A stretch of DNA of 64,000 bases, taken from Candidatus Woesebacteria bacterium GW2011_GWA1_44_23. GTDB lineage: Bacteria > Patescibacteriota > Microgenomatia > UBA8517. The stretch covers positions 21,409-85,408 of the forward strand of contig LCIL01000005.1 in assembly GCA_001001045.1 (NCBI GenBank), written 5' to 3'. Under the pieces are notes generated by a model, which made no database searches, was not told where the DNA came from, and saw only the letters and a program-made list of their open reading frames with translations. Below are positions 1 through 64,000 of this stretch, piece after piece. The first letter of the stretch is position 1. Each line of letters begins with the position of its first letter. The position numbers and the translations under genes were made by a program.

Positions 1-228
1 TTTCAGTATCTTTCCTCGGGATTTTTACAACTCATACTCCTCCCCCTGATTTTGATCCAGCAAAATCTTCAAAGCAGGCATGATGAGCTTAGGGCCCAGC
101 ATGATTACGAAACAAATATCAAGGCCGAAAAAGAAATTGAGGCTATCCTGCTTCACCTGGAAAAACAGGATGAAGTTATGCGTAAAATTTTGCAGAAGAT
201 CGAAACTTTGGAGAAAGCCGGAAAATAG
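1..228 (+). CDS. DUF1003-like membrane protein, 3' part (truncated by window edge)
   Basis: Frame 1 reads FQYLSSGFLQLILLPLILIQQNLQSRHDELRAQHDYETNIKAEKEIE...KAGK*, resembling the DUF1003 C-terminal pattern (P-I-L-x-x-Q-N...DY-x-x-N-x-KAE-x-EI). Not in the ORF track. Confidence 0.6.
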   Translation, partial: FQYLSSGFLQLILLPLILIQQNLQSRHDELRAQHDYETNIKAEKEIEAILLHLEKQDEVMRKILQKIETLEKAGK

Positions 229-234
229 TTTCCG

Positions 235-1829
235 TCACATCCTCTCCGGAGTCTGTATACCCAGAAGCTTCAAGCCATTTTTGAGTACTTGCCCCACTCC
301 AAATGTCAGGGCAAGCCTAAGCTCTTCATTTAGAAACTGTTGTACTTTTGCGCCAAATCATGTAAGAAGTTGCAGAGAAGGTTCGGTGAATATAATAGTG
401 CAGCCGATTCAATGGCTTCGGGGTATCTAACTAGACTCCGGAGAACTGATGCTTCTTCGGCATTTAAGCTTCCTTCCTTTTTTTTGCTTTCCGGCTTTGC
501 TTTTGCAAGCACGGAGTTCGTTCGGGCGACGGTATACTGAAGATAGGGCCCCGAATTGCCCTCCATGTTCATTATTTTGTCCCATTCAAAAATTACGTTG
601 CTGGCAACCGAATGCATCAGATCAAAATACTTTATTGCCCCAATTCCCACCTCTTTTGCAACATTTTCTTGGCTATTACCCAATTTTTTAGCCCTTTTAA
701 CCGCCTCATCTAATACCTCCTCCAATTTTATGGTTTTACCTTTTCTGGTACTGAATTTTTTGCCGTCGGGCGCCAGGTAAAGCCCGTGGGCGGTATGAAT
801 AAGCTTAACCCGCTCTTTCACAAGACCCAAAAGCCTGGCTGCGGCAAAAAGTTGCTTGAAATGAAGGGATTGTTCGGCTCCGACTTCATAGATAATAGTG
901 TCCGGATCCCATTTTCGCTCCCTGAACTTAATTGTCGCCAGATCGCGTGTTGCGTAGGTTGTGGCCCCGTCGCTTTTAAGAAACATCAGGGGTGTTCCTA
1001 TCCCCTCTTTGGCCAGATCGATAATCAGTGCCCCGTCTTCGCCTTTGACAAGATGTTTTTTAAAACCGGGGTCCTGCATCATTTGCTTCATTTCACTCTC
1101 GTAATAGCTTTCACCGAAGGCAAAATCTATTTTTACCCCCAAGAGCTTGTAAATCCTGTCAAACTCTTCCATTGAGGCGTCAACACACTTCTGCCAGATA
1201 TCTTTAGCCTCGCTGTCCCCCTCTTCAAGCTTTTTGAACCACTCCCGGGCGCTTTCTTCAAGACTTGAATCTGTCTCGGCAAGTTTGTGAAACTCAACGT
1301 AAAGATCCTCAAGCTTGGCAATGTCAAAATCGGCCACATTTTTCAGTTTAATCATGTAAAGAAGCTTCCCGAATTGGGTTCCCCAATCCCCCAAATGGTT
1401 ATCCCCCACGACGGTGTAGCCGAGTGCCCCGTAAAGATTGTATAAAGCGGCCCCAATTATTGTTGAGCGCAGATGCCCGATCCCAAAAGGTTTGGCAATA
1501 TTGGGCGAGGAATAATCAATTATCACTGTTTTGCCTTTGCCTGCGTCTGAAGTCCCGTATTTCTCTTTTCGCTCTTCAATTTGGCTTAAATTATCAAGAA
1601 GGGCTTCTTTTTTCAGCCAGAAGTTAATAAATCCAGGCCCTGCAACCTCTATCCGGTCCACTAAATTGGTTAAATCTTTGTTTACTTTTAACTTTTCTGC
1701 AATTTCCTCTGCTATTTTCTTCGGCGAGCCATGCTGCAGGGCAATGTTGGCGGAGTAGTCCCCGAAAGCGGGATTATCCGTTGCCTCCAGTCCGAATCCC
1801 AGGATTTTTTCTAGTACTGTTTTCATCAC
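235..1829 (-). CDS. argS: Arginine--tRNA ligase (frame break near 330)
   Basis: FGDYS, IDYSSPNIAKPFGIGHLRST (HIGH-like), GDWGTQFG, KFSTRKG, GNSGPYLQY. The canonical C-terminus NEELRLALTFGVGQVLKNGLKLLGIQTPERM* lies in another frame, ending at TGA 235-237. Confidence 0.95.
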
Positions 1830-1882
1830 GGCAATGTCAAGATCATGATAATATCTTGCTTGTTGATTTATTCTACAACATT

Positions 1883-2761
1883 TTACTCTATCCAGTACTT
1901 TGTTCCGTCGGTCGTTACCCGGATATCCCCCGCTTGATCGGTTCTTAAAACCTTGACGTTATATCTCGCCAACATGTCGATTATTTCCGGGCGGGGAAAA
2001 TTCCACATGTTTTTGCCAACGCTGATTACCGCAACTTTAGGCACAAGGGACTTGAGGAGATTCTCGGTTAATCCGTTGACACTTCCATGATGAGGTATTT
2101 TGATATAGTTGACGCCCCCTTCCGTCACAACTTTTGATAGTTCGTCGGATAGCTCCTTGGGTATATCTCCCGGGAAAAACCCCGAGAAGTTTTTGAAGCT
2201 AAGTATGTAGACTATTGAATACAGATTGGTGTCCCTCGAAATCAGGTATTTTGCCATGTTGTCGTTGAGGTCATTGATGATTAGCTTAGCATAGAGCTCT
2301 TTGGAAGGGTTAAGTATATCTAAATATATCAGACCTACCCCAAGTCTCATGCCTGCAACCGGACTGATGACGGGTATACCCCGACCCCCCACCTCTTTTT
2401 TTAGCACTTCATAAACGGAAGTGCCAGGATCTATCGGGTTAATCAGAATTCCGCCCACTCTATAATTTTTGACCACTTCTATTAAACCGCTTGAATGGTC
2501 CTTGTCCGGATGAGTGGAAATAATTAGTTCAACGTCACGGTCCCAAAAAGGCATGTACTTCCCCAGACAACTCAAGACGCTTTTATCAGGTCCCCCGTCC
2601 GTCAGTATTTGGGTTTTTCCGTAAGTAATTAATATCGCATCCCCCAGTCCGACGTCACAGGCGATAACATGTAAATTTCCGTCCGGCAACTGAGTAAGAG
2701 CAACAACTGCCGTTGCCAGCATAAGCAGTAGTATTCCAAAAATATATTTCCAAAATTTCAT
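1883..2761 (-). CDS. ComEC-associated metallo-beta-lactamase-fold nuclease domain protein
   Basis: DVGLGDA, THPDKDHSSG, KIPHHGS, ISVG, RTD-x-x-G motifs. ATG at 2761 overlaps the stop of the upstream ComEC gene (ATGA). Confidence 0.85.
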   Translation of the reverse strand: MKFWKYIFGILLLMLATAVVALTQLPDGNLHVIACDVGLGDAILITYGKTQILTDGGPDKSVLSCLGKYMPFWDRDVELIISTHPDKDHSSGLIEVVKNYRVGGILINPIDPGTSVYEVLKKEVGGRGIPVISPVAGMRLGVGLIYLDILNPSKELYAKLIINDLNDNMAKYLISRDTNLYSIVYILSFKNFSGFFPGDIPKELSDELSKVVTEGGVNYIKIPHHGSVNGLTENLLKSLVPKVAVISVGKNMWNFPRPEIIDMLARYNVKVLRTDQAGDIRVTTDGTKYWIE

Positions 2762-3840
2762 GCGAATAAATAAACCATTTTTACAAACCACCAGTTTAAG
2801 GGGTAGGAAAGCCAAAGTATCATTTTACCCAAAAACGGGAATGCCAGACCTATTACTCCCCCTATGCTTCCCAGAATCATAATATAAGGGATTGTCCAAA
2901 GAACAAGTGCGTTGATAAGCGGAGACCATATATTAAACTGTCCAAATGTGACAAACAATATCGGAGCTACTCCGATTTGGGCGGCAAATGAGGTGGTCAA
3001 GCCCTCTTTCAAAATCTGCGGGACAAATTTTAGCCGCTTTGCAATCTTTTTTTCAAAAAGCATTATGGAGGCAGTGGAAACAAAGGAAAGGGCAAAACCG
3101 ATATCGGTTATCCAATCCGGCTCAATTACAAGCATGAGTGCTGCCGTGAGAAACAAAATCCGCCACGCCGTAACCAGCCTTCCCGTTTCCGCCGCCCAAA
3201 AGGCCAGCAGCGCCATGACCGCTGCCCTGACAAGCGGAGCCTCAAATCCCGACAAGAACAGATATAAAATAATACCTAATATAACAAACAGTATCGCCTT
3301 TTTCCGCGGTAGCAAGAGGGTTGTTATACCCATTAAAAAGGAGACAACAAAAGTTACGTTAGTGCCCGAGGCAACTACGACATGGGCAACTCCGGTAAGT
3401 TTCACCTTGTCCCAAAAGTCGGCGGTTAATGTTCCTTTACTTCCCAAGATTATTCCGGCAGTTAGACCCGACATCGGCTGGGGTAAAACTTCCTGGTAAA
3501 AAGCGATTATTCTTTTTCGGGCTAGGGAGCCAAAACTTATATTTCCGCTTACGGAAATTAGTTTTGGATCTTTTAATTTTCCATTACTTACCACTCCTTC
3601 AACCACCACCCTATCCCCGTAAGACACTTCCGGGTAGGCCGGAAGGTAAGCGGTTAATCCCGCGATTTTAATTCCCTGAAAACCCGGATAACTAATCGGG
3701 TCGGTAAAGACGGTTGCGGTTATCCGTACCGCGTCCCCGTTTTTATAAACCGGACGGGATGAGTAAAAACGGAAAGCAATTAATGAAATTATGAAGACTA
3801 TTAACATCAAATTTCTAAAAATTGGAGGGTTTTTAGTCAT
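2758..3840 (-). CDS. comEC: ComEC/Rec2 competence channel (membrane domain, split gene)
   Basis: TGVAHVVVASGTNV, RAAVMA, GFALSF and multiple TM helices. Confidence 0.9.
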   Translation of the reverse strand: MTKNPPIFRNLMLIVFIISLIAFRFYSSRPVYKNGDAVRITATVFTDPISYPGFQGIKIAGLTAYLPAYPEVSYGDRVVVEGVVSNGKLKDPKLISVSGNISFGSLARKRIIAFYQEVLPQPMSGLTAGIILGSKGTLTADFWDKVKLTGVAHVVVASGTNVTFVVSFLMGITTLLLPRKKAILFVILGIILYLFLSGFEAPLVRAAVMALLAFWAAETGRLVTAWRILFLTAALMLVIEPDWITDIGFALSFVSTASIMLFEKKIAKRLKFVPQILKEGLTTSFAAQIGVAPILFVTFGQFNIWSPLINALVLWTIPYIMILGSIGGVIGLAFPFLGKMILWLSYPLNWWFVKMVYLFA

Positions 3841-3860
3841 TAAAAATCGATAACCGGAAA

Positions 3861-4490
3861 TTAATATACGCTAACCAAATCTTTGACCTTTTGATAGACG
3901 GAGGACTTGAGAACCCCCTTCGACAAGAGTTCTGAGGTATCTGAGTATGGTCTGTATTCAATGATTCTTTGGCCGTAAACAGGGCCAATACCCGGTAAGG
4001 AGTCCAATTCTCCCAGGCTGGCTGTATTAATGTTAATTAGCGTGTTACTATCGGATGAAAAAGTCGATGATACAGTTTGATCCCCCCCACTATTTTTAGC
4101 ACTCAGGACATTTGAGTGCTCATTTATGTTTGGTATATAAACCTTCTGCCCATCCGTCAACTTTGACGCCCGATTAAGGTATTTATCGGTCCAATTTCTG
4201 TCGGCATTTATACTAAATCCTCCGGAAACGATCAATAAATCCTCTACCCTGCCTCCCGCCGGCAGTCTATAAACACCGGGGGTCAAAACTTCCCCGGCAA
4301 TTTCCACTGCAATTTCTCCGTTAACTGCGGCCGATGTAGTCGCCGTCAAAACCTCCACTTTAGTTGAAGGAGACACCAGTCCGCTTTTAACAATGAAAAG
4401 ACCTGTGGCGATTAATATCAGACCCAGTAAAAGAAAAAGGAGAGGATAGCGGAATTTAATAATCAGTTCGTCAACATTGAAACCATTCAT
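3861..4490 (-). CDS. comEA: ComEA-family DNA-binding protein (SLBB + helix-hairpin-helix)
   Basis: N-terminal TM; VEIAGEVLTPGVYRLP (SLBB); ININTASLGELDSLPGIGPVYGQRII (HhH). Confidence 0.9.
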   Translation of the reverse strand: MNGFNVDELIIKFRYPLLFLLLGLILIATGLFIVKSGLVSPSTKVEVLTATTSAAVNGEIAVEIAGEVLTPGVYRLPAGGRVEDLLIVSGGFSINADRNWTDKYLNRASKLTDGQKVYIPNINEHSNVLSAKNSGGDQTVSSTFSSDSNTLININTASLGELDSLPGIGPVYGQRIIEYRPYSDTSELLSKGVLKSSVYQKVKDLVSVY

Positions 4491-4509
4491 CTAATTAGTT
4501 ATACCCTAT

Positions 4510-6640
4510 TTAGATGACAAAGTTAACTAACTTGCCGGGGACAAACACTACCTTCTTGATGTCTTTTCCCTTTATGAATGCTGAACGGCTTACCCAGGAT
4601 CTCCACCCAAGCCTCTTCACTCAGGTGAGGCGCGAAAGGAGCCAGAAGAAGCGCCAGAGCCTCCAGGTATTCGGTACTATATGTTTTGTACTCGTTTATC
4701 ATATTTACCAATTCCATTAGGGACGATATCGCAGTGTTATATTTATACTCTCCGATGTCACTCCCTACCTTTTTAATGGTTTGGTGAAGTTTTGAGGTAA
4801 CTTCGGGAATTACTTTTTCGTTTGGCTTTTCGTTAAAAAGCTTCCACACACGCTTTATAAACCTGTTTGCGCCTTCCATGCCGGAATCCCTAAAGTCGGG
4901 GGAAGCATCCATCGGTCCCATAAAAGCTAAATACAGGCGGAGGGTGTCTGCACCGAACTTATCAATATAATCGTCGGGGTTTACCACATTTCCCCTACTT
5001 TTGCTCATTTTGGATCCGTCTTTTATCATGAGCCCGTGCGCGAAAAATTTGGGGAAAGGTTCGTCGAAATCTATATGTTTCAAATCATTTAGGACCATTG
5101 TTACAAAACGGGAATACATCAGGTGCAGTACCGAATGCTCCGCTCCGCCAAAGTAAAGGTCAACGGGCAACCACTTCTTCGAAATAACCGGATCAAACGG
5201 TAACTTTGAGGATGTTCCGGCCTTGACTGACGGATAACGCAAGAAGTACCAGGATGAATCAACAAAGGTATCCATAACGTCAGTTTCGCGTTTAGCCTGC
5301 CCCCCGCAGCTAGGACACGCCACTTGATAAAATTCCTTGTGGTTTGCCAAAGGTCCCCGTCCGGAGCCTTCGGGTTTATAGTCCGATATCGGTGGAAGTA
5401 AAAGCGGCAGATCCTCCTCCGGAACCGTAACCCAACCGCATTTTGGGCAGTCGATCATGGGGATGGGTGCCCCCCAATATCTCTGCCTGCTGACCAACCA
5501 ATCCCTAAGGTGGTAATTGATGTGTTTTTTACCCCAACCCTCCTTTTCAATTCTTTCCCAGAGAGAATCATCGGGATCCTTCTCTACTATATCCAAATGA
5601 TATTTTTTAGCAAACTCCATATCACGCTCGTCATGTGCCGGAACTCCCATCACCGATCCAGTTCCGTAGCCGGCAGCTATGTAGTTAGTTTTCCAGATCG
5701 GAAGTTTTTTCCCGGTCAGAGGATCAATCGCACATTCACCGTTGGGCTCGCCGATCTTTTCGGTATTCCCCTCGTTGTACATTTTCTCATCCGCAACGGC
5801 TATAAAAGTAACCGCATTTAATGTATCCGGGCGTGTGGTAAATACAGGCAGATTCCCCCCGTTCTCTTTTTTAAAATTGATAATCATCCCCTCCGACTTC
5901 CCTATCCAGTTTTTCTGGGCGCTTACAACCCTCCGACTCCAGTCTATTTTATTTAAACCGCCCAAAAGCCTGTCGGCATAGTCCGTTATTTTGAAAAACC
6001 ACTGATCAAGGTCTTTCTTTTCCACAATCGTCCCGCAGCGCTCGCATACCTTAAGTTCTTCCGAGTACGAGACAGTTTCACCCTCTGCATTTTTAGGGTC
6101 TTTACCAGCGGTTTTCGGGCTTACTACCTGCTCGTCCGCCAGAACGGTCTTACAGGAAGGGCAAAAATTAACCGTAGCCTTTTTCTTGTAAGCAAGGCCG
6201 GCCTCAAACATCTTAATAAATAACCACTGTGTCCATCTGTAGTAATCCGGATCCGATGTTGTTACCGTTCTGGTCCAATCATATCCGTGACCGAGGCAGC
6301 GCAATTGATTCTCGTAATGCTTCGTTGTTCTTTTAACAACATCTTGGGGGTTTTCATTTATCTTAATTGCATAATTTTCGGAGTGAATTCCAAAAGAATC
6401 ATAGCCGATGGGCTGAAAGACGTCTTTCCCGTTCATTCTCATGAAACGTCCGACAATGTCACTGCCCGTTGAGGCGAAAGCATGTCCCGCATGAAGTCCT
6501 TCCGCGGAGGGGTACGGAAACATCCAAAGGTTATAGAAATGATTCTTTCCGTTTTCTATATCCGCAACGTAAAGCCCGGTCCTGTCCCATTTTTCCTGCC
6601 ATTTTTTCTCAATGGCCGCGTGGTCATACTTTTTTTGCAT
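4510..6640 (-). CDS. leuS: Leucine--tRNA ligase (internal deletion/frame break near 4572)
   Basis: MFPYPSAEGLHAGH, FTTRPDT, GVPAHDERD, LRDWLVSRQRYWG, KMSKS. The true end KGKDIKKVVFVPGKLVNFVI* (stop 4510-4512) is in a different frame directly after SIHK. Confidence 0.95.
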
Positions 6641-6687
6641 CTAAATCCTTTGCAAATTATATCGTATGAACTATACTTTTAGAAGAT

Positions 6688-7326
6688 ATGCAATTTGTAT
6701 CCCCAATCCTTGGCGTCATAACTGTTGTTGCTGCTTTTCTTATAGCGGTCAGTCCCCTGGCAGACTACGGCTTACAAATCGCGGCTTTTACGATGGTGGT
6801 TTACGTGGGGGTTTCTTTTTTAATCCGAAAGCGCATTCTTTCGGCAGACATCAAAGTTACTCTTGATATTTTGGTTTTTTCCCTGACGATTTCCCTTTTG
6901 ATATTTACCACCGGCGGTTTTGCCTCCCCCGTATTCTTTTTAAGCTACTTTTTGCTTTTTGGGGTAACTCTTTTTTCTTCCCCCATCACGGCAACCGCAA
7001 TTACCGTTACCTTCGCACTCCTTTTTATAGTTGCGCCAAAGGCCGATTTTTGGATGGATTTACTTTTCGGGAGACAATATATAAAGGTTATTGCGGACAA
7101 AAAAATGATTACCGGGCTTAATCAGAAAGTCCAAAAAGACAAAATTGATGTAACAACCTGGACCGAGGGGGATTTCCGGAGGCGCCTTCTCAGGATCCAG
7201 GAATACCTGCAAAAGCTTGGGCAGGACCCCTCCATCGAACTTGACAAAAAAGAAAGGATTAACTCACTCTACCGGCAGATTTATGATTTGTTTTTAAGCG
7301 GCAGAAGTCTGGAGAAAAAAATTTAA
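6688..7326 (+). CDS. Multi-pass membrane protein with C-terminal helical tail
   Basis: Several hydrophobic helices with a TGGFASPVFFLSYF motif, similar to membrane input domains of sensors; no catalytic output domain. Confidence 0.6.
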   Translation: MQFVSPILGVITVVAAFLIAVSPLADYGLQIAAFTMVVYVGVSFLIRKRILSADIKVTLDILVFSLTISLLIFTTGGFASPVFFLSYFLLFGVTLFSSPITATAITVTFALLFIVAPKADFWMDLLFGRQYIKVIADKKMITGLNQKVQKDKIDVTTWTEGDFRRRLLRIQEYLQKLGQDPSIELDKKERINSLYRQIYDLFLSGRSLEKKI

Positions 7327-7331
7327 ATGCA

Positions 7332-8039
7332 ATGCTTAAGCTTACCCTCGGCCTGATTGCATCCCTAATCGGAACAGCCAACGCGCAGGGCGTAATCCAA
7401 TCCCCGAATTATATAATCCAGATGCCGAATTTGAATTCGGGCGCCGGGATCCCCTCGTCCAGCAATTATAATGTCGGAACAACAATCGGCCAAACCGGAC
7501 CCGGGCTTTATTCGTCAAGCGGCTACCGCGTTAAATCCGGTTTTCAATATATTTATTCAATAATTCCGTTCTCCTTTACCATTTCATCGGTTTCCATTAA
7601 TTTCGGGAGCCTTATACCCCAAACTCCGGCAACTTCGACCAACACCCTGACCGTCGCAAGCGGAGGCGCGGGGGGGTATCAGGTCAAAGCTTCCGAAAAT
7701 ACTCCCTTGAAACTTTCAAGTTCGGCCTCAACTATTCCCAATACGAATTGTGACTCTTCCTGTACGAATACCACCGCAGGGGTGTGGAGTTCAACCTCAA
7801 GATATGGTTTTGGGTTTAACATGTCGGGGGATGACATACCCGCTGATTTTGTCGATTTGACATATTTCCGCCCGTTTGCCGATAGGGCCAATAGTGAAAG
7901 TCCCCAAATCGTGATGTCTTCAATTTATGTCGGGCGCGGCAGACAATCAACCGTCACCTACAAAGTCAATATTTCAGGGGTTCAACCGGCGGGAACTTAC
8001 AACAATATAATTACTTTTACGGCAATCCCAAGCTACTAA
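7332..8039 (+). CDS. Secreted WxL-like beta-sandwich surface protein
   Basis: Signal peptide (ANA-Q); INFGSL, GGYQV, C-terminal QPAGTYNNIITFTA strand. Confidence 0.55.
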   Translation: MLKLTLGLIASLIGTANAQGVIQSPNYIIQMPNLNSGAGIPSSSNYNVGTTIGQTGPGLYSSSGYRVKSGFQYIYSIIPFSFTISSVSINFGSLIPQTPATSTNTLTVASGGAGGYQVKASENTPLKLSSSASTIPNTNCDSSCTNTTAGVWSSTSRYGFGFNMSGDDIPADFVDLTYFRPFADRANSESPQIVMSSIYVGRGRQSTVTYKVNISGVQPAGTYNNIITFTAIPSY

Positions 8040-8042
8040 AAA

Positions 8043-8938
8043 ATGACAAGGCACAAACTACAAACTTCAATTATCGGCATATTTCTATTTTTACTTGGTT
8101 ACTTGAGGTATCCCTTTCCATCTCTCCCCCCATTACCGAACTTGCCATCCAACCGGGCAGAAGTTTCAGCCAGGTTTTTACCGTCAAAAATAACGGGGTT
8201 CCCGTCACCGTCGTTGCAAAGATTTTCCCATTTGTGCCTTTTGACAAAGAAGGGCATGCGGAGCTTATCGAGGACCAAAATTCCATTAATGCCTTTACCG
8301 GCTGGTTCTTTTTTGATACGAACCCAACGTCTCTCGGAACAACCGCCAGTCATGACTTTTATGTAAAAATTACCCCTCCCGCAGGAGCCGAGGAAAAAGA
8401 TTATTATTTTACGTTCATTGCCGAGGTCCAAAGCGACAACGGCCTGGGAATCAATAATTCAAAGGCGCAATCAAGAATCGGGGCAAATCTCCTGGTAAGC
8501 GTATCCAAAGGCGGGACACCGGGAAAAAAGGCTTCGATAATTACATTTGCTGCACCCAAAATAATAGACTCATTTTCCGGACTGACTTATGAAGTTTTAA
8601 TAGGAAATTTGGGATCAAGCTTTTTTAAACCGGTTGGCAAAATTACGGTTGATCAAATTTTAGGTTCAACCACTACACTCAACCTGGCACCTCTTAATGT
8701 ACTTGTGGGCGGATCCAGGGAAATCTCATGTATTCAGGAAGAAGAGCTAACCCCCTGCAAAATGCCCGGGAAGTTTTTGATCGGGATTTATAGAGCCAAC
8801 CTGAGTTTTACGGTTGACGGATCCGGCGAAAGTATCGAAAAACAAATTTATACTATAGCTTTTCCGTTTTCCATTGTCCTGGGACTTATTACTATATTTA
8901 TAATCTATCGGTTAATCAGGAGATTGGCCTCCACGTAG
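8043..8938 (+). CDS. DUF916/WxL-interacting-like surface protein with C-terminal TM (frame break near 8105)
   Basis: A signal-like start (8043 ORF) switches frame into EVSLSISPPITELAIQPGRSF..., continuous with the 8234 ORF. Same layout as 10536..11594. Confidence 0.6.
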
Positions 8939-9004
8939 TCTCAGTTTCCAAGTTTGGTAATTGTCACTTGACAGGATTTATAGCATGTATAACAATCTAT
9001 CTGT

Positions 9005-10534
9005 ATGCGTATAAGTAGAAGAGTTTTGTTTGTACTTCTTGTGGCAGTTTTTCTCGCCGCATTTGTATTTCTCTCCGACAGCCTCACCAGAAAAGCAGAT
9101 GCCGCTTCCCTATCAGGCGCCAAGGTGACTTTGGCCAATTCAAGACTATCCTATAAGGCGGGTGTGGCGACCGGATCCTCAGGTTCGTCAGTTGTAACAA
9201 TCGACAATTCTTCCCAGCCTGATATCAACACCGGCCATCTTTTCCCGGGTGATGTTCTTTGCTTTACCGATGCGGGGCAAAACGGATGCATCGGAAGCAA
9301 ATCTTATACAGTAGCCAGTGTTATTGATGGAACAACTTTTAACTTGACTTCCACACTCACAAATAACCTGGATACTTCGGGGTACGCGGTTGCAACGCAG
9401 TCGGGGCAATGGACGGTGTCGTTTACCACCGTAGCTGCGGTCCCGGTCGGGGGAAGTATTTTGATTACTATTCCTGAGGCAGACGGGGTTAGCGCCGTTC
9501 AAAGCAACAACGGAATTCCGGACTCAGGTTCAAGTGTCGCGCTAAGCGGTTTTGACTTAAACAGTCTTGCTGCCGGTGGTATTTCAATCACGGGCTGCAC
9601 CCCGGCAAACTGGTCAACCCCGGTTGTAACGGTTGGAGACGGAACCACCAACCATACAATTTCGATTCCCAGAGTTACCGCCGATTGTACGGGAGGAACG
9701 GCAATAGTAGTGACTCTCGGCACCGGTACTCCTTATATAGTCAATCCCGCCCCCTACATAGGCCACACCCAGGGGATTTCGGACGTTTATGGAGTAACCG
9801 TTCAGACGAAAGATGCCGGCGATAACGTTGTGGATTCAGCCATCCCCAGGGCCGCCGCCGTTGAAGCTGTTCTTATTTCGGCAAGTGTAGACGAAAGTCT
9901 GTCTCTGACCGTTGATTTCGTTACGGCAGCAACTCTTTATAATGGGGGCGTGGAAGGCGTTTGCGGCACAATTCCGGCATTATCAGATGCCAGAACTACA
10001 ACCGTCACATCAGTCCCCTGGGGAACGATAACTCAACCGAATCACTTTCTTTACGCTGCCCAAAAACTGACAGTAAGCACCAACGCGGCAACCGGCTATG
10101 TCGTAACATTTGAGGAAAATGACCAAATGGGAAGAAACGGAAATACCTGTACCGGAACTTCTCCCTCCGCCGGAGACTACACCTTCGGAGCGGGAACTTG
10201 CATAAGAGATACCACCTGTAACGGCTCTTGTTCGGAATCTGTCATGGGTGATTGGCAAAATGCGACAAGCTACCCCGGACTGGGTTATTCTCTTGCCAGC
10301 GCAAGCGGAACCGACGCTCCGTTCTTTTACAATCAGGGAGGAGGCTCAACTTGGTATGCCAAACAGCTAGCCGATAAAACCCAAGGTGGAGAGACGGCAC
10401 AGACCATTATGTCAAATGGTGCTCCGGTAAGCGGCAGCGCAGTTTATGTTTGTTACAAATTCACCATTCCCGGAACCCAGCCCGCAGGTTATTATTACAA
10501 TATAGGCAAGTATACAACCACGTCGACCTTTTAA
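9005..10534 (+). CDS. Large secreted WxL-like surface protein
   Basis: Signal peptide; Thr/Gly-rich beta protein with several Cys; VSTNAATGY and C-terminal TQPAGYYYNIGKYTTTSTF, similar to 7332..8039. Confidence 0.6.
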   Translation: MRISRRVLFVLLVAVFLAAFVFLSDSLTRKADAASLSGAKVTLANSRLSYKAGVATGSSGSSVVTIDNSSQPDINTGHLFPGDVLCFTDAGQNGCIGSKSYTVASVIDGTTFNLTSTLTNNLDTSGYAVATQSGQWTVSFTTVAAVPVGGSILITIPEADGVSAVQSNNGIPDSGSSVALSGFDLNSLAAGGISITGCTPANWSTPVVTVGDGTTNHTISIPRVTADCTGGTAIVVTLGTGTPYIVNPAPYIGHTQGISDVYGVTVQTKDAGDNVVDSAIPRAAAVEAVLISASVDESLSLTVDFVTAATLYNGGVEGVCGTIPALSDARTTTVTSVPWGTITQPNHFLYAAQKLTVSTNAATGYVVTFEENDQMGRNGNTCTGTSPSAGDYTFGAGTCIRDTTCNGSCSESVMGDWQNATSYPGLGYSLASASGTDAPFFYNQGGGSTWYAKQLADKTQGGETAQTIMSNGAPVSGSAVYVCYKFTIPGTQPAGYYYNIGKYTTTSTF

Positions 10535-10535
10535 T

Positions 10536-11594
10536 ATGAAAAAAACTGCCCTGATCATTGCTTCTTTCCTGCTCCTCCTGGGAGGAGTTTTTGTAGCCTC
10601 CCGTATTCATGCTCAAGAAAGTCTGCAGGTTTTGCCTCTGACCGTCGTTCCTCCCAAACAGGAGGTTTTGATTAACCCCGGAGAGAAGTTTTCCACCTCC
10701 GTCAAGTTTTTAAATCAGGCCGACTCCCCCGTTACAGGCTCCCTGTATGTTCTTGATTTTGTGGTTGAGGATAATGTAGGCACGCCGATGTTTCTGGATA
10801 ATCCCCAGGTTGTGGGTACGACTCAAATCCCGGCCAAGTATTCCGCTGCCAAATGGATATCGATTCCGGATGACACCGTCACCATAGCTTCAAAGGGAAA
10901 TATTTCAGTCCCGATTACGATTAACGTTCCCAAGACTGCCGTTCCCGGAGGAAGATACGCGGCGGTTCTTTTCCAGCCTGCAACAAACCTGACCATGGAG
11001 GATTCGGAATCTGCACTGGAAACTCCAATTACGGTTCGGCTTGCGTCTCTTATTTATATAAGGGTGGCCGGTCCTATTTCCGAAAGCGCAACCGTTACCA
11101 AGTTTGAGGGTCCCAAATTCCTTGAATACGGGCCCGCATCAATCACCACGCAAATTTTAAACCAGGGTAATTACCATATTTCCCCCCAGGGAGATGTCAC
11201 TTTGAAAGACATATTCGGCCGTGTGGTTGCCAAGAGCAAACTTGATGCCAGAAATATCTTCCCGGGTACTTCTAGGGTCTATACAAACGAACTGGGGCAA
11301 AAGTTGATGATCGGTAAGTTCACCACTACCCTCAATGCCACATACGGAGATACGGGAAAACTTCTCACCGCAAGTTTTGTTATGTGGGTCCTGCCCTGGA
11401 GAATAATGCTGGCGATCCTCCTGGCGCTTATAATAATTGCCCTGACAGGAACCATGTGGTACAAGAGAATCAAAAAGAAGGAAGAAAAATTGGTTGAGGA
11501 ACTTAAAGAAGAAAAGACCGAACTCGAAGAATTAAAAGAAGAGCTTAAAGATAAAGTTGCCGGCGAGCCTACTCCAAAAGAAGAGACTAAATAG
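10536..11594 (+). CDS. DUF916-like (WxL-interacting) protein with C-terminal TM and charged tail
   Basis: Signal peptide, LTVVPPKQE, PGGRYAAVLF, NQGNYHISPQG, C-terminal TM then an E/K-rich coil. Confidence 0.65.
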   Translation: MKKTALIIASFLLLLGGVFVASRIHAQESLQVLPLTVVPPKQEVLINPGEKFSTSVKFLNQADSPVTGSLYVLDFVVEDNVGTPMFLDNPQVVGTTQIPAKYSAAKWISIPDDTVTIASKGNISVPITINVPKTAVPGGRYAAVLFQPATNLTMEDSESALETPITVRLASLIYIRVAGPISESATVTKFEGPKFLEYGPASITTQILNQGNYHISPQGDVTLKDIFGRVVAKSKLDARNIFPGTSRVYTNELGQKLMIGKFTTTLNATYGDTGKLLTASFVMWVLPWRIMLAILLALIIIALTGTMWYKRIKKKEEKLVEELKEEKTELEELKEELKDKVAGEPTPKEETK

Positions 11595-11644
11595 TCCAAA
11601 CCTGCTGTGGTTAAAAACCCAAAGGACTAGTAAAATAATTAAAG

Positions 11645-12580
11645 ATGAAACGTCTCGCCGAGATAGCCTTCGTGTACCTCATTTTGGGGTGCCTATTTTT
11701 GTCCGCTGGTGGTTTACCCGCCTCGGCCCAAATACTGCCGAATCTGGGGACCAGGAGGGCCCAAGTGACGATTTCCGCAAGCCTCGGGGAACCGGTTTTG
11801 CGGCTTTGGGGCTACGGCTCTGCAAACTCAAGGGTTGAGTTGAGCGGACGGGGTGTTGCCGATTTTGCATATTCAAGGAGTGACGGCTATTATGAGTTTT
11901 CAAAAGCTTTTCTGCCGGCACCAACGGATTTTCTTTACCCCGAGCTTTGTCTGACCGCAATTGACCAGACCGGCCGGGCTACTCCCCCCACCTGCATCCC
12001 GGCTCTTCCCGCAAATGAATTCAGCTACGATATAGGGCCGATAATTTTACCCCCCACACTAAGTCTGGAGGCAGGAAGTACCACTCCGGACACTCAAGTG
12101 GCGGCAAGCGGCATGACAATTCCTAATTCCGAAGTCAAAATTGTTTTGGCGGAAGGCGGTACCGGCAACGCCATTACTAAACTCAGCATCGTTACCGAAG
12201 TTTCGGCGTATTACATTCCGAATTATACTGTGAAATCCGATTCTCAAGGCTACTTCAACTTCAACATGCCCGCGACAACTTCAGATAAATGGCGTATGTT
12301 TGCAATCACAAACTATTCACAGGTAGCCACATCCCCCAAAAGCAACACCCTCACCTTTGAAGTAATTTCCCCGGCCCTTGCCGCTGCCCAAAAATTTTGG
12401 AAACTGATTCTTTCACTTTTAACGCTACCTGTATTTATATCTTTCGAAATATTAATCATTCTCGTCCTTATCGCTTTATTGCTGGTGAAAAGGGGTAAAA
12501 AGAAAGTATCTCCAACTATTTCAAACAAGATCGATGAATATCAAGCTTACCTGATTTCGAAGCGCTTACCCAAAATCTAA
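11645..12580 (+). CDS. Surface protein with Ig-like domains and C-terminal TM anchor
   Basis: Signal peptide, SGMTIPNSEV and SDSQGYFNF Ig-like motifs, TM followed by KRGKKK. Confidence 0.55.
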   Translation: MKRLAEIAFVYLILGCLFLSAGGLPASAQILPNLGTRRAQVTISASLGEPVLRLWGYGSANSRVELSGRGVADFAYSRSDGYYEFSKAFLPAPTDFLYPELCLTAIDQTGRATPPTCIPALPANEFSYDIGPIILPPTLSLEAGSTTPDTQVAASGMTIPNSEVKIVLAEGGTGNAITKLSIVTEVSAYYIPNYTVKSDSQGYFNFNMPATTSDKWRMFAITNYSQVATSPKSNTLTFEVISPALAAAQKFWKLILSLLTLPVFISFEILIILVLIALLLVKRGKKKVSPTISNKIDEYQAYLISKRLPKI

Positions 12581-13134
12581 TCAAAAGTGACAGTTGCTTT
12601 TTGGATCAAGGTTGCACCGTCGACTGCAGCCTCTATAATGTAAACCCCGGGGGCACTCTCCGAGGCTATATCAAAAGTCGCCCTTCCCTGATTGTCCGTA
12701 ACCGGCTGGATGGGAGAAACCTGGAGTGGGCCTCCTCCCAATGAAACGGTTTTGCCGGATATCCCAAGCCCCCTGTCGTTAAGAATGTAAACGGTTATTC
12801 TTATCTGTTCCCCTCCCACTTTAGCTCTTAAGGGGGACGCAAAAACGTATGAGTTCTCCAAAGACAAACCCGAGCTGCCCGCCGGCCGCGTTTTTTCGGT
12901 ACTGGTTGTAACGGAAGAATAAGCACCGCTTCGAAAAATAAGGGGGCTACGTATCAGATACAGAAAAAGGATGAGTATAAGAATAAGGATAATAAAAACA
13001 ATAAAAACTAAAATTATGTACCTCGTCCTCCTGGAGTCCCTTTCATTTTTTGTATTTTCGCTCTCTATTTTTTCGTCCTCTATACTTTTATCCTCGATAC
13101 TCCTGCCAACAATACTTTCATTATCCGCATCCAT
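12577..13134 (-). CDS. Membrane-anchored Big_1 (invasin-type Ig) domain protein
   Basis: Long TM helix then SYVFASPLRAK...ITVYILNDRGLGISGKTV...VTDNQGRATF. Confidence 0.65.
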   Translation of the reverse strand: MDADNESIVGRSIEDKSIEDEKIESENTKNERDSRRTRYIILVFIVFIILILILILFLYLIRSPLIFRSGAYSSVTTSTEKTRPAGSSGLSLENSYVFASPLRAKVGGEQIRITVYILNDRGLGISGKTVSLGGGPLQVSPIQPVTDNQGRATFDIASESAPGVYIIEAAVDGATLIQKATVTFD

Positions 13135-13608
13135 GATATTATAATGAGGTACATCGTAATAAAAATCAAGTTTCTATGTATCTTCACAACTTTTGCGTGA
13201 AAATGTAACTCTCAGCTCACGTAAATTATAATTGCCATAAATTCGGGGTAAAAGTAGGGTAAATATTCCTGGCACTCAAGATATGGGTTTGCCAATTATA
13301 TGCGTAATTTTTCTATATTGAGCATACCAAGCTGCTGACAGTGTTTGATATACATATATACCGACAAATTGGAAAGTTAACCGCAAAATTATAGGACTTC
13401 ATATAATAAACGCATATCTCCGCATAAGAATTTTAGGCACGATATTTGTGTGTAAAACAGCGTTATTTTACAGTTATAGCCCCTGCCTTTTATTAATATA
13501 TAGTATTTTTGATGCGTGAAATTACTGCGGTAAATATACTATATACTGCATGAAATATATTTTACCATTCACCCGTTTTATTGCTAATATATTGCAACAA
13601 TTAGGCTC

Positions 13609-13637
13609 TTGACAGCCTTGGTAAATACTTTAATAAT
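13609..13637 (+). promoter_or_regulatory. Putative sigma70 promoter of the SAM-domain/giant fibre operon
   Basis: TTGACA at 13609, 17-nt spacer, AATAAT; a further TATAAT lies closer to ATG 13675. Confidence 0.45.
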
Positions 13638-13674
13638 AGTCTAATTAGTATAATTCAGTATAATCTAGCCTTAA

Positions 13675-14193
13675 ATGCCCGATACACAATCCGACTCAGT
13701 CAAAAAAGATTTTATTAAATATCTCGATTCTCTTGGCCTTTCTCCCAGATCTCATAAAAATTATAGGAGCGATTTGGGCTACTTCCTTTCCTGGACAATA
13801 TTAAGAATCAGGTCTTTCGGAGCGTACGTCGAGTCGTTAACTGAAGTTGTCCCCTTTTTGAACAAAGATCTTGGCCGTGAATTTAAGAACTACATGACCG
13901 AGAATTCTGTTCCGTCAAAGACCATAAACCGGAGGCTATCCACTCTCAGGCACCTATCCAAATTTTTGACGCAAAGCCATGTTGTCGACAAGGATTTTGC
14001 CGGAGGAATTGAAAATATCAGTTCAAATTACAACAAGAGGCCCGGTATTAATCCTGTTTTCAATGATTTTAGATCGTTTCTCGAAAGTGAGAAGGTTTCC
14101 CCTAACACTATCAAAAACTATCTTTCTGATATAAGACATTTTCTGGCGTGGCTGGAGAATGACAACAAACAAACAGGTAACTTAACAAATTAA
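13675..14193 (+). CDS. Protein of two tandem phage-integrase N-terminal SAM-like domains, no catalytic domain
   Basis: FIKYLDSLGLSPRSHKNYRSDLGYFLSW...SKTINRRLSTLRHLSKFL, then FRSFLESEKVSPNTIKNYLSDIRHFLAWL; ends with no R-H-R-Y catalytic region. Confidence 0.8.
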   Translation: MPDTQSDSVKKDFIKYLDSLGLSPRSHKNYRSDLGYFLSWTILRIRSFGAYVESLTEVVPFLNKDLGREFKNYMTENSVPSKTINRRLSTLRHLSKFLTQSHVVDKDFAGGIENISSNYNKRPGINPVFNDFRSFLESEKVSPNTIKNYLSDIRHFLAWLENDNKQTGNLTN

Positions 14194-14201
14194 CTAAATA
14201 T

Positions 14202-17200
14202 ATGTCCAACCTGCCTGATATCACTCCTGATTTAATAAAAAGATACCAAGAAGATTTGGTTGCACGCTTCTCCCCGGCCACGGTTAAGAGAAAGTCGATT
14301 TCGGTCGGTAAGTTTCTTGACTGGGCTCAAAAGGAAGGATTCCTGGATACGAATCCCGGAGGTGTTCTTTCGGCTCAGCGTTCAAAGGAGACACTAATCC
14401 CCGCAAAAGCTGCGGGAAAAACTGGTCTCCGCAAATGGTACCATAGGTATCAAAGTATTCCGGGAGCTTCGTATCTCGGGGTTGCGGTTGCCTTAATCCT
14501 TGCTTCAACTATTGGTCTTGGAGTATATAATCAATTCTTTAAAAATGCGCAAAACCCCCTGGCCTACCCCACTTCTCTAACGCCTCCAAGCCGTTATTTA
14601 TCCTTCCAGGGCAGACTCACAAATCAATTCGGTAACCCGATAACAGCCGTAACCAGTGTTACTTTTAAGCTTTATGACGATCCTAGTGCGGGTACAACTC
14701 TTTGGACGGGTACATGTAATGTTTCACCGGATACTGACGGGGTTTTTTCTTCTCTCCTCGGAAGCGATTGCGGAACACAGCTAACAAGCAACGTTTTCTC
14801 CGAAAATGCCGCGGTCTGGCTGGGAGTAAAGGTTGAGTCCGATCTTGAAGCCACACCCAGGGTGCAAATCGCAACCGTCGCCTATGCTACGAATTCGGAG
14901 ACCTTGCAAGGATTCCCTGCCTCCGCATCGGCAACGATCAACACGGTTCCCGTAATAGACAACTCGGGGCAATTGGTCATCGCAGCCTCCTCCCCCAAAA
15001 TTCAATCCACTTCAGGCACATTTGCGATTGAGGGACAGGCTTTGACAATAAGCACACCAACTGCATCAAACGGTGATGTTACTATAGCACCAGATGGCAC
15101 GGGTCAGCTCAATTTAACTTTTTCCGGAGCATCCCCGGGATCCGGAACCGGGATGGTGAATGCTACCGATGCCAATTTAACCTCAGGGTCTCTCTACTAT
15201 GGTGAGGTTGCCAATGACGCCACGGGATACAATCTGCTTGAGCTTGCAAGCGGTGCCACACCGAGAACCAAATTTGCGGTTGATTCGGCAGGTAATGCAA
15301 CGCTTTCGGGAACGATCAACGGCCTTGCCATTTCCGGAGGAACGATAACCTCAGGAACTTGGAATGGAACCGTAATTTCCACTACATACGGGGGTACCGG
15401 ACAGGACTGGGATTCCATCGCCCAAGGTTCACTTCCCTATTTCTCGGGAACCGGGACTATGAGTACGCTGGCTCCGGGGACTTCGGGATATGTTCTAATG
15501 ACTCAAGGGGCTTCAGCCAATCCGATTTGGACTCCTTCCTCAGGGGTAGGAACCAACTACTGGCAACTAACTTCAAATGCCCTCTCCCCCGTTAACTCAA
15601 CTTACGCACTAAACATAGGTAACACCGCAAGTACTTCCGCCTACTTCCATGTACCGGGAACCAATAATCAAAACGCATGGTTCAACTTGGGAACCGGGTA
15701 TTTAGGTGTTGGAACAACATCACCAACGGCTATATTGGATATTTCTGGAAATACAACAACATCGCTGGTTAAAATAACCCAAAATCACAGCTGGTCCGGT
15801 ACAGAATATGCGCTTACCGTTTCGGGATATTCAAATTTGGGAGGTTTTCGTATTAATGCTGCAGATGGTGCCAATGCAATATATAACACTCTTAATGGAA
15901 CGCTGGGTTTTACGAACAACCAAGGATATCCAATAACCTTCTCTAGTTGGAGCGGATCAACGGGTACTGAACGTATGAGGATAGACACCACTTCTGGTAA
16001 CGTCGGTATAGGTACCACTTCACCATCCCAAAAGCTTGATGTTGCCGGCAATGTCAATATCTCAGGCTATGCCACAGCTTCAGCATCTCTTAATGTCGGT
16101 AGCGGAAATGCATTGGCTGGGATAGGAAATATTTCGTATTCCAATGCACTCCTTCCTGGTGGAGTTGCAGGAACTTCAGGATATGTACTCACTTCCTCAG
16201 GGGGTGGAGTAAACACTTGGACAAACCCTGCAACTGTAGGAACTAACTACTGGCAGTTGAACGGATTGGTTCTCTCCCCTGCCAATGCAGTAGCATATGA
16301 TCTCACTATTGGAGGGACGGCAACAGGTTCTGCCTTCCAGGTATTTGCTGCAACAGGGAATATTACAACCTCGGGAGATTTAGCTCTCAATGGTGGGGAT
16401 ATCACATCGACCGGAGATCTGACTATTGATCCTGCGGGTGGAGACGTCTTCCTAAACTCAGACAATCTTAACCTTACGGCCTCCACCAACCTTATCTTTG
16501 GATCAACATCACTTGGAGAATACACATCAAACACAGATTCTGGAGCATATGTTGTTGGCGTATATGATGAGTTTACATATTCTACTGCAACCAATGTCCA
16601 GGGAGTACTAAAGAGCTTTGATACAGCTATCGCAGGAGCCTCCCTTTGGCAAAGAACAGCAGGCTCTCTTGCTCCTGCCAATATTACAGACTCACTTAAT
16701 CTCGGCAATACAGCAACAGCCTCAGCTCTAGTCCACTTGGCAGGAACAACCGGAGAAAACTCATGGATCAACACAGGGAGTGTGGGAATCGGAACAACAA
16801 ATCCGACTTTCAAACTTCATGTTATTGGTACAGCTGGCTTTTCAAATACGGTTACACTTACTACCAACAATGGCTTTTTCTTCGGAACTAAAACTGATGG
16901 TTCTACTACACACCGACTGATTGGACTTAATAATTCAAATCAGCTTCAAATTGGAGAAAATGCTAACGGTGTTCCTCTTATTTTTAAATCTGGAAGCAGC
17001 GGCCAAATGCTGTTTGACACATCAGGAAATCTAGGCATTGGCCTCACTAACCCTTCCTACAAACTGGATGTTACCGGCGATATTAACCTCACTGGAGCTC
17101 TGAGAGATAACGGTTCGGCAGGAACTTCCGGTCAGGTTCTTTCAACTACAGGAACAGGGGTGCAGTGGATAGATGCGGCAGGAGTAGGAACAAACTACTG

Positions 17201-20200
17201 GTCGGTGCTGAGTAACAACACAATATACCCCACAAACACCCTTCAGGATCTGCTTTTGGGTTCGTCTGCCACCGCATCAGCCAAATTTGCATTCAAAGGG
17301 GTTGGATCAGGAGTCCCTACAGCTTCCATCTCAGGAACAACTGCCAATGTAGCTACATTCATTGATGGTAACGGTAATATTTCCACAACAAACCGTAATA
17401 ATCTGATACTTGGAAATTCCTCCACATACAATTCAACCGGGAATATTCTTCTTAACCCCAATGGGACTGGAAATGTGGGGATTGGGACAACTGCCCCAAG
17501 TGGAAAGACCCATATTTTAGGATCTACAAACTCTGGGAACCAGCTTCTTGTCCTACAGAGTTCTGATGATTCCATAAATGACAACGCCCTTGAGATTCAG
17601 ACAAGCTCAGGAACTGTAGTAAGCCGATTTCGCGGTGATGGACGACTCTTTGTTTCAAATCAAATCGGAGTAACCAATGGAGCCTACTCCGGCAACTGGT
17701 ATGGACATCAACTGGATTTGACTGGAAGTGGTACCGTTTCTATTACTGCCGCAGGTAATTCTTATTTTAATTCTGGCAATGTTGGTCTCGGTACTGTTTC
17801 CCCGACAGCCAAACTTGACGTAGCAGGTGACGCTTCCACCTCTGCCTCGCTTGTATTTAGAGGTGCCACCCCAACCATTGATATTCTTAACGGTTCAACT
17901 CTCACATTCCAATCCTCCCCCGGTGGGGATGCCGGTCTAACAAGCATTGCTACCCTTGCACCTGCCGGCAACTTTACCGTTAACGGAACATTAAATGGAT
18001 TAACGGTATCGGGAGGAACAATAACGGGAGGGACCTGGAATGGAAGTTTAATTGGTACTCAATGGGGTGGAACGGGGGCCAATAACTCCACCGCAGCCCA
18101 ATATTCAGTTCCTTACTACTCTGCAACGGGAGTATTGGGAGGAGTTCTAGCTCCGGGAACCTCAGGATATGTATTGACCACAAACAGTACCAGTGGAGCT
18201 CCTACCTGGACCAATGCAGGAAGTGTTGGAACCAACTACTGGCAACTAAATAGCCTTGTTCTCTCCCCTGCCAATGCCTCTGCGTATGACCTTGCTATAG
18301 GAGGGACAGCAACAGGTTCTGCCTTCCAGGTATTTGCTGCAACCGGAGATATTACAACCTCGGGAGATTTGGCTCTCAATGGTGGGGATCTTACAACCAC
18401 AGGTGATTTGACCATTAATCCTGCGGGTGGGGATGTCTACTTGAACTCAGACAATCTTAACCTTACGGCCTCCACCAACCTTATCTTTGGATCAACATCA
18501 CTTGGAGAATATACATCAAACACGGATTCGGGAGCATATGTTGTTGGTGTATATGATGAATTCACATACTCTACTGCTACCAATATACAGGGAGTGCTAA
18601 AAAGTTTTGATACGGCCATTGCAGGAGCTTCTCTTTGGCAAAGAACAACAGGTTCACTCGCTCCTGCAAACATTACAGACTCACTTAACCTTGGCGCTAC
18701 CGCCACAGCAAGTGCCCTCGTGCACCTTGCCGGTACTTCGGGAGAAAACTCATTCATTAATACGGGTAATGTGGGGATAGGAACAAGTGCTCCTTCCACA
18801 TATAAGCTCCAGGTAGTAGGAACGGGAGGATTTAGTACAGACAGGCTGCTGCCGTTACTTTCGGAAACGCTTCATACCAGACGAATATAAGCGGATCTTC
18901 GGTTGTTGTTAACTCCCTAACCGGAATGATCAAAGGAACAAGCGGAACACTTAGTGCAATTACGGGGACAGCCGGATATGTAACTTACTGGAGTGATGCC
19001 AATACCATCGCAGCGGAACAATTTGTGACCACAGCCCAAGGAGGCTTGGGAGCAAATGTAACGGCAGGAGGTATAGGAGAAATCCTTTACTCAACAGGAA
19101 CAACCACGTATGACTCCTTAACTGCGGGGACTAGCGGATACATCCTTAAAGCAGCAGGAGCGGCTGCTCCTGCCTGGACGGCGCCTGCTGCTTTGACCAA
19201 GACGGATGACACCAATGTTACCGCCACTCTCGGGGGAAGCGCTTCCACCGCTTTGGTCAATGCTGCCTCCATTACCCTGGGCTGGACGGGACAGCTTTCC
19301 TTGGCCAGGGGCGGAACAAATAAAGCAATGACAGCATCAGCCGGAAGTGTTGCCTACTCCGATGCCGATTCACTGGAACTAGGGGTGGGAACTTCCGGAT
19401 ACGTACTTACCTCAGCAGGAACGGGAACTCCTACTTGGACCAATCCTGCAACACTCGGAACCAATCACTGGCAGCTTGCAAATAACATCCTGGCACCTAT
19501 TAATGTAACCAATGATCTTGCTATTGGGGGAAACTCTACAGCTTCTGCAAAATTCCAGGTGATGGGAACAACAGGCAATATCTCAACAGCCAACAATACC
19601 GTTGACTGGACACTAAACTCTGCAGTTGATGCACTAAATATTGATACCAATACACTTTCAGTAGATGCATTAAATAACAGAGTAGGGATTGGGACAACCA
19701 ATCCTTCTTCAAAAGTGGAGATCTCCGATGGAACAGACTCATTACAAATAGCCGCAAATGGCGATCTTACCTTTGTTGATGCTGACAGCTTTGCGCAAAT
19801 CATAGGACCTAACGGGGGCGGTCTCTATATCAGCTCAGGGACAAGTCAGGATATAGACCTTAATGCCGGCTCAAACAGAATCTATGTTAACGAGGGTCAA
19901 TTAGAATTTAATGCTTCAAGCAGCGATGCTATTTTAGATATTAATAAAAATGGAACAAGTCTACTAAGAATTGAGAATGAATGGGGTGGACAGGTTGCCA
20001 ATATGTATGTGGAGGGCCGCGTCGGTATTGGCACGACTGCTCCTACCGCAGAACTTGATGTTGCCGGTACCGCTTCTGTCTCTGCACTAACCATACGCGG
20101 CGCGTCTCCCGGCTATATAAACCAAGTCAACGGAAACAGCCTAATATTCCGCACGTCTCCCGGAGGAGATACGGGACTTACCGAAAAAATGACTCTCACC

Positions 20201-23200
20201 AACGCAGGCTACCTTGGAATCGGAACAACGTCTCCAAATACTAGTCTTCAGGTTGGATCGGGAACGAGCAATCACTCGCTAAGTGCTAATGACACCCTTC
20301 TAACCGCCGATCTTGAACTGGATGGAACAATGTATCTTGATGGCGGACAGATAGCCAATTCGGCCGGAACGGTGTCATTTAGCCTTTCCGCCACACCTGC
20401 AACTTCTTACAACTATCTTTCGTCCAGCAGTTGGCTTATTGATAATCCTGTCAATGTAGGCCAGGCTGCCCTGATGGTAAATCAAGGGAAAGGAGGAGAC
20501 ATTTTTACAGCCTCCGCTTCGGGATCTACTAAGTTTGTCATCAAGAACGATGGCAAAGTCGGGATTGGGACAACAGATCCTCAGGCAATTACACATATAA
20601 AAAACATGAATAACACGCAAGAGATGACAATTCTCCAAATCGATCCTGGTACTTTCACTACGGCAGGCACCTTCTCTGGCATAGTGGCAGATTTCAGTAG
20701 TATTACCCGAAGCGATAGCGACGCCATTGTTTATGGTATCTTTTTAAACAGTCCAACGGCAGGAGGCACCCCGCTCGATACGGTATACGGATTGTACATT
20801 GCAGGGACCAACTGGAATTACGGGATCGTGTCCGAAGACGATGTCTGGTTTCTATCCAACACAACTATCGGGGACGCCAGCGGTGATGCGGTTACGGTAA
20901 ATAGCGCCGGTTGGACTTTCAGCAATGATACCAACTTTTCTCTTTCCGGTGGGGTCAACGGACTGTCTTTCGATACAAGTACTCTGTCAATTGATGCAAC
21001 TAATGATCGAGTCGGCATTGGAACAACCAGCCCCAATGCCAAATTGGAAGTAACCGGAGATGTTTACCTGAGTAACGGTGCAACCCGGAATATAAAAATC
21101 CCAGCGAATATTGATGCTAACGGCAACGATCTTTATATCATGGCCGGAAGCGGAACCTCGACCGGGCCTGGCAATTATAACGGAGGGGATCTCTATCTTG
21201 ATGCCGGCAGTGGTATCAATGCCGGAGTCCCGGGGGATATTCTGCTTCAAACCACGAGCGGTAATGTCGGTATCGGTTTGACAAACCCCAGCCAGGCTCT
21301 TCAGGTTACAGGTAGTATTAATACCAGCGTCCAGTTCCTGGGTCAATCGGCAGATACCGTCTCTGCTCCGGCTTTCTCATGGACCGGTAATACGACTACC
21401 GGAATATATCGTCCTGCCGCCAGCCAAATTGCTCTTACCCTTGGAGGAACCCAAAGAGCTCTTTTCACCGCCACAGCCGTTACCCTTACCGGCCAGACAA
21501 CCCTTACCGCCTCATCACTGTCTACTCTCACCACATCCGCCACACTTAGTTTGGGTGGTGCCACAACTTTGACCTTTACTTCAGACAATGCCACCATCAA
21601 TGGTTCTGATGTTGCAGACGGCGATCTGACTCTTCAAGGAACATCCAACGCGACAAGGACAACAAGTTACGTTCTGCTTCAACCCACAGCCGGATACGTC
21701 GGCATTGGCACGACAGCACCTGTAACCCTGCTACATATACCCAGCACAGCCGATGGAGGTTTGAGCACTCATGGCTCTGAGGTATTAGGCCCGGTATCTG
21801 GAATAAATATGATGATGGATTCTAACGAAATCATGGTAAGAAACAATGGTGTCGCTTCAGCGCTGTATTTAAATCATGAGGGTGGGACTGTCAATATAAG
21901 CCAGTCAACTGCAGGTATCTTTTCAGTTAACACTAATGGACTTTATGTTAATGCAAGCAATAGTGTCGGCATTGGAACAACGGCACCCGGGGAGGAGCTT
22001 GATATAGCAGGACAAATCCAATTTAACTTGGATGGCGCCGCGGGAGATAATACGATTGGTGTTTGTAAAAGCGTGGCTGACAGCACGGGGGTAGAAGCCG
22101 ACGTTGAATTCCGAGACTGCAGCGGTACTCCGGGTGATATTGCGGAATATTATGCGGCGGAGGCCGACTTACATCCCGGAGACATTGTATCTATTACATA
22201 CATTGACAACAAACCCACGTTGATCAAAACAAACACTTCCTATGACAAGAATGTATTTGGAGTTGTATCTACCTATCCTGTCGGACAACACGGAAAACCG
22301 TTAAGTTCCGGTCTCTATTCTGCAGATGAATATCCAACAGCCATAGGTCTTGCAGGAAAAGTGCCGGTTAAAATCAGCGCAGAAAACGGACCTGTGGCAC
22401 CGGGTGATCCACTCGTATCGTCCTCCATTCCCGGCGTTGCCATGAAAGCTGGAAAAGCAGGCAAGATCATCGGTTATGCAATTGAACCGTATGACGGATC
22501 AACAACGGTCAGTAACGAGGTCAGGGTGCAGGAGTCTATGCGTAGCGGCGCAACCATGAAGTTCAATCTTGACCCACAAGACCCGACAGAGCCCGGAGTC
22601 GGCAAAATTCTGATGGCAGTCAACAATTCCACATATGATCCGGATATTTACCTTACCGATTCCGGCAATCTGAACGTTACCGTTGATCAAAACGGAAACT
22701 ACGAACTTACCGATACCACGACAGGAAACATAATCGACAGGGTTGGTGCATTTGCCGAAACGGTAGCCGCAACGGTGAGGGCAGGAGCAATTGTAACTTC
22801 CGATTTTGTTACCGAAAACCTGACCGCAGAAGTTGCCAACATAGCAAGTGTTGTTGCCCAAAACATTCAGGCAGGTGTGGTTGTAACTCAAGACCTGGCT
22901 ACAACTTCATTTACGGCTTTCCAGGGGACGGTTGACAATATGCTGATAAGTACGGGTTTGGTAGCCCAAAATGTACAAACGGATCTTATCTCTCCCCTTG
23001 CCGATTCTACTGACGTAAAAGTACAAGTGGGATCAAGCGCAACACCCTCCGGAAAGTTCATTGTCCAAGATACCGAAGGAAGTGCTGTGGCTTCAATCGA
23101 CAACGAAGGGAACGCCACATTCTCCGGAACTCTATATGCGGGAGCGATTGAGTCTCAGAGCCTGGATGACATTAAAGCCCTTTTGACCAGTGTCCAGACG

Positions 23201-23980
23201 GATCAGAATCTTTTGAAGGATGCTGCAAACTGGAATACTTTAACTGCAACAAACTCTGCAAGTCTTGATCAAATAGCGGTTGCCGATCTTTATGTAACCA
23301 ATCAAGCGGCCATTAATTCTCTCTCCGTAACCAATAGTGTAACAATAGGTTCCGATATGGTATTTAGTTCAACGCTCAACGACCAGTCATTGGCCGTCAA
23401 CAGCATCGATACGCTTTCCGCCCCCCTTAAGATTCAGGCTCTTGCCATGGCTCCTGTAGAAATCATGGCGGGCTTAGTCACAATTGATACTCACGGAAAT
23501 GTAAATATCAGCGGGAATCTTTATGTTGCCGGCCGGGTTAAGGCTTCCGGATTGACTTTGTCGGAAACCGATGTCCCGGAGAATGCTACAGCTTCAGCTC
23601 TTCTTACTCTTCAAAACCTGGCCGGGAGCGAGGTTGCCTCGGTTAATGCATCCGGCTCGGCCCAATTCGGATCAATCTCCACTCCCCAACTTGTTATTGC
23701 GGGGGCTGATGCAACGCAATCGGGTACTATTATAAACGGGGTTATTTCTACAAACTCAACCGTCGGGCAGGCGGTTATCCCGGCGGGAACCAGTGAAATT
23801 ACGATTAAAAATCCTAAAGTTACGGACTACACTTTGGTCTACGTAACTCCAACCTCTTCGACGGAAAACAACGTACTATATGTAAAGAGTAAACAGGGAG
23901 GTCAGTTTGTTGTTGGGTTTGCAAACCCAATAAATGTTGACGTCAGCTTTAACTGGTGGATAGTTCAAGTGAGCCAATGA
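14202..23980 (+). CDS. Giant (~3250 aa) membrane-anchored fibre/adhesin-like protein with N-terminal integrase SAM-like domain (frame break near 18840)
   Basis: N-terminal ITPDLIKRYQEDLVARFSPATVKRKSISVGKFLDW, a TM helix, an LSFQGRLT domain, many GNVGIGTTxP and GTNYW repeats, and a peptidase G2/IMC-like region (DIAEYY...GVVST...GLAGKVPVK...GDPLVSS...GVAMKA). The frame of ORF 18926 is open back to ~18840 (QAAAVTFGNASYQTNISGSSVVVNSLTG-MIKG). Confidence 0.8.
16239..16797 (+). repeat. Internal ~560-bp duplication in giant fibre gene, copy 1
   Basis: Encodes GTNYWQLN...SDNLNLTASTNLIFGSTSLGEYTSNTDSGAYVVGVYDEFTYSTATN...VGIGT, near-identical to copy 2. Confidence 0.9.
18228..18786 (+). repeat. Internal ~560-bp duplication in giant fibre gene, copy 2
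   Basis: Same ~185-aa unit with scattered, mostly synonymous substitutions. Confidence 0.9.
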
Positions 23981-24220
23981 TTTTATGGACATAAAAGGAA
24001 TACCTACTGATAAAAAGACATTAGCCATATTCGGCATATTACTTTTACTAGAAGGAGCCATTCTTAAAGGTCTGATTTTACAATGATAGCAAACCATATC
24101 AATATATATATATTTATATATCGTGAAATATTTTGATGTGAAAAGAAACAATTTGTTCTAAAAATGGGGTATTGACAACGCCTAAAAAATGCTAAATACT
24201 CATATGTACAAATAAAAAAA

Positions 24221-26149
24221 ATGGAAATAACCAAGCTCATCCGAAATATCGAAAAATACATCTTGGTAGCACTGGCGGGTTTATTTGCTTTATTTGTTTT
24301 TCCGAAATTTGCCTCCCCCTTCGTTGTCCCTAAGGAAATTTTTGGGGCCGTTGCCGTATCGACAGTGTTGGTTCTTTGGTCGGTGAGATCGATTATTAAA
24401 AGAGAGTCGACTTTTTCTGTCGGAAAGTTTGATCTTGGAGTACTTTTGATAGCACTTGCCTATGTTGTTGCGGCGGTAGTTAAAACTCCGAACAAAATGG
24501 AGGCATTTTTCTTCCCCGGTACCGTAACTTTTGTCATTATTTCTGCTATATTCTATTTTCTGGTCAACCAGTTCGGCAGAAGGACAAAGAACCTGATTTT
24601 AATTGCGCTTTTCGGCTCGGGAATCCTTCTTACGATCTCAATTCTTTTTACGCAGCTTGGGCTTTTTGCCAAAATTCCCCAGCTTCCGGATTTTATGAAA
24701 AACTCTTCTTTCAATCCCGTAGGCGGAGCGCTGCCTTCGGCTCTTTACCTGGTAACCTTACTTCCCGTTGGTATTGCCCTGGTTATTAAGGAGAAGGACT
24801 TGGCCAAAAGGTTATTTTACGGGGTTGCGTCTGTTGTTATCTTTTTTGGAGCAGCTCTTCTTACCATTAACCTTCTTCCCGGAAAGCCCCAAGCCTTGAT
24901 TTTTCCCAGCCTGCTGACCACCTGGGCGATAGTTATTGAGACCTTGAAGACAAGCCCAGTCTGGGGAATGGGCCCTGATAACTATGTTACCGCTTTTAAC
25001 TTGTTTAGGCCCATTTCCTACAATCAAACTGCTCTTTGGGCCGCCAGATATGCCACCGCGAATAACTACTATTTTACTTTGATTACCGAGGTTGGTTTTG
25101 CCGGACTTGCAGCCATCTCGGTACTTCTTATCGGTATTTATAGGGCGGTAGTGGCGGGCTTTAAACAGAAAAACTGGGAGATTGCTTCTTTGGCTCTGCT
25201 GGTTGTGCTTTTTGCGATATTTCCATCCGCTCCGGTTCTCTTTTTCCTTTTGATGGCTCTTCTGGCGGTTTTCTCGAAATCGGAGGAGAAATCCGTAAGT
25301 TTGGCTACCAATAGGGTCCCGACTGCCATTGTTGCAGCTCCGATACTTATTGGGGTTGTTGCTTTGGCAATTTTTGGTACAAGGGCCGTGATGGCGGAAG
25401 TAACTTACAAGAAGTCTTTGGATGCATTGGGCAGCAACAACGCCAAGGATACCTATACGCTAATGGCTCAGGCGATAACCCAGAGCCCATATGTGGATCG
25501 GTACCACGCTTCCCTGGCGCAGGTAGAGATGGCCATTGCTTCGTCAATCGCCAACAACAAGGATTTGACGGAAGAAGACCGTCAAACTATAACACAACTG
25601 ATCAGTCAGGCTATAAATGAGGGCAAGGCGACCGTGACCCTTAATCAGGGAAGGTCGGCCAATTGGGAGCTTCTTGCCCAGATCTATCAGAACATTATGT
25701 CCTTTGCCGAAGGGGCCGATCAGTTCGCCATTGATACATACACGCAGGCGGTTGCGCTTGATCCGATAAACCCCAACCTGAGAATCGGACTCGGTGGAGT
25801 GTATTACGCACTCGGCAGATACGATGACGCGATTGATATCTTTAAGCTTGCAGCTTTGGCAAAGCCCGATTTGGCCAACTCCCATTATAATCTGGCCATA
25901 GCCTATGGAGAGAAGAAAAACTATGACAGTGCAATTGCCGAGATGAACACGGTCTTGACCCTTGTGGCCAAAGATTCACCCGACTACACCTTGGCCAAAA
26001 ATACTCTGGATGCCTTGGAGAAAGCCAGACCCGCAACGCCCGCCGCAGCCGGATCTGAAAATCTGACCCCTCCCCAAAAGCAGGAAACAGTCATAGAGCC
26101 TCCCATAGAACTTCCGGAAGAGGCTACTCCCCCCGCAGCCACACCGTAA
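24221..26149 (+). CDS. O-antigen ligase-like (Wzy_C) polytopic membrane protein with C-terminal TPRs
   Basis: About 12 TM helices, PVWGMGPDNY and ITEVGFAGL motifs, then TPRs (AVALDPINPNLRIGLGGVYY; KPDLANSHYNLA). Confidence 0.75.
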   Translation: MEITKLIRNIEKYILVALAGLFALFVFPKFASPFVVPKEIFGAVAVSTVLVLWSVRSIIKRESTFSVGKFDLGVLLIALAYVVAAVVKTPNKMEAFFFPGTVTFVIISAIFYFLVNQFGRRTKNLILIALFGSGILLTISILFTQLGLFAKIPQLPDFMKNSSFNPVGGALPSALYLVTLLPVGIALVIKEKDLAKRLFYGVASVVIFFGAALLTINLLPGKPQALIFPSLLTTWAIVIETLKTSPVWGMGPDNYVTAFNLFRPISYNQTALWAARYATANNYYFTLITEVGFAGLAAISVLLIGIYRAVVAGFKQKNWEIASLALLVVLFAIFPSAPVLFFLLMALLAVFSKSEEKSVSLATNRVPTAIVAAPILIGVVALAIFGTRAVMAEVTYKKSLDALGSNNAKDTYTLMAQAITQSPYVDRYHASLAQVEMAIASSIANNKDLTEEDRQTITQLISQAINEGKATVTLNQGRSANWELLAQIYQNIMSFAEGADQFAIDTYTQAVALDPINPNLRIGLGGVYYALGRYDDAIDIFKLAALAKPDLANSHYNLAIAYGEKKNYDSAIAEMNTVLTLVAKDSPDYTLAKNTLDALEKARPATPAAAGSENLTPPQKQETVIEPPIELPEEATPPAATP

Positions 26150-26219
26150 AGGGTACTCCTTGCAAGTTCTTCGGATACAAAAGTTACCTGAAAACCCTGT
26201 TTTAGCCTCAATAAATGCC

Positions 26220-26244
26220 CCTTGCAAAGTCTCTTCTTACAAGG
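26220..26244. repeat. REP-like imperfect palindrome, left copy
   Basis: CCTTGCAAAGTCTCTTCTTACAAGG, 12 nt before the RAYT-like start; 21/25 identical to the reverse complement of 49377..49401. Confidence 0.55.
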
Positions 26245-26256
26245 TAGTTTTAGATT

Positions 26257-27417
26257 ATGCCTGCCAAACTGCTTAGAAGGGTGGCTGAAGAAGGTACGTT
26301 CAGTCATATATATAATAACGGGGTTGAAAATATAGCCATCTTCAAGGACCGGCAAGACTTTGAAGTCTTTCTGGGTTTTTTGAAAGATTACCTATCTCCG
26401 GTCAGTTCCGAAGTTCCCAAAAAAGAATTCACTATTGAAGGCCGCTCTTTCCGGGGCACTCCCCGCCAACCTAAAAATTACCTGGGCAGAGTCGAGCTTA
26501 TCGCCTACCGGCTCACCCCTACCCATTTCCACCTCATCCTGCATCAGAATACCCCGGACTCGCTTGGGAATTTCATCAGGTCCCTCTGCACCAGATACTC
26601 GATATATTTTAATAAAAAATATTCCCATTCCGGAGCTTTATTCAACGGCCCCTACAAATCAGTTTATATCAAGGGTATATCCCAGCTTTTGCACTTCACC
26701 CGGTATCTCCACCGCAGTCCAGATAATGGTGAAGACCCTGTCAAAATATATACATCATACCCAGAGTATATCGGTCAAAGACAATCTTCATGGGTAAAGA
26801 CGAACGCGGTGCTTTCGGTCAAAGGAGTAGACGAGTACAAGGATTTTGTAGAAAAATATCAGCTTAACCAAGAAGAAAGAGATATTCTCGAAGGTGTTCC
26901 TTTTGATGTCAAAGCCCCGCACAAGGAAGAAGTCCTTTATGCACCCGACACCGTTTCCGCTTCTTCCCATGGGACACCTGAACTTTCCCACAAGGCACCG
27001 CCTACTGATTTAAAACCCCGGCCCCGTATTTTCGAGTACGGACTGGCAATGGGGGTTTTTATTGTACTTCTGAGCTTTGGGTTAAATAATGTCCGTGTTT
27101 CTCAGGCAAGATATTCAACAAACTCTCCGGTTCTTTCCGAATCAACAAGCATTATGCCCTCCCCGACCGCTGCCTTACCACCCACCGGTTCTCCCGAACC
27201 AAAAATAATGGTAACAGTTAAAACTGCTGATGCCTCGGTAAGTGCCAATATCCGCAAGGAGCCGAGTTTTCAGGCGGAAATAATCGGTATGGCCAAAAAC
27301 GGTGAAGTTTTTGAATCCGTGTCGATAGGCCCGGAGTGGAATGAGATCAAACTAAATGACGGTTCAATAGGATTTATATTATCAAAACTGGTACTAATAG
27401 ATCAAACTAATATCTAA
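26257..27417 (+). CDS. RAYT/Y1 (IS200-like HUH) transposase domain fused to TM helix and C-terminal SH3 domain
   Basis: HIYNNG...IFKDRQDF...AYRLTPTHFHL (HUH)...YFNKKY...GALF...RYLHRSP (catalytic Tyr position); TM YGLAMGVFIVLLSFGL; SH3b-like ANIRKEPS...IIG...WNEIKLNDGSIGFI. Confidence 0.85.
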   Translation: MPAKLLRRVAEEGTFSHIYNNGVENIAIFKDRQDFEVFLGFLKDYLSPVSSEVPKKEFTIEGRSFRGTPRQPKNYLGRVELIAYRLTPTHFHLILHQNTPDSLGNFIRSLCTRYSIYFNKKYSHSGALFNGPYKSVYIKGISQLLHFTRYLHRSPDNGEDPVKIYTSYPEYIGQRQSSWVKTNAVLSVKGVDEYKDFVEKYQLNQEERDILEGVPFDVKAPHKEEVLYAPDTVSASSHGTPELSHKAPPTDLKPRPRIFEYGLAMGVFIVLLSFGLNNVRVSQARYSTNSPVLSESTSIMPSPTAALPPTGSPEPKIMVTVKTADASVSANIRKEPSFQAEIIGMAKNGEVFESVSIGPEWNEIKLNDGSIGFILSKLVLIDQTNI

Positions 27418-27418
27418 T

Positions 27419-28009
27419 ATGCGCAAGATTTTAACATATATCGGCTTTGTAATCGCATGTGTTTTGGTTTCTCTGCTTTTTGTAACCGCCACTACATATA
27501 TTCAGTTAGCCGTTGCTGTCATCCTCTACCCCATCGTTGCCTATTTTGTAATGAAGATCCTCCCCCGCAAGACTAGAGTGGTCCCGGCAGTCGCGGTACA
27601 GACAGCGGGAACACAGGAGGAGGTTGCCGATTTTGACAGACGTACATTTCTCAAACTTGTGGGGGCAACAGGAATTTTCTTTTTTGTGTCCTCGCTTTTC
27701 GGTAAATGGGCCGGTGCTTTGCCGTTTGGCAAATCCTTGGGGTTGGGAGGCAATAGCATACAGGGGAATTCCGCCACCCCCGGAGCCGGCAACCCAGGAT
27801 CTTTGACTGCAAATGGCTACCAAATTTCCGAGATCGATGACGGCGCAATTACGTTTTACGGATTTACCAATGTTGACGGATCCTGGCTAATCATGAAGGA
27901 AGACACCGAAACAAGTTCTTTCCGCTATGCAAAAGGAAGCTCGGGATTTCCCGCAAGTTGGGATAACCGGCAAAATCTCAAGTACGACTACTACTATAAT
28001 CTCTTCTGA
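27419..28009 (+). CDS. Membrane protein with two TMs, internal twin-arginine signal and small C-terminal domain
   Basis: DFDRRTFLKLVGATGIFFFVSSLFG after two TM helices; C-terminal YQISEIDD...YGF...WLIM...FRY...W..R..L.YDYY. Confidence 0.75.
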   Translation: MRKILTYIGFVIACVLVSLLFVTATTYIQLAVAVILYPIVAYFVMKILPRKTRVVPAVAVQTAGTQEEVADFDRRTFLKLVGATGIFFFVSSLFGKWAGALPFGKSLGLGGNSIQGNSATPGAGNPGSLTANGYQISEIDDGAITFYGFTNVDGSWLIMKEDTETSSFRYAKGSSGFPASWDNRQNLKYDYYYNLF

Positions 28010-29007
28010 GATTCTTTTGTATTAAGCCCTGCCCGGATTTGGCTTTCGCGGGTAACTATGGCTCCGTAAAAAAGAATACTCAGGGAGAACAACAAAAACA
28101 TTGCCGCCTGACGCACATAAAATGGAGTCGTCGTATCAACCATCTGTTGATCCGGTGAAGCCGTGACCAAAAGCCAATTTCTGTTTCCCAAAGGTACGGG
28201 GGAATATGAAATCAGACGGCCGTCCCTAGCTAAACTCCCTTCCTTTGTCGTATTTAGGGCATCCTTGAGACTGTCGCTGACAGTTTGATTACCCAGAAAC
28301 GGTTCTTCGCCGGCTTCAAAAACCTTGACTCCCACTTTATCAGGCGTCTTGCTATCGTACAATAGATCCCCTTGCACACCTATCAGATACACCTCTGTAG
28401 CATCCGATATTTTCATTAACTCCAAATAGTGTTCCGTCAAAGGCTTCAATTTCGCCGAGGTAACTACAGCCCCTACAAAAACGCCGTTTTGAAATACCGG
28501 AGAGACCACCGGAATTATTACCTGGCCCTTGGTGCCGCCCATTCGGCTAACAATCGAGGTGCCAACCAAATATTCCCCTTCATCTGACCAGTTTTTGGCC
28601 CAGTCAAAATAATCACGGTCGGCCAGGGAAACTCCCACATCTTGCGTTCCCAAAACATTGGAGATAAACCTGACAATTCCGCGGCTGTCCGTTAATGCGA
28701 CTCCGGCAACCAGGCCGCTGTTGCTCCATTGAGTTACAAAGGCGTCTAAATCAGATTGGGTATTTTCACCCCAGCTTTCCATACTGCCCAACTTCGCAAG
28801 TACCGCAACCGAATTGCCGAACGTTTCGAAAAAAGCCTCAAGATTGCTGGCTTCAGCTCTCGTCACCATTTGTTGCTGATTTAAAAACTGGTTAGTGACC
28901 GCAGGTTTGACTCTCCAGCTTAGGATTACTAAAAAGGCAGCACCCAAACCCACTATCAAAAGAAGGCCAAATAACCAAATCCTGCCCGACAATGCTTTCC
29001 AAAACAT
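27994..29007 (-). CDS. Stand-alone dCache sensor-domain membrane protein
   Basis: TM, then LADRDYF...SIVSRMGG...IPVVSPVFQNGVFVGAV...YLIGVQGDLLY...WLLV, then a second TM and only a short tail. Confidence 0.75.
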   Translation of the reverse strand: MFWKALSGRIWLFGLLLIVGLGAAFLVILSWRVKPAVTNQFLNQQQMVTRAEASNLEAFFETFGNSVAVLAKLGSMESWGENTQSDLDAFVTQWSNSGLVAGVALTDSRGIVRFISNVLGTQDVGVSLADRDYFDWAKNWSDEGEYLVGTSIVSRMGGTKGQVIIPVVSPVFQNGVFVGAVVTSAKLKPLTEHYLELMKISDATEVYLIGVQGDLLYDSKTPDKVGVKVFEAGEEPFLGNQTVSDSLKDALNTTKEGSLARDGRLISYSPVPLGNRNWLLVTASPDQQMVDTTTPFYVRQAAMFLLFSLSILFYGAIVTRESQIRAGLNTKESQKRL

Positions 29008-29100
29008 CTTGTTTAAAGGTTAGGGCCAAATGTTTACCCTGTCAATACGTCTTGAGCGTCCCACTGTAAAATTGTTGGGGTATGTCATATAATCGGCCGT

Positions 29101-29886
29101 ATGCTCTCGATCATAATTCCGTCTTATAAAGATCCCCTACTGGGTAAAACCATTGAATCTCTTCTGGAAAACGCCGAGGGTGAAATAGAAATAATCCCCG
29201 TTCTTGACGGATACTACCCGGAAACCCCGATAAAAGAGGATAGAAGAATAAGAGTTGTGCACCTTGGCAGAAATCAAGGTATGCGAAGAGCGATAAACGC
29301 GGGAGTTTCGGTAGCCCGGGGGGAATTTCTGATGCGGAACGACGAGCACCAGATGTTCGGCAAGGGATATGACGTAATTCTTACCCGTGATTGTCAGCCT
29401 AACTGGATTATCACACCCAGGCGTTATGCGCTTGATCCTGTAAAGTGGGAAATAATGAAAGAGGTTCCACCGGTAGATTTCATGAAGCTTAAAATCGTCA
29501 ACATGGCACCCGGTGTCAGAAAATTTTCAGGTGTTGAGGCCCCGGGAGATCCGGGAAAACCCATTCAGGAATCAATGGCTATGCAGGGAAGCTGTTGGGT
29601 AATGCCGCATGCATGGTGGGACAAAGTTATCGGAGAGCTCGAAAACGAAGGTTATGGACCACATTATCAGGACAGCCATGAGATGGTGTTTAAAACCTGG
29701 CAGGCAGGGGGAAAATTAATGGTAGATAAAAACACCTGGCACGCCCACAAACACAGGAATTTTCCCCGGACGCATAATAACGGCACTGCCGAAAACCCAT
29801 CCAATAATGAATCCTGCTGGGCTTATTCATTAAGTATTTGGGAAGATTACTATAATAAAGAAATTAAACCAAGGTGGAAGGTTTAA
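29101..29886 (+). CDS. GT-A fold glycosyltransferase (GT2/GT27-like, DxH motif)
   Basis: LSIIIPSY, GMRRAINAG, NDEH, QGSCW, KTWQAGG...WHAH. Confidence 0.85.
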   Translation: MLSIIIPSYKDPLLGKTIESLLENAEGEIEIIPVLDGYYPETPIKEDRRIRVVHLGRNQGMRRAINAGVSVARGEFLMRNDEHQMFGKGYDVILTRDCQPNWIITPRRYALDPVKWEIMKEVPPVDFMKLKIVNMAPGVRKFSGVEAPGDPGKPIQESMAMQGSCWVMPHAWWDKVIGELENEGYGPHYQDSHEMVFKTWQAGGKLMVDKNTWHAHKHRNFPRTHNNGTAENPSNNESCWAYSLSIWEDYYNKEIKPRWKV

Positions 29887-29934
29887 CAAAATTGGAGTTA
29901 TAATTCCATCACGGTGGCTATTATATATGAAAGT

Positions 29935-30132
29935 ATGAAAAAAACTATTGGGGAGCTTATCGACGGACTGTCTATTACTAACAACAAGATCTTCCATCTC
30001 GTCGACAAAGTCCAGCGCAACGAGCATACGCGCGAGGATGCAAAAAAAATCCAAGATTTAAATAAGTTAAGAAGTGAGTATATGAATGCTATAAACGAAT
30101 TCTTTAAGGAAAGGATAGATATAAAAGTGTGA
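29935..30132 (+). CDS. Small helical protein (DUF4254-like)
   Basis: MKKTIGELIDGLSITNNKIFH...LNKLRSEYMNAINE; the T-x-GELID-x-LSI pattern is typical of small proteins in glycosylation clusters. Confidence 0.5.
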   Translation: MKKTIGELIDGLSITNNKIFHLVDKVQRNEHTREDAKKIQDLNKLRSEYMNAINEFFKERIDIKV

Positions 30133-30917
30133 TTAGTATTTTCTCTGGAACAAAATTAACATCCTCCCGGATTAGAGGTATAGAAATGGCTACCTATCTC
30201 CAGGCCAAACACAACCCAAAAGAAGGATATAAAAACGATGTTTGTATTTATGTCAAACCCAAAGAAATGAGCGCAATTAAAGACGGTGACTGGGTTGATT
30301 TTCTAGATTCCAACATCAGCCTCATCGTCCAGTTGAAGGATCGGCCAAAGGTAAAGGTGATTGCCGCTTCGGAAGCCAGCAATGAAGCCCTCAAGCGGGT
30401 TTTGCCAAACGAAATTATCCTTATTCCCTCACATCACATCAATCAGGAAAAACTTAAAAGAACAAGAAGGCAGATCTCTATCGGAGGCTATATCGGAGGA
30501 TTCTCACCCATGTATGAAGAAATTAGAAGAGGGTTAAAGAAAATCGGATTTGATTTTGTAACCTGCTTCGATTTCAAAGGACGAACAGATGCGATGAAAC
30601 TGTACGAAAGCATCGATCTTCTGATTATTGGGTGGTGGACCGGAGACGACAGCCCCCATAAGATACCGACCAAGATTATCAACGCCGCCTCGTTTGGAAT
30701 CCCGTCGATTGCATATCCTTTGCGCGGATATAAAGAAATTGAAGGATTTTATGTTTCTGCTCATAATTTAAGTGAGATAATAACTGAAGCGGAAAAATTT
30801 AAGGATGAGGACTATTACAATAGATGGGCAAAGAAGATTTCCAAGATGGCTGAAAAATACCATATTAGCAAGATTGCCAAACTATATAAAAAACTAAAAC
30901 CAGGTTTTCCTGCTTAA
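30129..30917 (+). CDS. Putative glycosyltransferase (GT-B-like)
   Basis: SSRIRG at the N-terminus; KIPTKIINAASFGIPSIAYP resembles a GT-B nucleotide-binding motif; lies in the GT operon. Confidence 0.55.
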   Translation: MISIFSGTKLTSSRIRGIEMATYLQAKHNPKEGYKNDVCIYVKPKEMSAIKDGDWVDFLDSNISLIVQLKDRPKVKVIAASEASNEALKRVLPNEIILIPSHHINQEKLKRTRRQISIGGYIGGFSPMYEEIRRGLKKIGFDFVTCFDFKGRTDAMKLYESIDLLIIGWWTGDDSPHKIPTKIINAASFGIPSIAYPLRGYKEIEGFYVSAHNLSEIITEAEKFKDEDYYNRWAKKISKMAEKYHISKIAKLYKKLKPGFPA

Positions 30918-31018
30918 ATCTCTTGAAGGAATGGGGTATTATACACATTCGGAGAGAAGAGTAATTCCATACCTTCCCTGCTGAGAATCGGGTAAAATGG
31001 TGCGTATAGAATATCCAT

Positions 31019-31888
31019 ATGGGTTCAAACAAAAAACCAATAAACTTATCAATAATAATTCCCAGTCGAGATTGCCCCTATTTAATGAAAACTATCCAAA
31101 GTATATTAGACAATTGCGTCACCAATATTGAAATTATGGTAAATATTGACGGAAAACCCCCGAGAAAATTTATTAAGGACAAAAAGGTCACATATATCGT
31201 ACAACCTACTCCAATTGGGATGCGGGGCGGAATAAATAATGGGCTTAAAGCAGCTAAGGGCAAATTTATAATGAAGTGCGATGACCACTGCTTATTTGCT
31301 AAAGGATTTGACAAGATTCTGACAAACACCATGCAAGAGAATTGGCTGGTAACCCCCAAACGTTATTCTCTAAACGAAGTGAAATGGGAAAGGGATGAAA
31401 CCCGACCAATTAAAGAATATCTCTACCTATCCTATCCCAAAAAGTCCGTTCACGGACTTGCCATGTTCCCCGTAGATTGGAATAAAAAAAGTGATCGTCT
31501 TATAGATGATACCATGATGATTCAGGGAAGCTGTTGGCTAGCAAACAGAAAATATTTCATGAAACGAGTGGGTTTTCTTGACGATAAGCCTGAAACGTAC
31601 GGGACCTTTGCCCAGGAACCCGTAGAAGTTGCTTTGAAATACTGGCTTGGAGGCGGGGCGGTCAAGGTAAACAAAAATACCTGGTATGCCCACCTAAAAA
31701 AGAGTAAAAGGTACTATAACGAAACAGGCTGGGCAGAAAAGTTTGCAAAGCAGAACAAAGCAGTAGCAAAAGGCAATGAATGGGCAACCGTACACTGGAT
31801 GAATAATGAGGAACCCAACATGATTCACCCTTTTAGCTGGTTTATAAAAAAATTTCAACCGATTCCGGGTTGGGAGAATTACAAATGA
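31019..31888 (+). CDS. GT-A fold glycosyltransferase (GT2/GT27-like, DxH motif)
   Basis: LSIIIPSR, GMRGGINNG, CDDHC, QGSCW, EVALKYWLGGG...WYAH. Confidence 0.85.
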   Translation: MGSNKKPINLSIIIPSRDCPYLMKTIQSILDNCVTNIEIMVNIDGKPPRKFIKDKKVTYIVQPTPIGMRGGINNGLKAAKGKFIMKCDDHCLFAKGFDKILTNTMQENWLVTPKRYSLNEVKWERDETRPIKEYLYLSYPKKSVHGLAMFPVDWNKKSDRLIDDTMMIQGSCWLANRKYFMKRVGFLDDKPETYGTFAQEPVEVALKYWLGGGAVKVNKNTWYAHLKKSKRYYNETGWAEKFAKQNKAVAKGNEWATVHWMNNEEPNMIHPFSWFIKKFQPIPGWENYK

Positions 31889-33372
31889 AAAAAATACTAA
31901 TAACAGGATGCGGAGGGATGTTGGGCGATGCTGTTTATGCTCAATTACGTAAAAGGTATCATGTCAACGCCACCGACATCAACCTCATTGAACCCTGGCT
32001 AAGTTACTTGGACGTCAGAGACCTTAAGAGTGTTAAAAAGGTTTGCGCCGAATTCAAACCGGATTATCTGATTCATCTGGCAGCCTTAACCGACATGGAA
32101 TACTGTGAAACCCACCCAGAAGAGGCGGCGCAAGTTAACGGAACTGCCACAGAAAATCTGGTTAAAATCTCCAAAAAACTTGATATTCCCTTTGTCTACA
32201 TCAGCACTGCAGGTATTTTTACCGATGACAAAAAGGAGCATAGCGAAAAAGACGACCCCAAAGACACTCCTGTAAGTGTATATGGCAAAACCAAATACCA
32301 AGGTGAGGTAGCAGCGAAATCATGGCGTAAGTCGATCATAATCAGGGCCGGTTGGATGATGGGTGGCGGACCCAAAAAGGACAAAAAATTCATCAATAAA
32401 ATTGTCAAACAATTAAGTAGCGGCGCTACAAAGATAAATGTGGTCAACGACAGGGTCGGCACCCCAAGCTATACCTACGATTTGGCAAAAATAATTGTAT
32501 TTCTTCTCGAAAGGAATCTTTACGGTTTATATCACGGCACTTGCGACGGAGGAAACGTAACCCGCCACGATGTCGTCAGTCATATACTTGAATGTTTTAA
32601 CTTGCAAGACAAGGTCAAAGTGGTTGAGGTGGGATCAGATTATTTTAAGGATAGTTTTTTTGCCCCGCGGCCGTTTTCCGAACAGCTAGGCAACAAAAAA
32701 CTTAAATCCACCAACCCAGAATTATTCCGCAGCTGGCGGGACTGTTTAAAGGAATATTTAGGCATGTTTTATTGGAAAGTATCAGGCAACCATACCCCGC
32801 TTTGCGATCTGGCCTATAAATACGGAACCGACAAATGTCCGGAAATAAACCATTCGTATACCCCTTTTTATTACAAATTGCTACAACCCAAAAGAAACTC
32901 TATCAAAAAGATTTTGGAAATAGGAATAGGCTACCCGTCCAACATGAATCATATCGTCCCCCATTACCGGGCGGGTGCAAGTTTATATATGTGGAGGGAG
33001 TTTTTCCCCAACGCCATGATTTACGGAGCTGATATTCTCCCGGAAGCGTTGTTCAAAGACGCACATATAGAAACTTTTTTGTGTAACCAGAAAAAAGACA
33101 CGGACCTAACGAATTTAATCAAAAGCACGGGCTCGGATATCGATATCGTAATTGACGACGGCTCTCATGTAAAAAAGGTCCAGGTGTTTACTTGCCTTAT
33201 CCTATTGCCTCTTCTCAAAAAAGATGTTATTTACATAATAGAAGATGTTAAAGATGCCGTCGAGGTTACCGGAATGATTAAAAAACTCGGCGGGTATGAT
33301 TGCGAGGTTCCGAAGTTGAACCCGGAAAGGCAAGTGAGGCAGGATTGTTTGGTTATTGTTAAAAACAAATGA
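31885..33372 (+). CDS. RmlD-like dTDP-4-dehydrorhamnose reductase fused to class I SAM methyltransferase
   Basis: ILITGCGGMLG, HLAALTDMEYCE, YGKTK, GTPSYTYDLA; then YGTDK...HSYTPFY...LEIGIG...GASLYMWREFFP...DIVIDDGSH. Confidence 0.85.
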   Translation: MKKILITGCGGMLGDAVYAQLRKRYHVNATDINLIEPWLSYLDVRDLKSVKKVCAEFKPDYLIHLAALTDMEYCETHPEEAAQVNGTATENLVKISKKLDIPFVYISTAGIFTDDKKEHSEKDDPKDTPVSVYGKTKYQGEVAAKSWRKSIIIRAGWMMGGGPKKDKKFINKIVKQLSSGATKINVVNDRVGTPSYTYDLAKIIVFLLERNLYGLYHGTCDGGNVTRHDVVSHILECFNLQDKVKVVEVGSDYFKDSFFAPRPFSEQLGNKKLKSTNPELFRSWRDCLKEYLGMFYWKVSGNHTPLCDLAYKYGTDKCPEINHSYTPFYYKLLQPKRNSIKKILEIGIGYPSNMNHIVPHYRAGASLYMWREFFPNAMIYGADILPEALFKDAHIETFLCNQKKDTDLTNLIKSTGSDIDIVIDDGSHVKKVQVFTCLILLPLLKKDVIYIIEDVKDAVEVTGMIKKLGGYDCEVPKLNPERQVRQDCLVIVKNK

Positions 33373-34091
33373 AAAATCTACTGGTTTATGTAAGTAAAGA
33401 TAAAAAGTTTAACCGGGAGTGTGAGACTCTGGCCAAAATCCAAATTGACAACAGTCTTCGTTTAAAGTGGAGAAAAGAAGATATTTTAATGGTCACTAAC
33501 TTTGATTATGAGTATCGGGGAGTTAAAGCTATCGTTGTAGGGGACGAGAATTATTGTGCAGTCAGGCCAAGATCGATTAAAACTTCGATAATCCCCCACT
33601 TAATTGAAAAGGGAATCATAGAAAAAAGGCATATTTACTGGAATCATGATTTTGACGCTTTTCAATTGCATTCTATCAAAGATGAAGAATTGGGACTAGA
33701 CGGTTTTGATGCGGGCTTTACCGACTACGGTTGGAAAAACGACTGGTGTTTGGGAAGTGATTTTATAAAGGAGAGCGCAAAAGACATCTTTGAGTGGCTG
33801 AGGGACGCAATATTTGCTAATTGGGAGGATGAGGAAATACTCGGAAGAATTACGAGAAGGAATACACATAATATCAACTCGAGAATAAAGAAAATGAATA
33901 TAACTTATCAGATTGGAATGAAAAACGTTGATTTTAACTACAAAATAGCTGCAAAACCGCTAAAAGTTCTCCACTTCCATCCGCATAAACCGGGGCTCCT
34001 AGACATCTTCATGTACGGCAAAAACCAAACGGACAAACCCCTTATGCCTAAGGGTTTAATCAATATATTTAATAAACACGGAATAAAGTAA
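33369..34091 (+). CDS. Putative glycosyltransferase/nucleotide-diphospho-sugar transferase
   Basis: DxD motif (WNHDFDAF), late LHFHP motif, position in the GT operon. Confidence 0.55.
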   Translation: MKNLLVYVSKDKKFNRECETLAKIQIDNSLRLKWRKEDILMVTNFDYEYRGVKAIVVGDENYCAVRPRSIKTSIIPHLIEKGIIEKRHIYWNHDFDAFQLHSIKDEELGLDGFDAGFTDYGWKNDWCLGSDFIKESAKDIFEWLRDAIFANWEDEEILGRITRRNTHNINSRIKKMNITYQIGMKNVDFNYKIAAKPLKVLHFHPHKPGLLDIFMYGKNQTDKPLMPKGLINIFNKHGIK

Positions 34092-34260
34092 ATACGTTAT
34101 GAGCAAACCATCAGTGGTGGCAATCTTGCCGAATTTTTAAAAAGTATTAGAAAAAGGTGCGAAAACCTATAGAGATCCATAATATTTGCAATCCAAATAT
34201 TAATTCCCAAACGAATATCCTGGGTATCGGAATGAAGGTCATGGAAATTTTCAGAAATAT

Positions 34261-34944
34261 ATGAATAGAGATTTAACAATAATTTATTACTCATCTAATC
34301 GGGAAGTGCCCGAGTTTGAGACCAGAATTAGGAACAATATTTTAAAAGTTTGTGGCGATTTGCCCATAATAAGCGTTACTCAAAAGCCGATAGACTTTGG
34401 AAAAAATATTGTTGTTGGAGATGTGGGAGCTTCTGGGTTTAACATGTTTAGGCAAGTTCAAATTGCCTGCAAGGAGGCAACAACGAAGTTCGTAGTTTCT
34501 GCTGAAGCGGATTGCTTGTACCCCCCGGACTATTTCACCTTTATTCCCGAGAAGGACAACGTATGTTACCGTAATAAAAATCTATATGTAATGGGTCAAT
34601 ATAGAACCTATTTCTACAAAAAGGAGGAAGGTGCAACGCACGCCCAAGTGGTCGGGCGGGAGTTCTGCTTAAGAACTCTGGATAAACTTTTTGAAGGAGG
34701 TCCGAATTGGTCAATCAAGGAGAGAAATTTCCCCAAAGAGAGGACTCATCAAAAAAAGGAGGATGTTTTTGGCAGTGACGAAATTGAATTCTACGAGACA
34801 AAAAATCCGATTGTACAAATAAAAACAAGCCACAGCATGCGACATTACACTCATTCTGATAGAATACCTCGTGACGAACTTCCCTATTGGGGCAAGGGGG
34901 TAGATTTTAGAAAAAAATATTACGATATCGGATTTAGGCATTAA
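34261..34944 (+). CDS. Putative GT-A-like glycosyltransferase
   Basis: TIIYYS...PIISVTQKPIDFGKNIVV...AEADCLYPPDYF; paralog of 35578..36321. Confidence 0.55.
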   Translation: MNRDLTIIYYSSNREVPEFETRIRNNILKVCGDLPIISVTQKPIDFGKNIVVGDVGASGFNMFRQVQIACKEATTKFVVSAEADCLYPPDYFTFIPEKDNVCYRNKNLYVMGQYRTYFYKKEEGATHAQVVGREFCLRTLDKLFEGGPNWSIKERNFPKERTHQKKEDVFGSDEIEFYETKNPIVQIKTSHSMRHYTHSDRIPRDELPYWGKGVDFRKKYYDIGFRH

Positions 34945-34946
34945 AT

Positions 34947-35576
34947 ATGAAACTAATAGATGCAATTAAAGAGCAGCACGGAAGGCCATTTACAATCCCC
35001 GATTGCTCCCGTGATGAACTCCCCGAATGTTTTAAACAAATGGGCTACAAAACAGGGGCAGAGGTCGGGGTTTATAAGGGGGCGTTTACCGAAAAATTCT
35101 GTAAAGCAGGCTTAAAAATGTATGCCATAGATCCCTGGAAGGCATATCAGGGAGCCGGCCGTACTCAACAGGAACAAGCAAGGCAAGACTTCCTTTACGG
35201 GCATACTCAAAGGACTCTCGCTCCCTATAAAGACTGTACAATAATCAGAAAGACGTCGATGGACGCTCTAAACGACTTCGGCCCGGGAAGCCTGGACTTT
35301 GTCTATTTGGACGGCGATCACCGCTTCCCGTACGTGGCACAAGATATTTATGAATGGAGCGAGAAAGTCAAAAACGGTGGGGTGGTCTCCGGGCATGATT
35401 ATTTCTGCACGGATCCACGGGCAAAAAATGTTTTGTGCCAGGTGGGCGCGATAGTAGATGCTTATGTTAGTGCCTTCGGAATTGAAAATTTTTATGTATT
35501 CGGACGGTCCAAATCACTGGAACTTGAGGCCAAAGATGACAGATATCTAAGCTGGATGTGGATTAAGCCTCTCTGA
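34947..35576 (+). CDS. Class I SAM-dependent methyltransferase (Methyltransf_24-like)
   Basis: GAEVGVYKG, YAIDPW, LDFVYLDGDH, VKNGGVVSGHDY. Confidence 0.85.
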   Translation: MKLIDAIKEQHGRPFTIPDCSRDELPECFKQMGYKTGAEVGVYKGAFTEKFCKAGLKMYAIDPWKAYQGAGRTQQEQARQDFLYGHTQRTLAPYKDCTIIRKTSMDALNDFGPGSLDFVYLDGDHRFPYVAQDIYEWSEKVKNGGVVSGHDYFCTDPRAKNVLCQVGAIVDAYVSAFGIENFYVFGRSKSLELEAKDDRYLSWMWIKPL

Positions 35577-35577
35577 C

Positions 35578-36321
35578 ATGACAAGCACAAAAGGGTGCAT
35601 TTACTACACCGATAACCGCCCGAAGTCTTTTATTTTGGATAAATGCCGTGAGGAAATTTTAAAAGGCTGGAAAGGTCCCCTGGTTTCGGTTTCGCTTCAA
35701 CCGATTGACTTCGGCAAAAATATAGTCTTGGCAGGGGTAGAACGCGGACTCCCGACTATGATCAAACAAATAACAATGGCTTTGGAGGCACTGGATACTG
35801 ACATTGTCTTTTTTCTGGAACATGATGTTTTATATCACCCGTCTCATTTCGATTTCACTCCCCCAAAGGAAGAAATCTATTATTACAATCTCAATAACTG
35901 GCGCTGGGGAATTAAGGAAAATTTTGCTATTACATACGATGGTCTGACCTCCCTTTCTCAACTCGCATGTTACCGAAAAACTGCCCTAAACCATTATAAA
36001 GGAAGACTTAAATACATCATTGACCACGGACTTAACAAGGACCAAAGCCGGGATCCGAGATGGGGACGGGTTATGGGCTACGAGCCCGGAACAAAGCCCA
36101 GGAGGAGGGGTGGTTTTTCCGATGAAAAGTTTGAGATTTGGAAAAGCGATTTTCCAAACATAGATATCCGCCACAGACATACATTTTCCCCGCCGAAATA
36201 CAATTTGGCTGATTTCAAACATCAACCGATAAACTTCCGCCAAGAGAAAATTGAAAATATTCCTTACTGGAATCTGAAAACGTTGCGGGATCAATGGCTG
36301 GATAAATACATAATAAATTAA
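35578..36321 (+). CDS. Putative GT-A-like glycosyltransferase
   Basis: CIYYTDN...VSVSLQPIDFGKNIV...LEHDVLYHPSHF; paralog of 34261..34944. Confidence 0.55.
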   Translation: MTSTKGCIYYTDNRPKSFILDKCREEILKGWKGPLVSVSLQPIDFGKNIVLAGVERGLPTMIKQITMALEALDTDIVFFLEHDVLYHPSHFDFTPPKEEIYYYNLNNWRWGIKENFAITYDGLTSLSQLACYRKTALNHYKGRLKYIIDHGLNKDQSRDPRWGRVMGYEPGTKPRRRGGFSDEKFEIWKSDFPNIDIRHRHTFSPPKYNLADFKHQPINFRQEKIENIPYWNLKTLRDQWLDKYIIN

Positions 36322-36406
36322 ATGAATAAAGGCATGGTTCTCCACACCGCTTTTCCCGGCTTTGATAATGCCTAAGTATGCTGTATTATTGCCTCACGCG
36401 AAACCT

Positions 36407-37474
36407 ATGGCTGATCTTTCAATATTAATACCGGCACGGAATGAAATATTTCTGGCCCGCACGATAGAAGACCTCCTGGCAAACATCGAGGCTGATACCG
36501 AGATCATCGCTGTTTTGGACGGGGTACCCGCCAACCCTCCGATTCCCAAAAATGAAAGAGTAAATGTAATCTCCCTTTCCGAAAGTATCGGACAAAGGGC
36601 GGCAACTAATCTTGCCTGTAAATTAAGCCGCGCCAAATATGTAATGAAGGTAGACGCACACTGCGGATTTGATAAAGGTTTTGACCGAAAAATGCTCGAG
36701 GCATTTAAAATTACCGGAGACAACGTTACGATGGTCCCAATTATGCGTAACCTCTGGGCATATGACTGGAAATGCTACCACTGCGGCTGGAAAAAATACC
36801 AAGGCCCCACTCCGGAAAAGTGTGGGCAGTGCGGTAAGGGAGACAAAATTAGAAGAAAGATGCTTTGGATCGGAAAACATAACCCTCAAAGTACTTCTTA
36901 CTGCTTTGACTCGTCTCCCCATTTCCAGTACTTCGAGGATTGGAAACACCGGCCGCAATACGAAAAAGACAAGAGAGAAACGGGACTGACTGAAACAATG
37001 AGCCTGCAGGGCAGCTGCTGGATGTTGACCCGCGAAAAATACTGGGACCTTAATGTTTGCGAAGAAGCATTTGGGGGTTGGGGTTCTCAGGGAATTGAAG
37101 TTGCGGTTAAAACCTGGCTTTCCGGAGGTAGAGTTATTGTCAATCATAAAACTTGGTATGCACATATGTTTAGAACCCAAGGGGGCGACTTCGGGTTCCC
37201 CTACCCGATTTCAGGAAAGGATCAGGAAAAGGCGAAAAGATATGCAAGGGATTTGTTTTTCAACAATAACTGGAATAAGCAAATTCGCCCTCTTTCCTGG
37301 CTCATCGAAAAATTCTGGCCGGTGAAGGGGTGGGCAGAAGAAGACTTGACCAAGCTTAAAACAAACACTTTCAGATTTAAAGAGAAAGCGGAGCCAAAAC
37401 CTGCCGAGAGTGAGCCCGTTACAAGTGATCCGGTAAGAAACCATCAGACGGGTGTTATTTACTCCGCCACTTAA
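36407..37474 (+). CDS. GT-A fold glycosyltransferase (GT2/GT27-like) with zinc-ribbon insertion
   Basis: DLSILIPARNE, VDAHC, CYHC...CGQC insert, QGSCW, GWGSQGIEVAVKTWLSGG...YAHMFR. Start placed at MADLS. Confidence 0.85.
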   Translation: MADLSILIPARNEIFLARTIEDLLANIEADTEIIAVLDGVPANPPIPKNERVNVISLSESIGQRAATNLACKLSRAKYVMKVDAHCGFDKGFDRKMLEAFKITGDNVTMVPIMRNLWAYDWKCYHCGWKKYQGPTPEKCGQCGKGDKIRRKMLWIGKHNPQSTSYCFDSSPHFQYFEDWKHRPQYEKDKRETGLTETMSLQGSCWMLTREKYWDLNVCEEAFGGWGSQGIEVAVKTWLSGGRVIVNHKTWYAHMFRTQGGDFGFPYPISGKDQEKAKRYARDLFFNNNWNKQIRPLSWLIEKFWPVKGWAEEDLTKLKTNTFRFKEKAEPKPAESEPVTSDPVRNHQTGVIYSAT

Positions 37475-37496
37475 TCAAGAAATTCTTCAGAGTTAG

Positions 37497-37574
37497 AATC
37501 TCATAGTTACAAATTTTAAGAATGTATATAATGGCTTAGCCGTTTTGAAACGGTTATGTTGTTGTATATAAATG
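37497..37574 (+). promoter_or_regulatory. Conserved promoter/leader of SP-repeat gene 1
   Basis: AATCTCATAGTT-N12-AATGTATATAATGGCTTAGCCGTTTTGAAACGGTTATGTTGTTGTATA; nearly identical to 44888..44962; contains TATAAT and a hairpin. Confidence 0.75.
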
Positions 37575-37648
37575 TTTAAGAATAAATACTTCTCAGATGG
37601 CTTCAGAAAGGAGGAGATTAGTATAAAAACTAACAGGAGGAAAATCTA

Positions 37649-40600
37649 ATGGCAGTAACATACGTCAAAGCTAGTACCCCCAATACAGATGCGGCGGGAG
37701 CCTTTACAGTAACAGGTGCAGCTCCTGCTGTTGCTGGGAATATTATCATCCTTCAAATTTTTCAGGACGGTACTACTGACGGGGCGGTAACTCAAACCAG
37801 TGCTACCAATATTACTGCTCTAGATGGTACGGCTAATACATGGACTGCTATTACCGAACAGTCGGTAGGAGCATCAGACGAAGGTAGACAGTATCTATGG
37901 GTAGGGCGTTCAAGCGGAAGGTCTACTCCCACATTTACAGGCGGCAACACAACTTCAGAGGATCTTTACCTCAGGATGTATGAGTTTAGCGGAGTAGATG
38001 CTAATGCCACGACTTTATCTGGGATTCTTGAAAACGGTACTGCAGGAACTGTAGCTAACGGCACTGGAACATCTGCGTCCGTTTCTGATACAAGCGTTCA
38101 GACACTGGGAGATGGCCGGCTCGCATTAAATTTTATCGCTGTAAACGATGATCCCCAGGCAGCAGAACTAGCCGCAATGACTGGTGAAACAGGGGGGGAT
38201 TGGGCTTATCCTGTTGCTGCGTGGGGTTCTAGTTCTGGCACTGACGGTACAATCGCTTTAGTTACAGCTTCTATCCCTTCTTCGGGAACAATTGATGGAG
38301 GCTCAGATGCCATAACTTCAGCTGCTTGGGGGGTGATAGGCTTTGCCCTTAAACCTGAATTTACTCCAACAGTAGCTTTAAGTACCCCTGCAGATGACGC
38401 GACAGGAGTAAGTACCACCCCAGCCCTAGTTTTTACAGGAACAGATGCTAACTCAGATGAAGTGGAATATGAGGTACAGGTAGATACAGTAAACACTTTT
38501 GATTCTTCGTCAGCCACTATGGCTAGCAATAGTGAAAGTACTTATGACCATGATTACATTGATAATTATAATTCAGTACCTCCTTCATGGTATGGTCAGA
38601 CATTTACCCCACCTTTTATGGGACCCGTCACTTCAGTTAAGTTTTATTTAAAAGGTTCCGATGGTTTAACGGGTAACATGCCAGTTAGATTGTATGCCAC
38701 AGACACCTCTGGTACTCCAGTAGGTGAAATATTAGCCACATCAGCTAATTTGGATTTATCTAGTCTTTCAACTTCTGCTTATGAACTAGTAGAGTTTATA
38801 TTTAGTTCCCCATACACAGTTGAGTCTGGGGTTCTGTATGCATTAACTTTAGAAAATCTTAGTTCCTCTAACCTATATGTTGGTGCAGATATTAGTTCTC
38901 CTGCTTATACAAATGGTACTGCAATTAGTATGAGTCCCGGTGGTTACCTGACTGTTGCTAGTGATTTATGTTTTTATGTTTATAGTGGAGGTTCTCTTCT
39001 TGACATCTTCTCCCTCGCCGATAACGATGCTAACTGGGCAGGCACAGGAGCACCTAATCCCTTTCCTTCAGGAAATGAAATAACCTATACAGTACCGGCA
39101 GGAAGTGCTTTAGCCGCAGGAACTACTTATTACTGGAGAGTACGAGCTATTGACCCTCTAGGAAGTAATGCCTGGGGATCTTGGAGTCCTGGGGCACATA
39201 GTGGATATAGTGAGTTTACAACACAGGCAACAGGTTCATTTTCGCCTTCGATTTCTCCATCTGTAAGTCCAAGTGCGTCTCCTTCGGTATCCCCCTCAGT
39301 CAGTCCGTCTATCTCGCCTTCTGTAAGTCCCTCAGTTAGCCCTAGTGTTTCCCCAAGTCTATCTCCCAGCGTTTCTCCTTCTGCATCTGTTTCGCCATCA
39401 ATCTCACCCAGTGTTAGTCCTTCGGAAAGCCCATCAGTATCGCCCTCGGTCTCGCCTTCAGTTTCACCCTCTGCATCCATATCTCCATCGACCTCACCCA
39501 GTGTTAGTCCATCAGTAAGTCCCAGTGCAAGTGCTAGCCCATCGGTCTCACCATCGGCTAGTCCGTCGGTGTCTCCCAGCGTTTCTCCTTCCGTAAGTCC
39601 GTCGGCTTCTGTTAGTCCGTCTATGAGTCCGAGTGTATCGCCCTCTGTAAGTCCCTCTGCATCAGTTTCACCATCTATCAGTCCTTCTGTGTCTCCCTCC
39701 GTCAGCCCCAGTGTCAGCCCCAGTGTCTCACCCAGCGCAAGTATCTCTCCAAGTGTTAGTCCCAGCGTGTCGCCAAGTGCTTCTCCTTCTATTTCACCTT
39801 CCGTTTCTCCATCAGCTTCTATATCTCCGTCAGTTTCGGAAAGTGTAAGTCCATCCGTTAGCCCAAGTGCGAGTGTAAGCCCGTCGGAATCACCGTCAGT
39901 TAGTCCATCTGTATCTCCAAGCTTTAGCCCTTCGATCTCAGCCAGTATATCGCCAAGCATATCTCCGAGTGTGTCCCCTTCGGCTTCCGTATCCCCATCG
40001 GTTTCCCCCAGTATCAGCCCTTCTGTCTCCCCAAGTGCCAGCCCAAGTCAAAGCCCATCGGCATCAATTAGTCCTTCCGTAAGTCTATCCATTTCTCCTT
40101 CTTTCTCTCCGTCCGCATCCATTAGTCCCAGTGTCTCTCCCAGCATATCGCCCTCGATCAGTCCATCAGTATCCCCTTCGGAGTCTCCCTCTGCATCAGC
40201 TAGCCCATCTATTAGCCCTAGCGTATCTCCTTCTGTCTCGCCCAGTGCTTCTGTGTCCCCTTCGGTAAGTCCGTCTGCAAGTGTTTCGCCTTCTGTCTCC
40301 CCATCGGCCAGTCCATCTGTCTCTCCGAGTCAAAGTCCATCGATTAGCCCATCAATTAGTCCGAGTATATCTCCTTCCGTTTCGCCTTCAGCGTCGATTA
40401 GTCCGTCAATTAGTCAATCAGCAAGTCCGTCAGTGTCACCGAGTGCGAGTATTAGCCCTTCACTAAGTCCAAGCATGTCTCCTTCTGTTTCTCCTTCTGG
40501 GTCAATCTCACCCTCAATAAGTGCTTCCGTTTCGCCTTCTGTCTCCCCTTCAGCATCTATTTCTCCGTCAATAAGTCCTTCTATTAGTCCGTCTGTTTCC

Positions 40601-42538
40601 CCATCGACTAGTCCATCTGTCTCTCCGAGTCAAAGTCCATCGGCTTCGATTTCCCCGTCTGTCTCTCCAAGCGTTTCTCCTTCAATAAGTCCATCGGTAA
40701 GTCCAAGTTTGTCTCCTTCGGTAAGTCCTTCAGCTTCGGTTTCACCAAGTATCTCGCCAAGTTTGTCTCCTTCGGTTTCCCCCAGCGCAAGTATTTCACC
40801 TTCCATTTCTCCAAGCGTTTCTCCTTCGATAACTATATCATCGTCTATCAGTCCAAGTGTGTCACCCAGTGTCAGTCCATCGGTAAGTCCTTCGGTATCA
40901 TCTTCTCAAAGCCCTTCCGCATCAGTATCCCCATCAGTTTCACTGTCCGTAAGCCCAAGTGTATCTGCGAGCGTTTCCCCGTCGGTTTCCCCTTCAGCCG
41001 GATCAAGCGAGTCTCCATCACTTTCACCAAGTATAAGCCCATCAATTAGCCCCTCAGTTTCCCCATCTGTCAGTCCTTCGATTTCCCCTAGTGTTTCGCC
41101 ATCAATCAGTCCTTCTGCTTCGATTTCTCTATCTGTAAGCCCGTCGGTTTCACCATCAGTCAGTCCGTCGATAAGCGCTTCCGTTTCACCAAGCCCCAGT
41201 GTTTCTCCTTCGACTAGTGCGAGCATTTCTCCTTCCATTAGCCCATCAGTCAGTCTGTCGGTGTCACCCTCAATTAGTCCAAGTGTCTCTCCTTCGGTTT
41301 CACCAAGTATCTCGCCAAGTTTGTCTCCTTCGGTTTCCCCCAGCGCAAGTATTTCACCTTCCATTTCTCCAAGCGTTTCTCCTTCGATAATCAGCCCTTC
41401 GGTGTCACCAAGTATAAGCCCATCCATTTCGCCCAGCATCTCACCTTCTCAAAGTCCGTCAGTGTCCGTATCACCTAGCCAATCTCCCTCCGCCTCTCTG
41501 TCACCGTCAGTATCGCCCAGTGCAAGTATTAGCCCTTCAATAAGTCCAAGTGTCTCACCTTCGGTTTCACCTTCTGGATCAATCTCACCCTCAGTAAGCC
41601 CTTCTGTTTCACCTTCTGTCTCTCCTTCAGAATCTATTTCCCCGTCAATAAGCCCATCCCGCAGCCCGTCAGTTTCTCCATCCATCAGCCCGTCAGCAAG
41701 TCCGTCTGTGTCACCAAGCGCAAGTATTTCGCTGTCTATTAGCCTGAGTGCTTCTCCATCTGTTTCCGCCTCGATATCGCCGTCTGTTTCACCTTCTGTA
41801 AGTCTCAGCGTTTCTCCTTCGATAAGCCAATCGGTAAGTCCAAGTTTGTCTCCTTCGGTAAGTCCTTCAGCTTCGGTTTCACCAAGCGCAGGCTTTTCAA
41901 TTTCACCCAGCGTTTCACCGTCTCAAAGCCCTTCGGCTGCGGCTCCCTCAAGTCTCAGTCCATCCGTGTCTCCATCAATTTCTCCTTCAATTGCCATTTC
42001 AACCTCACTATCTCCAAGTGTGTCCCCTTCTATCTCAGCATCCCCATCAATACCGTCTTCAATATCTCTTTCTGTATCACCAAGTGCGAGTCTAAGTCCA
42101 AGCCTGAGCCCATCGGTCGGTCCTAGCGGGAGTCCGCCAGCTTTGCCCAGCACCAGTGCCTCTTTCTCTGTTAGCCCAAGTGCCTCACCGTCACTGTCTG
42201 CTAGTGCTTCTCCTACTGAATCAGCATCACCTTCACCTGCCACGGTGGTATATTCTGCCAGCGCCAGCCCGAGTGTTTCTCCGTCGATCAGCCCCTCTCC
42301 CGCCCGCTATGCATCACCAGAAAAGCCCAGCTTTTATTATGACTCCGCTATTGTTCTCCGGGATGTGGCAAATCGTGATGTTAACTTAAGTGGGCTTCAA
42401 GATACCATACCTTCATGGAACAATGCAGGCCGGCCGAAGAATTTAAAACCCGCCACATTAGGTTTCAATATTGAGACAAAGGATCTCGAATTATATGACG
42501 GATCATTATGGCATAGGCTGCCAATGAAAAAAGTATAG
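37649..42538 (+). CDS. Mucin-like Ser/Pro-repeat protein 1 (1629 aa)
   Basis: Strong RBS (AGGAGG). ~530-aa beta-rich N-terminus with an FN3-like TTYYWRVRAID motif, ~1000 aa of (SPSV/SPSI/SPSA)n, C-terminal PSWNNAGRP...GFNIET...LELYDG..W. No N-terminal signal peptide. Confidence 0.85.
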   Translation: MAVTYVKASTPNTDAAGAFTVTGAAPAVAGNIIILQIFQDGTTDGAVTQTSATNITALDGTANTWTAITEQSVGASDEGRQYLWVGRSSGRSTPTFTGGNTTSEDLYLRMYEFSGVDANATTLSGILENGTAGTVANGTGTSASVSDTSVQTLGDGRLALNFIAVNDDPQAAELAAMTGETGGDWAYPVAAWGSSSGTDGTIALVTASIPSSGTIDGGSDAITSAAWGVIGFALKPEFTPTVALSTPADDATGVSTTPALVFTGTDANSDEVEYEVQVDTVNTFDSSSATMASNSESTYDHDYIDNYNSVPPSWYGQTFTPPFMGPVTSVKFYLKGSDGLTGNMPVRLYATDTSGTPVGEILATSANLDLSSLSTSAYELVEFIFSSPYTVESGVLYALTLENLSSSNLYVGADISSPAYTNGTAISMSPGGYLTVASDLCFYVYSGGSLLDIFSLADNDANWAGTGAPNPFPSGNEITYTVPAGSALAAGTTYYWRVRAIDPLGSNAWGSWSPGAHSGYSEFTTQATGSFSPSISPSVSPSASPSVSPSVSPSISPSVSPSVSPSVSPSLSPSVSPSASVSPSISPSVSPSESPSVSPSVSPSVSPSASISPSTSPSVSPSVSPSASASPSVSPSASPSVSPSVSPSVSPSASVSPSMSPSVSPSVSPSASVSPSISPSVSPSVSPSVSPSVSPSASISPSVSPSVSPSASPSISPSVSPSASISPSVSESVSPSVSPSASVSPSESPSVSPSVSPSFSPSISASISPSISPSVSPSASVSPSVSPSISPSVSPSASPSQSPSASISPSVSLSISPSFSPSASISPSVSPSISPSISPSVSPSESPSASASPSISPSVSPSVSPSASVSPSVSPSASVSPSVSPSASPSVSPSQSPSISPSISPSISPSVSPSASISPSISQSASPSVSPSASISPSLSPSMSPSVSPSGSISPSISASVSPSVSPSASISPSISPSISPSVSPSTSPSVSPSQSPSASISPSVSPSVSPSISPSVSPSLSPSVSPSASVSPSISPSLSPSVSPSASISPSISPSVSPSITISSSISPSVSPSVSPSVSPSVSSSQSPSASVSPSVSLSVSPSVSASVSPSVSPSAGSSESPSLSPSISPSISPSVSPSVSPSISPSVSPSISPSASISLSVSPSVSPSVSPSISASVSPSPSVSPSTSASISPSISPSVSLSVSPSISPSVSPSVSPSISPSLSPSVSPSASISPSISPSVSPSIISPSVSPSISPSISPSISPSQSPSVSVSPSQSPSASLSPSVSPSASISPSISPSVSPSVSPSGSISPSVSPSVSPSVSPSESISPSISPSRSPSVSPSISPSASPSVSPSASISLSISLSASPSVSASISPSVSPSVSLSVSPSISQSVSPSLSPSVSPSASVSPSAGFSISPSVSPSQSPSAAAPSSLSPSVSPSISPSIAISTSLSPSVSPSISASPSIPSSISLSVSPSASLSPSLSPSVGPSGSPPALPSTSASFSVSPSASPSLSASASPTESASPSPATVVYSASASPSVSPSISPSPARYASPEKPSFYYDSAIVLRDVANRDVNLSGLQDTIPSWNNAGRPKNLKPATLGFNIETKDLELYDGSLWHRLPMKKV
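39235..42310 (+). repeat. Degenerate 12-bp-period coding repeat (Ser-Pro-Ser-X)
   Basis: Tetrapeptide periodicity with highly varied synonymous codons. Confidence 0.9.
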
Positions 42539-42817
42539 TATCTTGCAATATTTTTTGACTATAAGCGTATTCTTAAAGCCGTATCTAACTACCCATAGTT
42601 CCTTATAAGCTTCTGGTACTCTCCTACTCCTATAACCATTACCGATCTCCAATATATTAACTAAATCATGATTTTACTCATTTGTTGCATTTTGCGGGCT
42701 TCCATGAATTATAAGGGGAATTTCCTAGATAGCTTCCTGAATAATCGGATAGTTAAGAAGGCTCAGTCTACTAAAAGACTCTTGTAAATCATAATCGCTT
42801 TATACATACTTGTAATC

Positions 42818-42845
42818 TACTTGCTATCTTCAGTGATAGCAAGTA
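42818..42845. promoter_or_regulatory. Perfect 11-bp inverted repeat upstream of second RAYT-like gene
   Basis: TACTTGCTATC-ttcagt-GATAGCAAGTA, ending 10 nt before GTG 42856. Confidence 0.6.
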
Positions 42846-42855
42846 ACTTAAAACT

Positions 42856-43902
42856 GTGACTGCCCATGATTATCAAGCCAAACTAAATGGGGTACTATAT
42901 TCCCATGTTTATCGTGATCTCGCATCTGAAAAAATTTTCATTGATAACGAAGATTATCAGGCATTCGTAAACTTCTTAAATGAATACTTGTCTGACAAAA
43001 ATGTTGATGATAGTAAAAAAATATTTACAATAAGGGGGCATACTTACCAAGGAGTCCCCCGTTTACCTAAAAACTTCTCTAAACAGATTGAGCTTTTAGC
43101 CTATAAGTTAGAGCCAAATCGTTTTGACTTCCTGATAAGAGAAAATGTTCCTGGGACTACTCAAAAGTTCATAAGAGCCGTATCAACAAGGTACGCCCTA
43201 TACTACAACAAGAAACATCATCGAACCGGTTCCCTATTCAAGGATACTTACAAACTGGAAAGAATCAGCGATCCTGCACTACTACCAGGTCTAATTCGTA
43301 GCCTCCACAGTAACTTTAGTAAAAAAGACGGTGTGCCCGATCATGCTTACTCTTCATGCCCTGAATATCTTGGTCAAAGAGCATCGAATTGGATCAATTC
43401 GCAGGCTATACTTTCTAATGAAGGACTGGGTGATCAAAAGCTGTACCCGGAAAAGGGTAAACCGGAAACCGGTGTACGTGTCACCCGTTATCGCCCAAGA
43501 TCCAAAGCCAGGGTACCAGAAATAATATTATCCATTGCGATTCTGGCTATGCTAATAGCTCAAAGTATATTAAGAATCGAAACTTCTTCAACATCAAAAG
43601 CTTCATACTCGCCTCCTTCATACGCTACGGTTCTGGGTGACAAAAGGGAAGCAACGGAAGACGAAAATATAAAAACCGTAGAAGTGAATCAAGGGAAGGT
43701 TTTAATTGATACCGTTGATAATTTGGAAAGTGTAGATATCTATCGGGACGCTTTGTTATCGTCACTTAAAATTGGCGAGGCTAAGGATAATGACATCTTT
43801 GAGCTTGTTTCTGAAAGCCCGGGCTGGTATCAAGTAAAACTTATTAATGGGTCAACTGGCTATGTCTCGTCAGAATATTCGGAAATAATAACGAATTATT
43901 AA
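42856..43902 (+). CDS. Degenerate RAYT/Y1 domain fused to TM and SH3 domain (paralog of 26257..27417)
   Basis: IFIDNEDY...LLAYKLEPNRFDF (HUH lost)...YYNKKHHRTGSLF...IRSLHSN (Tyr lost); TM IILSIAILAMLIA; SH3 VDIYRD...GWYQVKLINGSTGYVS. Confidence 0.8.
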   Translation: MTAHDYQAKLNGVLYSHVYRDLASEKIFIDNEDYQAFVNFLNEYLSDKNVDDSKKIFTIRGHTYQGVPRLPKNFSKQIELLAYKLEPNRFDFLIRENVPGTTQKFIRAVSTRYALYYNKKHHRTGSLFKDTYKLERISDPALLPGLIRSLHSNFSKKDGVPDHAYSSCPEYLGQRASNWINSQAILSNEGLGDQKLYPEKGKPETGVRVTRYRPRSKARVPEIILSIAILAMLIAQSILRIETSSTSKASYSPPSYATVLGDKREATEDENIKTVEVNQGKVLIDTVDNLESVDIYRDALLSSLKIGEAKDNDIFELVSESPGWYQVKLINGSTGYVSSEYSEIITNY

Positions 43903-43903
43903 A

Positions 43904-44572
43904 ATGATCAAAAAAATTATGTTATATGGCAGTTTCTTGGCTGCCAGCTCTGCTGATACGGCCGTTTTCCTTGCGTCTAATGATTATTTTCATCTTGCGC
44001 TTGCCATCCTTCTTTATTTCCCGTTAATTTATATTGCTTTTATAATATTTCCTCGCAGAACCGAATTTGCTGGGAATGTCCCAATCCACCAGGGAAATGG
44101 AATAGAGCCAAACCTGCTAACCACTAACAAGATCGGACAATTTTCCGGCTCCCCTTCCCCTTCGACCGACAGCGTCGAAGTTTCCGACATCAATAAACGG
44201 GTGTTTCTCAAAATGATTGGGGCTACGGGTTTATCCTTCTTCATTTCTTCTCTTATTTCAAAAAGGTTGCCTTCTCATGTTTTCGGGCAATCTGAAGAAC
44301 CAACAACAACCTCTATCATAGATTCCACAGGAGAGGCAGTAGACCCTGCCAAGCACCACCCCACTGACAGCTATAAAATTTCCGAGGTCGACTATGGAAT
44401 TAATACCTATTATGGCTTTATTGATGAAAATGATGGCTGGTTCATTATGGAACAAGATACAAATGCCGGAACCTACCGTTATATAAAAGGCAATGCGAAT
44501 TTTCCTGATAATTGGAGGAGCCGCGAAAGTCTTACATATGACTATTACAATAAAATTTTTGCCAAATCGTGA
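43904..44572 (+). CDS. Membrane protein with internal Tat-like signal (paralog of 27419..28009)
   Basis: DINKRVFLKMIGATGLSFFISSLI; C-terminal YKISEVD...YYGF...WFIM...YRY...W..R..L.YDYY. Confidence 0.75.
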   Translation: MIKKIMLYGSFLAASSADTAVFLASNDYFHLALAILLYFPLIYIAFIIFPRRTEFAGNVPIHQGNGIEPNLLTTNKIGQFSGSPSPSTDSVEVSDINKRVFLKMIGATGLSFFISSLISKRLPSHVFGQSEEPTTTSIIDSTGEAVDPAKHHPTDSYKISEVDYGINTYYGFIDENDGWFIMEQDTNAGTYRYIKGNANFPDNWRSRESLTYDYYNKIFAKS

Positions 44573-44574
44573 TC

Positions 44575-44859
44575 TTAATACGTGTTTACAATCAATAGGA
44601 AGTTGAATAGTAAGTGAAGCATGATTTGGACGACGATAGACTTGGGATCGAAAGCGTACCCCACTAGGAATACTCCCGGTGTTTCGATGGAAGCCATGTA
44701 CAAAGCAACAGCCAGTGTGGCTAGGACCAAACCGTGATTACCCACCCACTGGTCCTGCTCAAAGCCGAACAAAGAATCGATGGCAAACGAGTTGAAAGCT
44801 AGCCTGCCGTACCACAGAAAAGCGGTATTTTTATGGCGCTTCAGAAAACCACTTCGCAA
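44575..44859 (-). pseudogene. Possible fragment of a membrane protein (CPBP/CAAX-protease-like C-terminus)
   Basis: Hydrophobic ORF ending SIVVQIMLHLLFNFLL (H-x3-N motif); no convincing start. Confidence 0.25.
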
Positions 44860-44887
44860 ATGTCAATTGATGTTTGTAAACTCACAA

Positions 44888-44962
44888 AATCTTATAGTTG
44901 GAACGCACAAAAATGTATATAATGGCTTAGCCGTTTGAAACGGTTGTGTTGTTGTATAAATG
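44888..44962 (+). promoter_or_regulatory. Conserved promoter/leader of SP-repeat gene 2
   Basis: AATCTTATAGTT-N12-AATGTATATAATGGCTTAGCCGTTTGAAACGGTTGTGTTGTTGTATA, matching 37497..37574. Confidence 0.75.
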
Positions 44963-45050
44963 ATACTTATTATTGTTAATAGGCCGCATGCGAATAAAAA
45001 TATATTTTAATGCTGTAATTTATGTAGGTTTTACGTTCAAGTAATCTAAA

Positions 45051-48000
45051 ATGGCAACACGGTTGTATCTACCATCAACGGGGACTCCCGCGGTAACCCC
45101 CGCTTATAGTGCGTCTTGGACCGGAACTGACGAGGCGTCAAGGCTAAGTGCTGTAACAACAAAAATCTCTTCGGCGATGGCCTCTGCTTCGACCACAACC
45201 GATACCAGTAAAGTCCCGGATGCTTATCTCATGAGGCAGTACGTTTCTGATCCTTTGACCACTCAAACAATTTTAGCCCAAACAGTCAAATGGCAAATTA
45301 GAGCCTCTGAGACAAACCTATCAAACAATATTTTTACCGCAATTACTATTAGAAGTTGGGACGGTGCTTCTACTTTTCAAACACTGCTTGCTTTAACCTA
45401 TGACGGTACGGAGTTAACAACGTCTCTGGTCAACAGACAATTTAGCGCCACAACCACAGAGGTAAGTATTACTTCCGGAGACAGGTTAATTATTGAAATC
45501 GGAGTAGGTGGTGACCCTACACCCTCCGGATCCGACTTTCATCACGGATCCTTGCGTATTGGAGACGCATCATCAACGGACCTGCCAGAAAATGATACCG
45601 ATACAAACGATTACAATCCCTGGGTCGAGTTTGCAAATACTTTGACATTCGCTGTGGCCGGCCCTTCGTTTTCGCCATCGGTTTCTCCTTCAGTTTCTCC
45701 TTCGGTTTCTCCTTCTATTTCCCCTAGTATTTCTCCGTCAGTTTCTCCCAGTATTTCTCCTTCTATTTCACCTTCAATTTCACCATCTGTTTCCCCTAGT
45801 ATTTCTCCGTCAGTTTCTCCCAGTATTTCTCCTTCTATTTCACCTTCAATTTCACCATCTGCCTCGATATCCCCTTCTATTAGTCCAAGTGAGTCTCCTT
45901 CGGTTTCACCATCAATCAGCCCGTCAATTTCACCATCTGAATCACCATCGACAAGTCCTTCGGTAAGTCCCAGTGCTTCACCGTCGGTCTCACCGTCAGA
46001 AAGTCCATCCGAAAGCCCATCAGAATCTCCTTCGGTTTCTCCGTCAATTTCTCCCAGCGCTTCGCCTTCGGTATCACCATCCGAATCTCCGTCAGCGAGT
46101 CCTTCTATATCCCCTTCAATATCACCCAGTCCGAGTATGTCTCCTTCAACCTCACCAAGCACATCTCCTTCAATAAGCCCTTCCGAATCACCATCGGCTA
46201 GCCCTTCAATTAGCCCTAGCTTATCTCCATCTGTTTCTCCATCAGAAAGTCCATCGGAGAGCCCGTCCGTTTCTCCAAGTGTCTCACCGTCTGTTTCACC
46301 TTCCATTGCCTCCAGCTTTTCACCTTCTATCTCACCTTCGGAAAGCCCGTCGGTGTCCCCGTCGGTGTCCCCGTCCCTTTCCCCGAGTGCCTCCCCAAGC
46401 ATTAGTCCGTCTGTTTCTCCTTCAGCTTCGATTTCACCATCTTATTCACCGTCTGTTTCACCTTCAGTCTCTCCATCGCAATTAGCCCTTCCATAAGCCC
46501 CTCCCTTTCTCCCTCGGTTAGTCCGAGTCTGTCTCCATCGGTCTCCCCGAGTGCCTCCCCAAGCATTAGTCCGTCTGTTTCTCCTTCAGCTTCGATTTCA
46601 CCATCTATGAGCCCCTCCGAATCACCATCTACGTCTCCTTCCACGTCACCGTCGATTTCGCCTTCGGTTTCACCAAGCCCGAGTATTAGTCCCTCAGTAA
46701 GTCCGAGTTTTTCTCCGTCAGTTTCATCGTCAATCTCACCAAGCATTTCACCCTCCGTCTCGCCGTCACCGTCGATATCTCCTTCAATAAGTCCGTCCGT
46801 TTCACCTTCCCCCGGCTCCAGTTTTTCTCCATCCATAAGTCCGTCAATCTCGCCTTCGATTAGCTCTAGTGTTTCGCCGTCAGTCAGCCCGTCGGTATCA
46901 CCATCTCCCTCCGTCTCGCCTTCGGTTTCGCCAAGCCCGAGTATTAGTCCCTCAATAAGCCCGAGTGTCTCTCCGTCAGTCTCTCCCAGTGTAAGTTCAT
47001 CGGTTTCTCCCTCAGTATCGCCATCGGCGTCGATCTCGCCATCTATATCTCCAAGCAAGTCGCCATCAGTGTCTCCAAGTGTATCCGTCAGTATCTCCCC
47101 TTCGGTTTCGCCTTCACCATCCATCTCGCCTTCAGTAAGCCCATCGGTAAGTGCGTCGATCTCTCCTTCTATCAGTTCCAGTGTCTCGCCTTCTGTCTCC
47201 CCAAGTCCTAGCATGTCCTCATCGATAAGCCCGTCGGCGTCCCCGTCTGTTAGTCCGTCCGTTTCCTCATCTGTTAGTCCGTCTATTTCCCCGTCACCGT
47301 CAGCATCACCTTCGAATAGCCCATCGGTAAGTCCATCGATCTCTCCTTCAGTAAGTCAAAGCATTTCCCTTTCGGTTTCTCCTTCCCCATCCGTCTCGCC
47401 TTCGGTAAGCCCATCGGTTTCCCTGTCTGCATCGCCGTCCGGATCGCCGTCTGTTTCACCATCGGTTTCTCCCTCACTGTCTGTTTCGCCATCCGTCTCC
47501 CCGAGCCCAAGTGCTTCACCATCCGTAAGTGCCTCGATCTCTCCTTCAATAAGTCCGTCCGTTTCGCCTTCCCCCGGCTCCAGTTATTCTCCTTCCATAA
47601 GTCCGTCAATCTCGCCTTCAATTAGCCCGAGTCTGTCTCCATCGGTCTCCCCGAGTGCCTCCCCAAGCATTAGTCCGTCTGTTTCTCCTTCAGCTTCGAT
47701 TTCACCATCTTATTCACCGTCTGTTTCACCTTCAGTCTCTCCATCGGTGTTTCGGCATCCATTAGCCCATCTACCTCGCCCTCGGTTTCCATATCTCCGT
47801 CTATTTCACCCAGTAAATCTCCGTCTATTTCACCAAGTGTTTCTCCCAGTATTTCCGCCTCTATTTCTCCAAGTCCTAGTATTTCGCCTTCAATTAGCCC
47901 AAGTGTGTCTCTTTCGGTGTCTCCCAGTGTTAGCCTGTCAATTTCTCCCTCCGTCTCGCCATCACCTTCCCTGTCCCCGTCCTTTAGTCCAAGCCAATCT

Positions 48001-49365
48001 CCTTCGGTTAGTCCGAGTGTTTCCCCGTCAGTCAGCCCGTCGGTATCACCATCTCCTTCGATCTCGCCATCGGTGTCACCAAGCGCGAGTATCAGCCCTT
48101 CAATAAGTCCGAGTATTTCTCCGTCAGTTTCTCCCAGCGTAAGTTCATCGGTTTCTCCCTCGGTATCGCCCTCACCGTCGATTTCACCTTCAATGAGCCC
48201 ATCGGTAAGTCCATCAATCTCTCCTTCAATAAGTCAAAGCATTTCCCCTTCGGTTTCGCCCTCTATTGGTGTAAGTATTTCTCCATCGGTTAGTCCCAGC
48301 GTCTCAGTATCCAAATCCCCGAGTATTTCACCGTCAAAGTCTCCGTCCTTAAGTCCGTCGGTTTCACCCTCGCCTTCCCGTTCGCCCTCTCTTAGCCCAA
48401 GTGAGTCCGCTTCTGTTTCACCCTCTGCTTCACTTTCGCCGTCGGAATCCGCTTCGGTAAGTCCTTCCTTCTCACCATCGGCTTCCATCTCACCCTCAAG
48501 AAGCCCTTCTATTTCACCTTCTATAAGTCCCAGTATTTCACCCTCAAAGTCTCCATCAGCAAGCCCGTCCACTTCTCCCTCTGCTTCAATCTCGCCATCT
48601 TTGAGCAAGTCTGCCTCACCTTCAAGATCGCCTTCAGTTTCCCCGTCAGGATCGGCGTCAATTTCACCTTCATCAAGCTCATCGGTCTCACCTTCGGTAT
48701 CAATCTCGCCAAGTGTTTCTCCTTCGGTTTCTCCAAGCCCCAGTCTGTCACCTTCTGTAAGTCCAAGTAAATCGCCCTCTCTTTCTCCGTCAATCTCACC
48801 AAGCTTTTCTCCGTCGGTTTCTATCTCCCCTTCATTAAGCGCATCGGTCTCGCCAAGCCCGAGCGTTTCTCCTTCCCCTTCCCTCTCCCTGTCCATTTCA
48901 CCAAGCGTTTCTCCGTCGGCTTCTATATCACCTTCGGTTTCGCCACCAAATTCAATTTCACCTTCCATTTCCCCCTCAAGCGCTCCTGTTGCGAGCGCCT
49001 CGCCTTCGGTTTCCCCGTCCCCATCAGCTGCCGGGGTGGCTTCTTCTGTCTCGCCGTCACCTTCTCCGGCGGTAATTGTTTACTCGGCCAGTGCCAGCCC
49101 ATCAACCTCTTTCAGTCCTTCCATCCCCCCAGTTCCGGAAGAGCCGATACTGTATAAAAATCCAACTATTTTCAGAAACAAAAGAGTATCTGTAGGTGTG
49201 AGCTATGTTCCAAGCGGACAGCCAAGACTCCCGTCATGGAACACGGCGGGAAGACCCAAAAACCCAAGGGCAAGAGTCGTCGGATTTAATTTCGCAACTT
49301 CCAGTTTAGAATATTGGAATGGATCAAAGTGGTTAATACTACCTATGAAGAGGATCAAAACTTAG
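45051..49365 (+). CDS. Mucin-like Ser/Pro-repeat protein 2 (~1440 aa; frame breaks near 46480 and 47748)
   Basis: ORFs 45051, 46607 and 47905 join into a ~200-aa N-terminal beta domain, (SPSX)n, and C-terminal LPSWNTAGRP...GFNFAT..LEYWNG..W. No signal peptide. Confidence 0.8.
45664..49130 (+). repeat. Degenerate (Ser-Pro-Ser-X) coding repeat
   Basis: Same periodicity as gene 1; includes an exact ~95-nt duplication (about 46383-46478 and 47651-47746). Confidence 0.9.
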
Positions 49366-49376
49366 CAGGTTGGGCA

Positions 49377-49401
49377 TCTTGTAAGGAGAGACCTTTCAAG
49401 G
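49377..49401. repeat. REP-like imperfect palindrome, right copy (inverted relative to 26220..26244)
   Basis: TCTTGTAAGGAGAGACCTTTCAAGG; stem CTTG-x-AAGG / CCTT-x-CAAG. Confidence 0.55.
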
Positions 49402-49486
49402 AGGCTAACAGGAAGATTAACCATTAACCTATCAAATTTTTACTATTGATATGGGGTGGTAAGATTAATATAATAATTTAAACAAT

Positions 49487-49681
49487 ATGGCAATTTCTTC
49501 ACCGGTACTTGTTGAGATAGGTCAGGGTTTGTCTTTAATGGTCGGTCTCCCGACGATCGCATCTTGGAATTCTCAGAAGCGTCCGCAAAAAGCAAAAAGG
49601 GGTACGTTCGGATTTAACACCCAGACAAAAAGTTTGGAATATTGGGACGGGTCGGGGTGGTACACTGCCAAGCTTAGTTAG
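49487..49681 (+). CDS. Small protein consisting of the SP-protein C-terminal domain
   Basis: IASWNSQKRPQKAKRGTFGFNTQTKSLEYWDGSGW aligns with both SP-protein C-termini. Confidence 0.75.
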   Translation: MAISSPVLVEIGQGLSLMVGLPTIASWNSQKRPQKAKRGTFGFNTQTKSLEYWDGSGWYTAKLS

Positions 49682-49731
49682 TCAAAAGTACTACTTGTTT
49701 TTTTATAATTTCGGATTAATAATGTTGCAAG

Positions 49732-49935
49732 ATGCTTAATTTCATTAAAAATATCGGTCCCGTAGAGTGGGTGGTTATTCTTCTTATTCTGATAATAATT
49801 TTCGGCCGCAAAATACTTGTAAGCCTTGGCCGTGCCAGTGGTGAAACAGTTAGGGAACTGAAAAGCGTTAAGAAAAGCTTGACCGACGCTGTTGAAGGAA
49901 CAGAGGACAAGCCCGAGAAGAAGGAGGTGTCTTAA
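49732..49935 (+). CDS. tatA: TatA/TatB-family translocase subunit
   Basis: IGPVEWVVILLILIIIFG hinge, then amphipathic LGRASGETVRELK. Confidence 0.8.
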   Translation: MLNFIKNIGPVEWVVILLILIIIFGRKILVSLGRASGETVRELKSVKKSLTDAVEGTEDKPEKKEVS

Positions 49936-49941
49936 AAATTT

Positions 49942-50103
49942 ATGTTTCAATCGATAGGGACAACAGAGTGGATAATAATTGCCGTCTTGGTACTTTTACT
50001 CTTCGGAGGAAAAAAGATTCCGGAATTTTTCAAAGGCATCGGTGAGGCCGTCAGGGAGTTTAAGAAAGCTTCAAAAGATACCGACGAGAAAAAAGAAGGA
50101 TAA
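49942..50103 (+). CDS. tatA: TatA translocase subunit (53 aa, below ORF-track cutoff)
   Basis: [53 protein letters not shown]; RBS AAGGAGGT at 49921. Confidence 0.92.
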
Positions 50104-50123
50104 TCCAGTAGAATGTTCTCAAG

Positions 50124-50873
50124 GTGGAAAACATCAAGGCTCTCGGATCCCCCGAAGTTAAAGAAGCGCTAGCCAAGTACTCTCACTATTTGGTTGAAGC
50201 CCGCAAAAAGATCATATTTACGCTTATTGTTTTCGTTCTGGCAACTTTCGTGGGTTTTTTCTTTTATGAACAGATAATAAAATTTCTGGTTGATTTCCTG
50301 AGTCTTACCGGAATCAACATAGTTTTCACTTCCCCATTCCAGTTTATCAATCTTGCAATCAGTTGCGGCGTGGCAACCGGCATAATATTTTCCTTTCCGC
50401 TTCTTGTCTTCCAAATCATGTCCTTTTTGAAGCCGGCTCTCAGAGGAAAAGAATATAAAATGATCATGAGGCTCCTGCCCTTTTCCCTTATTCTTTTCGC
50501 TTTGGGGTTTTCATTCGGGGTTTTTATTATGAAATGGCAGGTCCAGATATTTTTAAGCAGGGCAGTTTCAATCGGCATCGGCAACATCCTGGACATAAGT
50601 AAGCTTTTATCGGTAGTTCTTTTAACCTCCGCTCTGATGGGGATAGGTTTCCAGTTTCCTATCCTGTTGCTTCTTCTTCTCAGAATCGGTCTAATTACCA
50701 ACGGTCAACTTCGTAAAATCCGTAAATGGGTTTATCTCGGTTCTTTCGTGTTCGCGCTGCTGCTGCCGCCGGATTCAATTTTGGCAGACGTACTTTTATC
50801 GCTGCCTTTGATAATCCTTTACGAAATTACCCTGATTCTAGATAGAACTTTTGACGGTCACCGTTTAACCTAA
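50124..50873 (+). CDS. tatC: TatC translocase subunit
   Basis: Six TMs; HYLVEARKK, FTSPFQF, FLKPALRGKE, GIGFQFP, LLPPDS, PLIILYEIT; follows two tatA genes. Confidence 0.88.
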   Translation: MENIKALGSPEVKEALAKYSHYLVEARKKIIFTLIVFVLATFVGFFFYEQIIKFLVDFLSLTGINIVFTSPFQFINLAISCGVATGIIFSFPLLVFQIMSFLKPALRGKEYKMIMRLLPFSLILFALGFSFGVFIMKWQVQIFLSRAVSIGIGNILDISKLLSVVLLTSALMGIGFQFPILLLLLLRIGLITNGQLRKIRKWVYLGSFVFALLLPPDSILADVLLSLPLIILYEITLILDRTFDGHRLT

Positions 50874-51821
50874 GCGGTTTGCCTTAAACCAATCGACAAA
50901 TTCGGTTAGACCAGCCTCCAAGGTGATCTTGGATTCAAATCCGAGAAGTTTTTTGGCCTTTGAGGTATCCGCATACGTGTTTCTCGATTCCCCGCTGAGA
51001 CTTGGAAGATATTTGATTTTTGCCTTCTTACCGGTTATTTTTTCCAAAACGGAAATAAACTTTTTAATGCTTACCGGACGGCTTGCGCCGAGGTTAATTA
51101 TTTCGTAACCGAAAGGTTTGGCAAGGGCAAGTGTTATGCCCCGGACAATATCTTTTATGTTCGTAAAGTCGCGCGTTGCACGCCCGTCCCCGTTCAGGTT
51201 AATTTTTTTACCTGTTAAGAGAGATTGCGTAAAAATGTAAGGTGACATGTCGGGGCGCCCCTTGGGGCCGTAGACAGTAAAAAAACGGAGTATGGTAACG
51301 TTTAGGCCGTAAATCATGTGGTAGGTGTAGCAAAGGAGCTCAGCCGACCTTTTGGACATCGCGTAGGGATTAAGAGGCTTAAGACACGGCGCATCTTCCT
51401 TTGAGGGAATGGGTTCATCATTGCCGTAGACCGATGAGGATCCTGCAAATACGACGTCTTTAACTCCCATTTCCCTTGCGGCCTCCAAAACGTTAAGGGT
51501 ACCGGTAACATTTGTTTTGATGTATAAATCCGGGTTTTTAAGCGAATTTCTTACCCCTACTCTTGCGGCCAAATGGACAACTTTATCGAAGTGAAGCCCC
51601 TTAAGAAGGCGCATTAACCGGGCGCGGTCCTCAATATCGACGTTCAAAACCCGCAGGCGTTTATTTTTGAGCCTACGGATATTTTCCTTCTTGAAAAGGA
51701 TGTCATAATAGTCACTGAAATTATCAACACAGGTAACCTTGTCCCCTTTTTTAAGTAGTTCCTCAATTAAACTTGAGCCGATAAATCCGGCGCCTCCCGT
51801 AACAAGAATTTTCATATTCAA
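50865..51821 (-). CDS. NAD-dependent UDP-sugar 4-epimerase (UDP-glucuronate epimerase-like SDR)
   Basis: ILVTGGAGFIGS, HLAARVGVRNS, SSSVYG, YAMSK, RFFTVYGPKGRPDM. Confidence 0.88.
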   Translation of the reverse strand: MNMKILVTGGAGFIGSSLIEELLKKGDKVTCVDNFSDYYDILFKKENIRRLKNKRLRVLNVDIEDRARLMRLLKGLHFDKVVHLAARVGVRNSLKNPDLYIKTNVTGTLNVLEAAREMGVKDVVFAGSSSVYGNDEPIPSKEDAPCLKPLNPYAMSKRSAELLCYTYHMIYGLNVTILRFFTVYGPKGRPDMSPYIFTQSLLTGKKINLNGDGRATRDFTNIKDIVRGITLALAKPFGYEIINLGASRPVSIKKFISVLEKITGKKAKIKYLPSLSGESRNTYADTSKAKKLLGFESKITLEAGLTEFVDWFKANRLG

Positions 51822-51848
51822 AACTGAGGGCAGTATACTCCAAAGATG

Positions 51849-51919
51849 TGGACCGTGGGGGAATTGAACTCCCTTTTCCGCAATGCGAATGCGGTGTACT
51901 ACCGGTGTACTAACGGCCC
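51849..51919 (-). tRNA. tRNA-Ala(CGC)
   Basis: GGGCCGT/ACGGTCC-A acceptor stem with G3:U70, anticodon arm CCGCA-TTCGCAT-TGCGG, T-loop GTTCAATT; CCA not encoded. Confidence 0.92.
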
Positions 51920-51949
51920 AGACACACTTGGATTATACCAAAGTATTCC

Positions 51950-53098
51950 CTAACGAAGATAGTTAAGCGGATTGACGCGTACTCCATTGAGGAATATCTC
52001 AAAATGCGTGTGAGGGCCGGATGAGCGGCCTGTAGAACCCATCTTCCCGATCGCCTGGCCGCGGCCGATGTTTTGCCCCGATATGACCATAATCTGGGAT
52101 AAATGCGCGTAGCGTGTTTTGTAGCCGTTTCCATGATCGATAAGTACCATATTTCCATACCCGGCAGTATCCCAGCCCGCGTAGATAACACGCCCGCTGT
52201 CGGCAGCCACGTCCGGAGTCCCGGTGGAGTTGGCAATATCAAGACCCGGGTGGTACCAGGAGAATCTTTGAGTGATTCTTCCCGCAGTCGGCCAGACGAA
52301 TTGGCCCATGGCGGTAACCGTGCCCGCATCGGGCGTAACTTGCCTTACCCTCGGGGCTACCGCGGCGGCCGGCATAACTCCGTCGGGAACCACAACAATC
52401 TGGCCTATGGCCAGTTCAAAGGTTTCGTCATCGGTGAAAGTATTAAAGGGAAAATCGACTATCGCCTGCGAATCCGCGTCATATTTTTTTGCAATGGAAT
52501 AAACTGTGTCGCCCTTGGCTACAGTATGGGTAATTCCCGTTACGGGCATGACTTTGAGGGTTTGCCCGACTTTAATTTTGTCGTTCGTAAGTCCGTTTCC
52601 CCAACGGACTGTGTCGGCCGAAACACCAAACTTATTGGCAATGGATGCAACCGTGTCCCCGCTTTGAACCTTGTAATCAACCACACTATCTCTTACCTTA
52701 CTGGATATTTGTGTATCAATGGCAGGGTCGTCGGTGGAAGCGGAAAGCACGACGGGGGTAACCGATATGCTCCAGGGATTTACACTTTTGCCCGGAAATT
52801 CCTGGGCAATAATAGGAGCCATCATGACTCCAAGGGCCGTTATTGCCACCATTCCAGAATGAGAAAGAGTTCTTGAAAGTTTCCCCCTTTTTCTATACAG
52901 TGCCGTAACAACGACTCCCTTTTTCTCCTCAAACCGCAAGAAACTTATGTGAAGACTTTTAAATGCAAAATTAGCAAGCTCTCTTAGAAAAATCTTTATG
53001 TCTTGCCATATTCCAACCAAAGCCTCGAGGGTATCATCCATGCGACATAGATGATATCGTATAAAAGGGTGTGAAGCAAACTTTTTAGAAGAACACAA
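51950..53098 (-). CDS. LysM-LysM-M23 peptidase
   Basis: YKVQSGDTVASIA and HTVAKGDTVYSIA LysM repeats; HPGLDI, YAHL, STGRSSGPHTHFE. The start may be at 53042. Confidence 0.9.
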   Translation of the reverse strand: MCSSKKFASHPFIRYHLCRMDDTLEALVGIWQDIKIFLRELANFAFKSLHISFLRFEEKKGVVVTALYRKRGKLSRTLSHSGMVAITALGVMMAPIIAQEFPGKSVNPWSISVTPVVLSASTDDPAIDTQISSKVRDSVVDYKVQSGDTVASIANKFGVSADTVRWGNGLTNDKIKVGQTLKVMPVTGITHTVAKGDTVYSIAKKYDADSQAIVDFPFNTFTDDETFELAIGQIVVVPDGVMPAAAVAPRVRQVTPDAGTVTAMGQFVWPTAGRITQRFSWYHPGLDIANSTGTPDVAADSGRVIYAGWDTAGYGNMVLIDHGNGYKTRYAHLSQIMVISGQNIGRGQAIGKMGSTGRSSGPHTHFEIFLNGVRVNPLNYLR

Positions 53099-53105
53099 AA
53101 TTAGC

Positions 53106-54431
53106 TCAGGCAGTTTTTAGGCTGTCGAGGAATTCGTCATTGGTCTCAGTCCTGGAAAGTCTATCGATCAGAGTCAGGGTTTTTTCATCATCATTCATCA
53201 TTTCAATCATCCTCCGAAGCGTATTTACCTTCTTAAGTTTTTCCATTCCGAAAAGAAGTTCATCCTGTCTTGTCCCGCTTCTTGATATGTCAATAGCTGG
53301 AAAAACGCGCTTGTCCGAAAGCTTTCTGTCCAAGTGAAGTTCCATATTTCCGGTTCCTTTGAATTCTTCATAAATCAGGTCATCCATTCTGCTTCCCGTG
53401 TCAACCAAACAAGTTCCGATAATGGTCAGGGATCCCTTGCCTTCAATTTTTCTGGCAGCTCCGAAGAATTTTTTAGCAGGGAAAAGAGCCATGGGGTCAA
53501 ATCCTCCCGAAAGGGTTCTGCCGGAAGTCGGAAGAGCCAGGTTGTATGCCCTGGCCATTCTGGTAATCGAATCAAGGACTATAACAACATCACGCCCACC
53601 TTCAACCAGCCTTCTGGCCCGTTCCAGTGCCAACTCTCCCACTCTGGTTTGGTCCTGAGGAGCTTCATCAAAATTGGAGGCCGCAACCTCTCCCATTTTA
53701 TCCGTGACAATGTCCATCGTTCTTATGATATCCGTGACTTCCTCGGGGCGCTCCCCGATAAGAACGGCCATAATGTGAACTTTTCTGGCTTTTCCTTTTC
53801 CTTTCTCCGGATAATTGAGTGCGATTCCCTTGATAATGTCTTTCACAAGCCAGGTTTTACCGGCTTTGGGTGGAGAAACTATAAGGGCACGCTGACCGAA
53901 ACCTATCGGAGCAACCAAATCTATCATTCTATTAGTTAATGTATCTTTATCGGTCGAAAGAATAATCTGTGCATCAGGGTAAACGGCCGTCATGTCGTCA
54001 AAGTCCACTCTTTGACCCAAAGCTTCAACCGGTTCTCCGTTAACTTTTTCAACCTTCAAAAGACCCCAATATCTTTCGTTTTCTTTTGGACGCCTGGCCT
54101 GTCCGCCAACCATGTCTCCGACACGCAAGTTAAACCTTCTGATTTGTGAGGCGGAAATATAAATATCGTGATCGCTCGGAGCAAACCTTTGAGGCCTAAG
54201 AAGTCCGCTTCCCTCATTGGCAATATCCAGAACTCCCTCTACAGACTCCGTAGGTAGCCCCGCATCGGGAATCATCCTCTCATCAACCACCAAGGGGTTA
54301 ATGGGCCTTTCCTGAATGGCCACAGGAGCCGGAGGAAGCATCCCTGCATCAACCGGGGCACCGACCAGCGACTGCACGTCACTATCCCCCTCTTCTTTTA
54401 TAAGTGTCTTCTCAACTGCTTTTTTCGGCAT
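53106..54431 (-). CDS. rho: Transcription termination factor Rho
   Basis: DIYISASQIRRFNLR, SPPKAGKT, GERPEEVTD, LDSITRMARAYN, EEFKGTGNMEL. Confidence 0.97.
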   Translation of the reverse strand: MPKKAVEKTLIKEEGDSDVQSLVGAPVDAGMLPPAPVAIQERPINPLVVDERMIPDAGLPTESVEGVLDIANEGSGLLRPQRFAPSDHDIYISASQIRRFNLRVGDMVGGQARRPKENERYWGLLKVEKVNGEPVEALGQRVDFDDMTAVYPDAQIILSTDKDTLTNRMIDLVAPIGFGQRALIVSPPKAGKTWLVKDIIKGIALNYPEKGKGKARKVHIMAVLIGERPEEVTDIIRTMDIVTDKMGEVAASNFDEAPQDQTRVGELALERARRLVEGGRDVVIVLDSITRMARAYNLALPTSGRTLSGGFDPMALFPAKKFFGAARKIEGKGSLTIIGTCLVDTGSRMDDLIYEEFKGTGNMELHLDRKLSDKRVFPAIDISRSGTRQDELLFGMEKLKKVNTLRRMIEMMNDDEKTLTLIDRLSRTETNDEFLDSLKTA

Positions 54432-54504
54432 TAAATTAGTGGTAATAGAAAACTCACGGAAATCCGGGCAAACTCGAAGTTACAACTGTAAGTATAGCCC
54501 TATT

Positions 54505-57291
54505 TTAGACCATGTCAAGGGTAGCGCTTCTGCCCTTTTTAGACTTAAAAATCAACACAAGCAGTGTAACAAGTCCCAAGACTCCTCCTCCCCACTCCAA
54601 AATCTGAGGCCAGAAGAAAATATAGATTACGGAATTTGATTTTGCATTTTCGGACTTCCCGGTAGTCCACCCGTTTGCCCAACTATTAATCCTAACGTGA
54701 TTCAATACCTGGAATCTGGAATTGACGATCCGGAAGGCCACCCAACCCCTATCATAACCTTGTCCCAATTCAAGTAAGCCTTCACCTCCTGTTTCAACGC
54801 CATAACCCCACGTACCAAACTTTTGAACTTTCAGGAGCCTCAGATCATTTTGGATAGCTTGGAGGCTTCCCGAGGGAGACGCAATAAAGCTATTCAGATA
54901 CCCGGAATCTACCGGGTAAAACTCGACTTTCGTCAAAAGGTTTTCGGAGGCAATTCTACCAAAAGACCTTGTTTCAAGATTCAAAACATATCCTGCGCCT
55001 TCAACATTTTTCGGATAAACAAAATATGTCTTATCAAACTTGCCGGAAGGAAGAATTTCCTCAACGTCCGGCACCTGAGAATATAAATTAAATAAATAAA
55101 TCTTGAGTCCTCTTCCTTCCCTGTTTTCTCCGGAAATTCTTACGATATAACCTTGGTTATATCGGAGATCGGGGTAAGGTAAATAGTCGCAGGATGCTCC
55201 ACTTCCTTCCGCGCGGTACAGGATTCCAATGGCAGAGTTGGTTTTGAAAACACTACCGATTTTTTTCAAATCGCAGTTATAAGCACTGGGAAAACCGCGG
55301 TTCACCGAAAGATTCTCTGATATTGCGGGACTTCCCGAAGGTAAATCCGGAGCTTTTCTGGCCGGAACCACGCTATCGTCGCCTGTATAATCGCCATACG
55401 CTGCAAACTCCGGATCAACCGGCGAATATGACAAATCTGAATCGGTTCGAATAAATTCAGATGGGGCAAATACTTCCGCCTTACCGAAACCGGTTTCGTA
55501 AATTGTCAAAAAGCCAAATTTTGCCTCTTCCCTAATCCCGTTTTCTGCAAAGATAGCTTTAAGTTCGGGAATTTTAAGAATATCTGCTGTCCCGCCGGGG
55601 TTAACTATCGACTCGTCCAAAAGCAAATATTTTACCTGATATTTTTTGAGTGTATTCACAAAGCTCTGAGTGTCATTCGCATATAATGCGAATGCGCTTT
55701 GAGTGTAAAAGTCTTCGTTACCGATGCTCCAACGGTCAAAATCACGGTATAAAATCGGGTCGGAGACTCCATATGTTAAAAACCCTGATCCTTCATACCC
55801 CCAACTTCTGTACTCCCAGCCGTATTTGGAATTGATAGGGAAAAGGGCAACACGGCCTCCCGGATTTGAATTAAACCGGTCAAATACCCGACCGTACTCC
55901 TCCGGTAAAACCTTTTTAACATTGGGTCCAATCAACCAGCCATTGAATACGGGCAGGGCAAAGTAAATCAGACCGGCAGTGGTTAAAAGAAAAAATAATA
56001 CCTTAACCAAAACCACAAACGCTTTTAAACGGGCTCCCCAGAAAGTTAGGAGTATAAATGTAAAATAACCGAAATAGAATGAGGCGGTAATTTCAAACAA
56101 AATTGAAAACTTCGTGAAAGGCATTCTGAATCCCTCGGCAAAAACCCCAAAGTTGTTATAGAAATAGGCATATAAATTCCCCAACGGCGGGTTAATATTC
56201 AAAAGGAAAAACAGGCAAAAGATAAGTACAGGGATAAAAGCCAGGGCGGCTTTTCCCAGTTTTATGATTCCTGAAAAAAGCCCCAAAAGGGTTAAGCCAG
56301 CCAGGATATATCCTGTGGCGGTAACGGCAGGAATTGACAAATATTTTGTCCAAACTCCCAATAGATCGGTAAATTGATTGCCGGCAAAATCAAAATTACG
56401 CCACCCGAAAAGAAAGTTTTTCTGCAAAAGAATATCGGCAGGATTACCGTAATCACGGTTTCTTAAAAACGCCTCCTGGCTAAAAAGGCGGTTTATATTT
56501 GAGTTTGAAATCACCCCTGATTGGTTGGCGATCGAATAAATATTGGGCAAGATCCAATACAGGCTTAAAAGCACGGCGGTTAGTATCATTACTAAAAGTC
56601 TTACAAATTTAACTTTTTTATCCGGGGACACAAGGACGTAAGTGCAAAAAAAGACAAAAAGCCCGGCGAAGCTCGCATACCAAAGCGTCGCCGCATAAGC
56701 CATAGGTGATGATAAAATCAAGATTACCGCCCAAAATATGAGACTTACCTTACCCCCTTCCTGCAGGTATTTAAGTCCTGAGAACGCTATCCAAGGGAGG
56801 AATGCAAACGCCGCCGTAAACATCTCGAAAGGAACGTAAAAGTTCTGCAAAGTTCCAAGGTTCAGAAGGTAAAATAGGGCCCCCGAAAAAGCTGCAGGAT
56901 ATATCCAAACACTTTCCTTCTCTTTCCGGAAAACATATTTAAGAAAAAAATAGACCCCCAGGGGACCCAAAATCAGACAAATAAAAATATAGGAATAACG
57001 AAGGAAAGAGGCCGGGAGAACAAACGATTCGAGCCATAAGAAGATAATTCTTGGAAAGTCGGCCATGTGCGAATGAGCCGCAACCGCCCCCAACCCCTGT
57101 TCCGCCCTCCATACGCCTTCCCAAACGCGCCTAAAGGCCTCGGCAAAATTAAACTCCGGGTGCAGGGAGTCCCAACCGATAAGATAAGTGCCCGGAGAGT
57201 AATTTTTAAAACAGATAAACGCCGCAACGGAAAAAATAATAAGCGGGAATAAAATACTAAGGAGCAGTTTGAATTTTTTATTAGAAATCAT
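54505..57291 (-). CDS. Large polytopic membrane protein (GT-C/YfhO/AftD-like) with extracellular domain
   Basis: GWDSLHPE early loop, about 13 TMs, FRMPFTKF, C-terminal HVRINSWANGW + TM. Confidence 0.6.
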   Translation of the reverse strand: MISNKKFKLLLSILFPLIIFSVAAFICFKNYSPGTYLIGWDSLHPEFNFAEAFRRVWEGVWRAEQGLGAVAAHSHMADFPRIIFLWLESFVLPASFLRYSYIFICLILGPLGVYFFLKYVFRKEKESVWIYPAAFSGALFYLLNLGTLQNFYVPFEMFTAAFAFLPWIAFSGLKYLQEGGKVSLIFWAVILILSSPMAYAATLWYASFAGLFVFFCTYVLVSPDKKVKFVRLLVMILTAVLLSLYWILPNIYSIANQSGVISNSNINRLFSQEAFLRNRDYGNPADILLQKNFLFGWRNFDFAGNQFTDLLGVWTKYLSIPAVTATGYILAGLTLLGLFSGIIKLGKAALAFIPVLIFCLFFLLNINPPLGNLYAYFYNNFGVFAEGFRMPFTKFSILFEITASFYFGYFTFILLTFWGARLKAFVVLVKVLFFLLTTAGLIYFALPVFNGWLIGPNVKKVLPEEYGRVFDRFNSNPGGRVALFPINSKYGWEYRSWGYEGSGFLTYGVSDPILYRDFDRWSIGNEDFYTQSAFALYANDTQSFVNTLKKYQVKYLLLDESIVNPGGTADILKIPELKAIFAENGIREEAKFGFLTIYETGFGKAEVFAPSEFIRTDSDLSYSPVDPEFAAYGDYTGDDSVVPARKAPDLPSGSPAISENLSVNRGFPSAYNCDLKKIGSVFKTNSAIGILYRAEGSGASCDYLPYPDLRYNQGYIVRISGENREGRGLKIYLFNLYSQVPDVEEILPSGKFDKTYFVYPKNVEGAGYVLNLETRSFGRIASENLLTKVEFYPVDSGYLNSFIASPSGSLQAIQNDLRLLKVQKFGTWGYGVETGGEGLLELGQGYDRGWVAFRIVNSRFQVLNHVRINSWANGWTTGKSENAKSNSVIYIFFWPQILEWGGGVLGLVTLLVLIFKSKKGRSATLDMV

Positions 57292-57317
57292 TTGGGGATC
57301 AATCTAATCATAACACT

Positions 57318-57383
57318 AAAAAAATATGGGGCTGGCTGGCAAATGTTGATTAAAAAATCAAATTTGGTATCCAACCAACCCCC
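57318..57383 (-). terminator. Intrinsic terminator after 57400..57804
   Basis: Minus-strand GGGGTTGGTTGG...CCAGCCAGCCCC stem (G:U pairs) followed by ATATTTTTTT. Confidence 0.55.
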
Positions 57384-57399
57384 TTCTTAGACTTAAAGC

Positions 57400-57804
57400 C
57401 TAAGGCCAATATACATAAACTGGAATATCAAAATCATATCCCCCTCCATTCAGTCCCGTGACGGTCAGTCGAGCGGTAAAGCTCGTAAACGGCCACGGAT
57501 AGTAGTGATCTGTAAACGCAACACCGTTTATCATTTCAATATCGGTTGATGCGCCATCCTGTCCCAAAGTGTCAAACTGGATATGTGCCCAACCGTCTGG
57601 AGCATTCTGACAGCTTATATCAAATGTCACAAAGTTCGGCGCATAGGTTGTAACTACAATGTTGCATTGCGGCTCTGGATACGGCTTCATAATAAGTGGT
57701 AGGAAAACTTGATGTCCTTCCGCCGCTTTTACTTGAACCGACCCGATCCCGACAAATACAAATATGACCATCGTTATGATGGTCAAAAACAGGTGTTTCT
57801 TCAT
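57400..57804 (-). CDS. Small secreted protein with VFLPLIMK motif
   Basis: RBS AGGAGG; signal peptide ending VKA; HQVFLPLIMKP followed by a PKD/Ig-like domain. Confidence 0.7.
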   Translation of the reverse strand: MKKHLFLTIITMVIFVFVGIGSVQVKAAEGHQVFLPLIMKPYPEPQCNIVVTTYAPNFVTFDISCQNAPDGWAHIQFDTLGQDGASTDIEMINGVAFTDHYYPWPFTSFTARLTVTGLNGGGYDFDIPVYVYWP

Positions 57805-57901
57805 TTGATCCTCCTTTTGGGTATATGAAAAAACTTTTGGTCTTAGAATTAAAGAGCAAAACTTCGCTCAGCTAAATTAATAAAAAATATTATTAACTTA
57901 G

Positions 57902-57964
57902 TCGAACGGGTAACCACTTTATTTTAATCTCAGATGAGAAGAAAATTGTGGTTACCCGAATCGA
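57902..57964 (-). other. Long intergenic hairpin
   Basis: TCGAACGGGTAACCAC...GTGGTTACCCGAATCGA inverted repeat between the two secreted-protein genes. Confidence 0.55.
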
Positions 57965-57980
57965 GGCAAATATTTATTAT

Positions 57981-58967
57981 CTACCGGGTAAAGGTAGTTT
58001 CAAGGCCCATCAGGGGTTCGTTTCCAGATGTAAATAACACTTGGATGTGAACGCCTTTGCAGCCTTCAGGAACGGAACAATTTGCTCCAGCATTTTGAAT
58101 CCCGGTCGGATTCAATTTGGAGTTCATGTTCAACATTTTGTTGGTACCTTCACTGGTAAGACCCCAGATGGCCATGTCCAACGCATTTCCGTTGAAATAG
58201 CGGCCATGTAGCCTGAAACCTTGGTTAAAGATACCTGTGTAATCGCTGGTAACCTTACCTACATTGATGACTACTAACATACAACCGATTCCAGTTCCGT
58301 TTTCTGAACAAGAACCAACACCGGGTATATCGTAATCGCCACTGTAATACAGGTAGGATTCCGAAGCGACTGGCACGCGACAAGCTTCTCCGGCCAATTG
58401 CTGGCAGAAGTTGCTTTCGGGATTGGCGTATTCCAATCCGTCCGGGACACATTGCTTGGTGGGGTCATCGGCGCACGTGACTACCGGAAATTCCGGAACC
58501 AGAGGATTCGGCTCATTTGGAAATGTAGGCCAAAGCTCCGGAGCGATTGCGCGCCAAGTCCACTTCTCAGCATCCTGCCGGAAGGTTGTTCCATCCCCAC
58601 GGTCAAAATCAGCACCTGCCAACCATGTCAATGTCCAGTCGTTTGACTGACTTGACCCTACAATAACCTGTGCGCCAGCAGGTTGGACTGCAGGTTGGAC
58701 AGCAGGTTCTGCCGTTGCGGCGGGTACGGTTACTGCTGATACTTGGTTTTGACCTGCTGGGCCTTGTGGGCCTGCGGGACCTGCTGGGCCTTGCGGACCT
58801 GCGGGACCTGCTGGGCCTTGTGGGCCTGCCACTGCGGCCTGATTTTTAATTTCAGAAAGCATATTTACCGTATTCGCAATCTGAGGACCGGGCCACACAA
58901 ACCAGAGAAACGCAAGTACTGCCAAAAAAACAATCACGATTAGAATCAACCACAAAATCTTTCTCAT
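57981..58967 (-). CDS. Membrane-anchored collagen-like protein with Cys-rich C-terminal domain
   Basis: RBS AGGAGG; N-terminal TM; (GPQGPAGPA)n short collagen repeat; eight Cys in the globular domain. Confidence 0.75.
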   Translation of the reverse strand: MRKILWLILIVIVFLAVLAFLWFVWPGPQIANTVNMLSEIKNQAAVAGPQGPAGPAGPQGPAGPAGPQGPAGQNQVSAVTVPAATAEPAVQPAVQPAGAQVIVGSSQSNDWTLTWLAGADFDRGDGTTFRQDAEKWTWRAIAPELWPTFPNEPNPLVPEFPVVTCADDPTKQCVPDGLEYANPESNFCQQLAGEACRVPVASESYLYYSGDYDIPGVGSCSENGTGIGCMLVVINVGKVTSDYTGIFNQGFRLHGRYFNGNALDMAIWGLTSEGTNKMLNMNSKLNPTGIQNAGANCSVPEGCKGVHIQVLFTSGNEPLMGLETTFTR

Positions 58968-59223
58968 TTCAGCCTCCTTTCAAGGCGAAAGATAGATCTT
59001 GTTTTCTGGCGCCAGAAAACAAACATTTTTTATCGAAAAAATTGTTTCGCTTTTTGAACGCCCGTTTCGACTTCGGGAATCTAAGAACTAAAAACTGAAT
59101 AACAAAAACAAATGCTTTTCTAATTCCTAGAGTCCCAAAGCCGAATTTTTTGCCTCGATATATTAAAGTGCTAACTAACCTATCAAGCCGCCACGCATTT
59201 GTGATGGCCTGAATTGGTCAGTT

Positions 59224-59463
59224 TTAAGCAGAAACTTTATTTAGTTTCTTTGAAAGAACCAAAAACATTAGTGAGGAAACCAGAAGCACTCCCCCAACCA
59301 CGGCTAGATTGTCTCCCAAACCGGCTGCTACCGGTGTATGAACTCCACAAACAACTCCCCCTCCGTATGGCTGGGGACAAATAATCTCAACTTCCTCCGC
59401 CAAAACCCTTACCGGGGCGGCAAGAAATACCAAAGCCAAAATCACTAAAATCAGCTTTTTCAT
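59224..59463 (-). CDS. Small secreted protein with sortase-type C-terminal sorting signal
   Basis: Signal peptide, CPQPYGGGVVC loop, TPVAAG + TM + KKLNK. Confidence 0.6.
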   Translation of the reverse strand: MKKLILVILALVFLAAPVRVLAEEVEIICPQPYGGGVVCGVHTPVAAGLGDNLAVVGGVLLVSSLMFLVLSKKLNKVSA

Positions 59464-59563
59464 ATTGATGTGGGCACTATATCACGGATATACCGGTTTG
59501 TCAACATTATAAGACATGTTTTGTTCTGTGTATGACAAGCCATAGTTTTTAGGTTTATTTTCG

Positions 59564-60301
59564 TTAAACCTGAATCAGGCGTGCGTAGATAAATACCTTC
59601 TCTTCCCCGGTCAAGGTCTCACAGGTATAAAGGATAAGGTCAGCCGAATAATCCAGTATTTGGGTCCCCTTGCTGGTCGCATAAACCTCATATAGATATT
59701 TCCTTTGGCTCCAATCGATTTCCACCATATCCCCAACCTTAACTTTGGGTAGATTGTAAAATGAATTATTGCGCCTGTAAGAGTTTGTCCAGGCCAGATA
59801 CCCGAATCTGTGCGCGGCAAGTATGATTGATCTGCCGTTATCATTCGGGGCACCAAAGTCGGAAACCCTCCAAACACCCTTTTTTAAAGCAGCCTCGAAA
59901 TTATCGGCAGTAGCCTCCTGAATGTCGGTATCCACTCCGATAGACGCTATAACCAGGTGGTTGGTTAAGGGCAATCTCGGGTCAAAAGGGGGGAAATAGA
60001 CAGGTTTTGATGTATTTAGATCACTTTTAAGGGTCTGAACTTCGGTGCGGGACATCCTGAAATTCTCAAAAGTCGTGCTGATAATAGTCTTTCCAAAGGT
60101 TAATGCTCTCGGAGCGAAGAAGGTGAGAACCAAGGCAATGCCTATTAAGGCCGAGAATTTTGAAAGTTTTCGAAAAGATAAGGATACTTTACCGGGCTGC
60201 CTTGGAGCCACGACACGCTCAGGCATGATCGGCTGCGGAGACACCTCCACGGTGCCAAATTTCCTGTTGTATATATGTTGGTAGATAACAACTTCTGCCA
60301 T
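59564..60301 (-). CDS. Sortase
   Basis: TM; LVIASIGV, LKKGVW, ILAAHRF, YLYEV, LILYTC. The likely start is MAEVV at 60301. Confidence 0.8.
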   Translation of the reverse strand: MAEVVIYQHIYNRKFGTVEVSPQPIMPERVVAPRQPGKVSLSFRKLSKFSALIGIALVLTFFAPRALTFGKTIISTTFENFRMSRTEVQTLKSDLNTSKPVYFPPFDPRLPLTNHLVIASIGVDTDIQEATADNFEAALKKGVWRVSDFGAPNDNGRSIILAAHRFGYLAWTNSYRRNNSFYNLPKVKVGDMVEIDWSQRKYLYEVYATSKGTQILDYSADLILYTCETLTGEEKVFIYARLIQV

Positions 60302-60467
60302 ATTTGAATCCGTATTATAGGCTACTTGAAGGAAAATTGCAACTTTTACAATAAAAAAATGCACTCCGTACCAAACTTGAGGAACGGGTAGATCCCCTGC
60401 CCTAGAATCCACCCGTCCCTCAAACCTGGTATTAAAAGTGCATTTTCCTCCCAACTATCAAAGGGCC

Positions 60468-60496
60468 TTGACAACCCCTTGCATTCGCTTTAGTCT
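60468..60496 (+). promoter_or_regulatory. Sigma70-like promoter for putative ncRNA
   Basis: TTGACA (60468), 17-nt spacer, TAGTCT (60491). Confidence 0.5.
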
Positions 60497-60502
60497 GATT
60501 AC

Positions 60503-60670
60503 GATTTGTCTTGAGCTAGTCAGTTCGTCAGTTAACCTGTCCGCAAGACAAATCCCGTGTACGAAGTACTTGAAAATTTACTTCGTTATAGTTTTGAAAG
60601 AGCATCTCTATTCGTGGCGAGTCCCACTAGAAATTAGAGGAGAACCCAACGATGGCGATGCTCTTTTTTT
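60503..60670 (+). ncRNA. Putative structured small RNA, family unidentified
   Basis: Three consecutive stems: GATTTGTCTTG/CAAGACAAATC, ACGAAGTA/TACTTCGT and AAAGAGCATC/GATGCTCTTT, followed by a U-tract; no credible ORF. Confidence 0.55.
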
Positions 60671-60882
60671 ACTTCCTCAAACCAATTTCAATGTTCAAGA
60701 AAAAGTGTAACACTCCATGTCAACTCTGTCAAACCCTATAACATATTTAACTGTAAAATTTTACTCACCCATAGTCGAAAATCCCCCAATAATGCCATAT
60801 ATACGGCATTATTTTTTTATACTCAAAATTTGTGGATAACTCGTTGATATCTCTAAATGGCTGCGTTATAGTCTGAAAGGGG

Positions 60883-62190
60883 TTATCTGAAGAGTTGTTT
60901 GATTGCAGCCCCCACATACTTTACCTCTTTTGATGTAATTGCAATAGTAAACCCGAGTCTTTTTGACTCTTTTATCCTTTTGTCCTGCGCCACCACTTCC
61001 CGGACCTCTCCCAGAAGGCCCACCTCCCCAACCGCGATAACTTTTCCTGAGACTGGTTTATCAAAATAGCTTGAAGCCACTGCCAAGCAGATGGAAAGAT
61101 CACTCGCCGGTTCCGTCACCTTAAGTCCCCCCGCTACGTTTACAAAGACATCGTAATCATAAACAGGGAGACCGCAACGACGTGTCAGTACGGCAAGCAG
61201 CAGTTCAAGACGCCTCGAGTCAATTCCTTGTGCAACTCGCCTTGGAATGGCCAACTTTGTGGGCACAACAAGTGCCTGAATTTCCACCAAAAGCGGCCGT
61301 GTTCCCTGCATAACACTCGTTGCAATACTCCCCGAAACATTCTTTACCCCCTTCTCCAGAAATGCTTTTTCGATATCGTCAACGGGCATAAGTCCCCTGT
61401 CCTGCATCTCGAAAACCCCCACTTCGTCAGTCGGCCCGAACCTGTTTTTAACGGCCCGCAGCACGCGAGTTGTGAGTGTTTTATCCCCTTCAAACCACAG
61501 GACGGTATCTACTATATGAGCAAGCACCGCGGGTCCCGCAACCGTACCTTCTTTGGTAACATGTCCAACCAGGAAAAGAGGAATATTCTTCTCTTTTGCG
61601 GCCTTGAGGAGCCTGAATGTGCACTCGCGAACCTGTCCTACCGATCCTGCCATACCTGACAGGTCCGATGTAGTCATTGTTTGGATAGAATCGACAATAA
61701 CGGCTGAGGGGCTTTCGATCGAATCGATTACCGTATCCACATCTGTATTCTCCAAAAGGTTAATTCCACTTTTTTTGATACCAAGCCTCATAGCCCGGAC
61801 CTTGATTTGGCTCACAGATTCCTCCCCACAAACATAGAGAACATTGTCAAGGTTTTCCGAAAGCTGAAGAAGAAGTGTCGATTTACCTATTCCGGGCTCT
61901 CCCGCAACAAGTACGACCTGCCCCGGCACGAGTCCCCCTCCAAGCACCCTGTCAAGCTCGGAGATCTTGGTGGAAACGCGCTTCGTGGCAGCGTTTTTTA
62001 TATCCGAAAGTTTTATGGTTTTTGCCTGTTTTGCTGTTCCCTGACCACGGCTTGTCTTTACAGATTTGGTCCCCGTTTCAATGACAGTCTCAACAAGGCT
62101 GTTCCAGGTTCCGCACTCGGGACATTTGCCCATCCAGCCGGCAGACTCGTAACCACATTGCTGGCAGACATATTTGGAGTGAAGTGACAT
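60883..62190 (-). CDS. radA: DNA repair protein RadA/Sms
   Basis: CQQC...CPEC zinc finger, GEPGIGKST, KNRFG, Lon-like C-terminus. Confidence 0.97.
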   Translation of the reverse strand: MSLHSKYVCQQCGYESAGWMGKCPECGTWNSLVETVIETGTKSVKTSRGQGTAKQAKTIKLSDIKNAATKRVSTKISELDRVLGGGLVPGQVVLVAGEPGIGKSTLLLQLSENLDNVLYVCGEESVSQIKVRAMRLGIKKSGINLLENTDVDTVIDSIESPSAVIVDSIQTMTTSDLSGMAGSVGQVRECTFRLLKAAKEKNIPLFLVGHVTKEGTVAGPAVLAHIVDTVLWFEGDKTLTTRVLRAVKNRFGPTDEVGVFEMQDRGLMPVDDIEKAFLEKGVKNVSGSIATSVMQGTRPLLVEIQALVVPTKLAIPRRVAQGIDSRRLELLLAVLTRRCGLPVYDYDVFVNVAGGLKVTEPASDLSICLAVASSYFDKPVSGKVIAVGEVGLLGEVREVVAQDKRIKESKRLGFTIAITSKEVKYVGAAIKQLFR

Positions 62191-62216
62191 CTCGGCTCAA
62201 TAATACCACAAAGGGG

Positions 62217-63332
62217 TTATTTGTATCCTACCGGGACTGAGGTTAAAACGAGGCCCAGAGCAATCCTTTTATCTTTTAAATTAACTTCCTCAATTGTGCA
62301 TTTGACTTCTGCCCCAACCGAAAGCTTATAAGCAGGAGGGATTTGAGTAATGTGGATCAAGCCCTCAACCCCCGGTTCAAGCTCAACAAACGCTCCAAAA
62401 TCACTGATCCGGACAATCTTACCCGTAACTTTATCCTCAGATTTATACTTTTTCGGAACTTCCTCCCAGGGATCTTTCTTAGCCTGTTTAATGGAAAATG
62501 CAAGTTTTCCCTCGTGTGCAGCCAGAACCTTCACCTGGACCTGGTCACCTTCGTGAATAACATCGGATGGAAGGTTAACTCTCGAGAAGGAAAGCTCGGA
62601 AACATGGACCAGGCCTTCTACTTCTGCTTTTTGCTTTTTAGCGCTCTTCGCTGTCGCCACCGGGACCTCAATTTTTACAAAAGCGCCGAAAGGAGCGACG
62701 GTTGTGACAACTCCCTCGTAAACTTCCCCTTCTTTGATCTTTTTCAAAGCTTCTTTTACTAGTGCGATATTCCCTGCTTCCGACACTTCCTTCTCGGATA
62801 GAACTACTTTTTTGTTCATTTTATCAACCTCCATGACGCGGGCTTTAAAGTACTTGCCGACCAAATTCTGAGGATTCCCGGTGATTTCCTTCCCAAGTTG
62901 GGAGGTTGGAATAAACCCTTCAATCCCCATAACGTCCACTACAAACCCGGGGGTACTTACTCCCTTGCCAAAAACAGGAACCGCTTCTCCGGATTTTTTG
63001 CAAGCTTCCAATTTTTCCCAGGAGATATCCTTCATGGCATCTTTAAGACCCAAAATTGTGGTTCCCTCGCGGGTTTCCGGCACCAAAATGGTAACCATTA
63101 CATCATCGCCCACCTTAATGCCTTCAATGAATTCTTTGGCGTCGGTGTAGCCTTTTTCCTTAACAATTCCTTCGGATTTGCCGCCGATATCAAAAAGGAT
63201 TACGGAATCCGTTTTGGAAAGGACTTTGGCAACGACTCTCTGCCCTTTCGTGAATGTTTGGACCTTATTCTTGGCACGAGCGAGGAGCTCCGCCATGGTT
63301 ACTGCCTTAGTTGAAGTTGTTTTTGTAGTCAC
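62217..63332 (-). CDS. rpsA: 30S ribosomal protein S1 (short, 4 S1 domains)
   Basis: DIGGKSEG, GFIPTSQL, FGAFV...EGLVHVSELS, FGAFVELEPGVEGLIHITQI. Confidence 0.9.
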   Translation of the reverse strand: MTTKTTSTKAVTMAELLARAKNKVQTFTKGQRVVAKVLSKTDSVILFDIGGKSEGIVKEKGYTDAKEFIEGIKVGDDVMVTILVPETREGTTILGLKDAMKDISWEKLEACKKSGEAVPVFGKGVSTPGFVVDVMGIEGFIPTSQLGKEITGNPQNLVGKYFKARVMEVDKMNKKVVLSEKEVSEAGNIALVKEALKKIKEGEVYEGVVTTVAPFGAFVKIEVPVATAKSAKKQKAEVEGLVHVSELSFSRVNLPSDVIHEGDQVQVKVLAAHEGKLAFSIKQAKKDPWEEVPKKYKSEDKVTGKIVRISDFGAFVELEPGVEGLIHITQIPPAYKLSVGAEVKCTIEEVNLKDKRIALGLVLTSVPVGYK

Positions 63333-63396
63333 TAATCATTACCGCCTTTCTTTTGTAATACAGGTATTGTACGCCTAAAAACTAAAACTGACAAGG

Positions 63397-63449
63397 GAAA
63401 AAAGAAAAATCCGCCTGCAGGGGTGTGTTGAAAATACCCTTACAGGCGG
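63397..63449 (-). terminator. Intrinsic terminator
   Basis: Minus-strand CCGCCTGTAAGGGTAT...CACCCCTGCAGGCGG followed by ATTTTTCTTTTTT. Confidence 0.6.
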
Positions 63450-63470
63450 CAACTTGCAAAAAAAGGATTG

Positions 63471-63770
63471 TTACAGGTGTTTGGCTTGGTTTTTAAACCA
63501 ATTTCGAATCTCTGGCCAAAGAGCCCATATCCAAATCAATACGACTCCTATTACCATAATGAGTAAACCCGATAGGGTTTTACCATAACGGTCAAGGATA
63601 AAACCAACGATTAGTGATGCAAACATCACAACGACTGGCCAATCCTTCTGCATTTTTCCTCCTTGTGTCTTCAGGTTTGCCCAAATTGTCTTGGGAAACT
63701 TGCTGTTAAAAAAATGCCAGAATACGATTACAAAGATAATGTACGCGATCAAGACTTCCTGTTCGGTCAT
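63471..63770 (-). CDS. Small hypothetical membrane protein
   Basis: GGAGG RBS before MTEQEV; three hydrophobic segments. Confidence 0.5.
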   Translation of the reverse strand: MTEQEVLIAYIIFVIVFWHFFNSKFPKTIWANLKTQGGKMQKDWPVVVMFASLIVGFILDRYGKTLSGLLIMVIGVVLIWIWALWPEIRNWFKNQAKHL

Positions 63771-63833
63771 TCTTCCTCCTTTTGCAAAGTCAAAGAACAT
63801 CATATCGGCGATATGATTGTGGGAATTTTCCCA

Positions 63834-63861
63834 CAAAAAACCCCGATTTACAAATCGGGGT
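63834..63861 (-). terminator. rRNA operon terminator
   Basis: ACCCCGATTT-GT-AAATCGGGGT followed by TTTTTT on the minus strand, just downstream of 5S. Confidence 0.75.
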
Positions 63862-63881
63862 AATTTGTTTCAAGACATTGT

Positions 63882-63997
63882 TCTGGCGATGAGATATTTT
63901 CGCGCTCAGTTGCCCGAGGACTATCGTCTCCGCTAAAGTGTTTCACTTCTGAGTTCGGAAAGGGATCAGGTGGGACCACTTTGCACTAATCACCAGA
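63882..63997 (-). rRNA. rrf: 5S rRNA
   Basis: TCTGGTGATT...CCACCTGATCCCTTTCCGAACTCAGAAGTGAAAC...ATCGCCAGA; conserved CCGAAC loop and terminal helix. Confidence 0.93.
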
Positions 63998-64000
63998 AAA

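Follow-up and report, generated by a model that had tools for sequence, protein, structure and literature searches.

The window, by which we mean the whole 64,000-nucleotide stretch of DNA analysed here, carries a gene, A1, in which a transposase-derived domain of the RAYT (TnpA-REP) type is joined to a single membrane helix and an SH3b domain, a kind of SH3 domain that binds cell walls. The features of A1 are as follows.

26257..27417, + strand: gene A1, encoding 386 aa with a RAYT-derived domain, linker, transmembrane (TM) helix, spacer and SH3b domain
26266..26916, + strand: RAYT/TnpA-REP fold, aa 4-220 (match to 4er8, Z 14.6)
26524-26532, + strand: H90 and H92 of A1 (H-F-H)
26704-26706, + strand: Y150 of A1 (RYLH)
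26716-26718, + strand: Ser154 of A1, where an Asn metal ligand is expected
27028..27084, + strand: single predicted transmembrane helix, aa 258-276 (hydropathy 1.99)
27202..27408, + strand: SH3b domain at about aa 316-384, predicted to lie outside the membrane (Pfam and fold matches)

An AlphaFold2 model of A1 was built with 119 homologs as input (mean pLDDT 82.3), and its best solved match among 998 re-aligned chains was E. coli TnpA-REP, 4er8 (Z 14.6, rmsd 2.9 over 157 residues). The RAYT/Y1 fold proposed by the initial annotation is thereby confirmed, although the Pfam family Y1_Tnp itself matches aa 78-150 of A1 below the cut-off (E 0.0011; 19.5 against 23 bits); in the family member P0068 it lies above the cut-off. 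The SH3-like domain was likewise borne out, by an above-cut-off SH3_3 match at aa 329-378 (E 1.5e-7) and by SH3b structures that match model residues 313-386 with Z about 10-11. A PDB sequence search with A1 gave no usable match (best E 0.32), PHROGs held no family matching A or B, and P0001 reached no curated NCBIfam model. The single helix expected from the initial annotation was recovered by hydropathy and spans residues 258-283 in the model, between two segments with pLDDT <50 (219-253 and 286-311). One hydrophobic segment is present in 120/120 fused homologs vs 0/120 soluble sisters, and the mean K+R count of the fused homologs is 2.96 before and 1.83 after the helix, a weak positive-inside bias. 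Together with the hydropathy and the absence of an N-terminal signal, this bias suggests an N-in topology, and the ToxR-like layout suggested earlier (RAYT, one helix, SH3b) thus holds, with the topology inferred from hydropathy.

The fusion of RAYT, TM and SH3b is real and not an assembly artefact. Single contigs from 2 of 4 public runs span almost the entire A1 gene with zero differences, and two more bridge the RAYT-TM-SH3 junction; 3 of these 4 runs may themselves be a source of the assembled DNA. Nor is it a one-off. A word-indexed search returned 377 relatives of A1, and among the best 120 of these the few with a named source belong to Microgenomates lineages. A profile search over 1.84 billion cluster representatives (50% identity) placed a RAYT domain together with a helix in 144 of the best 150 representatives considered, the other 6 being excluded for lack of a helix above threshold, and 138 of the 144 also carry SH3b. 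The fused protein occurs in many ultra-small groundwater bacteria and forms a large Microgenomates family. Two members (L043 and P0012) carry two tandem SH3b domains, and L052 and L054 no recognisable one.

In a FastTree phylogeny that included 41 soluble domains besides 47 fused ones, the latter group in a single clade (stem 0.36, SH-like support 0.999), whose nearest neighbours are soluble RAYTs of 225-230 residues from the same bacteria. Motifs would place the ancestor of the fused family near subclass 2.1, as that subclass is described in part of PMC6006769. Comparison of A1 with L104 yielded dN/dS of 0.061/0.49 for the RAYT domain and 0.052/0.404 for SH3b, and in 11/11 close pairs the RAYT-domain ratio is about 0.12-0.20, which points to purifying selection on the RAYT domain of the fused proteins. 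The selection test suggested beforehand thus returned a ratio of about 0.12. These data bear on the possibility that A1 is a passenger or artefact, a decaying transposase read through by chance into a membrane gene. The weak Y1_Tnp score and one truncated member (L049) are compatible with such decay, but the single clade at SH-like 0.999, the 144 fused clusters at 50% identity, the contigs bridging the junction and the dN/dS of about 0.12 leave it hardly any probability, and the selection data already contradict it.

The domain has been kept while its catalytic residues have not. The three metal ligands of RAYTs are two histidines and an Asn/Gln four residues after the Tyr (N119 in E. coli), and Y-x3-NP is the class 2 signature, according to part of PMC6006769. 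Among the soluble sisters, HUH, Tyr and Asn are all present in 120/120, and Y-x3-NP in 119/120. Among 120 close fused proteins (P0002, a near copy of the query, was excluded from these motif counts), HUH is found in 107, Tyr in 86, the full HUH+Tyr+N/Q set in 4 and Y-x3-NP in 0; the corresponding numbers for the 144 diverse fused proteins are 97, 61, 5 and 0, with HUH and Tyr both present in 52. Replacements of the Tyr by Phe, His or other residues (83/144) are scattered across the tree, and a relative 80% identical to A1 has Arg in place of His90. The initial annotation had credited A1 with a full active site: the HFH at 26524-26532 (H90 and H92) and the Tyr in RYLH (Y150) are both present, but the third metal ligand is missing, since Ser154 occupies the Tyr+4 position. 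In contrast to this erosion, R108, S109, T112, R113, Y114, Y117, N119, G126, F129 and Y133 are kept in 135-142 of the 144 fused proteins, and both the basic helix 108-121 and the G-x-x-F-x-G-P-Y-K behind it are nearly invariant. Given the low dN/dS, this pattern suggests that catalysis is dispensable whereas the domain is not.

A nuclease output, as originally proposed for this protein, is unlikely because the catalytic set is eroded family-wide and His90 is lost at 80% identity. A flat verdict of "dead" is weakened by the fact that HUH is still the majority state (97/144) and that the number of complete sites among the 120 close fused proteins would rise to 29 if Glu, Asp or His were able to act as the ligand at +4. 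One could imagine a nuclease gated by signal, in which the members retaining HUH and Tyr (52/144, including A1 with H90, H92 and Y150) nick or recombine a palindrome described below on an envelope cue, for example to spread its copies or to switch the island; that dispersed palindromes occur mainly in RAYT-type loci would fit. We consider this very unlikely, given the Ser at the ligand position of A1, the His90 to Arg change in its 80%-identical relative, and the loss of the Tyr in 83/144 proteins across the tree, a change whose equivalent, Y115F, serves as the inactive control of the E. coli enzyme in the portion of PMC8266576 cited here. No joints or rearranged forms were seen among contigs of the 4 public runs, a weak argument in the same direction.

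The initial annotation overlooked that A is one half of an obligate gene pair, which heads a Tat-linked glycosylation island. The relevant features of the window are as follows.

27419..28009, + strand: gene B1, with two TM helices, an RRTFLK twin-arginine-type motif and a third, weaker helix, starting 2 bases past A1
27994..29007, - strand: TM-dCache_1-TM protein with no output domain, an optional member of the module (Pfam dCache_1, E 4.3e-15)
29101..37474, + strand: glycosyltransferase/methyltransferase cluster (GT2, RmlD-like, Methyltransf_24; Pfam)
42856..43902, + strand: gene A2, an A1 paralog (28% identity) lacking the two HUH histidines and the Tyr
43904..44572, + strand: gene B2, a B1 paralog with a KRVFLK motif, duplicated along with A2
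49732-49935, + strand: tatA
49942-50103, + strand: tatA
50124-50873, + strand: tatC

A2 is the diverged paralog that had been noted at 42856-43902, and its 28% identity and the loss of both histidines and the Tyr were verified. B lies directly downstream of A in 58/58 metagenome loci with room for it, like the associated proteins of co-component regulators (as presented in part of PMC10269533). Its helices in B1 have hydropathies of 2.75, 2.30 and 1.72, and its C-terminal 65-residue domain resembles small uncultured-phage proteins. Searches of viral contigs with the A and B queries used here gave 167 and 358 pattern matches, of which 0 were confirmed, so that a prophage location is not supported; a feature-based atlas search with the B domain gave no usable match. 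The R, F and K of the twin-arginine-type motif are invariant in 121 B sequences, and B1 and B2 are the only strict motif matches among the 1078 open frames of the source genome, G000. The motif begins with RR in 16/19 loci lacking a fused domain, often together with an A-x-A site, and with KR in 38/43 loci that have one. KR in place of RR can be tolerated in a Tat motif.

TatC was found in 25/35 B-positive vs 6/266 B-negative genomes, a co-occurrence among related genomes that are not independent. In 15 of the 25 it lies within 25 kb of B on the same contig, and 10/35 B-positive genomes have no TatC match. A higher-scoring TatC type occurs without B (G103, G105, G160 and G191). Tat in Microgenomatia has been noted, and the part of PMC9166423 cited here draws no link to B. 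By its sequence features, B has the pattern of a dual Sec-Tat protein: with the actinobacterial Rieske and similar proteins (PMC5449189, in part) it shares an even number of helices followed by a twin-arginine-type motif, a final helix of lower hydrophobicity and trailing positive charges. Unlike them, it has no cofactor-binding domain, carries KR in 38/43 fused-domain loci and is found in 10/35 genomes without a TatC match.

The tatC of these islands is accompanied by two to eight tatA-like genes (window 49732-50873; G256:C6, G083:C1, G141:C27, G285:C19), an unusual expansion for tiny genomes. The genes between B and tat include some for giant proteins (800-3000 aa) in which no signal peptide is evident (window 37649-42538 and 45051-49365; L068, L080, L085, L097-L099, L101) and which might be exported piggy-back through Tat with B. 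A 64-residue mini-protein precedes tatA (49487-49681) and occupies the same place in L049, L080 and L082. Directly upstream of A1, at 24221-26149, lies a Wzy_C-like O-antigen-ligase/TPR protein, which is near or next to A in 5/44 clustered stretches. A role in competence was rejected: comEA/comEC are near in only 3/44 clustered stretches and were taken as chromosomal neighbours.

We used B as an anchor to survey what precedes it, combining 43 genome loci with 35 of the 38 places taken from 301 genomes of the same class (62 distinct B genes). The gene upstream of B is a RAYT-type A in 34 loci and a tandem MerR/HTH_17-TM-SH3b gene in 9, and in the remaining 19 there is no fused DNA-binding domain. 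The TM-SH3b part of the MerR-type proteins is homologous to that of the RAYT type (42% over 130 aa), and MerR, RAYT, TM and SH3b coexist in the single proteins P0068 and P0103. The natural series of no domain, RAYT, MerR+RAYT and MerR thus represents output domains exchanged on one membrane scaffold. That a MerR-type and a RAYT domain replace each other on the same TM-SH3b is our strongest argument for DNA binding as the job of this slot; this swap and the palindrome kept at the promoter (see below) support the DNA-binding type of output that the initial annotation had offered beside the nuclease. MerR-type genes are scattered within the RAYT-type part of the B tree, and it is this part that separates, at a support of 0.938, from the 19 loci without a fused domain; this tree was midpoint-rooted, so the order of the output-domain changes is only a suggestion. 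The 19/62 B genes that stand behind SH3b or small membrane genes indicate that the module can exist without this output.

The neighbourhood differs among the three groups. A GT2/methyltransferase cluster lies within 5 kb of B in 22/30 RAYT-type, 8/8 MerR-type and 5/18 other loci with room, and a dCache gene adjoins B in 10/34, 2/9 and 0/19, respectively. The cluster at 29101..37474 likely comprises the regulated genes. Of the 19 loci that lack the fusion, 4 have a separate HTH_17-TM gene; in L058, L061, L062, L063 and L097, such a two-helix protein is encoded a short distance upstream of B, so that the module has yet another, third means of binding DNA. A conserved leader is common to the MerR-type loci (L028, L032, L036, L038, L041, L047, L053, L055, L057), as is a divergent PIN-domain gene; small MerR/excisionase-like genes often accompany them. 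Soluble RAYTs of more distant clades occur near B or inside the island in six fusion-less loci (L085, L089, L091, L093, L095, L101); two have altered Tyr motifs, and these loci hint that the islands attract RAYT insertions.

The DNA ahead of A1 and A2 contains the following elements.

26221..26243, + strand: REP-like imperfect palindrome before A1 (upstream-DNA alignment and matrix)
26222-26227, + strand: predicted -35 box in the left palindrome arm
26245-26250, + strand: predicted -10 box, 6 bases ahead of the A1 ATG, likely leaderless
42818..42845, + strand: perfect 11-bp inverted repeat of variant sequence at the same promoter position before A2 (fold -8.5 kcal/mol)
49378..49400, - strand: second near-consensus palindrome, about 90 bases ahead of the mini-gene that precedes tatA-tatA-tatC (score 31.9)

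The family consensus is a 23-base imperfect palindrome with a -35-like hexamer in its left arm, followed by a -10-like hexamer and, about 6 bases on, the start codon; the promoter elements were called by eye from spacing in aligned upstream DNA. Before A2, 0/100 shuffles fold as low as the -8.5 kcal/mol of the inverted repeat. A matrix trained on 35 genome loci detected the palindrome (held-out threshold score >=17, i.e. at least 17) upstream of 49/55 held-out fused metagenome genes vs 0/395 control genes, after exclusion of 13 of the 68 metagenome genes that were training sites or had short upstream DNA. The distance from palindrome to start codon is 13-14 bases in 38/55 of these genes. The palindrome is kept in 21/21 genes with HUH and Tyr and in 19/24 catalytically altered genes (10 of the 55 were not parsed). 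A generic promoter feature was rejected as an explanation by the 0/395 controls; at a score of at least 11, G000 has 15 matches vs 12-19 in five shuffles.

Because the left arm also serves as the -35 box, the independent evidence is limited to the loop and right arm, which are as conserved as the -10 box (1.2-1.8 bits at T11, T13, T15, C17, T18, A22, A23 and G24). A back-to-back promoter does not account for the right arm, as no -10-like hexamer was seen by eye at the mirrored spacing. There was no stem covariation: in 34 sites (L031, where no motif was found, was excluded), Watson-Crick counts equal the independent-column expectation at all 13 pairs. Therefore, sequence rather than pairing seems to be kept in the palindrome, with the perfect 11-bp repeat of A2 as an exception. 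A GTAG/GTGG foot was not seen at the palindromes, whose genomic copies are few.

The distribution of palindromes follows the RAYT domain. In a scan of 84 stretches, 82 matches fell in 45 RAYT-type stretches (duplicates and training sites included), and 2 in 13 MerR-type (one site counted twice), whereas neither the 21 stretches that lack a fused domain nor the 5 extensions gave any. None of the 9 MerR-type genes is preceded by the palindrome; upstream of them lies another inverted repeat, which may be just two divergent -35 boxes. The palindrome is missing also from the promoter of L119, the one MerR+RAYT gene with DNA. Extra copies outside A are intergenic in 20/21 cases, some just ahead of a GT2 gene (L156, L177, L182, L042, L046), and a copy precedes the tat genes in the window and in L049. 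G000 has only three sites scoring >18, one of them outside the island, which suggests a small regulon; 49378..49400 is its best non-training palindrome. This genome (93.7% complete) contains two fused copies only, and the palindrome persists there although no soluble Y1 protein was found in the assembly. In L108, L114, L117, L138, L172, L173 and L174, the promoter copy is preceded, at a distance of about 50 bases, by a second direct copy, a possible tandem operator, and two overlapping weaker palindromes lie in a peptidase-like gene just outside the window (G000:C5:20491-20530).

An inverted copy of the palindrome was also detected inside the linker of 31/68 metagenome fused genes, and a separate scan gave 27 minus-strand matches inside A; none was detectable in the linker of A1. 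Several soluble sisters have fuller palindromes flanking the gene on both sides. The linker copy probably represents the former right-hand end of the element, which would explain how the fusion arose.

These data bear on a reading in which the RAYT fold binds no nucleic acid and instead docks on the cytoplasmic side of a surface-fibre export complex, the palindrome being merely a promoter. The HTH of RodZ, which binds MreB, offers an analogy, and the 19/62 loci without a fused domain, the lack of stem covariation and the conserved residues specific to fused proteins (H70, P132, S135 and T148) fit such a scaffold. It is nevertheless quite unlikely, because the loop and right arm, which lie in the promoter spacer, are conserved like the -10 box, and because two unrelated nucleic-acid-binding folds fill the same slot.

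Taken together, these observations are consistent with A being a transmembrane regulator like ToxR/ToxS, with an exapted, catalytically relaxed RAYT as its putative DNA-binding domain, an interpretation to which we give an even chance. We hypothesize that a small mobile element, made up of a RAYT with a palindrome on its left and an inverted one on its right, inserted ahead of an existing TM-SH3b gene, and that read-through then joined RAYT to TM-SH3b, whereby the right palindrome would have become linker codons and the left one promoter and operator. The RAYT domain would bind the palindrome over the -35 box of its own gene, leading to autoregulation, and also scattered palindromes before glycosyltransferase or tat genes. 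Information on the cell surface or on Tat export would come from SH3b, the partner B and sometimes the dCache protein that lacks an output domain, and this signal would alter the dimerisation or stability of A. Characterised RAYTs recognise folded single-stranded hairpins, as stated in part of PMC8266576, whereas a promoter is double-stranded; to be bound in this way, the promoter would need to extrude, or else the binding mode must have changed. The absence of a glycosyltransferase cluster within 5 kb in 8/30 RAYT-type loci argues against the regulator.

Alternatively, A may bind the palindrome and hold the DNA of the island at the membrane (and at the wall via SH3b), so that the island's membrane and export proteins are produced where they are inserted, with no signal involved. 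Catalytic erosion, palindrome retention and the swap to MerR fit such a tether equally well, and the long low-confidence linker and spacer around the helix (pLDDT <50 at 219-253 and 286-311) would be poor for mechanical coupling. However, the main site lies over the predicted -35 box at a fixed 13-14 bases from the start in 38/55 genes, the usual place of an operator, and an output-less dCache sensor joins 12/43 loci with a fused DNA-binding domain. We therefore regard the tether as unlikely.

The regulator reading can be extended to a tentative and rather doubtful idea, namely that a whole REPtron was domesticated in one step, the transposase as the output of a membrane receptor and the end palindrome as its operator, to control a dedicated Tat route by which giant surface fibres, glycosylated and lacking a signal, would leave the cell piggy-back on B. 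If true, this would be the first HUH transposase fold serving as a transcription factor, and it might read hairpin-extruded promoter DNA.

With the known RAYTs of TnpA-Y1 class 2 (nearest subclass 2.1; E. coli TnpA-REP, 4er8), the fused family shares the fold, the H-F-H, the F that replaces a conserved W and, in most members, the downstream SS motif. The soluble sisters resemble class 2 in carrying Y-I-H-L-N-P and in having their gene flanked by palindromes; the fused family differs from that class by having Y-x3-NP in 0/144 and by its membrane anchor, SH3b and fixed operon position. For subclass 2.1, the cited part of PMC6006769 reports that no REPs were found alongside, gives only HTH/DnaA_C as tails and discards long fusions; the words transmembrane, SH3 and membrane are absent from the available text of that paper. 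IS200/IS605 class 1 transposases (about 150 aa, Y-x3-Q, with many near-identical copies or tnpB) contrast with the 386 aa of A1, its lack of the Gln, and two A copies at 28% identity with no tnpB beside them. Our literature search, which covered few subscription journals, found no description of a membrane-anchored RAYT or of a RAYT-TM-SH3b fusion.

Among regulators, A shares with ToxR/ToxS, TcpP/TcpH and VtrA/VtrC, as described in part of PMC10269533, a DNA-binding-type domain, one helix, an outer domain and a partner encoded directly downstream. It differs in that its output has an HUH transposase fold rather than a helix-turn-helix, its outer domain is SH3b, and its partner is a three-helix protein with a Tat motif rather than a lipocalin. 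The 9 MerR-type members fall outright under the definition of co-component regulators given there, while DNA binding by the RAYT type is inferred from fold, swap and palindrome. The closest concept is that of TldR, the nuclease-dead TnpB repressors (bioRxiv 10.1101/2023.11.30.569447, in part), in which an IS200/IS605-related enzyme has lost catalysis and is kept for binding near promoters, as proposed here for A. In contrast to TldR, A comes from the TnpA side, is membrane-anchored with no guide RNA seen, and has apparently kept the element's own end sequence as its target.

Why bacteria keep RAYT genes is described as an open question in part of PMC6006769. The A family offers a traceable case, in which a RAYT was fixed in a host operon and catalysis was lost while the binding surface and target site were kept, and it provides a ready in vitro pair, a 220-residue domain and a 23-base site. 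If A is indeed a regulator, the transmembrane regulators would gain a new DNA-binding fold, and TldR a counterpart from the TnpA side. Regulators are few in Patescibacteria, which live on the surfaces of their hosts. A sensor heading a surface-glycoprotein and Tat island is a candidate control point for attachment. Elsewhere in the same island (window 13675-18890), a giant TM surface protein carries phage-integrase SAM-like domains at its cytoplasmic end, a further case of a DNA-binding domain of mobile elements tied to a membrane protein.

Follow-up and report, generated by a model that had tools for sequence, protein, structure and literature searches.

Putative dual Sec/Tat membrane proteins with a phage-related C-terminal domain, encoded beside tatA and tatC in a Microgenomates bacterium

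Organization of the locus

The window analysed here, a stretch of 64,000 nucleotides from contig LCIL01000005.1 of Candidatus Woesebacteria bacterium GW2011_GWA1_44_23, encodes two related proteins, paralogs A and B (ORF A and ORF B; Table 1), which share 33% identity over their full length (E 1e-42) and are members of a single family that occurs in CPR bacteria of the Microgenomates type. These bacteria are tiny, uncultured inhabitants of groundwater and are thought to live attached to hosts. An earlier note on this DNA had described the two products as paralogous proteins with two transmembrane segments, an internal RR or KR motif and a further helix, and the coordinates and motifs are confirmed. 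In the AF2 model of paralog A, helices span residues 2–23, 27–47 and 69–100, two of them preceding the motif and one following it. Searches of Pfam, NCBIfam and PHROGs assigned no family to either paralog or to their C-terminal domain (C-domain), and the Pfam and TIGR Tat-signal models scored ORF A below cut-off and left ORF B unmatched.

Both paralog genes indeed start 1 nt past the stop of an upstream gene. This upstream gene had been taken for a RAYT-SH3 fusion. Its SH3b end is constant among 47 distinct upstream genes (47/47), whereas the RAYT part is dispensable, being present in 23 and absent in 24. A contribution of RAYT to the mechanism was rejected on account of these 24 genes.

Glycosyltransferase and fibre-like genes occupy much of the interval up to tatA. 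Fibre-like gene 2 is read as three ORFs in the assembly (45051–46496, 46607–48106 and 47905–49365), and the Ser/Pro-repeat fibres of the window match phage proteins in the foot domain only. In relatives, some proteins whose genes separate the family gene from tat are signal-less homologs of proteins encoded beside the phage version of the C-domain (E 1e-11 to 1e-50). Intact islands carry signal-less fibre and mini genes directly before tatA, the fibre-like proteins reaching 1600–3100 aa, and up to 7 tatA copies are found per locus. The proteins encoded in this interval differ by island type, and no single conserved partner stands out.

Table 1. Features of the locus (positions in the window)
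Feature	Position	Strand	Remarks
Upstream partner A	26257..27417	+	Y1_Tnp-like (below cut-off), TM and SH3_3 parts; 1-nt gap between its stop and ORF A
Paralog A (ORF A)	27419..28009	+	196 aa; TM1, TM2, cytoplasmic linker, putative internal Tat signal, linker, 65-aa phage-related domain
D-R-R-T-F-L-K of paralog A	27635..27655	+	precedes a weakly hydrophobic helix and K96; without A-x-A site
C-domain of paralog A	27800..28006	+	four-stranded beta-meander plus short helices (pLDDT 92); homologue of a phage virion-module protein
GT2 glycosyltransferases, methyltransferase and related genes	29101..37474	+	no N-terminal hydrophobic segments; in one type of island, usual filler separating tat from the family gene
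Fibre-like protein 1	37649..42538	+	1629 aa, Ser/Pro repeats; 'foot' domain at the C-terminus; signal peptide not evident; candidate cargo
Upstream partner B	42856..43902	+	architecture as partner A; stop 1 nt before ORF B
Paralog B (ORF B)	43904..44572	+	222 aa; architecture as paralog A
N-K-R-V-F-L-K of paralog B	44192..44212	+	precedes a weakly hydrophobic helix and KR
C-domain of paralog B	44357..44569	+	
Fibre-like gene 2	45051..49365	+	Ser/Pro-repeat; ends in foot domain; candidate cargo
Sigma-70-like promoter match	49446..49474	+	11/12, a consensus match alone (14 sites found versus 11.7 expected); precedes mini-gene, tatA, tatA, tatC
Stand-alone foot domain (mini-gene)	49487..49681	+	64 aa; PHROG 1325, E 6e-7; directly before tatA in this island type
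tatA family gene 1	49732..49935	+	Pfam
tatA family gene 2	49942..50103	+	Pfam
tatC	50124..50873	+	Pfam; keeps E15, F94, L99, E103 (E. coli numbers); H12 is Y, Y100 is R

Signal features of the family

Among the 692 ORFs of the whole assembly, [RK]RxFLK matches paralogs A and B only. The count alone is weak, because at least two motifs were also reached in 18 of 200 residue-shuffled sets, and it was rejected as stand-alone evidence. The strong point is the conservation of the motif columns: the aspartate at −3, the second arginine, the phenylalanine and the lysine are invariant in 121 aligned rows, while the flanking linker is variable. In the family layout, two (or four) transmembrane helices lead to the motif D-x-D-[K/R]-R-x-F-L-K; behind it come a helix of weak hydrophobicity, basic residues and, last, the 65-aa domain. 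As counted by a hydropathy scan rather than by TMHMM, two hydrophobic segments precede the motif in 204 and four in 33 of 247 full-length homologs, so that their number is even in 237/247; most of the other 10 look truncated at the N-terminus or miscalled. The last helix is of lower hydrophobicity than both helices ahead of it in 93% of the homologs with at least two preceding helices, as judged from a summed scale rather than from the DeltaG server, and at least one K or R stands behind it in 247/247. An even number of transmembrane helices, a weak last helix and trailing basic residues are the features by which Tooke et al. 2017 (PMC5449189) defined dual Sec/Tat substrates, and the family displays the sequence hallmarks of this group (class IV).

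That the motif is a twin-arginine motif is true of paralog A, and the motif as such is conserved; its usual form in close homologs, however, is KR (111/121 aligned). Among the full-length homologs KR is found in 177/247, including paralog B, and RR in 70/247. Single lysine substitutions slow export and have been called poorly tolerated (PMC7317946). In the Salmonella TtrB signal peptide (PMC1182353), a lysine naturally replaces the first arginine as it does here, although TtrB is an iron-sulfur protein with an N-terminal signal whereas the signal of the family is internal. Given this natural case, the KR form lowers the probability of Tat function without excluding it. Decay of the motif to KR after loss of Tat was rejected, because some intact tat islands harbour KR-only members (genomes G001, G077, G273, G664, G700, G658 and G624). 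A signal-peptidase-like A-x-A site before FF occurs in 38/70 RR homologs as compared with 7/177 KR homologs, and more distant family members have a textbook RRxFLK-h-K-AxA signal.

Among the closest known systems are the class IV Tat substrates, namely the actinobacterial Rieske protein Sco2149, the MoCo family of Sco3746, the MLMS-1 polyferredoxin and polytopic YkuE (PMC5449189; classes in PMC13673990). Like the family, they have two or four transmembrane helices before an internal twin-arginine motif, one weak helix after it with basic residues behind, and a folded C-terminal domain; no sequence homology to the family was found. Unlike them, the family commonly carries KR, is encoded in an island with its own tatA and tatC, and has as passenger a 65-aa phage-related domain without cofactor ligands. 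A cofactor-binding C-terminal domain is present in all four families of Tooke et al., which were picked for it (PMC5449189), but is not part of the class IV definition (PMC13673990). Class IV signals are defined as uncleaved, whereas about half of the RR members of the family have an A-x-A site.

The C-terminal domain and its phage relatives

The earlier note had given the C-domain about 60 aa and no cofactor motif, in good agreement with the 65 aa and the absence of any conserved Cys or His in the aligned family. By structure the domain matches phage proteins (TM 0.84–0.86; BFVD E 4e-5), and sequence homologues were found at 80 viral loci, in none of which is the Tat motif present (0/80). In Caudoviricetes, these relatives are small proteins of the morphogenesis modules (BFVD A0A6J7WTL6; the C-terminus of UOF80561.1 in MW202692; IMG/VR L078–L157), encoded directly after the portal at at least four loci. 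They resemble the C-domain in fold (TM 0.86), at about 31% mean identity, and in the pattern Y-x-G, W-x-I, W-x-x-R-x-x-L-x-Y; unlike the family proteins, they stand alone or end long spacers. The phage version often precedes large fibre-like genes, and its neighbours in some phages include glycosyltransferase-like genes. The homology of the C-domain to a phage virion-module protein is new here.

Other searches were less informative. Foldseek on the PDB gave no match at E<=0.001; a wide VIA-align search with the C-domain reached at best Z 5.3, on beta-meanders and propeller blades of a generic kind, and pointed to no clear fold in the PDB; and an Atlas feature search gave no usable match. Against GenBank phages, tblastn with the C-domain of paralog A found no match, and with the C-domain of a relative one weak useful match (E 0.03). 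In an unrooted tree built on 76 columns, 31 bacterial domains fall on one side of a branch with SH-aLRT 93, versus 47 viral ones on the other, and mean identity is 38% among viral as compared with 49% among bacterial C-domains. Judged from the greater diversity and the variety of architectures on the viral side, transfer may have proceeded from phages to CPR bacteria. From its gene position, the phage protein may be a particle component that docks a fibre.

Linkage to tatA and tatC

Within the class (301 genomes), tatC was found in 26/35 genomes with the family versus 6/266 without it (26/9/6/260). The expectation that the motif would be conserved only in tatC-containing genomes does not hold as worded, since 24/92 family genomes are tatC-less; nearly all of these are fragmented assemblies, however, and the gap follows fragmentation. 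tatC was found in 5/5 single-contig family genomes and in 19/20 at <=10 contigs, but in 29/44 at >30. Of the tat-less genomes inspected, most have a contig that breaks off within the island, short of the position of tat. In nine tatC-less family genomes tested, tatA is missing too and the motif is intact. In one taxonomic family tatC is missing from 8/21 genomes with the family gene, and in a second the gene is present in 13/13 tatC genomes; at least one more family genome (G280) has only the other TatC clade described below. Wherever the family gene and tatC share a contig, they are co-oriented (40/40 pairs) and 1.1–38.8 kb apart. Genome G664 has an SH3 gene, a KR-type family gene, tatA, tatA and tatC in a row, and the distance is 4.7 kb in G348, which belongs to another class. 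In 24 genomes, the distances among family proteins are only weakly correlated with those among TatC proteins (Mantel rho 0.29). Linkage within an island would give such co-occurrence even without a substrate relation, and kin genomes are not independent.

TatC E103 binds the second arginine of the signal (PMC13323110). In the TatC clade linked to the family, E15, F94 and E103 are kept in 26/26 sequences, while H12 and Y100 are replaced, the latter by a basic residue in 21/26. In a second TatC clade, which has no family gene nearby, E103 is kept in 0/7. As this second clade adjoins signal-less fibre-like genes without the family gene, the linkage between Tat and fibres does not need the family protein.

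Discussion

We propose that paralogs A and B are membrane proteins of the dual Sec/Tat type, that the TatA and TatC encoded nearby are dedicated to their export, and that their C-domain docks, and possibly carries, fibres; to this reading as a whole we give a probability of about one half. Its parts differ in strength. The earlier view that the paralogs are substrates of the local Tat agrees with the even number of transmembrane helices, the weak last helix, the basic c-region, the co-occurrence and linkage with tatC and the intact arginine pocket of TatC, and on these sequence-based grounds they are probably Tat substrates. For a role of the family in fibre docking or export, the balance tips slightly in favour. 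Carriage of fibres by the family protein in a true piggy-back manner is a tentative proposal, with odds of rather less than even. The signal-less phage-like fibre proteins would be the candidate bound partners. In known hitchhiker complexes (HybO/HybC and PaoABC; PMC4273604), globular redox enzymes bear their signals at the N-terminus; the putative arrangement here would be similar in that one signal-bearing subunit escorts signal-less partners, and different in that the carrier is tethered to the membrane and the candidate cargo consists of long fibres.

Under this proposal, Sec would insert the N-terminal helical hairpin or hairpins, leaving [K/R]RxFLK in the cytoplasm, and the weak last helix with its trailing basic residues would make Sec release the chain, as in the Rieske precedent. 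The C-domain would then fold in the cytoplasm, TatC would bind the motif, with E103 contacting the second Arg and F94 the Phe, and TatA would move the C-domain out. Paralogs A and B, which have no A-x-A site, would stay anchored, while many RR relatives may be cut by signal peptidase. Finally, the C-domain might bind a fibre or the mini protein, before or after export, beside the wall-binding SH3b partner.

Several observations may also be read differently. The family protein could truly depend on both Sec and Tat and yet bring out nothing but its own domain, which would fold fast or be oligomeric; the fibres would then leave otherwise and dock later or never. All the signal features hold regardless of a partner, and the C-domain is small, confidently folded and rich in invariant aromatic residues, which may mark self-association. 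In addition, the fibres are larger than the sizes listed for natural Tat cargo (from <10 up to about 140 kDa), which counts against their export by Tat. This reading nevertheless leaves the signal-less fibre and mini genes directly before tatA without an export route and does not explain the multiple tatA copies, and we regard it as unlikely. Less probable still is that a rewired translocase includes the protein as a resident subunit, the tethered signal binding TatC and triggering TatA assembly while the C-domain stays inside as a receptor for signal-less fibres. The stricter conservation of the motif than in ordinary Tat signals would fit such a role, as would the position of the family gene in the tat operon of G664; the invariant acidic −3 residue could pair with the basic residue replacing Y100, and the second TatC clade is found beside fibre-like genes although E103 is lost from it. 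Against it, the A-x-A sites of the RR members suggest that the c-region becomes exposed on the outer side, the site of signal peptidase action, and the constant partner gene carries an SH3b of extracellular type.

In a further reading, an ordinary three-helix protein inserted by Sec might carry KRxFLK as a positive-inside or structural motif, or as a relic, and track tatC by sharing its island. Such an origin would account for the dominance of KR in close homologs, the intact motif in genomes where no tat was found, the scores of Tat-signal HMMs below cut-off and the weak correlation of family and TatC distances. A topology signal, however, needs no invariant F and K, and the textbook signals of more distant members, as well as an arginine pocket of TatC kept only in the family-linked clade, are difficult to reconcile with it. 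Furthermore, the absence of tat follows fragmentation, and the assembly would be left without any other strict motif to account for its TatC. Of all the readings, this one appears to us the least probable.

Returning to the dual Sec/Tat proposal, one may go further and speculate that Microgenomates domesticated a phage fibre module, fusing a docking protein to a Sec hairpin and an internal, often cleavable Tat signal, which would bind glycosylated fibre proteins already folded in the cytoplasm and draw them through a dedicated, often multi-TatA translocase, the SH3b partner holding them at the wall. We consider this extended scenario rather unlikely; if true, it would amount to a Tat-based secretion system for surface appendages and to a sixth class of Tat substrates, internal and cleaved. 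The family members with an A-x-A site fit none of the five Tat substrate classes in a 2026 review. Passages of PMC9166423 report TatA and TatC in Microgenomatia without cargo, for which the family is a concrete candidate. In the literature surveyed, with subscription papers outside its scope, no paper on the family or on Tat cargo in CPR bacteria was found. If the proposal is right, this would be a dual Sec/Tat family with a cofactor-free passenger, which sets it apart from the four families of Tooke et al., and it would tie Tat to phage-derived surface fibres in presumably host-attached bacteria. For studies of signal recognition, the KR motif with its acidic −3 residue and a TatC in which H12 and Y100 are replaced may offer a natural receptor–signal pair.

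A membrane protein family with a probable internal twin-arginine signal

The earlier note had described two ORFs with internal Tat motifs, each starting 1 nt behind a RAYT-SH3 gene, and a local Tat; the motifs, both 1-nt gaps (the genes in front being RAYT-like/TM/SH3) and a tatA-tatA-tatC cluster were all found again (see table). The source assembly (596 kb, 21 contigs, 94% complete as listed) holds exactly these two family members, and [RK]RxFLK occurs nowhere else among its 692 ORFs. Looser Tat patterns gave 15–17 matches, mostly Sec-like, very hydrophobic segments; the closest approach to a classical Tat signal is a secreted protein for which the Sec route is more likely.

Coordinates of the features discussed (window positions unless a locus is named)
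Feature	Position	Strand	Remarks
Secreted protein	9005–10534		N-terminus S-R-R-V-L-F, very hydrophobic helix, RK, A-x-A
Paralog A	27419–28009	+	DRRTFLK at 27635
TM-dCache_1-TM protein	27994–29007	−	no signalling domain; convergent, overlaps 3′ end of paralog A
Paralog B	43904–44572	+	NKRVFLK at 44192
Second Ser/Pro fibre	45051–49365		split over three ORFs
tatA-tatA-tatC	49732–50873
SH3 gene with HTH-like start	L063:9677–10552
SH3 gene with HTH-like start	L068:18403–19257
SH3 gene with HTH-like start	L071:11517–12467
SH3 gene with HTH-like start	L209:4537–5529
Membrane protein behind type II family gene	L168:7948–8415		150–160 aa, no Pfam match
PrsW-like membrane protein	L169:7414–7797		115–132 aa, behind tatC-tatA

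Homologs with a taxon name belong to Woesebacteria, Daviesbacteria, Roizmanbacteria and further Microgenomates, which makes this CPR group the most likely source of the window. An alignment of paralog B with the best 120 of 244 matches shows no variation at D(−3), at the Arg in second position, at the Phe and Lys or at one Gly in the helix; at the first basic position, 111 rows have Lys and 10 have Arg. More distant members were reached by profile search, giving 267 proteins, of which 247 were analysed (5 lacked the motif by the pattern used and 15 were removed as fragments). The motif is preceded by two hydrophobic segments in 204, four in 33, an odd number in 9 and none in 1. Basic residues follow the post-motif helix in 247/247, and this helix is less hydrophobic than both helices before the motif in 93%; the same features are described by Tooke et al. 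(PMC5449189) as defining proteins passed from Sec to Tat. KR signals are reported to be poorly tolerated (PMC7317946); in SufI and TorA, KR slowed export without blocking it, and TtrB carries a natural KR signal (PMC1182353). Distant members show the order RRxFLK, helix, K, A-x-A, FFG. The signal-peptidase-like A-x-A site is present in 38/70 RR members as compared with 7/177 KR members, and absent from both window paralogs; an ORF recognised by motif as signal peptidase I-like lies on contig C9. A 2026 review (PMC13673990), whose consulted sections do not mention CPR, distinguishes five classes of Tat substrates, those with internal signals being uncleaved.

Island types and linkage with tat

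In type I islands, such as that of the window, a RAYT- or HTH-TM-SH3 gene is followed by the family gene (mostly KR, without A-x-A), a glycosylation cluster, a Ser/Pro fibre, a mini-gene for a stand-alone foot domain (64 aa in the window), two tatA and tatC. Type II islands begin with TM-SH3 gene(s) and a family gene of the RR type, with A-x-A and in many cases four TM; next come a gene for a small membrane protein, genes for large beta-rich proteins, several tatA (up to 7), tatC and a PrsW-like gene. Mixed islands exist. An iterated local profile found an SH3b-ending gene upstream of the family gene in 47/47 distinct cases, with RAYT in 23/47. In four loci an HTH-like stretch replaces RAYT, so this cytoplasmic module can be exchanged. 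Neither hydropathy nor visual inspection revealed a clear signal peptide in fibre, mini or glycosylation proteins; the 15-residue hydropathy maximum was 1.8 for fibre 1 and 1.7 for the mini protein, against 2.4–3.3 in membrane or secreted controls.

Frameshifts in the repeat of the window's second fibre may be assembly errors. The dCache_1 neighbour recurs in G001, G204, G280, G300, G586, G677 and G703. In type II loci L160, L166, L169, L171 and L162, one tatC is surrounded by 4–7 tatA copies, one of which usually precedes a secreted protein of 800–1000 aa (with SH3b in L169). The PrsW-like protein has homologs in 10 genomes, and the conserved membrane protein behind the type II family gene in 9.

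In the class sample of 301 genomes, the protein family is present in 35 and tatC in 32 (both 26, family only 9, tatC only 6; Fisher P = 2e-24, overstated owing to kinship of the genomes). The corresponding counts were 37, 11 and 5, with neither in 72, for the window's taxonomic family, and 13, 8 and 0 for another (96 genomes). Pooled over these three overlapping samples, tatC is present in 68/92 genomes with the protein family: 5/5 single-contig assemblies, 19/20 with up to 10 contigs, 20/28 with 11–30 and 29/44 with more than 30. With a duplicated pair in G678 omitted, family gene and tatC share a contig in 40 pairs, all on one strand and 1.1–38.8 kb apart, tatC being downstream in 38. In G664 the family gene, of the KR type, comes after a fibre gene and RAYT-SH3 and before two tatA and tatC. 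In a phylum sample of 301 genomes, only one outside the class has the family, with tatC 4.7 kb downstream.

Tat may truly have been lost in some lineages, and no tatA was seen in the 9 class genomes with the family and without tatC. However, their contigs stop in glycosylation or fibre genes before the usual place of tat, as do those of most of 6 further cases. In G193 (L170–L171) an internal stop interrupts tatC, yet the family gene, of the RR type, is intact; in G662 (L222) tatC lies alone between a LysM/M23 gene and rho, with no adjoining tatA.

The TatC receptor

Mapped on E. coli TatC, the window protein keeps E15, F94, L99 and E103 and has Tyr for H12 and Arg for Y100. In a 2026 structure (PMC13323110) the first Arg of the signal meets E15 via water and the second is salt-bridged to E103; a variable first and a fixed second residue, as seen in the family, agree with this. 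In a tree, 33 TatC fall into an island clade (26 rows) and a second clade (7 rows). E15, F94 and E103 are present in 26/26 of the former, with R/K at position 100 in 21/26; E103 is found in 0/7 of the latter, where the alignment is less sure. The family domain was found in none of four genomes having only second-clade TatC; G280 has the family with second-clade TatC only. As an internal control, this contrast favours a real signal–receptor pair over island linkage alone.

A phage-related C-terminal domain

For the last 65 residues, the predicted fold (pLDDT 92.5) is a beta-meander plus short helices. They gave no match in a PDB structure search and contain no conserved metal ligands; Atlas and BFVD matches are small tailed-phage proteins (TM 0.84–0.86). 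The domain also occurs in stand-alone proteins of 80–125 aa, whose profile matched 87 viral loci; 80 were retained, and near-duplicates are frequent. In these loci the domain is found by itself or closing longer proteins (up to 647 aa), with a Tat motif in 0/80 ORFs. Around it, PHROG scans of 64 proteins selected from 18 of these loci recognised genes for portal, major head, protease and tail. The portal is directly upstream in at least 4 loci, the next gene encodes at least 300 aa in 36/57 loci with enough flank, and L101 has the domain in one fusion protein with a tail-fibre N-terminal domain (phrog_8469).

In relatives, the stretch from the family gene to tat encodes homologs of the gene 36 bp behind the L086 domain (E 6e-13 to 1e-44), the gene behind the L120 domain (1e-18), an L149 gene 3 kb behind the domain (1e-50) and the L101 N-terminus (1e-23); phage matches of the window's own fibres are confined to the C-terminal foot domain. 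In viral loci L081, L087, L099, L109 and L149 the morphogenesis module also contains genes resembling glycosyltransferases or epimerases, and some of these have homologs in the islands.

Proposed export route

The family is real and is likely a Tat cargo. We give a probability of about 0.8 to a route in which Sec would insert the N-terminal hairpin and let go of the weak third helix, and the island TatAC would then carry the folded phage-related domain out. The Sec-to-Tat route itself is already known (class IV); a literature search found no report of this family, of a cofactor-free phage-related passenger, of a frequent internal A-x-A or of a dedicated island. TatA and TatC have been noted in Microgenomatia, with no cargo named in the relevant text (PMC9166423).

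The phage context of the domain and the dense series of signal-less genes that separates the family gene from tat suggest that the C-domain docks fibres, which we consider slightly the better bet. That docking would precede export, by analogy with hitchhiker complexes (PMC4273604), is more doubtful. C-domains are acidic (net charge −4) and mini and foot domains basic (+1 to +11), a weak hint of pairing. Against carriage, fibres of 1600–3100 aa exceed the listed range of Tat cargo, although hydrophilic unstructured linkers are tolerated; moreover, the partners differ from one island type to another, and second-clade tatC genes likewise precede signal-less fibre-like genes, without the protein family. 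The second-clade loci of this class look like export without a twin-arginine signal. In L182–L188 (G071, G164, G131, G073, G229 C1, G280), TatC without E103 is directly followed by a signal-less ORF; these ORFs have an N-terminal motif in common, and two contain pectate-lyase-like beta-helices. Upstream there is often a divergent secreted protein, with fn3/carboxypeptidase-regulatory domains in two cases.

Follow-up and report, generated by a model that had tools for sequence, protein, structure and literature searches.

The window, a 64,000-nucleotide stretch of DNA from an ultra-small groundwater bacterium, contains an accessory island in which three genes for GT27-like glycosyltransferases, interleaved with six others, form a cassette followed by two genes for repeat proteins. 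The island is missing from a same-genus genome; its flanking genes, encoding a TPR protein (24221-26149) and an M23 peptidase (51950-53098), are separated by 1.9 kb in the same-genus genome G001 and by 0.2 kb in G018. The features are as follows, with genes and proteins referred to by the start coordinate.

26150..51949, accessory island of 26 kb with the enzymes, the repeat genes, the tat genes and the 50865 epimerase
29101..29886, plus strand, 261 aa, GT27-like paralog of subfamily A3
30129..30917, plus strand, probable GT-B (GT4-like) transferase, accessory, from weak matches (PF13692, E 0.0045; phrog_4356, E 5.7e-5)
31019..31888, plus strand, 289 aa, GT27-like paralog of subfamily A4, with the same pattern as 29101, assigned by profile
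31870..33372, plus strand, RmlD-like NDP-sugar reductase (PF04321, E 5e-53) fused to a probable SAM methyltransferase domain
33369..34091, plus strand, unannotated probable GT-A transferase (HDxD), resembling PF03407 in language-model features only
34261..34944, plus strand, second GT-A family (ExD motif), paralog 1; Atlas model with TM 0.70 to GT2-domain proteins
34947..35576, plus strand, Methyltransf_24 SAM methyltransferase (PF13578, E 1.3e-13)
35578..36321, plus strand, second GT-A family, paralog 2, 38% identical to 34261 over 105 aa
36407..37474, plus strand, 355 aa from ATG, GT27-like GT-A enzyme, candidate priming (peptide-acceptor) transferase
37649..42538, plus strand, candidate acceptor 1, 1629 aa: N-terminal region of 530 aa, (Ser-X)n tract of ~950 aa and conserved C-terminal domain of ~45 aa
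45051..49365, plus strand, candidate acceptor 2, with tract and C-terminal domain as in acceptor 1, in three frames in the assembly
49732..50873, plus strand, tatA-like ORFs 49732-49935 and 49942-50103 (found by eye) and tatC 50124-50873, a possible export route
50865..51821, minus strand, NDP-sugar epimerase, last gene of the island

The three GT27-like enzymes are 27-38% identical to each other. Their DxH motifs read NDEH, CDDHC and VDAHC in 29101, 31019 and 36407, respectively, and all three have QGSCW and E-x3-K-x-W-x2-GG...AH; the C-terminal motif of 36407 reads GWGSQGIEVAVKTWLSGG...YAHMFR. These motifs are present in the open reading frames as the original prediction had described them. 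The TTG at 36362 chosen by the ORF finder gives an upstream extension of 36407, the homologs of which share the ATG. The motifs are not due to chance: D83, H85 and H253 (numbered as in 36407) occur in all of 252 non-redundant members of the family, and E231 in 94%. In a sequence alignment D83, H85 and H253 coincide with D209, H211 and H344 of GalNAc-T1, and DxH and the C-terminal His occur in all three enzymes.

The enzymes had been proposed to resemble the polypeptide GalNAc-transferases (ppGalNAc-Ts) of family GT27 rather than ordinary GT2 enzymes, and the profile and structure comparisons agree with this. The best 14 matches of the family profile in the PDB are all ppGalNAc-Ts (E 1e-20 to 2e-16, positions 5-260 of 299), and its GT2 matches are confined to the N-terminal part. 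For each of the three subfamily profiles, ppGalNAc-Ts rank first, ahead of any GT2. The structure comparison covered models of 36407 and 29101, 31019 being placed by profile. The 36407 model gives Z-scores of 26.7 (mGalNAc-T1) and 24.7, against 18.2 for the next non-GT27 chain, and the 29101 model scores of 24.6 and 23.2 to GalNAc-Ts, against 19.9 for the next chain; the Foldseek rows listed for 36407 are all GalNAc-Ts. The catalytic fold is the same as that of mouse T1 (PDB entry 8v9q), human T2 and Toxoplasma T3 (PDB entry 8uhv), with Z-scores of 24-27, rmsds of 2.3-3.1 Å over 238-271 residues and identities of 16-19%. When 29101 and 31019 were searched as single sequences against the PDB, only generic N-terminal GT2 matches appeared; their GT27 signal emerges with profiles. 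The Pfam scan, which covered 31 proteins of the window, among them the products of every island gene above 190 aa other than the second repeat gene, detected the N-terminal nucleotide-binding region PF00535 in the enzymes (E 6e-12 to 7e-14). The canonical DxD and xED-Asp base of inverting GT2 enzymes are absent; DxH is found instead, and the xED position reads S-Q-G, Q-D-S or Q-E-P. PMC7185993 gives the xED-Asp as a criterion for inverting GT2 enzymes but also lists inverting families without the Asp; it assigns DxH in place of DxD to both GT27 and GT60, and groups GT27 in one clade with the glycan-extending GT7 family and chondroitin polymerases. Because of this clade membership, a GT27-like fold leaves the acceptor unfixed.

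In the Pfam scan and hydropathy analysis the three enzymes (261-355 aa) have no ricin lectin domain, type II membrane anchor or hydrophobic segment; the 36407 model ends in a helix followed by a disordered tail. With neither lectin domain nor membrane anchor, the family is GT27-like, not GT27 proper. Clustering at 90% yielded 6,446 relatives. No PHROG family was found for the three transferases, and the literature searched contains no description of the family or cassette. In a family-only tree of 58 sampled rows, the 36407 type is separated from both other types with a support of 0.97, and 29101 types are nested among 31019 types.

Judged by their sequences, the three enzymes are not equivalent: 36407 alone has the predicted Pro-peptide recognition residues together with the WG motif. 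Its residues F173, Y175, F255, R256 and W225 align to F265, W267, F346, R347 and W316 of mGalNAc-T1, which would correspond to F280, W282, F361, R362 and W331 of GalNAc-T2 at a constant offset of 15. The Pro-x-Pro pocket of T2 (F280/W282/F361) is thus represented by F173/Y175/F255 in the alignment. In GalNAc-T2 these residues recognise Pro-x-Pro acceptors, and Ala mutants at two of them have almost no activity left (PMC4432651; PMC6994419). The pocket residues are invariant in 43/43 aligned 36407-type proteins, and the aromatics and WG/HxFR motifs are kept in 123-128 of the 131 members of the 36407 subfamily, versus 0-10 of 61 and of 68 in the other two. In 29101 and 31019 the Pro-x-Pro pocket is not found: the F255 position is occupied by His or Lys, and the F-x-Y strand reads F-S-G or M-F-P. 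The equivalent of WGGENLE is WGSQGIE in 36407, which retains the W, the G and the last E and has Gln for the first E; it is HYQDSHE in 29101 and FAQEPVE in 31019, with the acid kept and WG absent. 29101 keeps DxH, the C-terminal His and the acid at the middle xED position, but lacks the Pro-pocket aromatics and the WG motif. Direct action of all three enzymes on SPSX peptide, as originally predicted, is not supported in this form, since the pocket aromatics, WG and HxFR are a feature of the 36407 subfamily only. The donor pocket of 36407 differs from that of GalNAc-Ts, because E319 (T2 E334) is replaced by Gln (Q59%, M19% in the 36407 subfamily) and the Arg preceding the DxH strand by Thr. GalNAc as the donor sugar is not supported.

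The first repeat gene starts 175 nt behind the 36407 stop codon. Its tract contains 472 Ser and 198 Pro; Ser alternates with other residues (autocorrelation at even lags, 0.97), and Pro mostly recurs every fourth residue. Favourable Pro positions for GalNAc-T acceptors are -3, -1, +1 and +3 (PMC6994419); in the tract, -1 and +3 are both occupied by Pro for 141/471 Ser. The frame breaks of 45051..49365, near 46480 and 47750, adjoin internal DNA duplications. By sequence and hydropathy, no export signal or signal peptide is seen in the repeat proteins.

The association of the enzymes with mucin-like repeats, already pointed out in the original prediction, extends beyond this locus. Among 250 genomes of the class, a Ser-type tract is present in 14/17 enzyme-positive genomes (13 by pattern and 1 by direct reading, the 3 remaining cassettes reaching contig ends) versus 0/233 enzyme-negative ones. 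An earlier repeat pattern was replaced as too loose, since it retrieved chiefly Thr-Pro linkers (37/41 genomes). Cassette loci were collected with 36407 as the query, so the universal presence of the 36407 type is by construction; the 29101- and 31019-type genes vary in number and type, and at 4/41 full-flank loci the 36407 type is the sole GT27-like gene. No match to 36407 was found among plasmids. No RNA record is listed for the cassette, which has no bearing on whether it is expressed.

The cassette is at least as much a phage virion module as a bacterial one. In uncultured phages, a same-strand tract lies within 10 kb at 69/80 loci and an opposite-strand tract at none. Enzyme and tract are both present at 41 of the 46 capsid-defined loci that extend 3 kb or more downstream and both absent at 4, and at 1 the tract occurs alone; these samples are related, the absence of the cassette arising 3 times on the capsid tree, which leaves only 3 independent changes, and the capsid query was taken from a cassette-positive phage. 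Some capsid-defined loci contain, within 10 kb, genes of the 31019 type only; phage L317 carries two divergent paralogs and lacks a tract within 10 kb on either side. The phage tracts, of tens to >1,000 residues, are grafted onto unrelated virion proteins, namely a post-capsid protein, a phrog_290 tail protein and a phrog_3287 protein. Among 50,697 GenBank phage records, 36407 has no match (tblastn, E 0.01), and a search with 29101 gives only partial GT2 matches. A reverse scan of viral contigs with the repeat pattern listed many non-Ser tracts among its matches, and no count was drawn from it.

The pairing of GT27-like enzymes and repeat proteins in related bacteria and uncultured phages makes it likely that one of the enzymes adds the first sugar to the repeats. 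We consider it probable that the cassette performs stepwise O-glycosylation of protein in the cytoplasm, with the adjacent Pro-rich (Ser-X)n tracts as acceptors and 36407 as the priming enzyme, a role suggested by the GT27-type fold of its model and, in the alignments, by its DxH/His metal site and peptide-groove aromatics. 36407 would bind the P-S-X-S-P register of the tract and attach the initial sugar, taken from a nucleotide-sugar, to a tract Ser, in a Mn-dependent and probably retaining reaction (the xED-Asp base is absent from all three enzymes). 29101 and 31019, which retain the metal site and lack the peptide pocket, would therefore come in at a later step, with glycopeptide or glycan as the acceptor; extension of the glycan may fall to the remaining GT-A and GT-B enzymes, and its O-methylation to the methyltransferases. 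The result would be a stiff fibre with a coat of glycan, located on the cell surface in CPR bacteria, where export perhaps involves the Tat genes of the island, and on virion proteins in phages.

Alternatively, all three enzymes could act on peptide, as isoforms for different serines with naked or glycosylated neighbours. ppGalNAc-Ts rank first for all subfamilies, with DxH, the C-terminal His and the later Glu in common; a glycopeptide preference is described for some animal and Toxoplasma GalNAc-Ts in PMC11074326; and Pro is at +3 for just 194/471 (~40%) of the tract Ser, which leaves sites for a fill-in enzyme. We nevertheless regard this as unlikely, since WG..G.E is found in only 1/61 and 2/68 of the 29101- and 31019-type proteins, and H.FR in 0/61 and 1/68, and these types differ among loci. 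It appears quite improbable that the tracts are primed by the second GT-A family, the GT-B or a host enzyme, with the GT27-like enzymes only extending. The second GT-A family occurs at 101/131 cassette loci, sometimes fused behind the 36407 domain, and in Gram-positive serine-rich repeat proteins GtfA/B primes while other transferases extend (PMC6973325). Against this, the 36407 subfamily shows no variation in the peptide-groove aromatics, the GT-B is present at just 25/131 loci, and in the cassettes L097 and L098, where the 36407 type adjoins a Ser/Thr-Pro tract, neither a second-family gene nor a GT-B match is seen. The least probable explanation is that the cassette serves to make a surface polysaccharide, or acts on some other target, and does no more than sit in one island or phage late operon with genes for Ser/Pro spacer proteins. 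Polysaccharide loci would equally be expected to contain variable NDP-sugar genes and methyltransferases, a single mobile island gives co-occurrence regardless of function, and no tract is in view at 7/26 bacterial loci that extend 5 kb or more downstream. Against this, the phage tracts are on unrelated virion proteins and vanish together with the enzymes, hydropathy indicates that the nine cassette proteins are all soluble, and the Pfam scan matched no flippase, polymerase or lipid-carrier family among them.

The proposed priming by 36407 can be compared with several known systems. Like the GT27 ppGalNAc-Ts, the cassette enzymes combine DxH with a C-terminal His, 36407 also having the W-G motif, HxFR and the F/aromatic/F pocket, and the candidate acceptors are Ser/Pro-rich. 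Unlike them, the cassette enzymes lack the ricin lectin domain and membrane anchor and are presumably cytoplasmic, 36407 has WGSQGIE for WGGENLE, about half of the 36407 type contain a Zn-ribbon-like insertion (CxxC...CxxC at residues ~123-141 in 36407), and the enzyme is encoded beside its candidate acceptor on a mobile cassette. The GT60 pp-alpha-GlcNAc-transferases of Dictyostelium and Trypanosoma, also found in prokaryotes, share DxH and the absence of a lectin, and some are soluble cytoplasmic proteins. Similarity to PF11397 (GT60) is faint (11/103 family members with E no higher than 0.05, the lowest being 0.0023, and 36407 not among them), and no GT60 entry is found among the structure matches. 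The Gram-positive serine-rich repeat glycoproteins (GtfA/GtfB, accessory Sec) likewise have an alternating-Ser tract and soluble transferases encoded beside the acceptor gene, and their stepwise glycosylation precedes export (PMC6973325), as proposed for the steps here. The cassette differs in its candidate primer, a GT27-like GT-A enzyme instead of GtfA/B, in the regular Pro of its tract, in the tat and methyltransferase genes at the locus, and in the occurrence of tracts on phage virion proteins; no long signal peptide, LPxTG or secA2/secY2 was found in the locus from the sequences, hydropathy and Pfam scan. As cited in PMC12619734 and PMC12582341, mycobacteriophage-encoded transferases also place glycans on capsid and tail proteins; the cassette acceptors are, by comparison, long repeat tracts.

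As a more tentative proposal, CPR bacteria and uncultured phages may possess a mucin-type O-glycosylation system of their own, in which a large sister group of GT27 primes portable Ser-Pro tracts that have been added to surface fibres and virion proteins, and the lectin-free cytoplasmic form is ancestral-like. Mucin-type priming by GT27 has been described as eukaryotic. The prokaryotic mention found is a Bacillus genome annotation only (PMC3178493). If the proposal holds, the eukaryotic mucin-initiating enzymes could descend from the form that this prokaryotic and viral sister group preserves. A conserved family with a GT27 pocket and a candidate acceptor makes the origin of mucin initiation testable. 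The same applies to surface coating by ultra-small episymbionts and their phages, and to small soluble lectin-free enzymes for Ser/Pro tags in the E. coli cytoplasm, for which current work uses human GalNAc-T2 (PMC13345888). The contrast between 36407 and 29101/31019 indicates the enzyme of first interest for assay.

The 50865 epimerase, originally suggested to supply a galacto-configured donor, lies in the same island but reaches no NCBIfam cut-off, and such epimerases occur at 32/131 cassette loci only. A role as UDP-GalNAc supplier is not supported; matches at E 1e-45 occur in 3/10 cassette-positive and 5/30 cassette-negative relatives. Profiles of the 34261/35578 family matched nothing in the PDB or Pfam, nor did the 34261 sequence in the PDB. 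The 33369 family has no relevant Pfam or PDB profile match, and its language-model comparison to PF03407 gives a score of 0.96 with 172 features in common. The 31870 reductase falls below the TIGR01214 cut-off; its own C-terminal domain matches nothing, and 4/5 stand-alone homologs of this part match PF13578. The Methyltransf_24 family of 34947 is found at 104/131 cassette loci.

The original prediction had singled out three glycosyltransferase (GT) genes with DxH motifs, and both the genes and the motifs were borne out on re-reading of the open reading frames. The enzymes are named by their start coordinates; together with the neighbouring GT, methyltransferase and sugar genes they form a cassette. 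The features concerned are:

26257-28009 and 42856-44572: duplicated pair of a Y1/HUH-TM-SH3 gene and a membrane partner
29101-29886, + strand: enzyme 29101
31019-31888, + strand: enzyme 31019
36407-37474, + strand: enzyme 36407
37649-42538: first repeat gene
45051-49365: second repeat gene, downstream of the first, with a (Ser-X)n Pro-rich (SPSX) tract
49732-50873: tatA-like, tatA-like and tatC genes
50865-51821, − strand: 50865 epimerase
54505-57291, − strand: 928-aa multi-membrane protein outside the island, without Pfam or NCBIfam match

Contig C5, which carries the window, belongs to a genome of 596 kb. The named close homologues come from Patescibacteria, which marks the source as a CPR bacterium, probably one of the Microgenomates. 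The three genes sit within a nine-gene run on one strand. The other six members are a GT-B with weak matches, an RmlD-like fusion, one methyltransferase and three proteins without annotation that resemble additional GT-A enzymes. The run stops 175 nt upstream of the gene for a 1629-aa repeat protein, in whose central tract Ser occupies every second position and Pro mostly every fourth. In the assembly, SPSX tracts are confined to the two repeat genes and the GT family to 29101, 31019 and 36407. The second repeat gene is divided over three reading frames; the frame changes, at about 46480 and 47750, adjoin exact internal duplications of 60–99 bp and may reflect assembly error or real slippage. 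Each copy of the Y1/HUH-TM-SH3 pair precedes either a cassette gene or a repeat gene, and the pair recurs at 10 of 26 bacterial cassette loci.

Pfam matches on the three enzymes cover the GT2 nucleotide-binding half only. In single-sequence PDB searches polypeptide GalNAc-transferases (ppGalNAc-Ts, family GT27) ranked top for 36407 (best E 7e-5), and were not ranked first for 29101 and 31019. With a 103-sequence family profile, the 14 best PDB matches are all ppGalNAc-Ts (E 1e-20 to 2e-16), spanning nearly the whole domain, whereas GT2 proteins match only the first 80–120 positions; separate subfamily profiles likewise put ppGalNAc-Ts first. When compared with 48,161 chains, the AlphaFold models of 36407 (pLDDT 92.8) and 29101 (pLDDT 94.3) are closest to mouse GalNAc-T1 (T1; Z 26.7 and 24.6, respectively) and Toxoplasma GalNAc-T3 (Z 24.7 and 23.2), with the next chain at 18.2 and 19.9. 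Profiles for all three enzymes and structure comparison for two thus agree with the prediction that they are GT27-like rather than ordinary GT2 proteins. Because neither a lectin domain nor a membrane anchor was found in them, they are described as GT27-like and not as GT27 members. Residues D83, H85 and H253 (36407 numbering) are invariant across 252 family members and align in the profile alignment with T1 D209, H211 and H344. An excerpt of PMC7185993 gives DxH in place of DxD as a mark of GT27 and GT60, and the xED-Asp as kept by most inverting GT-As. In the alignment this Asp is absent from all three enzymes, which would fit a retaining mechanism and is not proof of it.

In human GalNAc-T2 (T2), residues F280, W282 and F361 serve in recognition of Pro-x-Pro acceptor motifs, according to excerpts of PMC4432651 and PMC6994419. 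Matching motifs suggest a T2-to-T1 numbering offset of 15, by which these would be T1 F265, W267 and F346. In the 36407 profile the latter align to F173, Y175 and F255, and T1 W316 and R347 to W225 and R256; all five are invariant in 43 aligned 36407-type proteins. At the 131 loci compared, the motifs F-x-Y/W, WG..G.E and H.FR occur in 128, 123 and 128 of 131 proteins of the 36407 type, in 7, 1 and 0 of 61 of the 29101 type, and in 10, 2 and 1 of 68 of the 31019 type; judged by these motifs, the three paralogs are not equivalent. The original prediction that all three act directly on peptide is supported for 36407 only, which keeps the pocket residues; 29101 and 31019 lack them, and their types so rarely carry the 36407 motifs that priming by all three appears unlikely. 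Tract serines have Pro at +3 in 194 of 471 cases and at both −1 and +3 in 141, a repeat that would suit a pocket of the T2 type. In 36407, T1 E319 is replaced by Gln and the Arg preceding the DxH strand by Thr; both T1 residues presumably have a part in GalNAc binding, so that GalNAc is disfavoured as donor. A Zn-ribbon-like CxxC...CxxC insertion (36407 residues ~123–141) is present in 68/131 36407-type proteins and in none of the 29101 or 31019 subfamilies.

Enzymes and tracts occur together in bacteria. The survey took in 250 further genomes from the class, all ≥90% complete, and the family was found at E 1e-40 in at least 17 of them, from 10 families; at most nine candidates were scored per genome, and some positives may be missed. 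Thirteen of the 17 contain at least six hits for one or other of two repeat patterns, in a 14th (L007) a tract adjoins the cassette by direct reading, and the other three cassettes run to contig ends. Four of the 233 enzyme-negative genomes (unpublished G095 being counted in this denominator only) reach the pattern count, all with Thr-Pro linkers. Fisher's p of 1e-18 for the association is overstated, since the genomes are related. Species genomes, when scanned, yielded 54 loci, of which three partial ones were dropped; a tract is present in 29 of the remaining 51, and in 19 of the 26 with at least 5 kb downstream, the other seven having none in the 10 kb viewed. An unannotated Ser/Thr-rich protein of ~373 aa follows the 36407 type as tandem paralogs in seven bacterial loci (among them L323:11120-14528, L009:1581-3907 and L002:4225-5148), and at L323 the stretch viewed holds no SPSX tract; these are possible alternative acceptors.

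Among the best 80 of 88 viral relatives of 36407, several of them near-duplicates, a Ser/Pro tract lies within 10 kb on the same strand in 69 and on the opposite strand in none; nine of the 11 tract-free loci have <2 kb of contig downstream. In phages the neighbours of the cassette are terminase, portal, capsid and tail genes. The tract is borne by unrelated proteins, including members of phrog_290 and phrog_3287. As a control, phages were gathered by capsid protein alone, the query being taken from a phage that has the cassette. Of 80 loci, 79 were tabulated, and 33 with <3 kb downstream were dropped. The remaining 46 have both tract and enzyme (41), neither (4) or tract only (1, lying 3.5 kb from its contig end), and in the three mapped of the four negative loci the post-capsid gene encodes a different, tract-free protein. 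The capsid tree (43 rows) requires 3 changes, and the control therefore represents three concordant events, not 46. The simplest system among the loci is that of phages L097 (5524-7761) and L098 (6859-8670), in which a 36407-type enzyme, one methyltransferase and one other GT adjoin a (Ser-Ser-Thr-Pro)n tract. In phage L317 (9992-11609) the terminase gene is followed by two divergent members of the family, and the 10 kb on either side of them contain no Ser/Pro tract. A phage-like contig with terminase, capsid and cassette (L014, G037:C59) lies inside a bacterial genome bin of the same order, which suggests that cassette phages infect CPR.

In G001, a single-contig genome of the same genus, 1.9 kb separates the genes that border 26150-51949 in the window; in genome G018 the distance is 0.2 kb. 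Since the borders lie so close there, the enzymes, both repeat genes, the tat genes and the 50865 epimerase gene, all inside this island, were gained or lost together. TatC occurs in 10/17 cassette-positive versus 15/233 negative genomes, and its eight closest copies (56–69%) are all in cassette-positive genomes. Neither a signal peptide nor a twin-arginine signal is visible in the repeat proteins, and for this reason Tat export of them is a lead only.

The cassette probably directs cytoplasmic, stepwise O-glycosylation of the tracts, in which 36407 would prime the peptide and the remaining enzymes would in turn elaborate the glycan, with retention of configuration, methylation and eventual export. 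Priming of the tracts by another enzyme is improbable. As these two readings and priming by all three paralogs share the tracts as target, that target is strongly favoured, and service to an unrelated glycan target is the least probable reading.

With priming by 36407 the cassette would work like the Gram-positive serine-rich repeat systems excerpted in PMC6973325, except that its primer would be GT27-like; GT60, in an excerpt of PMC8724618, likewise lacks a lectin domain, and the phage form resembles mycobacteriophage virion glycosylation as reported in PMC12619734 and PMC12582341. No 36407 homologue was found among GenBank phages, and no account of this family in the literature searched; one bacterial GT27 candidate has been annotated, in Bacillus, without functional test (PMC3178493).

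The 50865 epimerase had been proposed as a donor source. It does share the island, but it falls below every NCBIfam cut-off and such epimerases occur at only 32/131 loci. Its PDB matches include 6zl6 and MoeE5, which we take to be UDP-glucuronate 4-epimerases, and its three most similar relatives adjoin 36407 orthologs. UDP-glucose-dehydrogenase-like genes occur at 24/131 loci, sometimes fused to the 36407 domain. These genes hint at uronic-acid donors in some cassettes and show that sugar-donor supply differs between cassettes. More constant companions are the methyltransferase (104/131 loci) and the second GT-A family (101/131). In P0017 and at L043:6413-7171 a UDP-glucose/GDP-mannose dehydrogenase-like domain, with no C-terminal Pfam domain detected, is fused to or lies beside the 36407 type. 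Natural polyproteins of 1,150–1,350 aa (P0122, P0123, P0125 and P0128) combine two GT domains with a methyltransferase, consistent with a shared pathway.

Follow-up and report, generated by a model that had tools for sequence, protein, structure and literature searches.

A phage-fibre-type C-terminal domain as a possible handle for Tat-linked export of signal-less Ser/Pro-repeat proteins in a Woesebacteria bacterium

The genome of Candidatus Woesebacteria bacterium GW2011_GWA1_44_23, an ultra-small groundwater bacterium, has an island in which one short domain ends two giant Ser/Pro-repeat (SP) proteins and is encoded again by a small free gene before tatA. This arrangement raises a question: What does the domain do on proteins that have no export signal, and why does a free copy of it lie beside the Tat genes? 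We analyzed a window of 64,000 nucleotides of contig LCIL01000005.1 (the whole stretch to which the positions refer), with the following features.

26257..27417, + strand: Y1-transposase-like N-terminus, one membrane helix and SH3b, copy 1 (Pfam SH3_3, weak Y1_Tnp)
27419..28009, + strand: RR membrane protein 2, with N-terminal hydrophobic helices, internal D-R-R-x-F-L-K and a 67-aa C-domain (RR-C)
29101..37474, + strand: glycosyltransferase/methyltransferase (GT/MT) cluster (Pfam)
37649..42538, + strand: SP protein 1, 1629 aa, with a 526-aa head, about 1030 aa of Ser/Pro repeats and the C-terminal domain
42410..42538, + strand: fused copy 1 of the shared domain, with a basic tail
42856..43902, + strand: Y1-like N-terminus, membrane helix and SH3b, copy 2
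43904..44572, + strand: RR membrane protein 1, K-R-x-F-L-K variant, with RR-C
45051..49365, + strand: SP protein 2, here in three ORFs, probably one gene
49231..49365, + strand: fused copy 2 of the shared domain, with a basic tail
49446..49474, + strand: Sigma70-like promoter match, 11/12, directly 5′ of the free gene
49487..49681, + strand: free copy, 64 aa, with a conserved N-terminal beta-hairpin and a trimerisation-type core (model pLDDT 88)
49732..49935, + strand: tatA/B-family gene 1 (Pfam TatA_B_E)
49942..50103, + strand: tatA/B-family gene 2 (Pfam TatA_B_E)
50124..50873, + strand: tatC, from a clade specific to the island, with Y/F/I at the H12 position (Pfam TatC, tree)

The sequence-only reading had proposed that a domain of about 45 aa, with the motif RP..P..G..GFN....LE.WDG..W, is shared by both SP proteins and the free gene. 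All three copies are borne out, at 42410 (end of SP protein 1), at 49231 (end of ORF 47905-49365) and within ORF 49487-49681. Their alignment has 14 invariant positions at an identity of 34-38%, and each copy retrieves the other two from the 10,488 six-frame ORFs of the genome with E 7e-8 to 1e-12; chance similarity was rejected. No fourth copy was detected below E 0.2 among the same ORFs, and these three are the only ones in this assembly. The shared part stands, but its core is about 41 aa long, and the free copy adds the conserved hairpin. The fused cores are basic in 47/47 cases. In the domain tree (a quick method on 62 columns, of which only the fused clade is used and the placement of phage rows is left aside) the fused copies form one clade with SH-aLRT 98%, and the free copies are a separate lineage.

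The free copy has 93 homologues with an identity of 52-76%, most of them 64-68 aa long. Codon changes in the free gene (18 synonymous to 1 non-synonymous) indicate purifying selection, and mean identity of the hairpin is 67% among free copies versus 19% among fused ones. Promoter matches of at least 9 lie upstream of 40 of the 50 free genes; the corresponding shares are 12% for shuffled sequences and 24% for 321 long genes taken from the same genome.

The repeats of SP protein 1 consist of 49% S and 21% P. SP protein 2 is divided into ORFs 45051-46496, 46607-48106 and 47905-49365, and this split is probably an assembly artefact, because both breaks fall where an exact 99-bp repeat ends, contigs of 4/4 runs reach both downstream segments by way of other copies of the repeat (in frame by coordinates), and in a relative of 93% identity 702 codons stay open up to the C-terminus. 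Real frameshifts were thus rejected. As had been claimed, neither SP protein has a signal peptide or transmembrane segment (maximum KD19 1.57 and 0.97, both under the hydrophobicity threshold). The N-termini of 19 SP proteins, taken from this locus and its relatives, have no RR motif, and neither a C-terminal anchor nor a hydrophobic signal was found in the SP sequences. The N-terminal heads do appear to be swappable, as only 6 of 153 head pairs showed similarity. The head of SP protein 1 has 72% identity over 237 aa with an SP protein of a viral contig (L199), and the head of SP protein 2 has 49% over 203 aa with a viral-contig SP protein (L175). Pfam gave almost no matches on the SP heads and on giants without the domain.

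The resemblance to trimerisation modules of phage fibres that the sequence-only reading had suggested was supported by an Atlas cluster, a PHROG match and structural matches of low Z. The nearest named Atlas cluster is PF26696 PTL_trimer (score 0.93, 38% of members), and phrog_1325 is matched at E 6e-7. The best structural match is the C-terminal end of CBA120 TSP3 (5W6F, Z 4.7, rmsd 1.1, 38 aa aligned), and the N-terminus of BPP-1 Mtd (1YU0, Z 4.4), the collagen XV/XVIII trimerisation domains (3N3F and 3HON, Z 3.0-3.1) and many tailspikes also match; these matches are mutually coherent, with Z-scores that for a domain of ~40 aa fall under the range the tool calls reliable. Foldseek against PDB gave no match with E under 0.001, a PDB sequence search with the domain alignment gave nothing under E 0.26, and the Pfam scan gave no match for any of the three window copies. 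Precomputed annotation of the 93 homologues assigned PF26696 to 3 and PF24059 (DUF7360) to 2, and below cut-off DUF7360 matched 29/92 members. The N-terminal domain of K1 lyase (7W1C) is collagen XVIII-like and trimeric according to the available part of PMC8822698; the available part of PMC6517402 has nothing on the TSP3 C-terminal module. The models predict for our domain the fold seen in phage-fibre and collagen XV-XVIII trimerisation domains and, from this fold, a trimeric state. Unlike the PTL_trimer-type domains, with which it appears to share a small predicted beta fold and the RP..P..G..GFN....LE.WDG..W motif, it forms the very C-terminal end of a mucin-like protein of a cell and is, in addition, encoded as a stand-alone gene with its own conserved hairpin, fixed before tatA.

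The link of the domain with tat and RR genes recurs elsewhere, at least for this subfamily. In metagenome loci, tatA comes first within 300 nt after the free gene in 44/49 cases and any tat gene in 47/49; in the remaining two an SH3-RR pair follows instead. A fused copy lies upstream of the free gene in 45/47 metagenome loci. Judged by these comparisons, the free copy is a real, separately conserved gene tied to tatA-tatA-tatC. Among 201 genomes of the class we detected the domain in 11, RR-C in 20 and TatC in 20; RR-C accompanied the domain in 11/11, an adjacent tatC did so in 8/11, and TatC accompanied RR-C in 15/20, where the genomes are related, so the counts are not independent and Fisher tests, which overstate through kinship, are not relied on. 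In the TatC tree the sequences from RR loci group together in a single clade (100/100), and the 4 TatCs without RR fall outside it; RR-C is present in 15 of the 16 genomes with an island-clade TatC. Gaps disturbed the column mapping at E. coli D211 and at E103 of the four non-island TatCs, and these positions are left aside. Three of the 11 carriers (G006, G042, G196) and two further RR genomes have no tatC or tatA in their fragmented assemblies, and the islands there mostly run into contig ends; G006 is also without the core GT2. In G001 a fused copy and tat are present and the free gene is absent. Seven of the 15 Tat+RR genomes are without the domain, which was therefore rejected as a universal Tat tag; in six of them the signal-less giants end in a different conserved C-terminus.

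Among 1,181 ORFs of this genome, only the two RR genes match the Tat motif. Y1-like/SH3b copy 1 is the partner upstream of its RR gene, and the pair adjoins in related loci too. R-x-F-x-K is invariant in 121/121 RR proteins, and the first motif position is K in 111/121 (KR, not RR). By hydropathy and inspection only, the number of helices before the internal motif is even (2, or 4 in some homologues). The last helix, weakly hydrophobic in RR membrane protein 2, is less hydrophobic than the N-terminal ones in 121/121, and a basic residue follows it in 121/121. RR membrane protein 2 is a candidate Tat carrier or anchor. Its RR-C is a phage-type C-domain: RR-C matches small phage proteins (TM 0.84-0.90), solved folds gave only generic beta-meanders with no clear match (best Z 5.5), and PHROGs gave nothing under E 0.06. 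No Pfam family matched RR-C, and its 67-aa model offers no evident place for a cofactor; its need for Tat would make sense if it had a partner. Loci that differ in their C-terminal module, of which there are three types, all keep a conserved RR-C. It is acidic in 110/121 while the fused cores are basic, which is a hint only. A complex prediction of three free copies with RR-C, the only partner scored, gave 0.00, which is neither for nor against binding.

It is instructive to compare the cellular island with its phage counterparts. The GT2 gene at 36362 is found in 12/201 class genomes, all RR-positive, and in 90 viral contigs (identity 50-74% among the 80 kept). In the head module of phage record G201, the order is portal, major head, RR-C gene, GT2, MT, GT2, SP protein and tail gene; the SP protein ends in the domain (E 3.5e-17), and the cassette has no Tat. 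Among the 80 phage GT loci, the domain occurs in 2 and an RR-C-like gene in 2, or in 4 when the profile is loosened. Of the 5 RR-C phage records that were searched in full, only 1 has the domain. A 110-aa ORF of L191 was a weak candidate for an RR-C relative (hhalign probability 7.6%, profile E 0.023) and was set aside. The CTD2 profile matched none of the six phage genes downstream of RR-C. Mycobacteriophage virion glycosylation cassettes likewise have glycosyltransferases beside structural genes. They differ in host group, and here the targets would be SP-repeat fibres and the cassette would also be domesticated in cells.

We propose that the domain is a phage-fibre-type module serving as a handle, by which signal-less SP proteins would be carried through Tat as passengers of the RR protein and anchored at the surface; we see the chances of this reading as about even. 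The domain is C-terminal on the SP proteins and, as its fold predicts, would trimerise. The GT/MT cluster would modify the repeats, glycosylating the SP stalk in the cytoplasm. Motif and topology suggest that Sec inserts the even-numbered N-terminal helices of the RR protein and Tat the last one, and RR-C would therefore be folded or complexed before export. The C-terminal module may be bound by RR-C, either in direct contact or with the free copy in between; the free copy, with its own promoter match and hairpin, probably co-assembles with fused copies as filler or adaptor. The cassette would be of phage origin: the phage head module has SP proteins together with an RR-C protein that is soluble, and fusion of RR-C to a Tat anchor may have redirected the fibres to the cell surface. 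The best reading is thus of a phage glyco-fibre cassette probably domesticated for Tat hitchhiker export and surface display.

A broader version, which we hold tentatively, would see here a dedicated secretion-display pathway of Patescibacteria built from phage head-fibre parts. A Sec/Tat carrier with a phage adaptor domain would capture signal-less giant glycoprotein fibres via interchangeable C-terminal knobs (the trimer domain with its free copy as adaptor or, in sister islands, C-termini of other kinds) and pull them through a co-adapted island Tat with KR motif, altered TatC and up to six or seven TatA copies, the fibre heads being traded with phages.

Several observations stand against the Tat-handle reading. 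The RR family has mostly KR, not RR, and lysine substitution in the twin-arginine motif is described as poorly tolerated in the available part of PMC7317946. A trimer of 1,400-1,600-aa chains far exceeds the substrates cited for Tat, 'small unfolded' or linker-bearing in the part of PMC13673990 available. The carriers and further RR genomes in whose fragmented assemblies no tat was found, the Tat+RR genomes without the domain, the loose pairing in phages, G001 and the low fold Z-scores belong here too.

Streptococcal and staphylococcal SRRPs use accessory Sec (SecA2/SecY2), GtfA/B, an extended signal peptide and an LPxTG anchor. The island has the same trio of giant Ser-rich repeat protein, linked glycosyltransferases and linked dedicated translocase. 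In contrast to SRRPs, the SP proteins have Ser-Pro repeats, no signal peptide or LPxTG, an N-terminal head, a trimer-type C-terminal knob and phage relatives, and Tat replaces SecA2/Y2: no secA2, secY2 or asp gene was found among 46 window proteins scanned, and tatA-tatA-tatC is present. Tat hitchhiking is established for heterodimers of hydrogenase and formate dehydrogenase (PMC10924467, available part). There too a protein without its own signal, as the SP proteins are, stands beside a Tat-motif protein, with which it would here leave as a complex; unlike those enzymes, the passengers would have no cofactor and would be giant, repetitive, probably glycosylated and variable, and the translocase lies within the same island. 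Proteins handed over from Sec to Tat, such as the actinobacterial Rieske protein Sco2149, are marked by a last helix of low hydrophobicity and by positive charge on its C-terminal side (PMC5449189, available part). The RR proteins have both these marks (121/121 each) and, by hydropathy and inspection, appear to have an even number of helices before an internal motif as well, but they are mostly KR, and their C-domain is small and phage-type rather than a cofactor domain.

Could the domain be a mere trimerisation or folding knob from phage fibres? The SP proteins would then exit otherwise (channel, vesicles or lysis), and Tat would only bring the RR protein to the exterior, where capture of the SP proteins by it may follow. 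Members of the wider family are widespread in phage fibres, in many cases as repeats and away from the ends, and they also lie inside other CPR giants, which are Sec-type anchored with no tat nearby; the SP size problem, the seven Tat+RR genomes without the domain and the three carriers in which no tat was found point the same way. However, this leaves unexplained the free gene directly before tatA (44/49), the Tat need of a 67-aa domain without known cofactor and the retention of Tat in reduced genomes almost only with the island (15/16), and we consider it rather unlikely. Less probable still is a scheme in which the target of the RR protein is the N-terminal head or some other product of the island. 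Trimerisation of the chain would then fall to the fused domain, and the free copy would be a cytoplasmic assembly chaperone or Tat accessory that stays inside the cell. The conservation of RR-C over three types of C-terminal module, the separate clades, tails and charge of free and fused copies, and the promoter match of the free gene with tat would agree with this, but mostly unrelated heads are a poor target for a conserved binder, and C-termini are conserved within island type. It is very improbable that the SP proteins stay cytoplasmic in an element that interferes with, or decorates, infecting phage particles, the tat genes being mere neighbours. Near-identical GT genes and heads in phage structural modules and the lack of signal peptides would fit, but in cells RR-C is in every case tethered to the membrane, follows a Tat-type motif and has an SH3b membrane protein beside it, and tatA/tatC, present in 47/49 cellular loci, are absent from 80/80 phage loci. 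Finally, decay of the free copy from a truncated SP gene, with a merely historical linkage, is suggested by the truncation of the free copy in G196 and its absence from three carriers but is largely refuted, as is pseudogene status, by the 18:1 codon changes, steady length, conserved hairpin, separate clade and conserved promoter match.

The Tat-handle route was not described in the open-access main texts searched. According to the available part of PMC9166423, Patescibacteria encode giant surface-type proteins and known host-contact secretion systems were not detected; Tat in Microgenomatia is noted there without a substrate. The island offers such a substrate, a reason for about a tenth of the class to keep Tat, and a route for exporting cytoplasmically glycosylated, signal-less fibres. 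If the proposal is true, Tat hitchhiking would extend from cofactor enzymes to mucin-like giants, a virion fibre cassette would have become a cell-surface system, and the domain would be a portable tag of 45 aa. Even on the weaker reading, the island is an uncharacterised cassette common to phage and cell, with a new stand-alone family.

The ~45-aa C-terminal domain that the sequence-only reading had placed on both giant Ser/Pro-repeat (SP) proteins without signal peptide, and in a free gene ahead of tatA, was confirmed in all three copies. These match each other with E-values of 7e-8 or better, and a search of the whole assembly found no further copy. The features concerned are the following.

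330-1829: ArgRS ORF, truncated in appearance
4523-6640: LeuRS ORF, truncated in appearance (705 aa versus about 840 in relatives)
14202-23980: giant phage-fibre-like surface gene, in two ORFs
27419..28009 and 43904..44572: RR proteins, membrane proteins with an internal Tat-type motif and a phage-type C-domain (RR-C)
27994-29007 (-): dCache-domain membrane protein without signalling domain
37649..42538: SP protein 1, domain at 42410..42538
39130-48968 (-): long Gly/Glu/Asp-rich antisense ORFs mirroring the SP repeats
45051..49365: SP protein 2, domain at 49231..49365
49487..49681: free gene
50124-50873: tatC

The host genome is 596 kb long and 94% complete, the named relatives of the window genes come from Microgenomates-group Patescibacteria, and the sequencing runs containing the window are groundwater and soil metagenomes. 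The island (26 to 51 kb of the window) is arranged as SH3b membrane protein, RR membrane protein, glycosyl/methyltransferase cluster, SP protein 1, second SH3b-RR pair, SP protein 2, free gene, tatA, tatA and tatC. The dCache gene adjoins the RR gene here and also in genomes G001, G191 and G119. Two frameshifts, located where an exact 99-bp repeat ends, interrupt the reading frame of SP protein 2. The protein is probably encoded by a single gene: in contigs from 4/4 runs other copies of the repeat lead into both downstream segments, in frame by coordinate arithmetic, and the corresponding stretch of a close relative is open for 702 codons. The truncated LeuRS and ArgRS ORFs suggest further assembly frameshifts, and the antisense ORFs are likely shadows of the SP repeat codons.

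The linkage of the domain to Tat genes was traced in a metagenome scan (best 80 of 137 loci, 56 non-redundant). A fused copy lies upstream of the free gene in 45/47 loci having 400 nt upstream, and tatA lies within 300 nt downstream in 44/49 loci having 350 nt downstream; some tat gene follows in 47/49, and in the remaining two an SH3b-RR pair is next. Among 201 genomes of the class Microgenomatia, 11 have strong domain matches, 20 RR-C, 20 TatC and 12 the island glycosyltransferase (GT2); the 11 domain-positive genomes carry RR-C in every case, GT2 in 10 and adjacent tatC in 8. RR-C and TatC occur together in 15 genomes. The TatCs without RR comprise four that group in a clade of their own (100/100) and a fifth at a contig end. 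Neither tatC nor tatA was found in RR-C-positive G006, G042, G196, G170 and G173, whose islands mostly run to contig ends, nor was the core GT2 in G006. In a phylum sample of 401 genomes RR-C occurs in six, one of them (G260) outside the class, where tatC, SH3b proteins and a giant protein accompany it as well. Three island-bearing contigs in Gammaproteobacteria bins (L003, L004, L005) have TatCs nested among Microgenomates-type ones and are possibly mis-binned. TatA and TatC of Microgenomatia have been noted, without substrates (PMC9166423).

The structure model (pLDDT 88) has an N-terminal hairpin and a three-strand core. PTL_trimer is the nearest named Atlas cluster, and the leading structural matches are CBA120 TSP3 583-622, Mtd 5-50, the trimerisation domains of collagen XV/XVIII and tailspikes; these matches agree with one another, but with no Z above 4.7 they amount to a lead from modelling and not to proof. 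The fold itself is already known; for a phage lyase it has been described as trimeric and collagen XVIII-like (PMC8822698). Literature searches at listing level found no description of the subfamily, the free gene or the Tat-linked island. With 1,250 representatives, many of them containing repeats, the wider domain family is large, and it is often found in phage fibres. Anchored giant fibres of CPR bacteria carry it internally (eight weak matches among 201 genomes), and no tat genes lie near the six copies inspected. Tat tagging is thus not a property of the domain family as a whole. The earlier interpretation is partly supported, in the tight tat/RR linkage and in the likeness, at low Z, to fibre trimerisation modules. 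Relatives of the giant fibre-like gene in other genomes have a weak internal copy of the domain.

The most likely reading, to which we give about even chances, is a trimer-type knob serving as a handle for hitchhiker export. The domain would form trimers, the RR carrier would bind this knob, the SP proteins, presumably glycosylated, would leave the cell by Tat as its passengers, and the free copy would co-assemble as filler or adaptor. Tat hitchhiker export is established (PMC10924467), and Tat tolerates hydrophilic unstructured parts, in cited cases that are small (PMC13673990). A somewhat unlikely alternative is that the domain is a knob only and the SP proteins exit by another route.

The two RR genes are the only matches to a Tat motif plus helix among 1,181 ORFs. 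Across 121 RR homologues R-x-F-x-K is invariant, and every one of them has a helix after the motif that is weaker than its N-terminal helices, followed by basic residues; the last two features match handover features described in PMC5449189. An AxA site is absent from 105/121. The motif begins with K in 111 homologues and with R in the other 10, and KR in place of RR is a weakness for the Tat reading (PMC7317946). TatC positions H12, E15, F94, P97 and E103 are residues of known role. Island TatCs keep the last four and have Y, F or I for H12 in 18/18 (numbering via alignment to PDB 9DZZ); this altered position, in the window tatC and its relatives, and the mostly-KR putative substrate possibly reflect co-adaptation. 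It appears distinctly unlikely that the RR protein has a different binding partner and that the free copy is retained in the cell.

RR-C is modelled as a 67-aa folded domain (pLDDT 91), matches phage proteins of 72-89 aa, and is encoded in 13 viral loci, usually among head or tail genes ahead of fibre-like genes. Island GT2 relatives occur in 90 viral contigs; among 80 of these, SP-repeat proteins are found in 60, the domain in 2, an RR-C-like gene in 2 (4 with a looser profile), and tatA or tatC in none. Phage record G201, the only one of five RR-C phage records searched whole to contain the domain, has the order portal, major head, soluble RR-C, GT2, methyltransferase, GT2, SP protein ending in the domain, tail gene. 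The proposal of swappable N-terminal heads was borne out: 19 were collected and 18 compared, with 6/153 pairs similar, and the two window heads share 72% and 49% identity with viral-contig proteins, whose neighbours match virion-structure families (weakly for L175). Because variety is much wider in phages, we infer cassette transfer from phage to cell. Many uncultured phages (L127-L206) have glycosyl/methyltransferase clusters, SP-repeat proteins reaching 1,900 aa and a wide variety of C-terminal modules, and are candidates for mucin-like glycosylated virions. That the island is a cytoplasmic phage-directed element seems very improbable.

The free gene has 93 homologues, mostly 64-68 aa, at 52-76% identity. 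At 47 matched loci its core is as conserved as that of fused copies (62% and 61%), and residues 6-21 are conserved in free copies only (67% vs 19%). In a domain tree by a quick method 49 fused rows lie on one side of a branch (SH-aLRT 98%), which makes the free gene, as judged from sequence, an old paralogue and not a local duplicate. A basic tail closes the fused copies, whose last eight residues contain on average 2.8 K/R vs 0.4 in free copies. A sigma70-like match directly precedes the window's free gene. Such a match is present in 40/50 loci, compared with 12% of shuffles, 18/48 tatA genes and, within this genome, 24% of 321 long genes. At L032:6503-7057 (G110) and in P0111, P0113 and P0116 the place of the 65-aa gene is taken by a protein of 170-185 aa that has a free-type domain at its end. 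That the free copy is a relic is scarcely credible beside 18 synonymous codon changes and one non-synonymous against a close relative.

Seven genomes with Tat and RR have no copy of the domain. Six of them contain signal-less Thr-rich giants with another conserved C-terminal motif, for which there is no Pfam match. This second island type (L053, L054, L055, L056, L057, L058 and L063, from G194, G002, G140, G049, G036 and G112) comprises an RR protein, tatC, up to six or seven tatA-family genes, large SH3b-ended membrane proteins and the Thr-rich giants. A third short C-terminus is common to a cellular SP protein (L121:253-6141, G170) and a phage SP protein (L183:11613-14144), and both loci contain RR-C. 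The constant core thus consists of an SH3b protein, an RR protein, Tat and a signal-less giant whose C-terminus is conserved; the shared domain is one of several such C-terminal ends.
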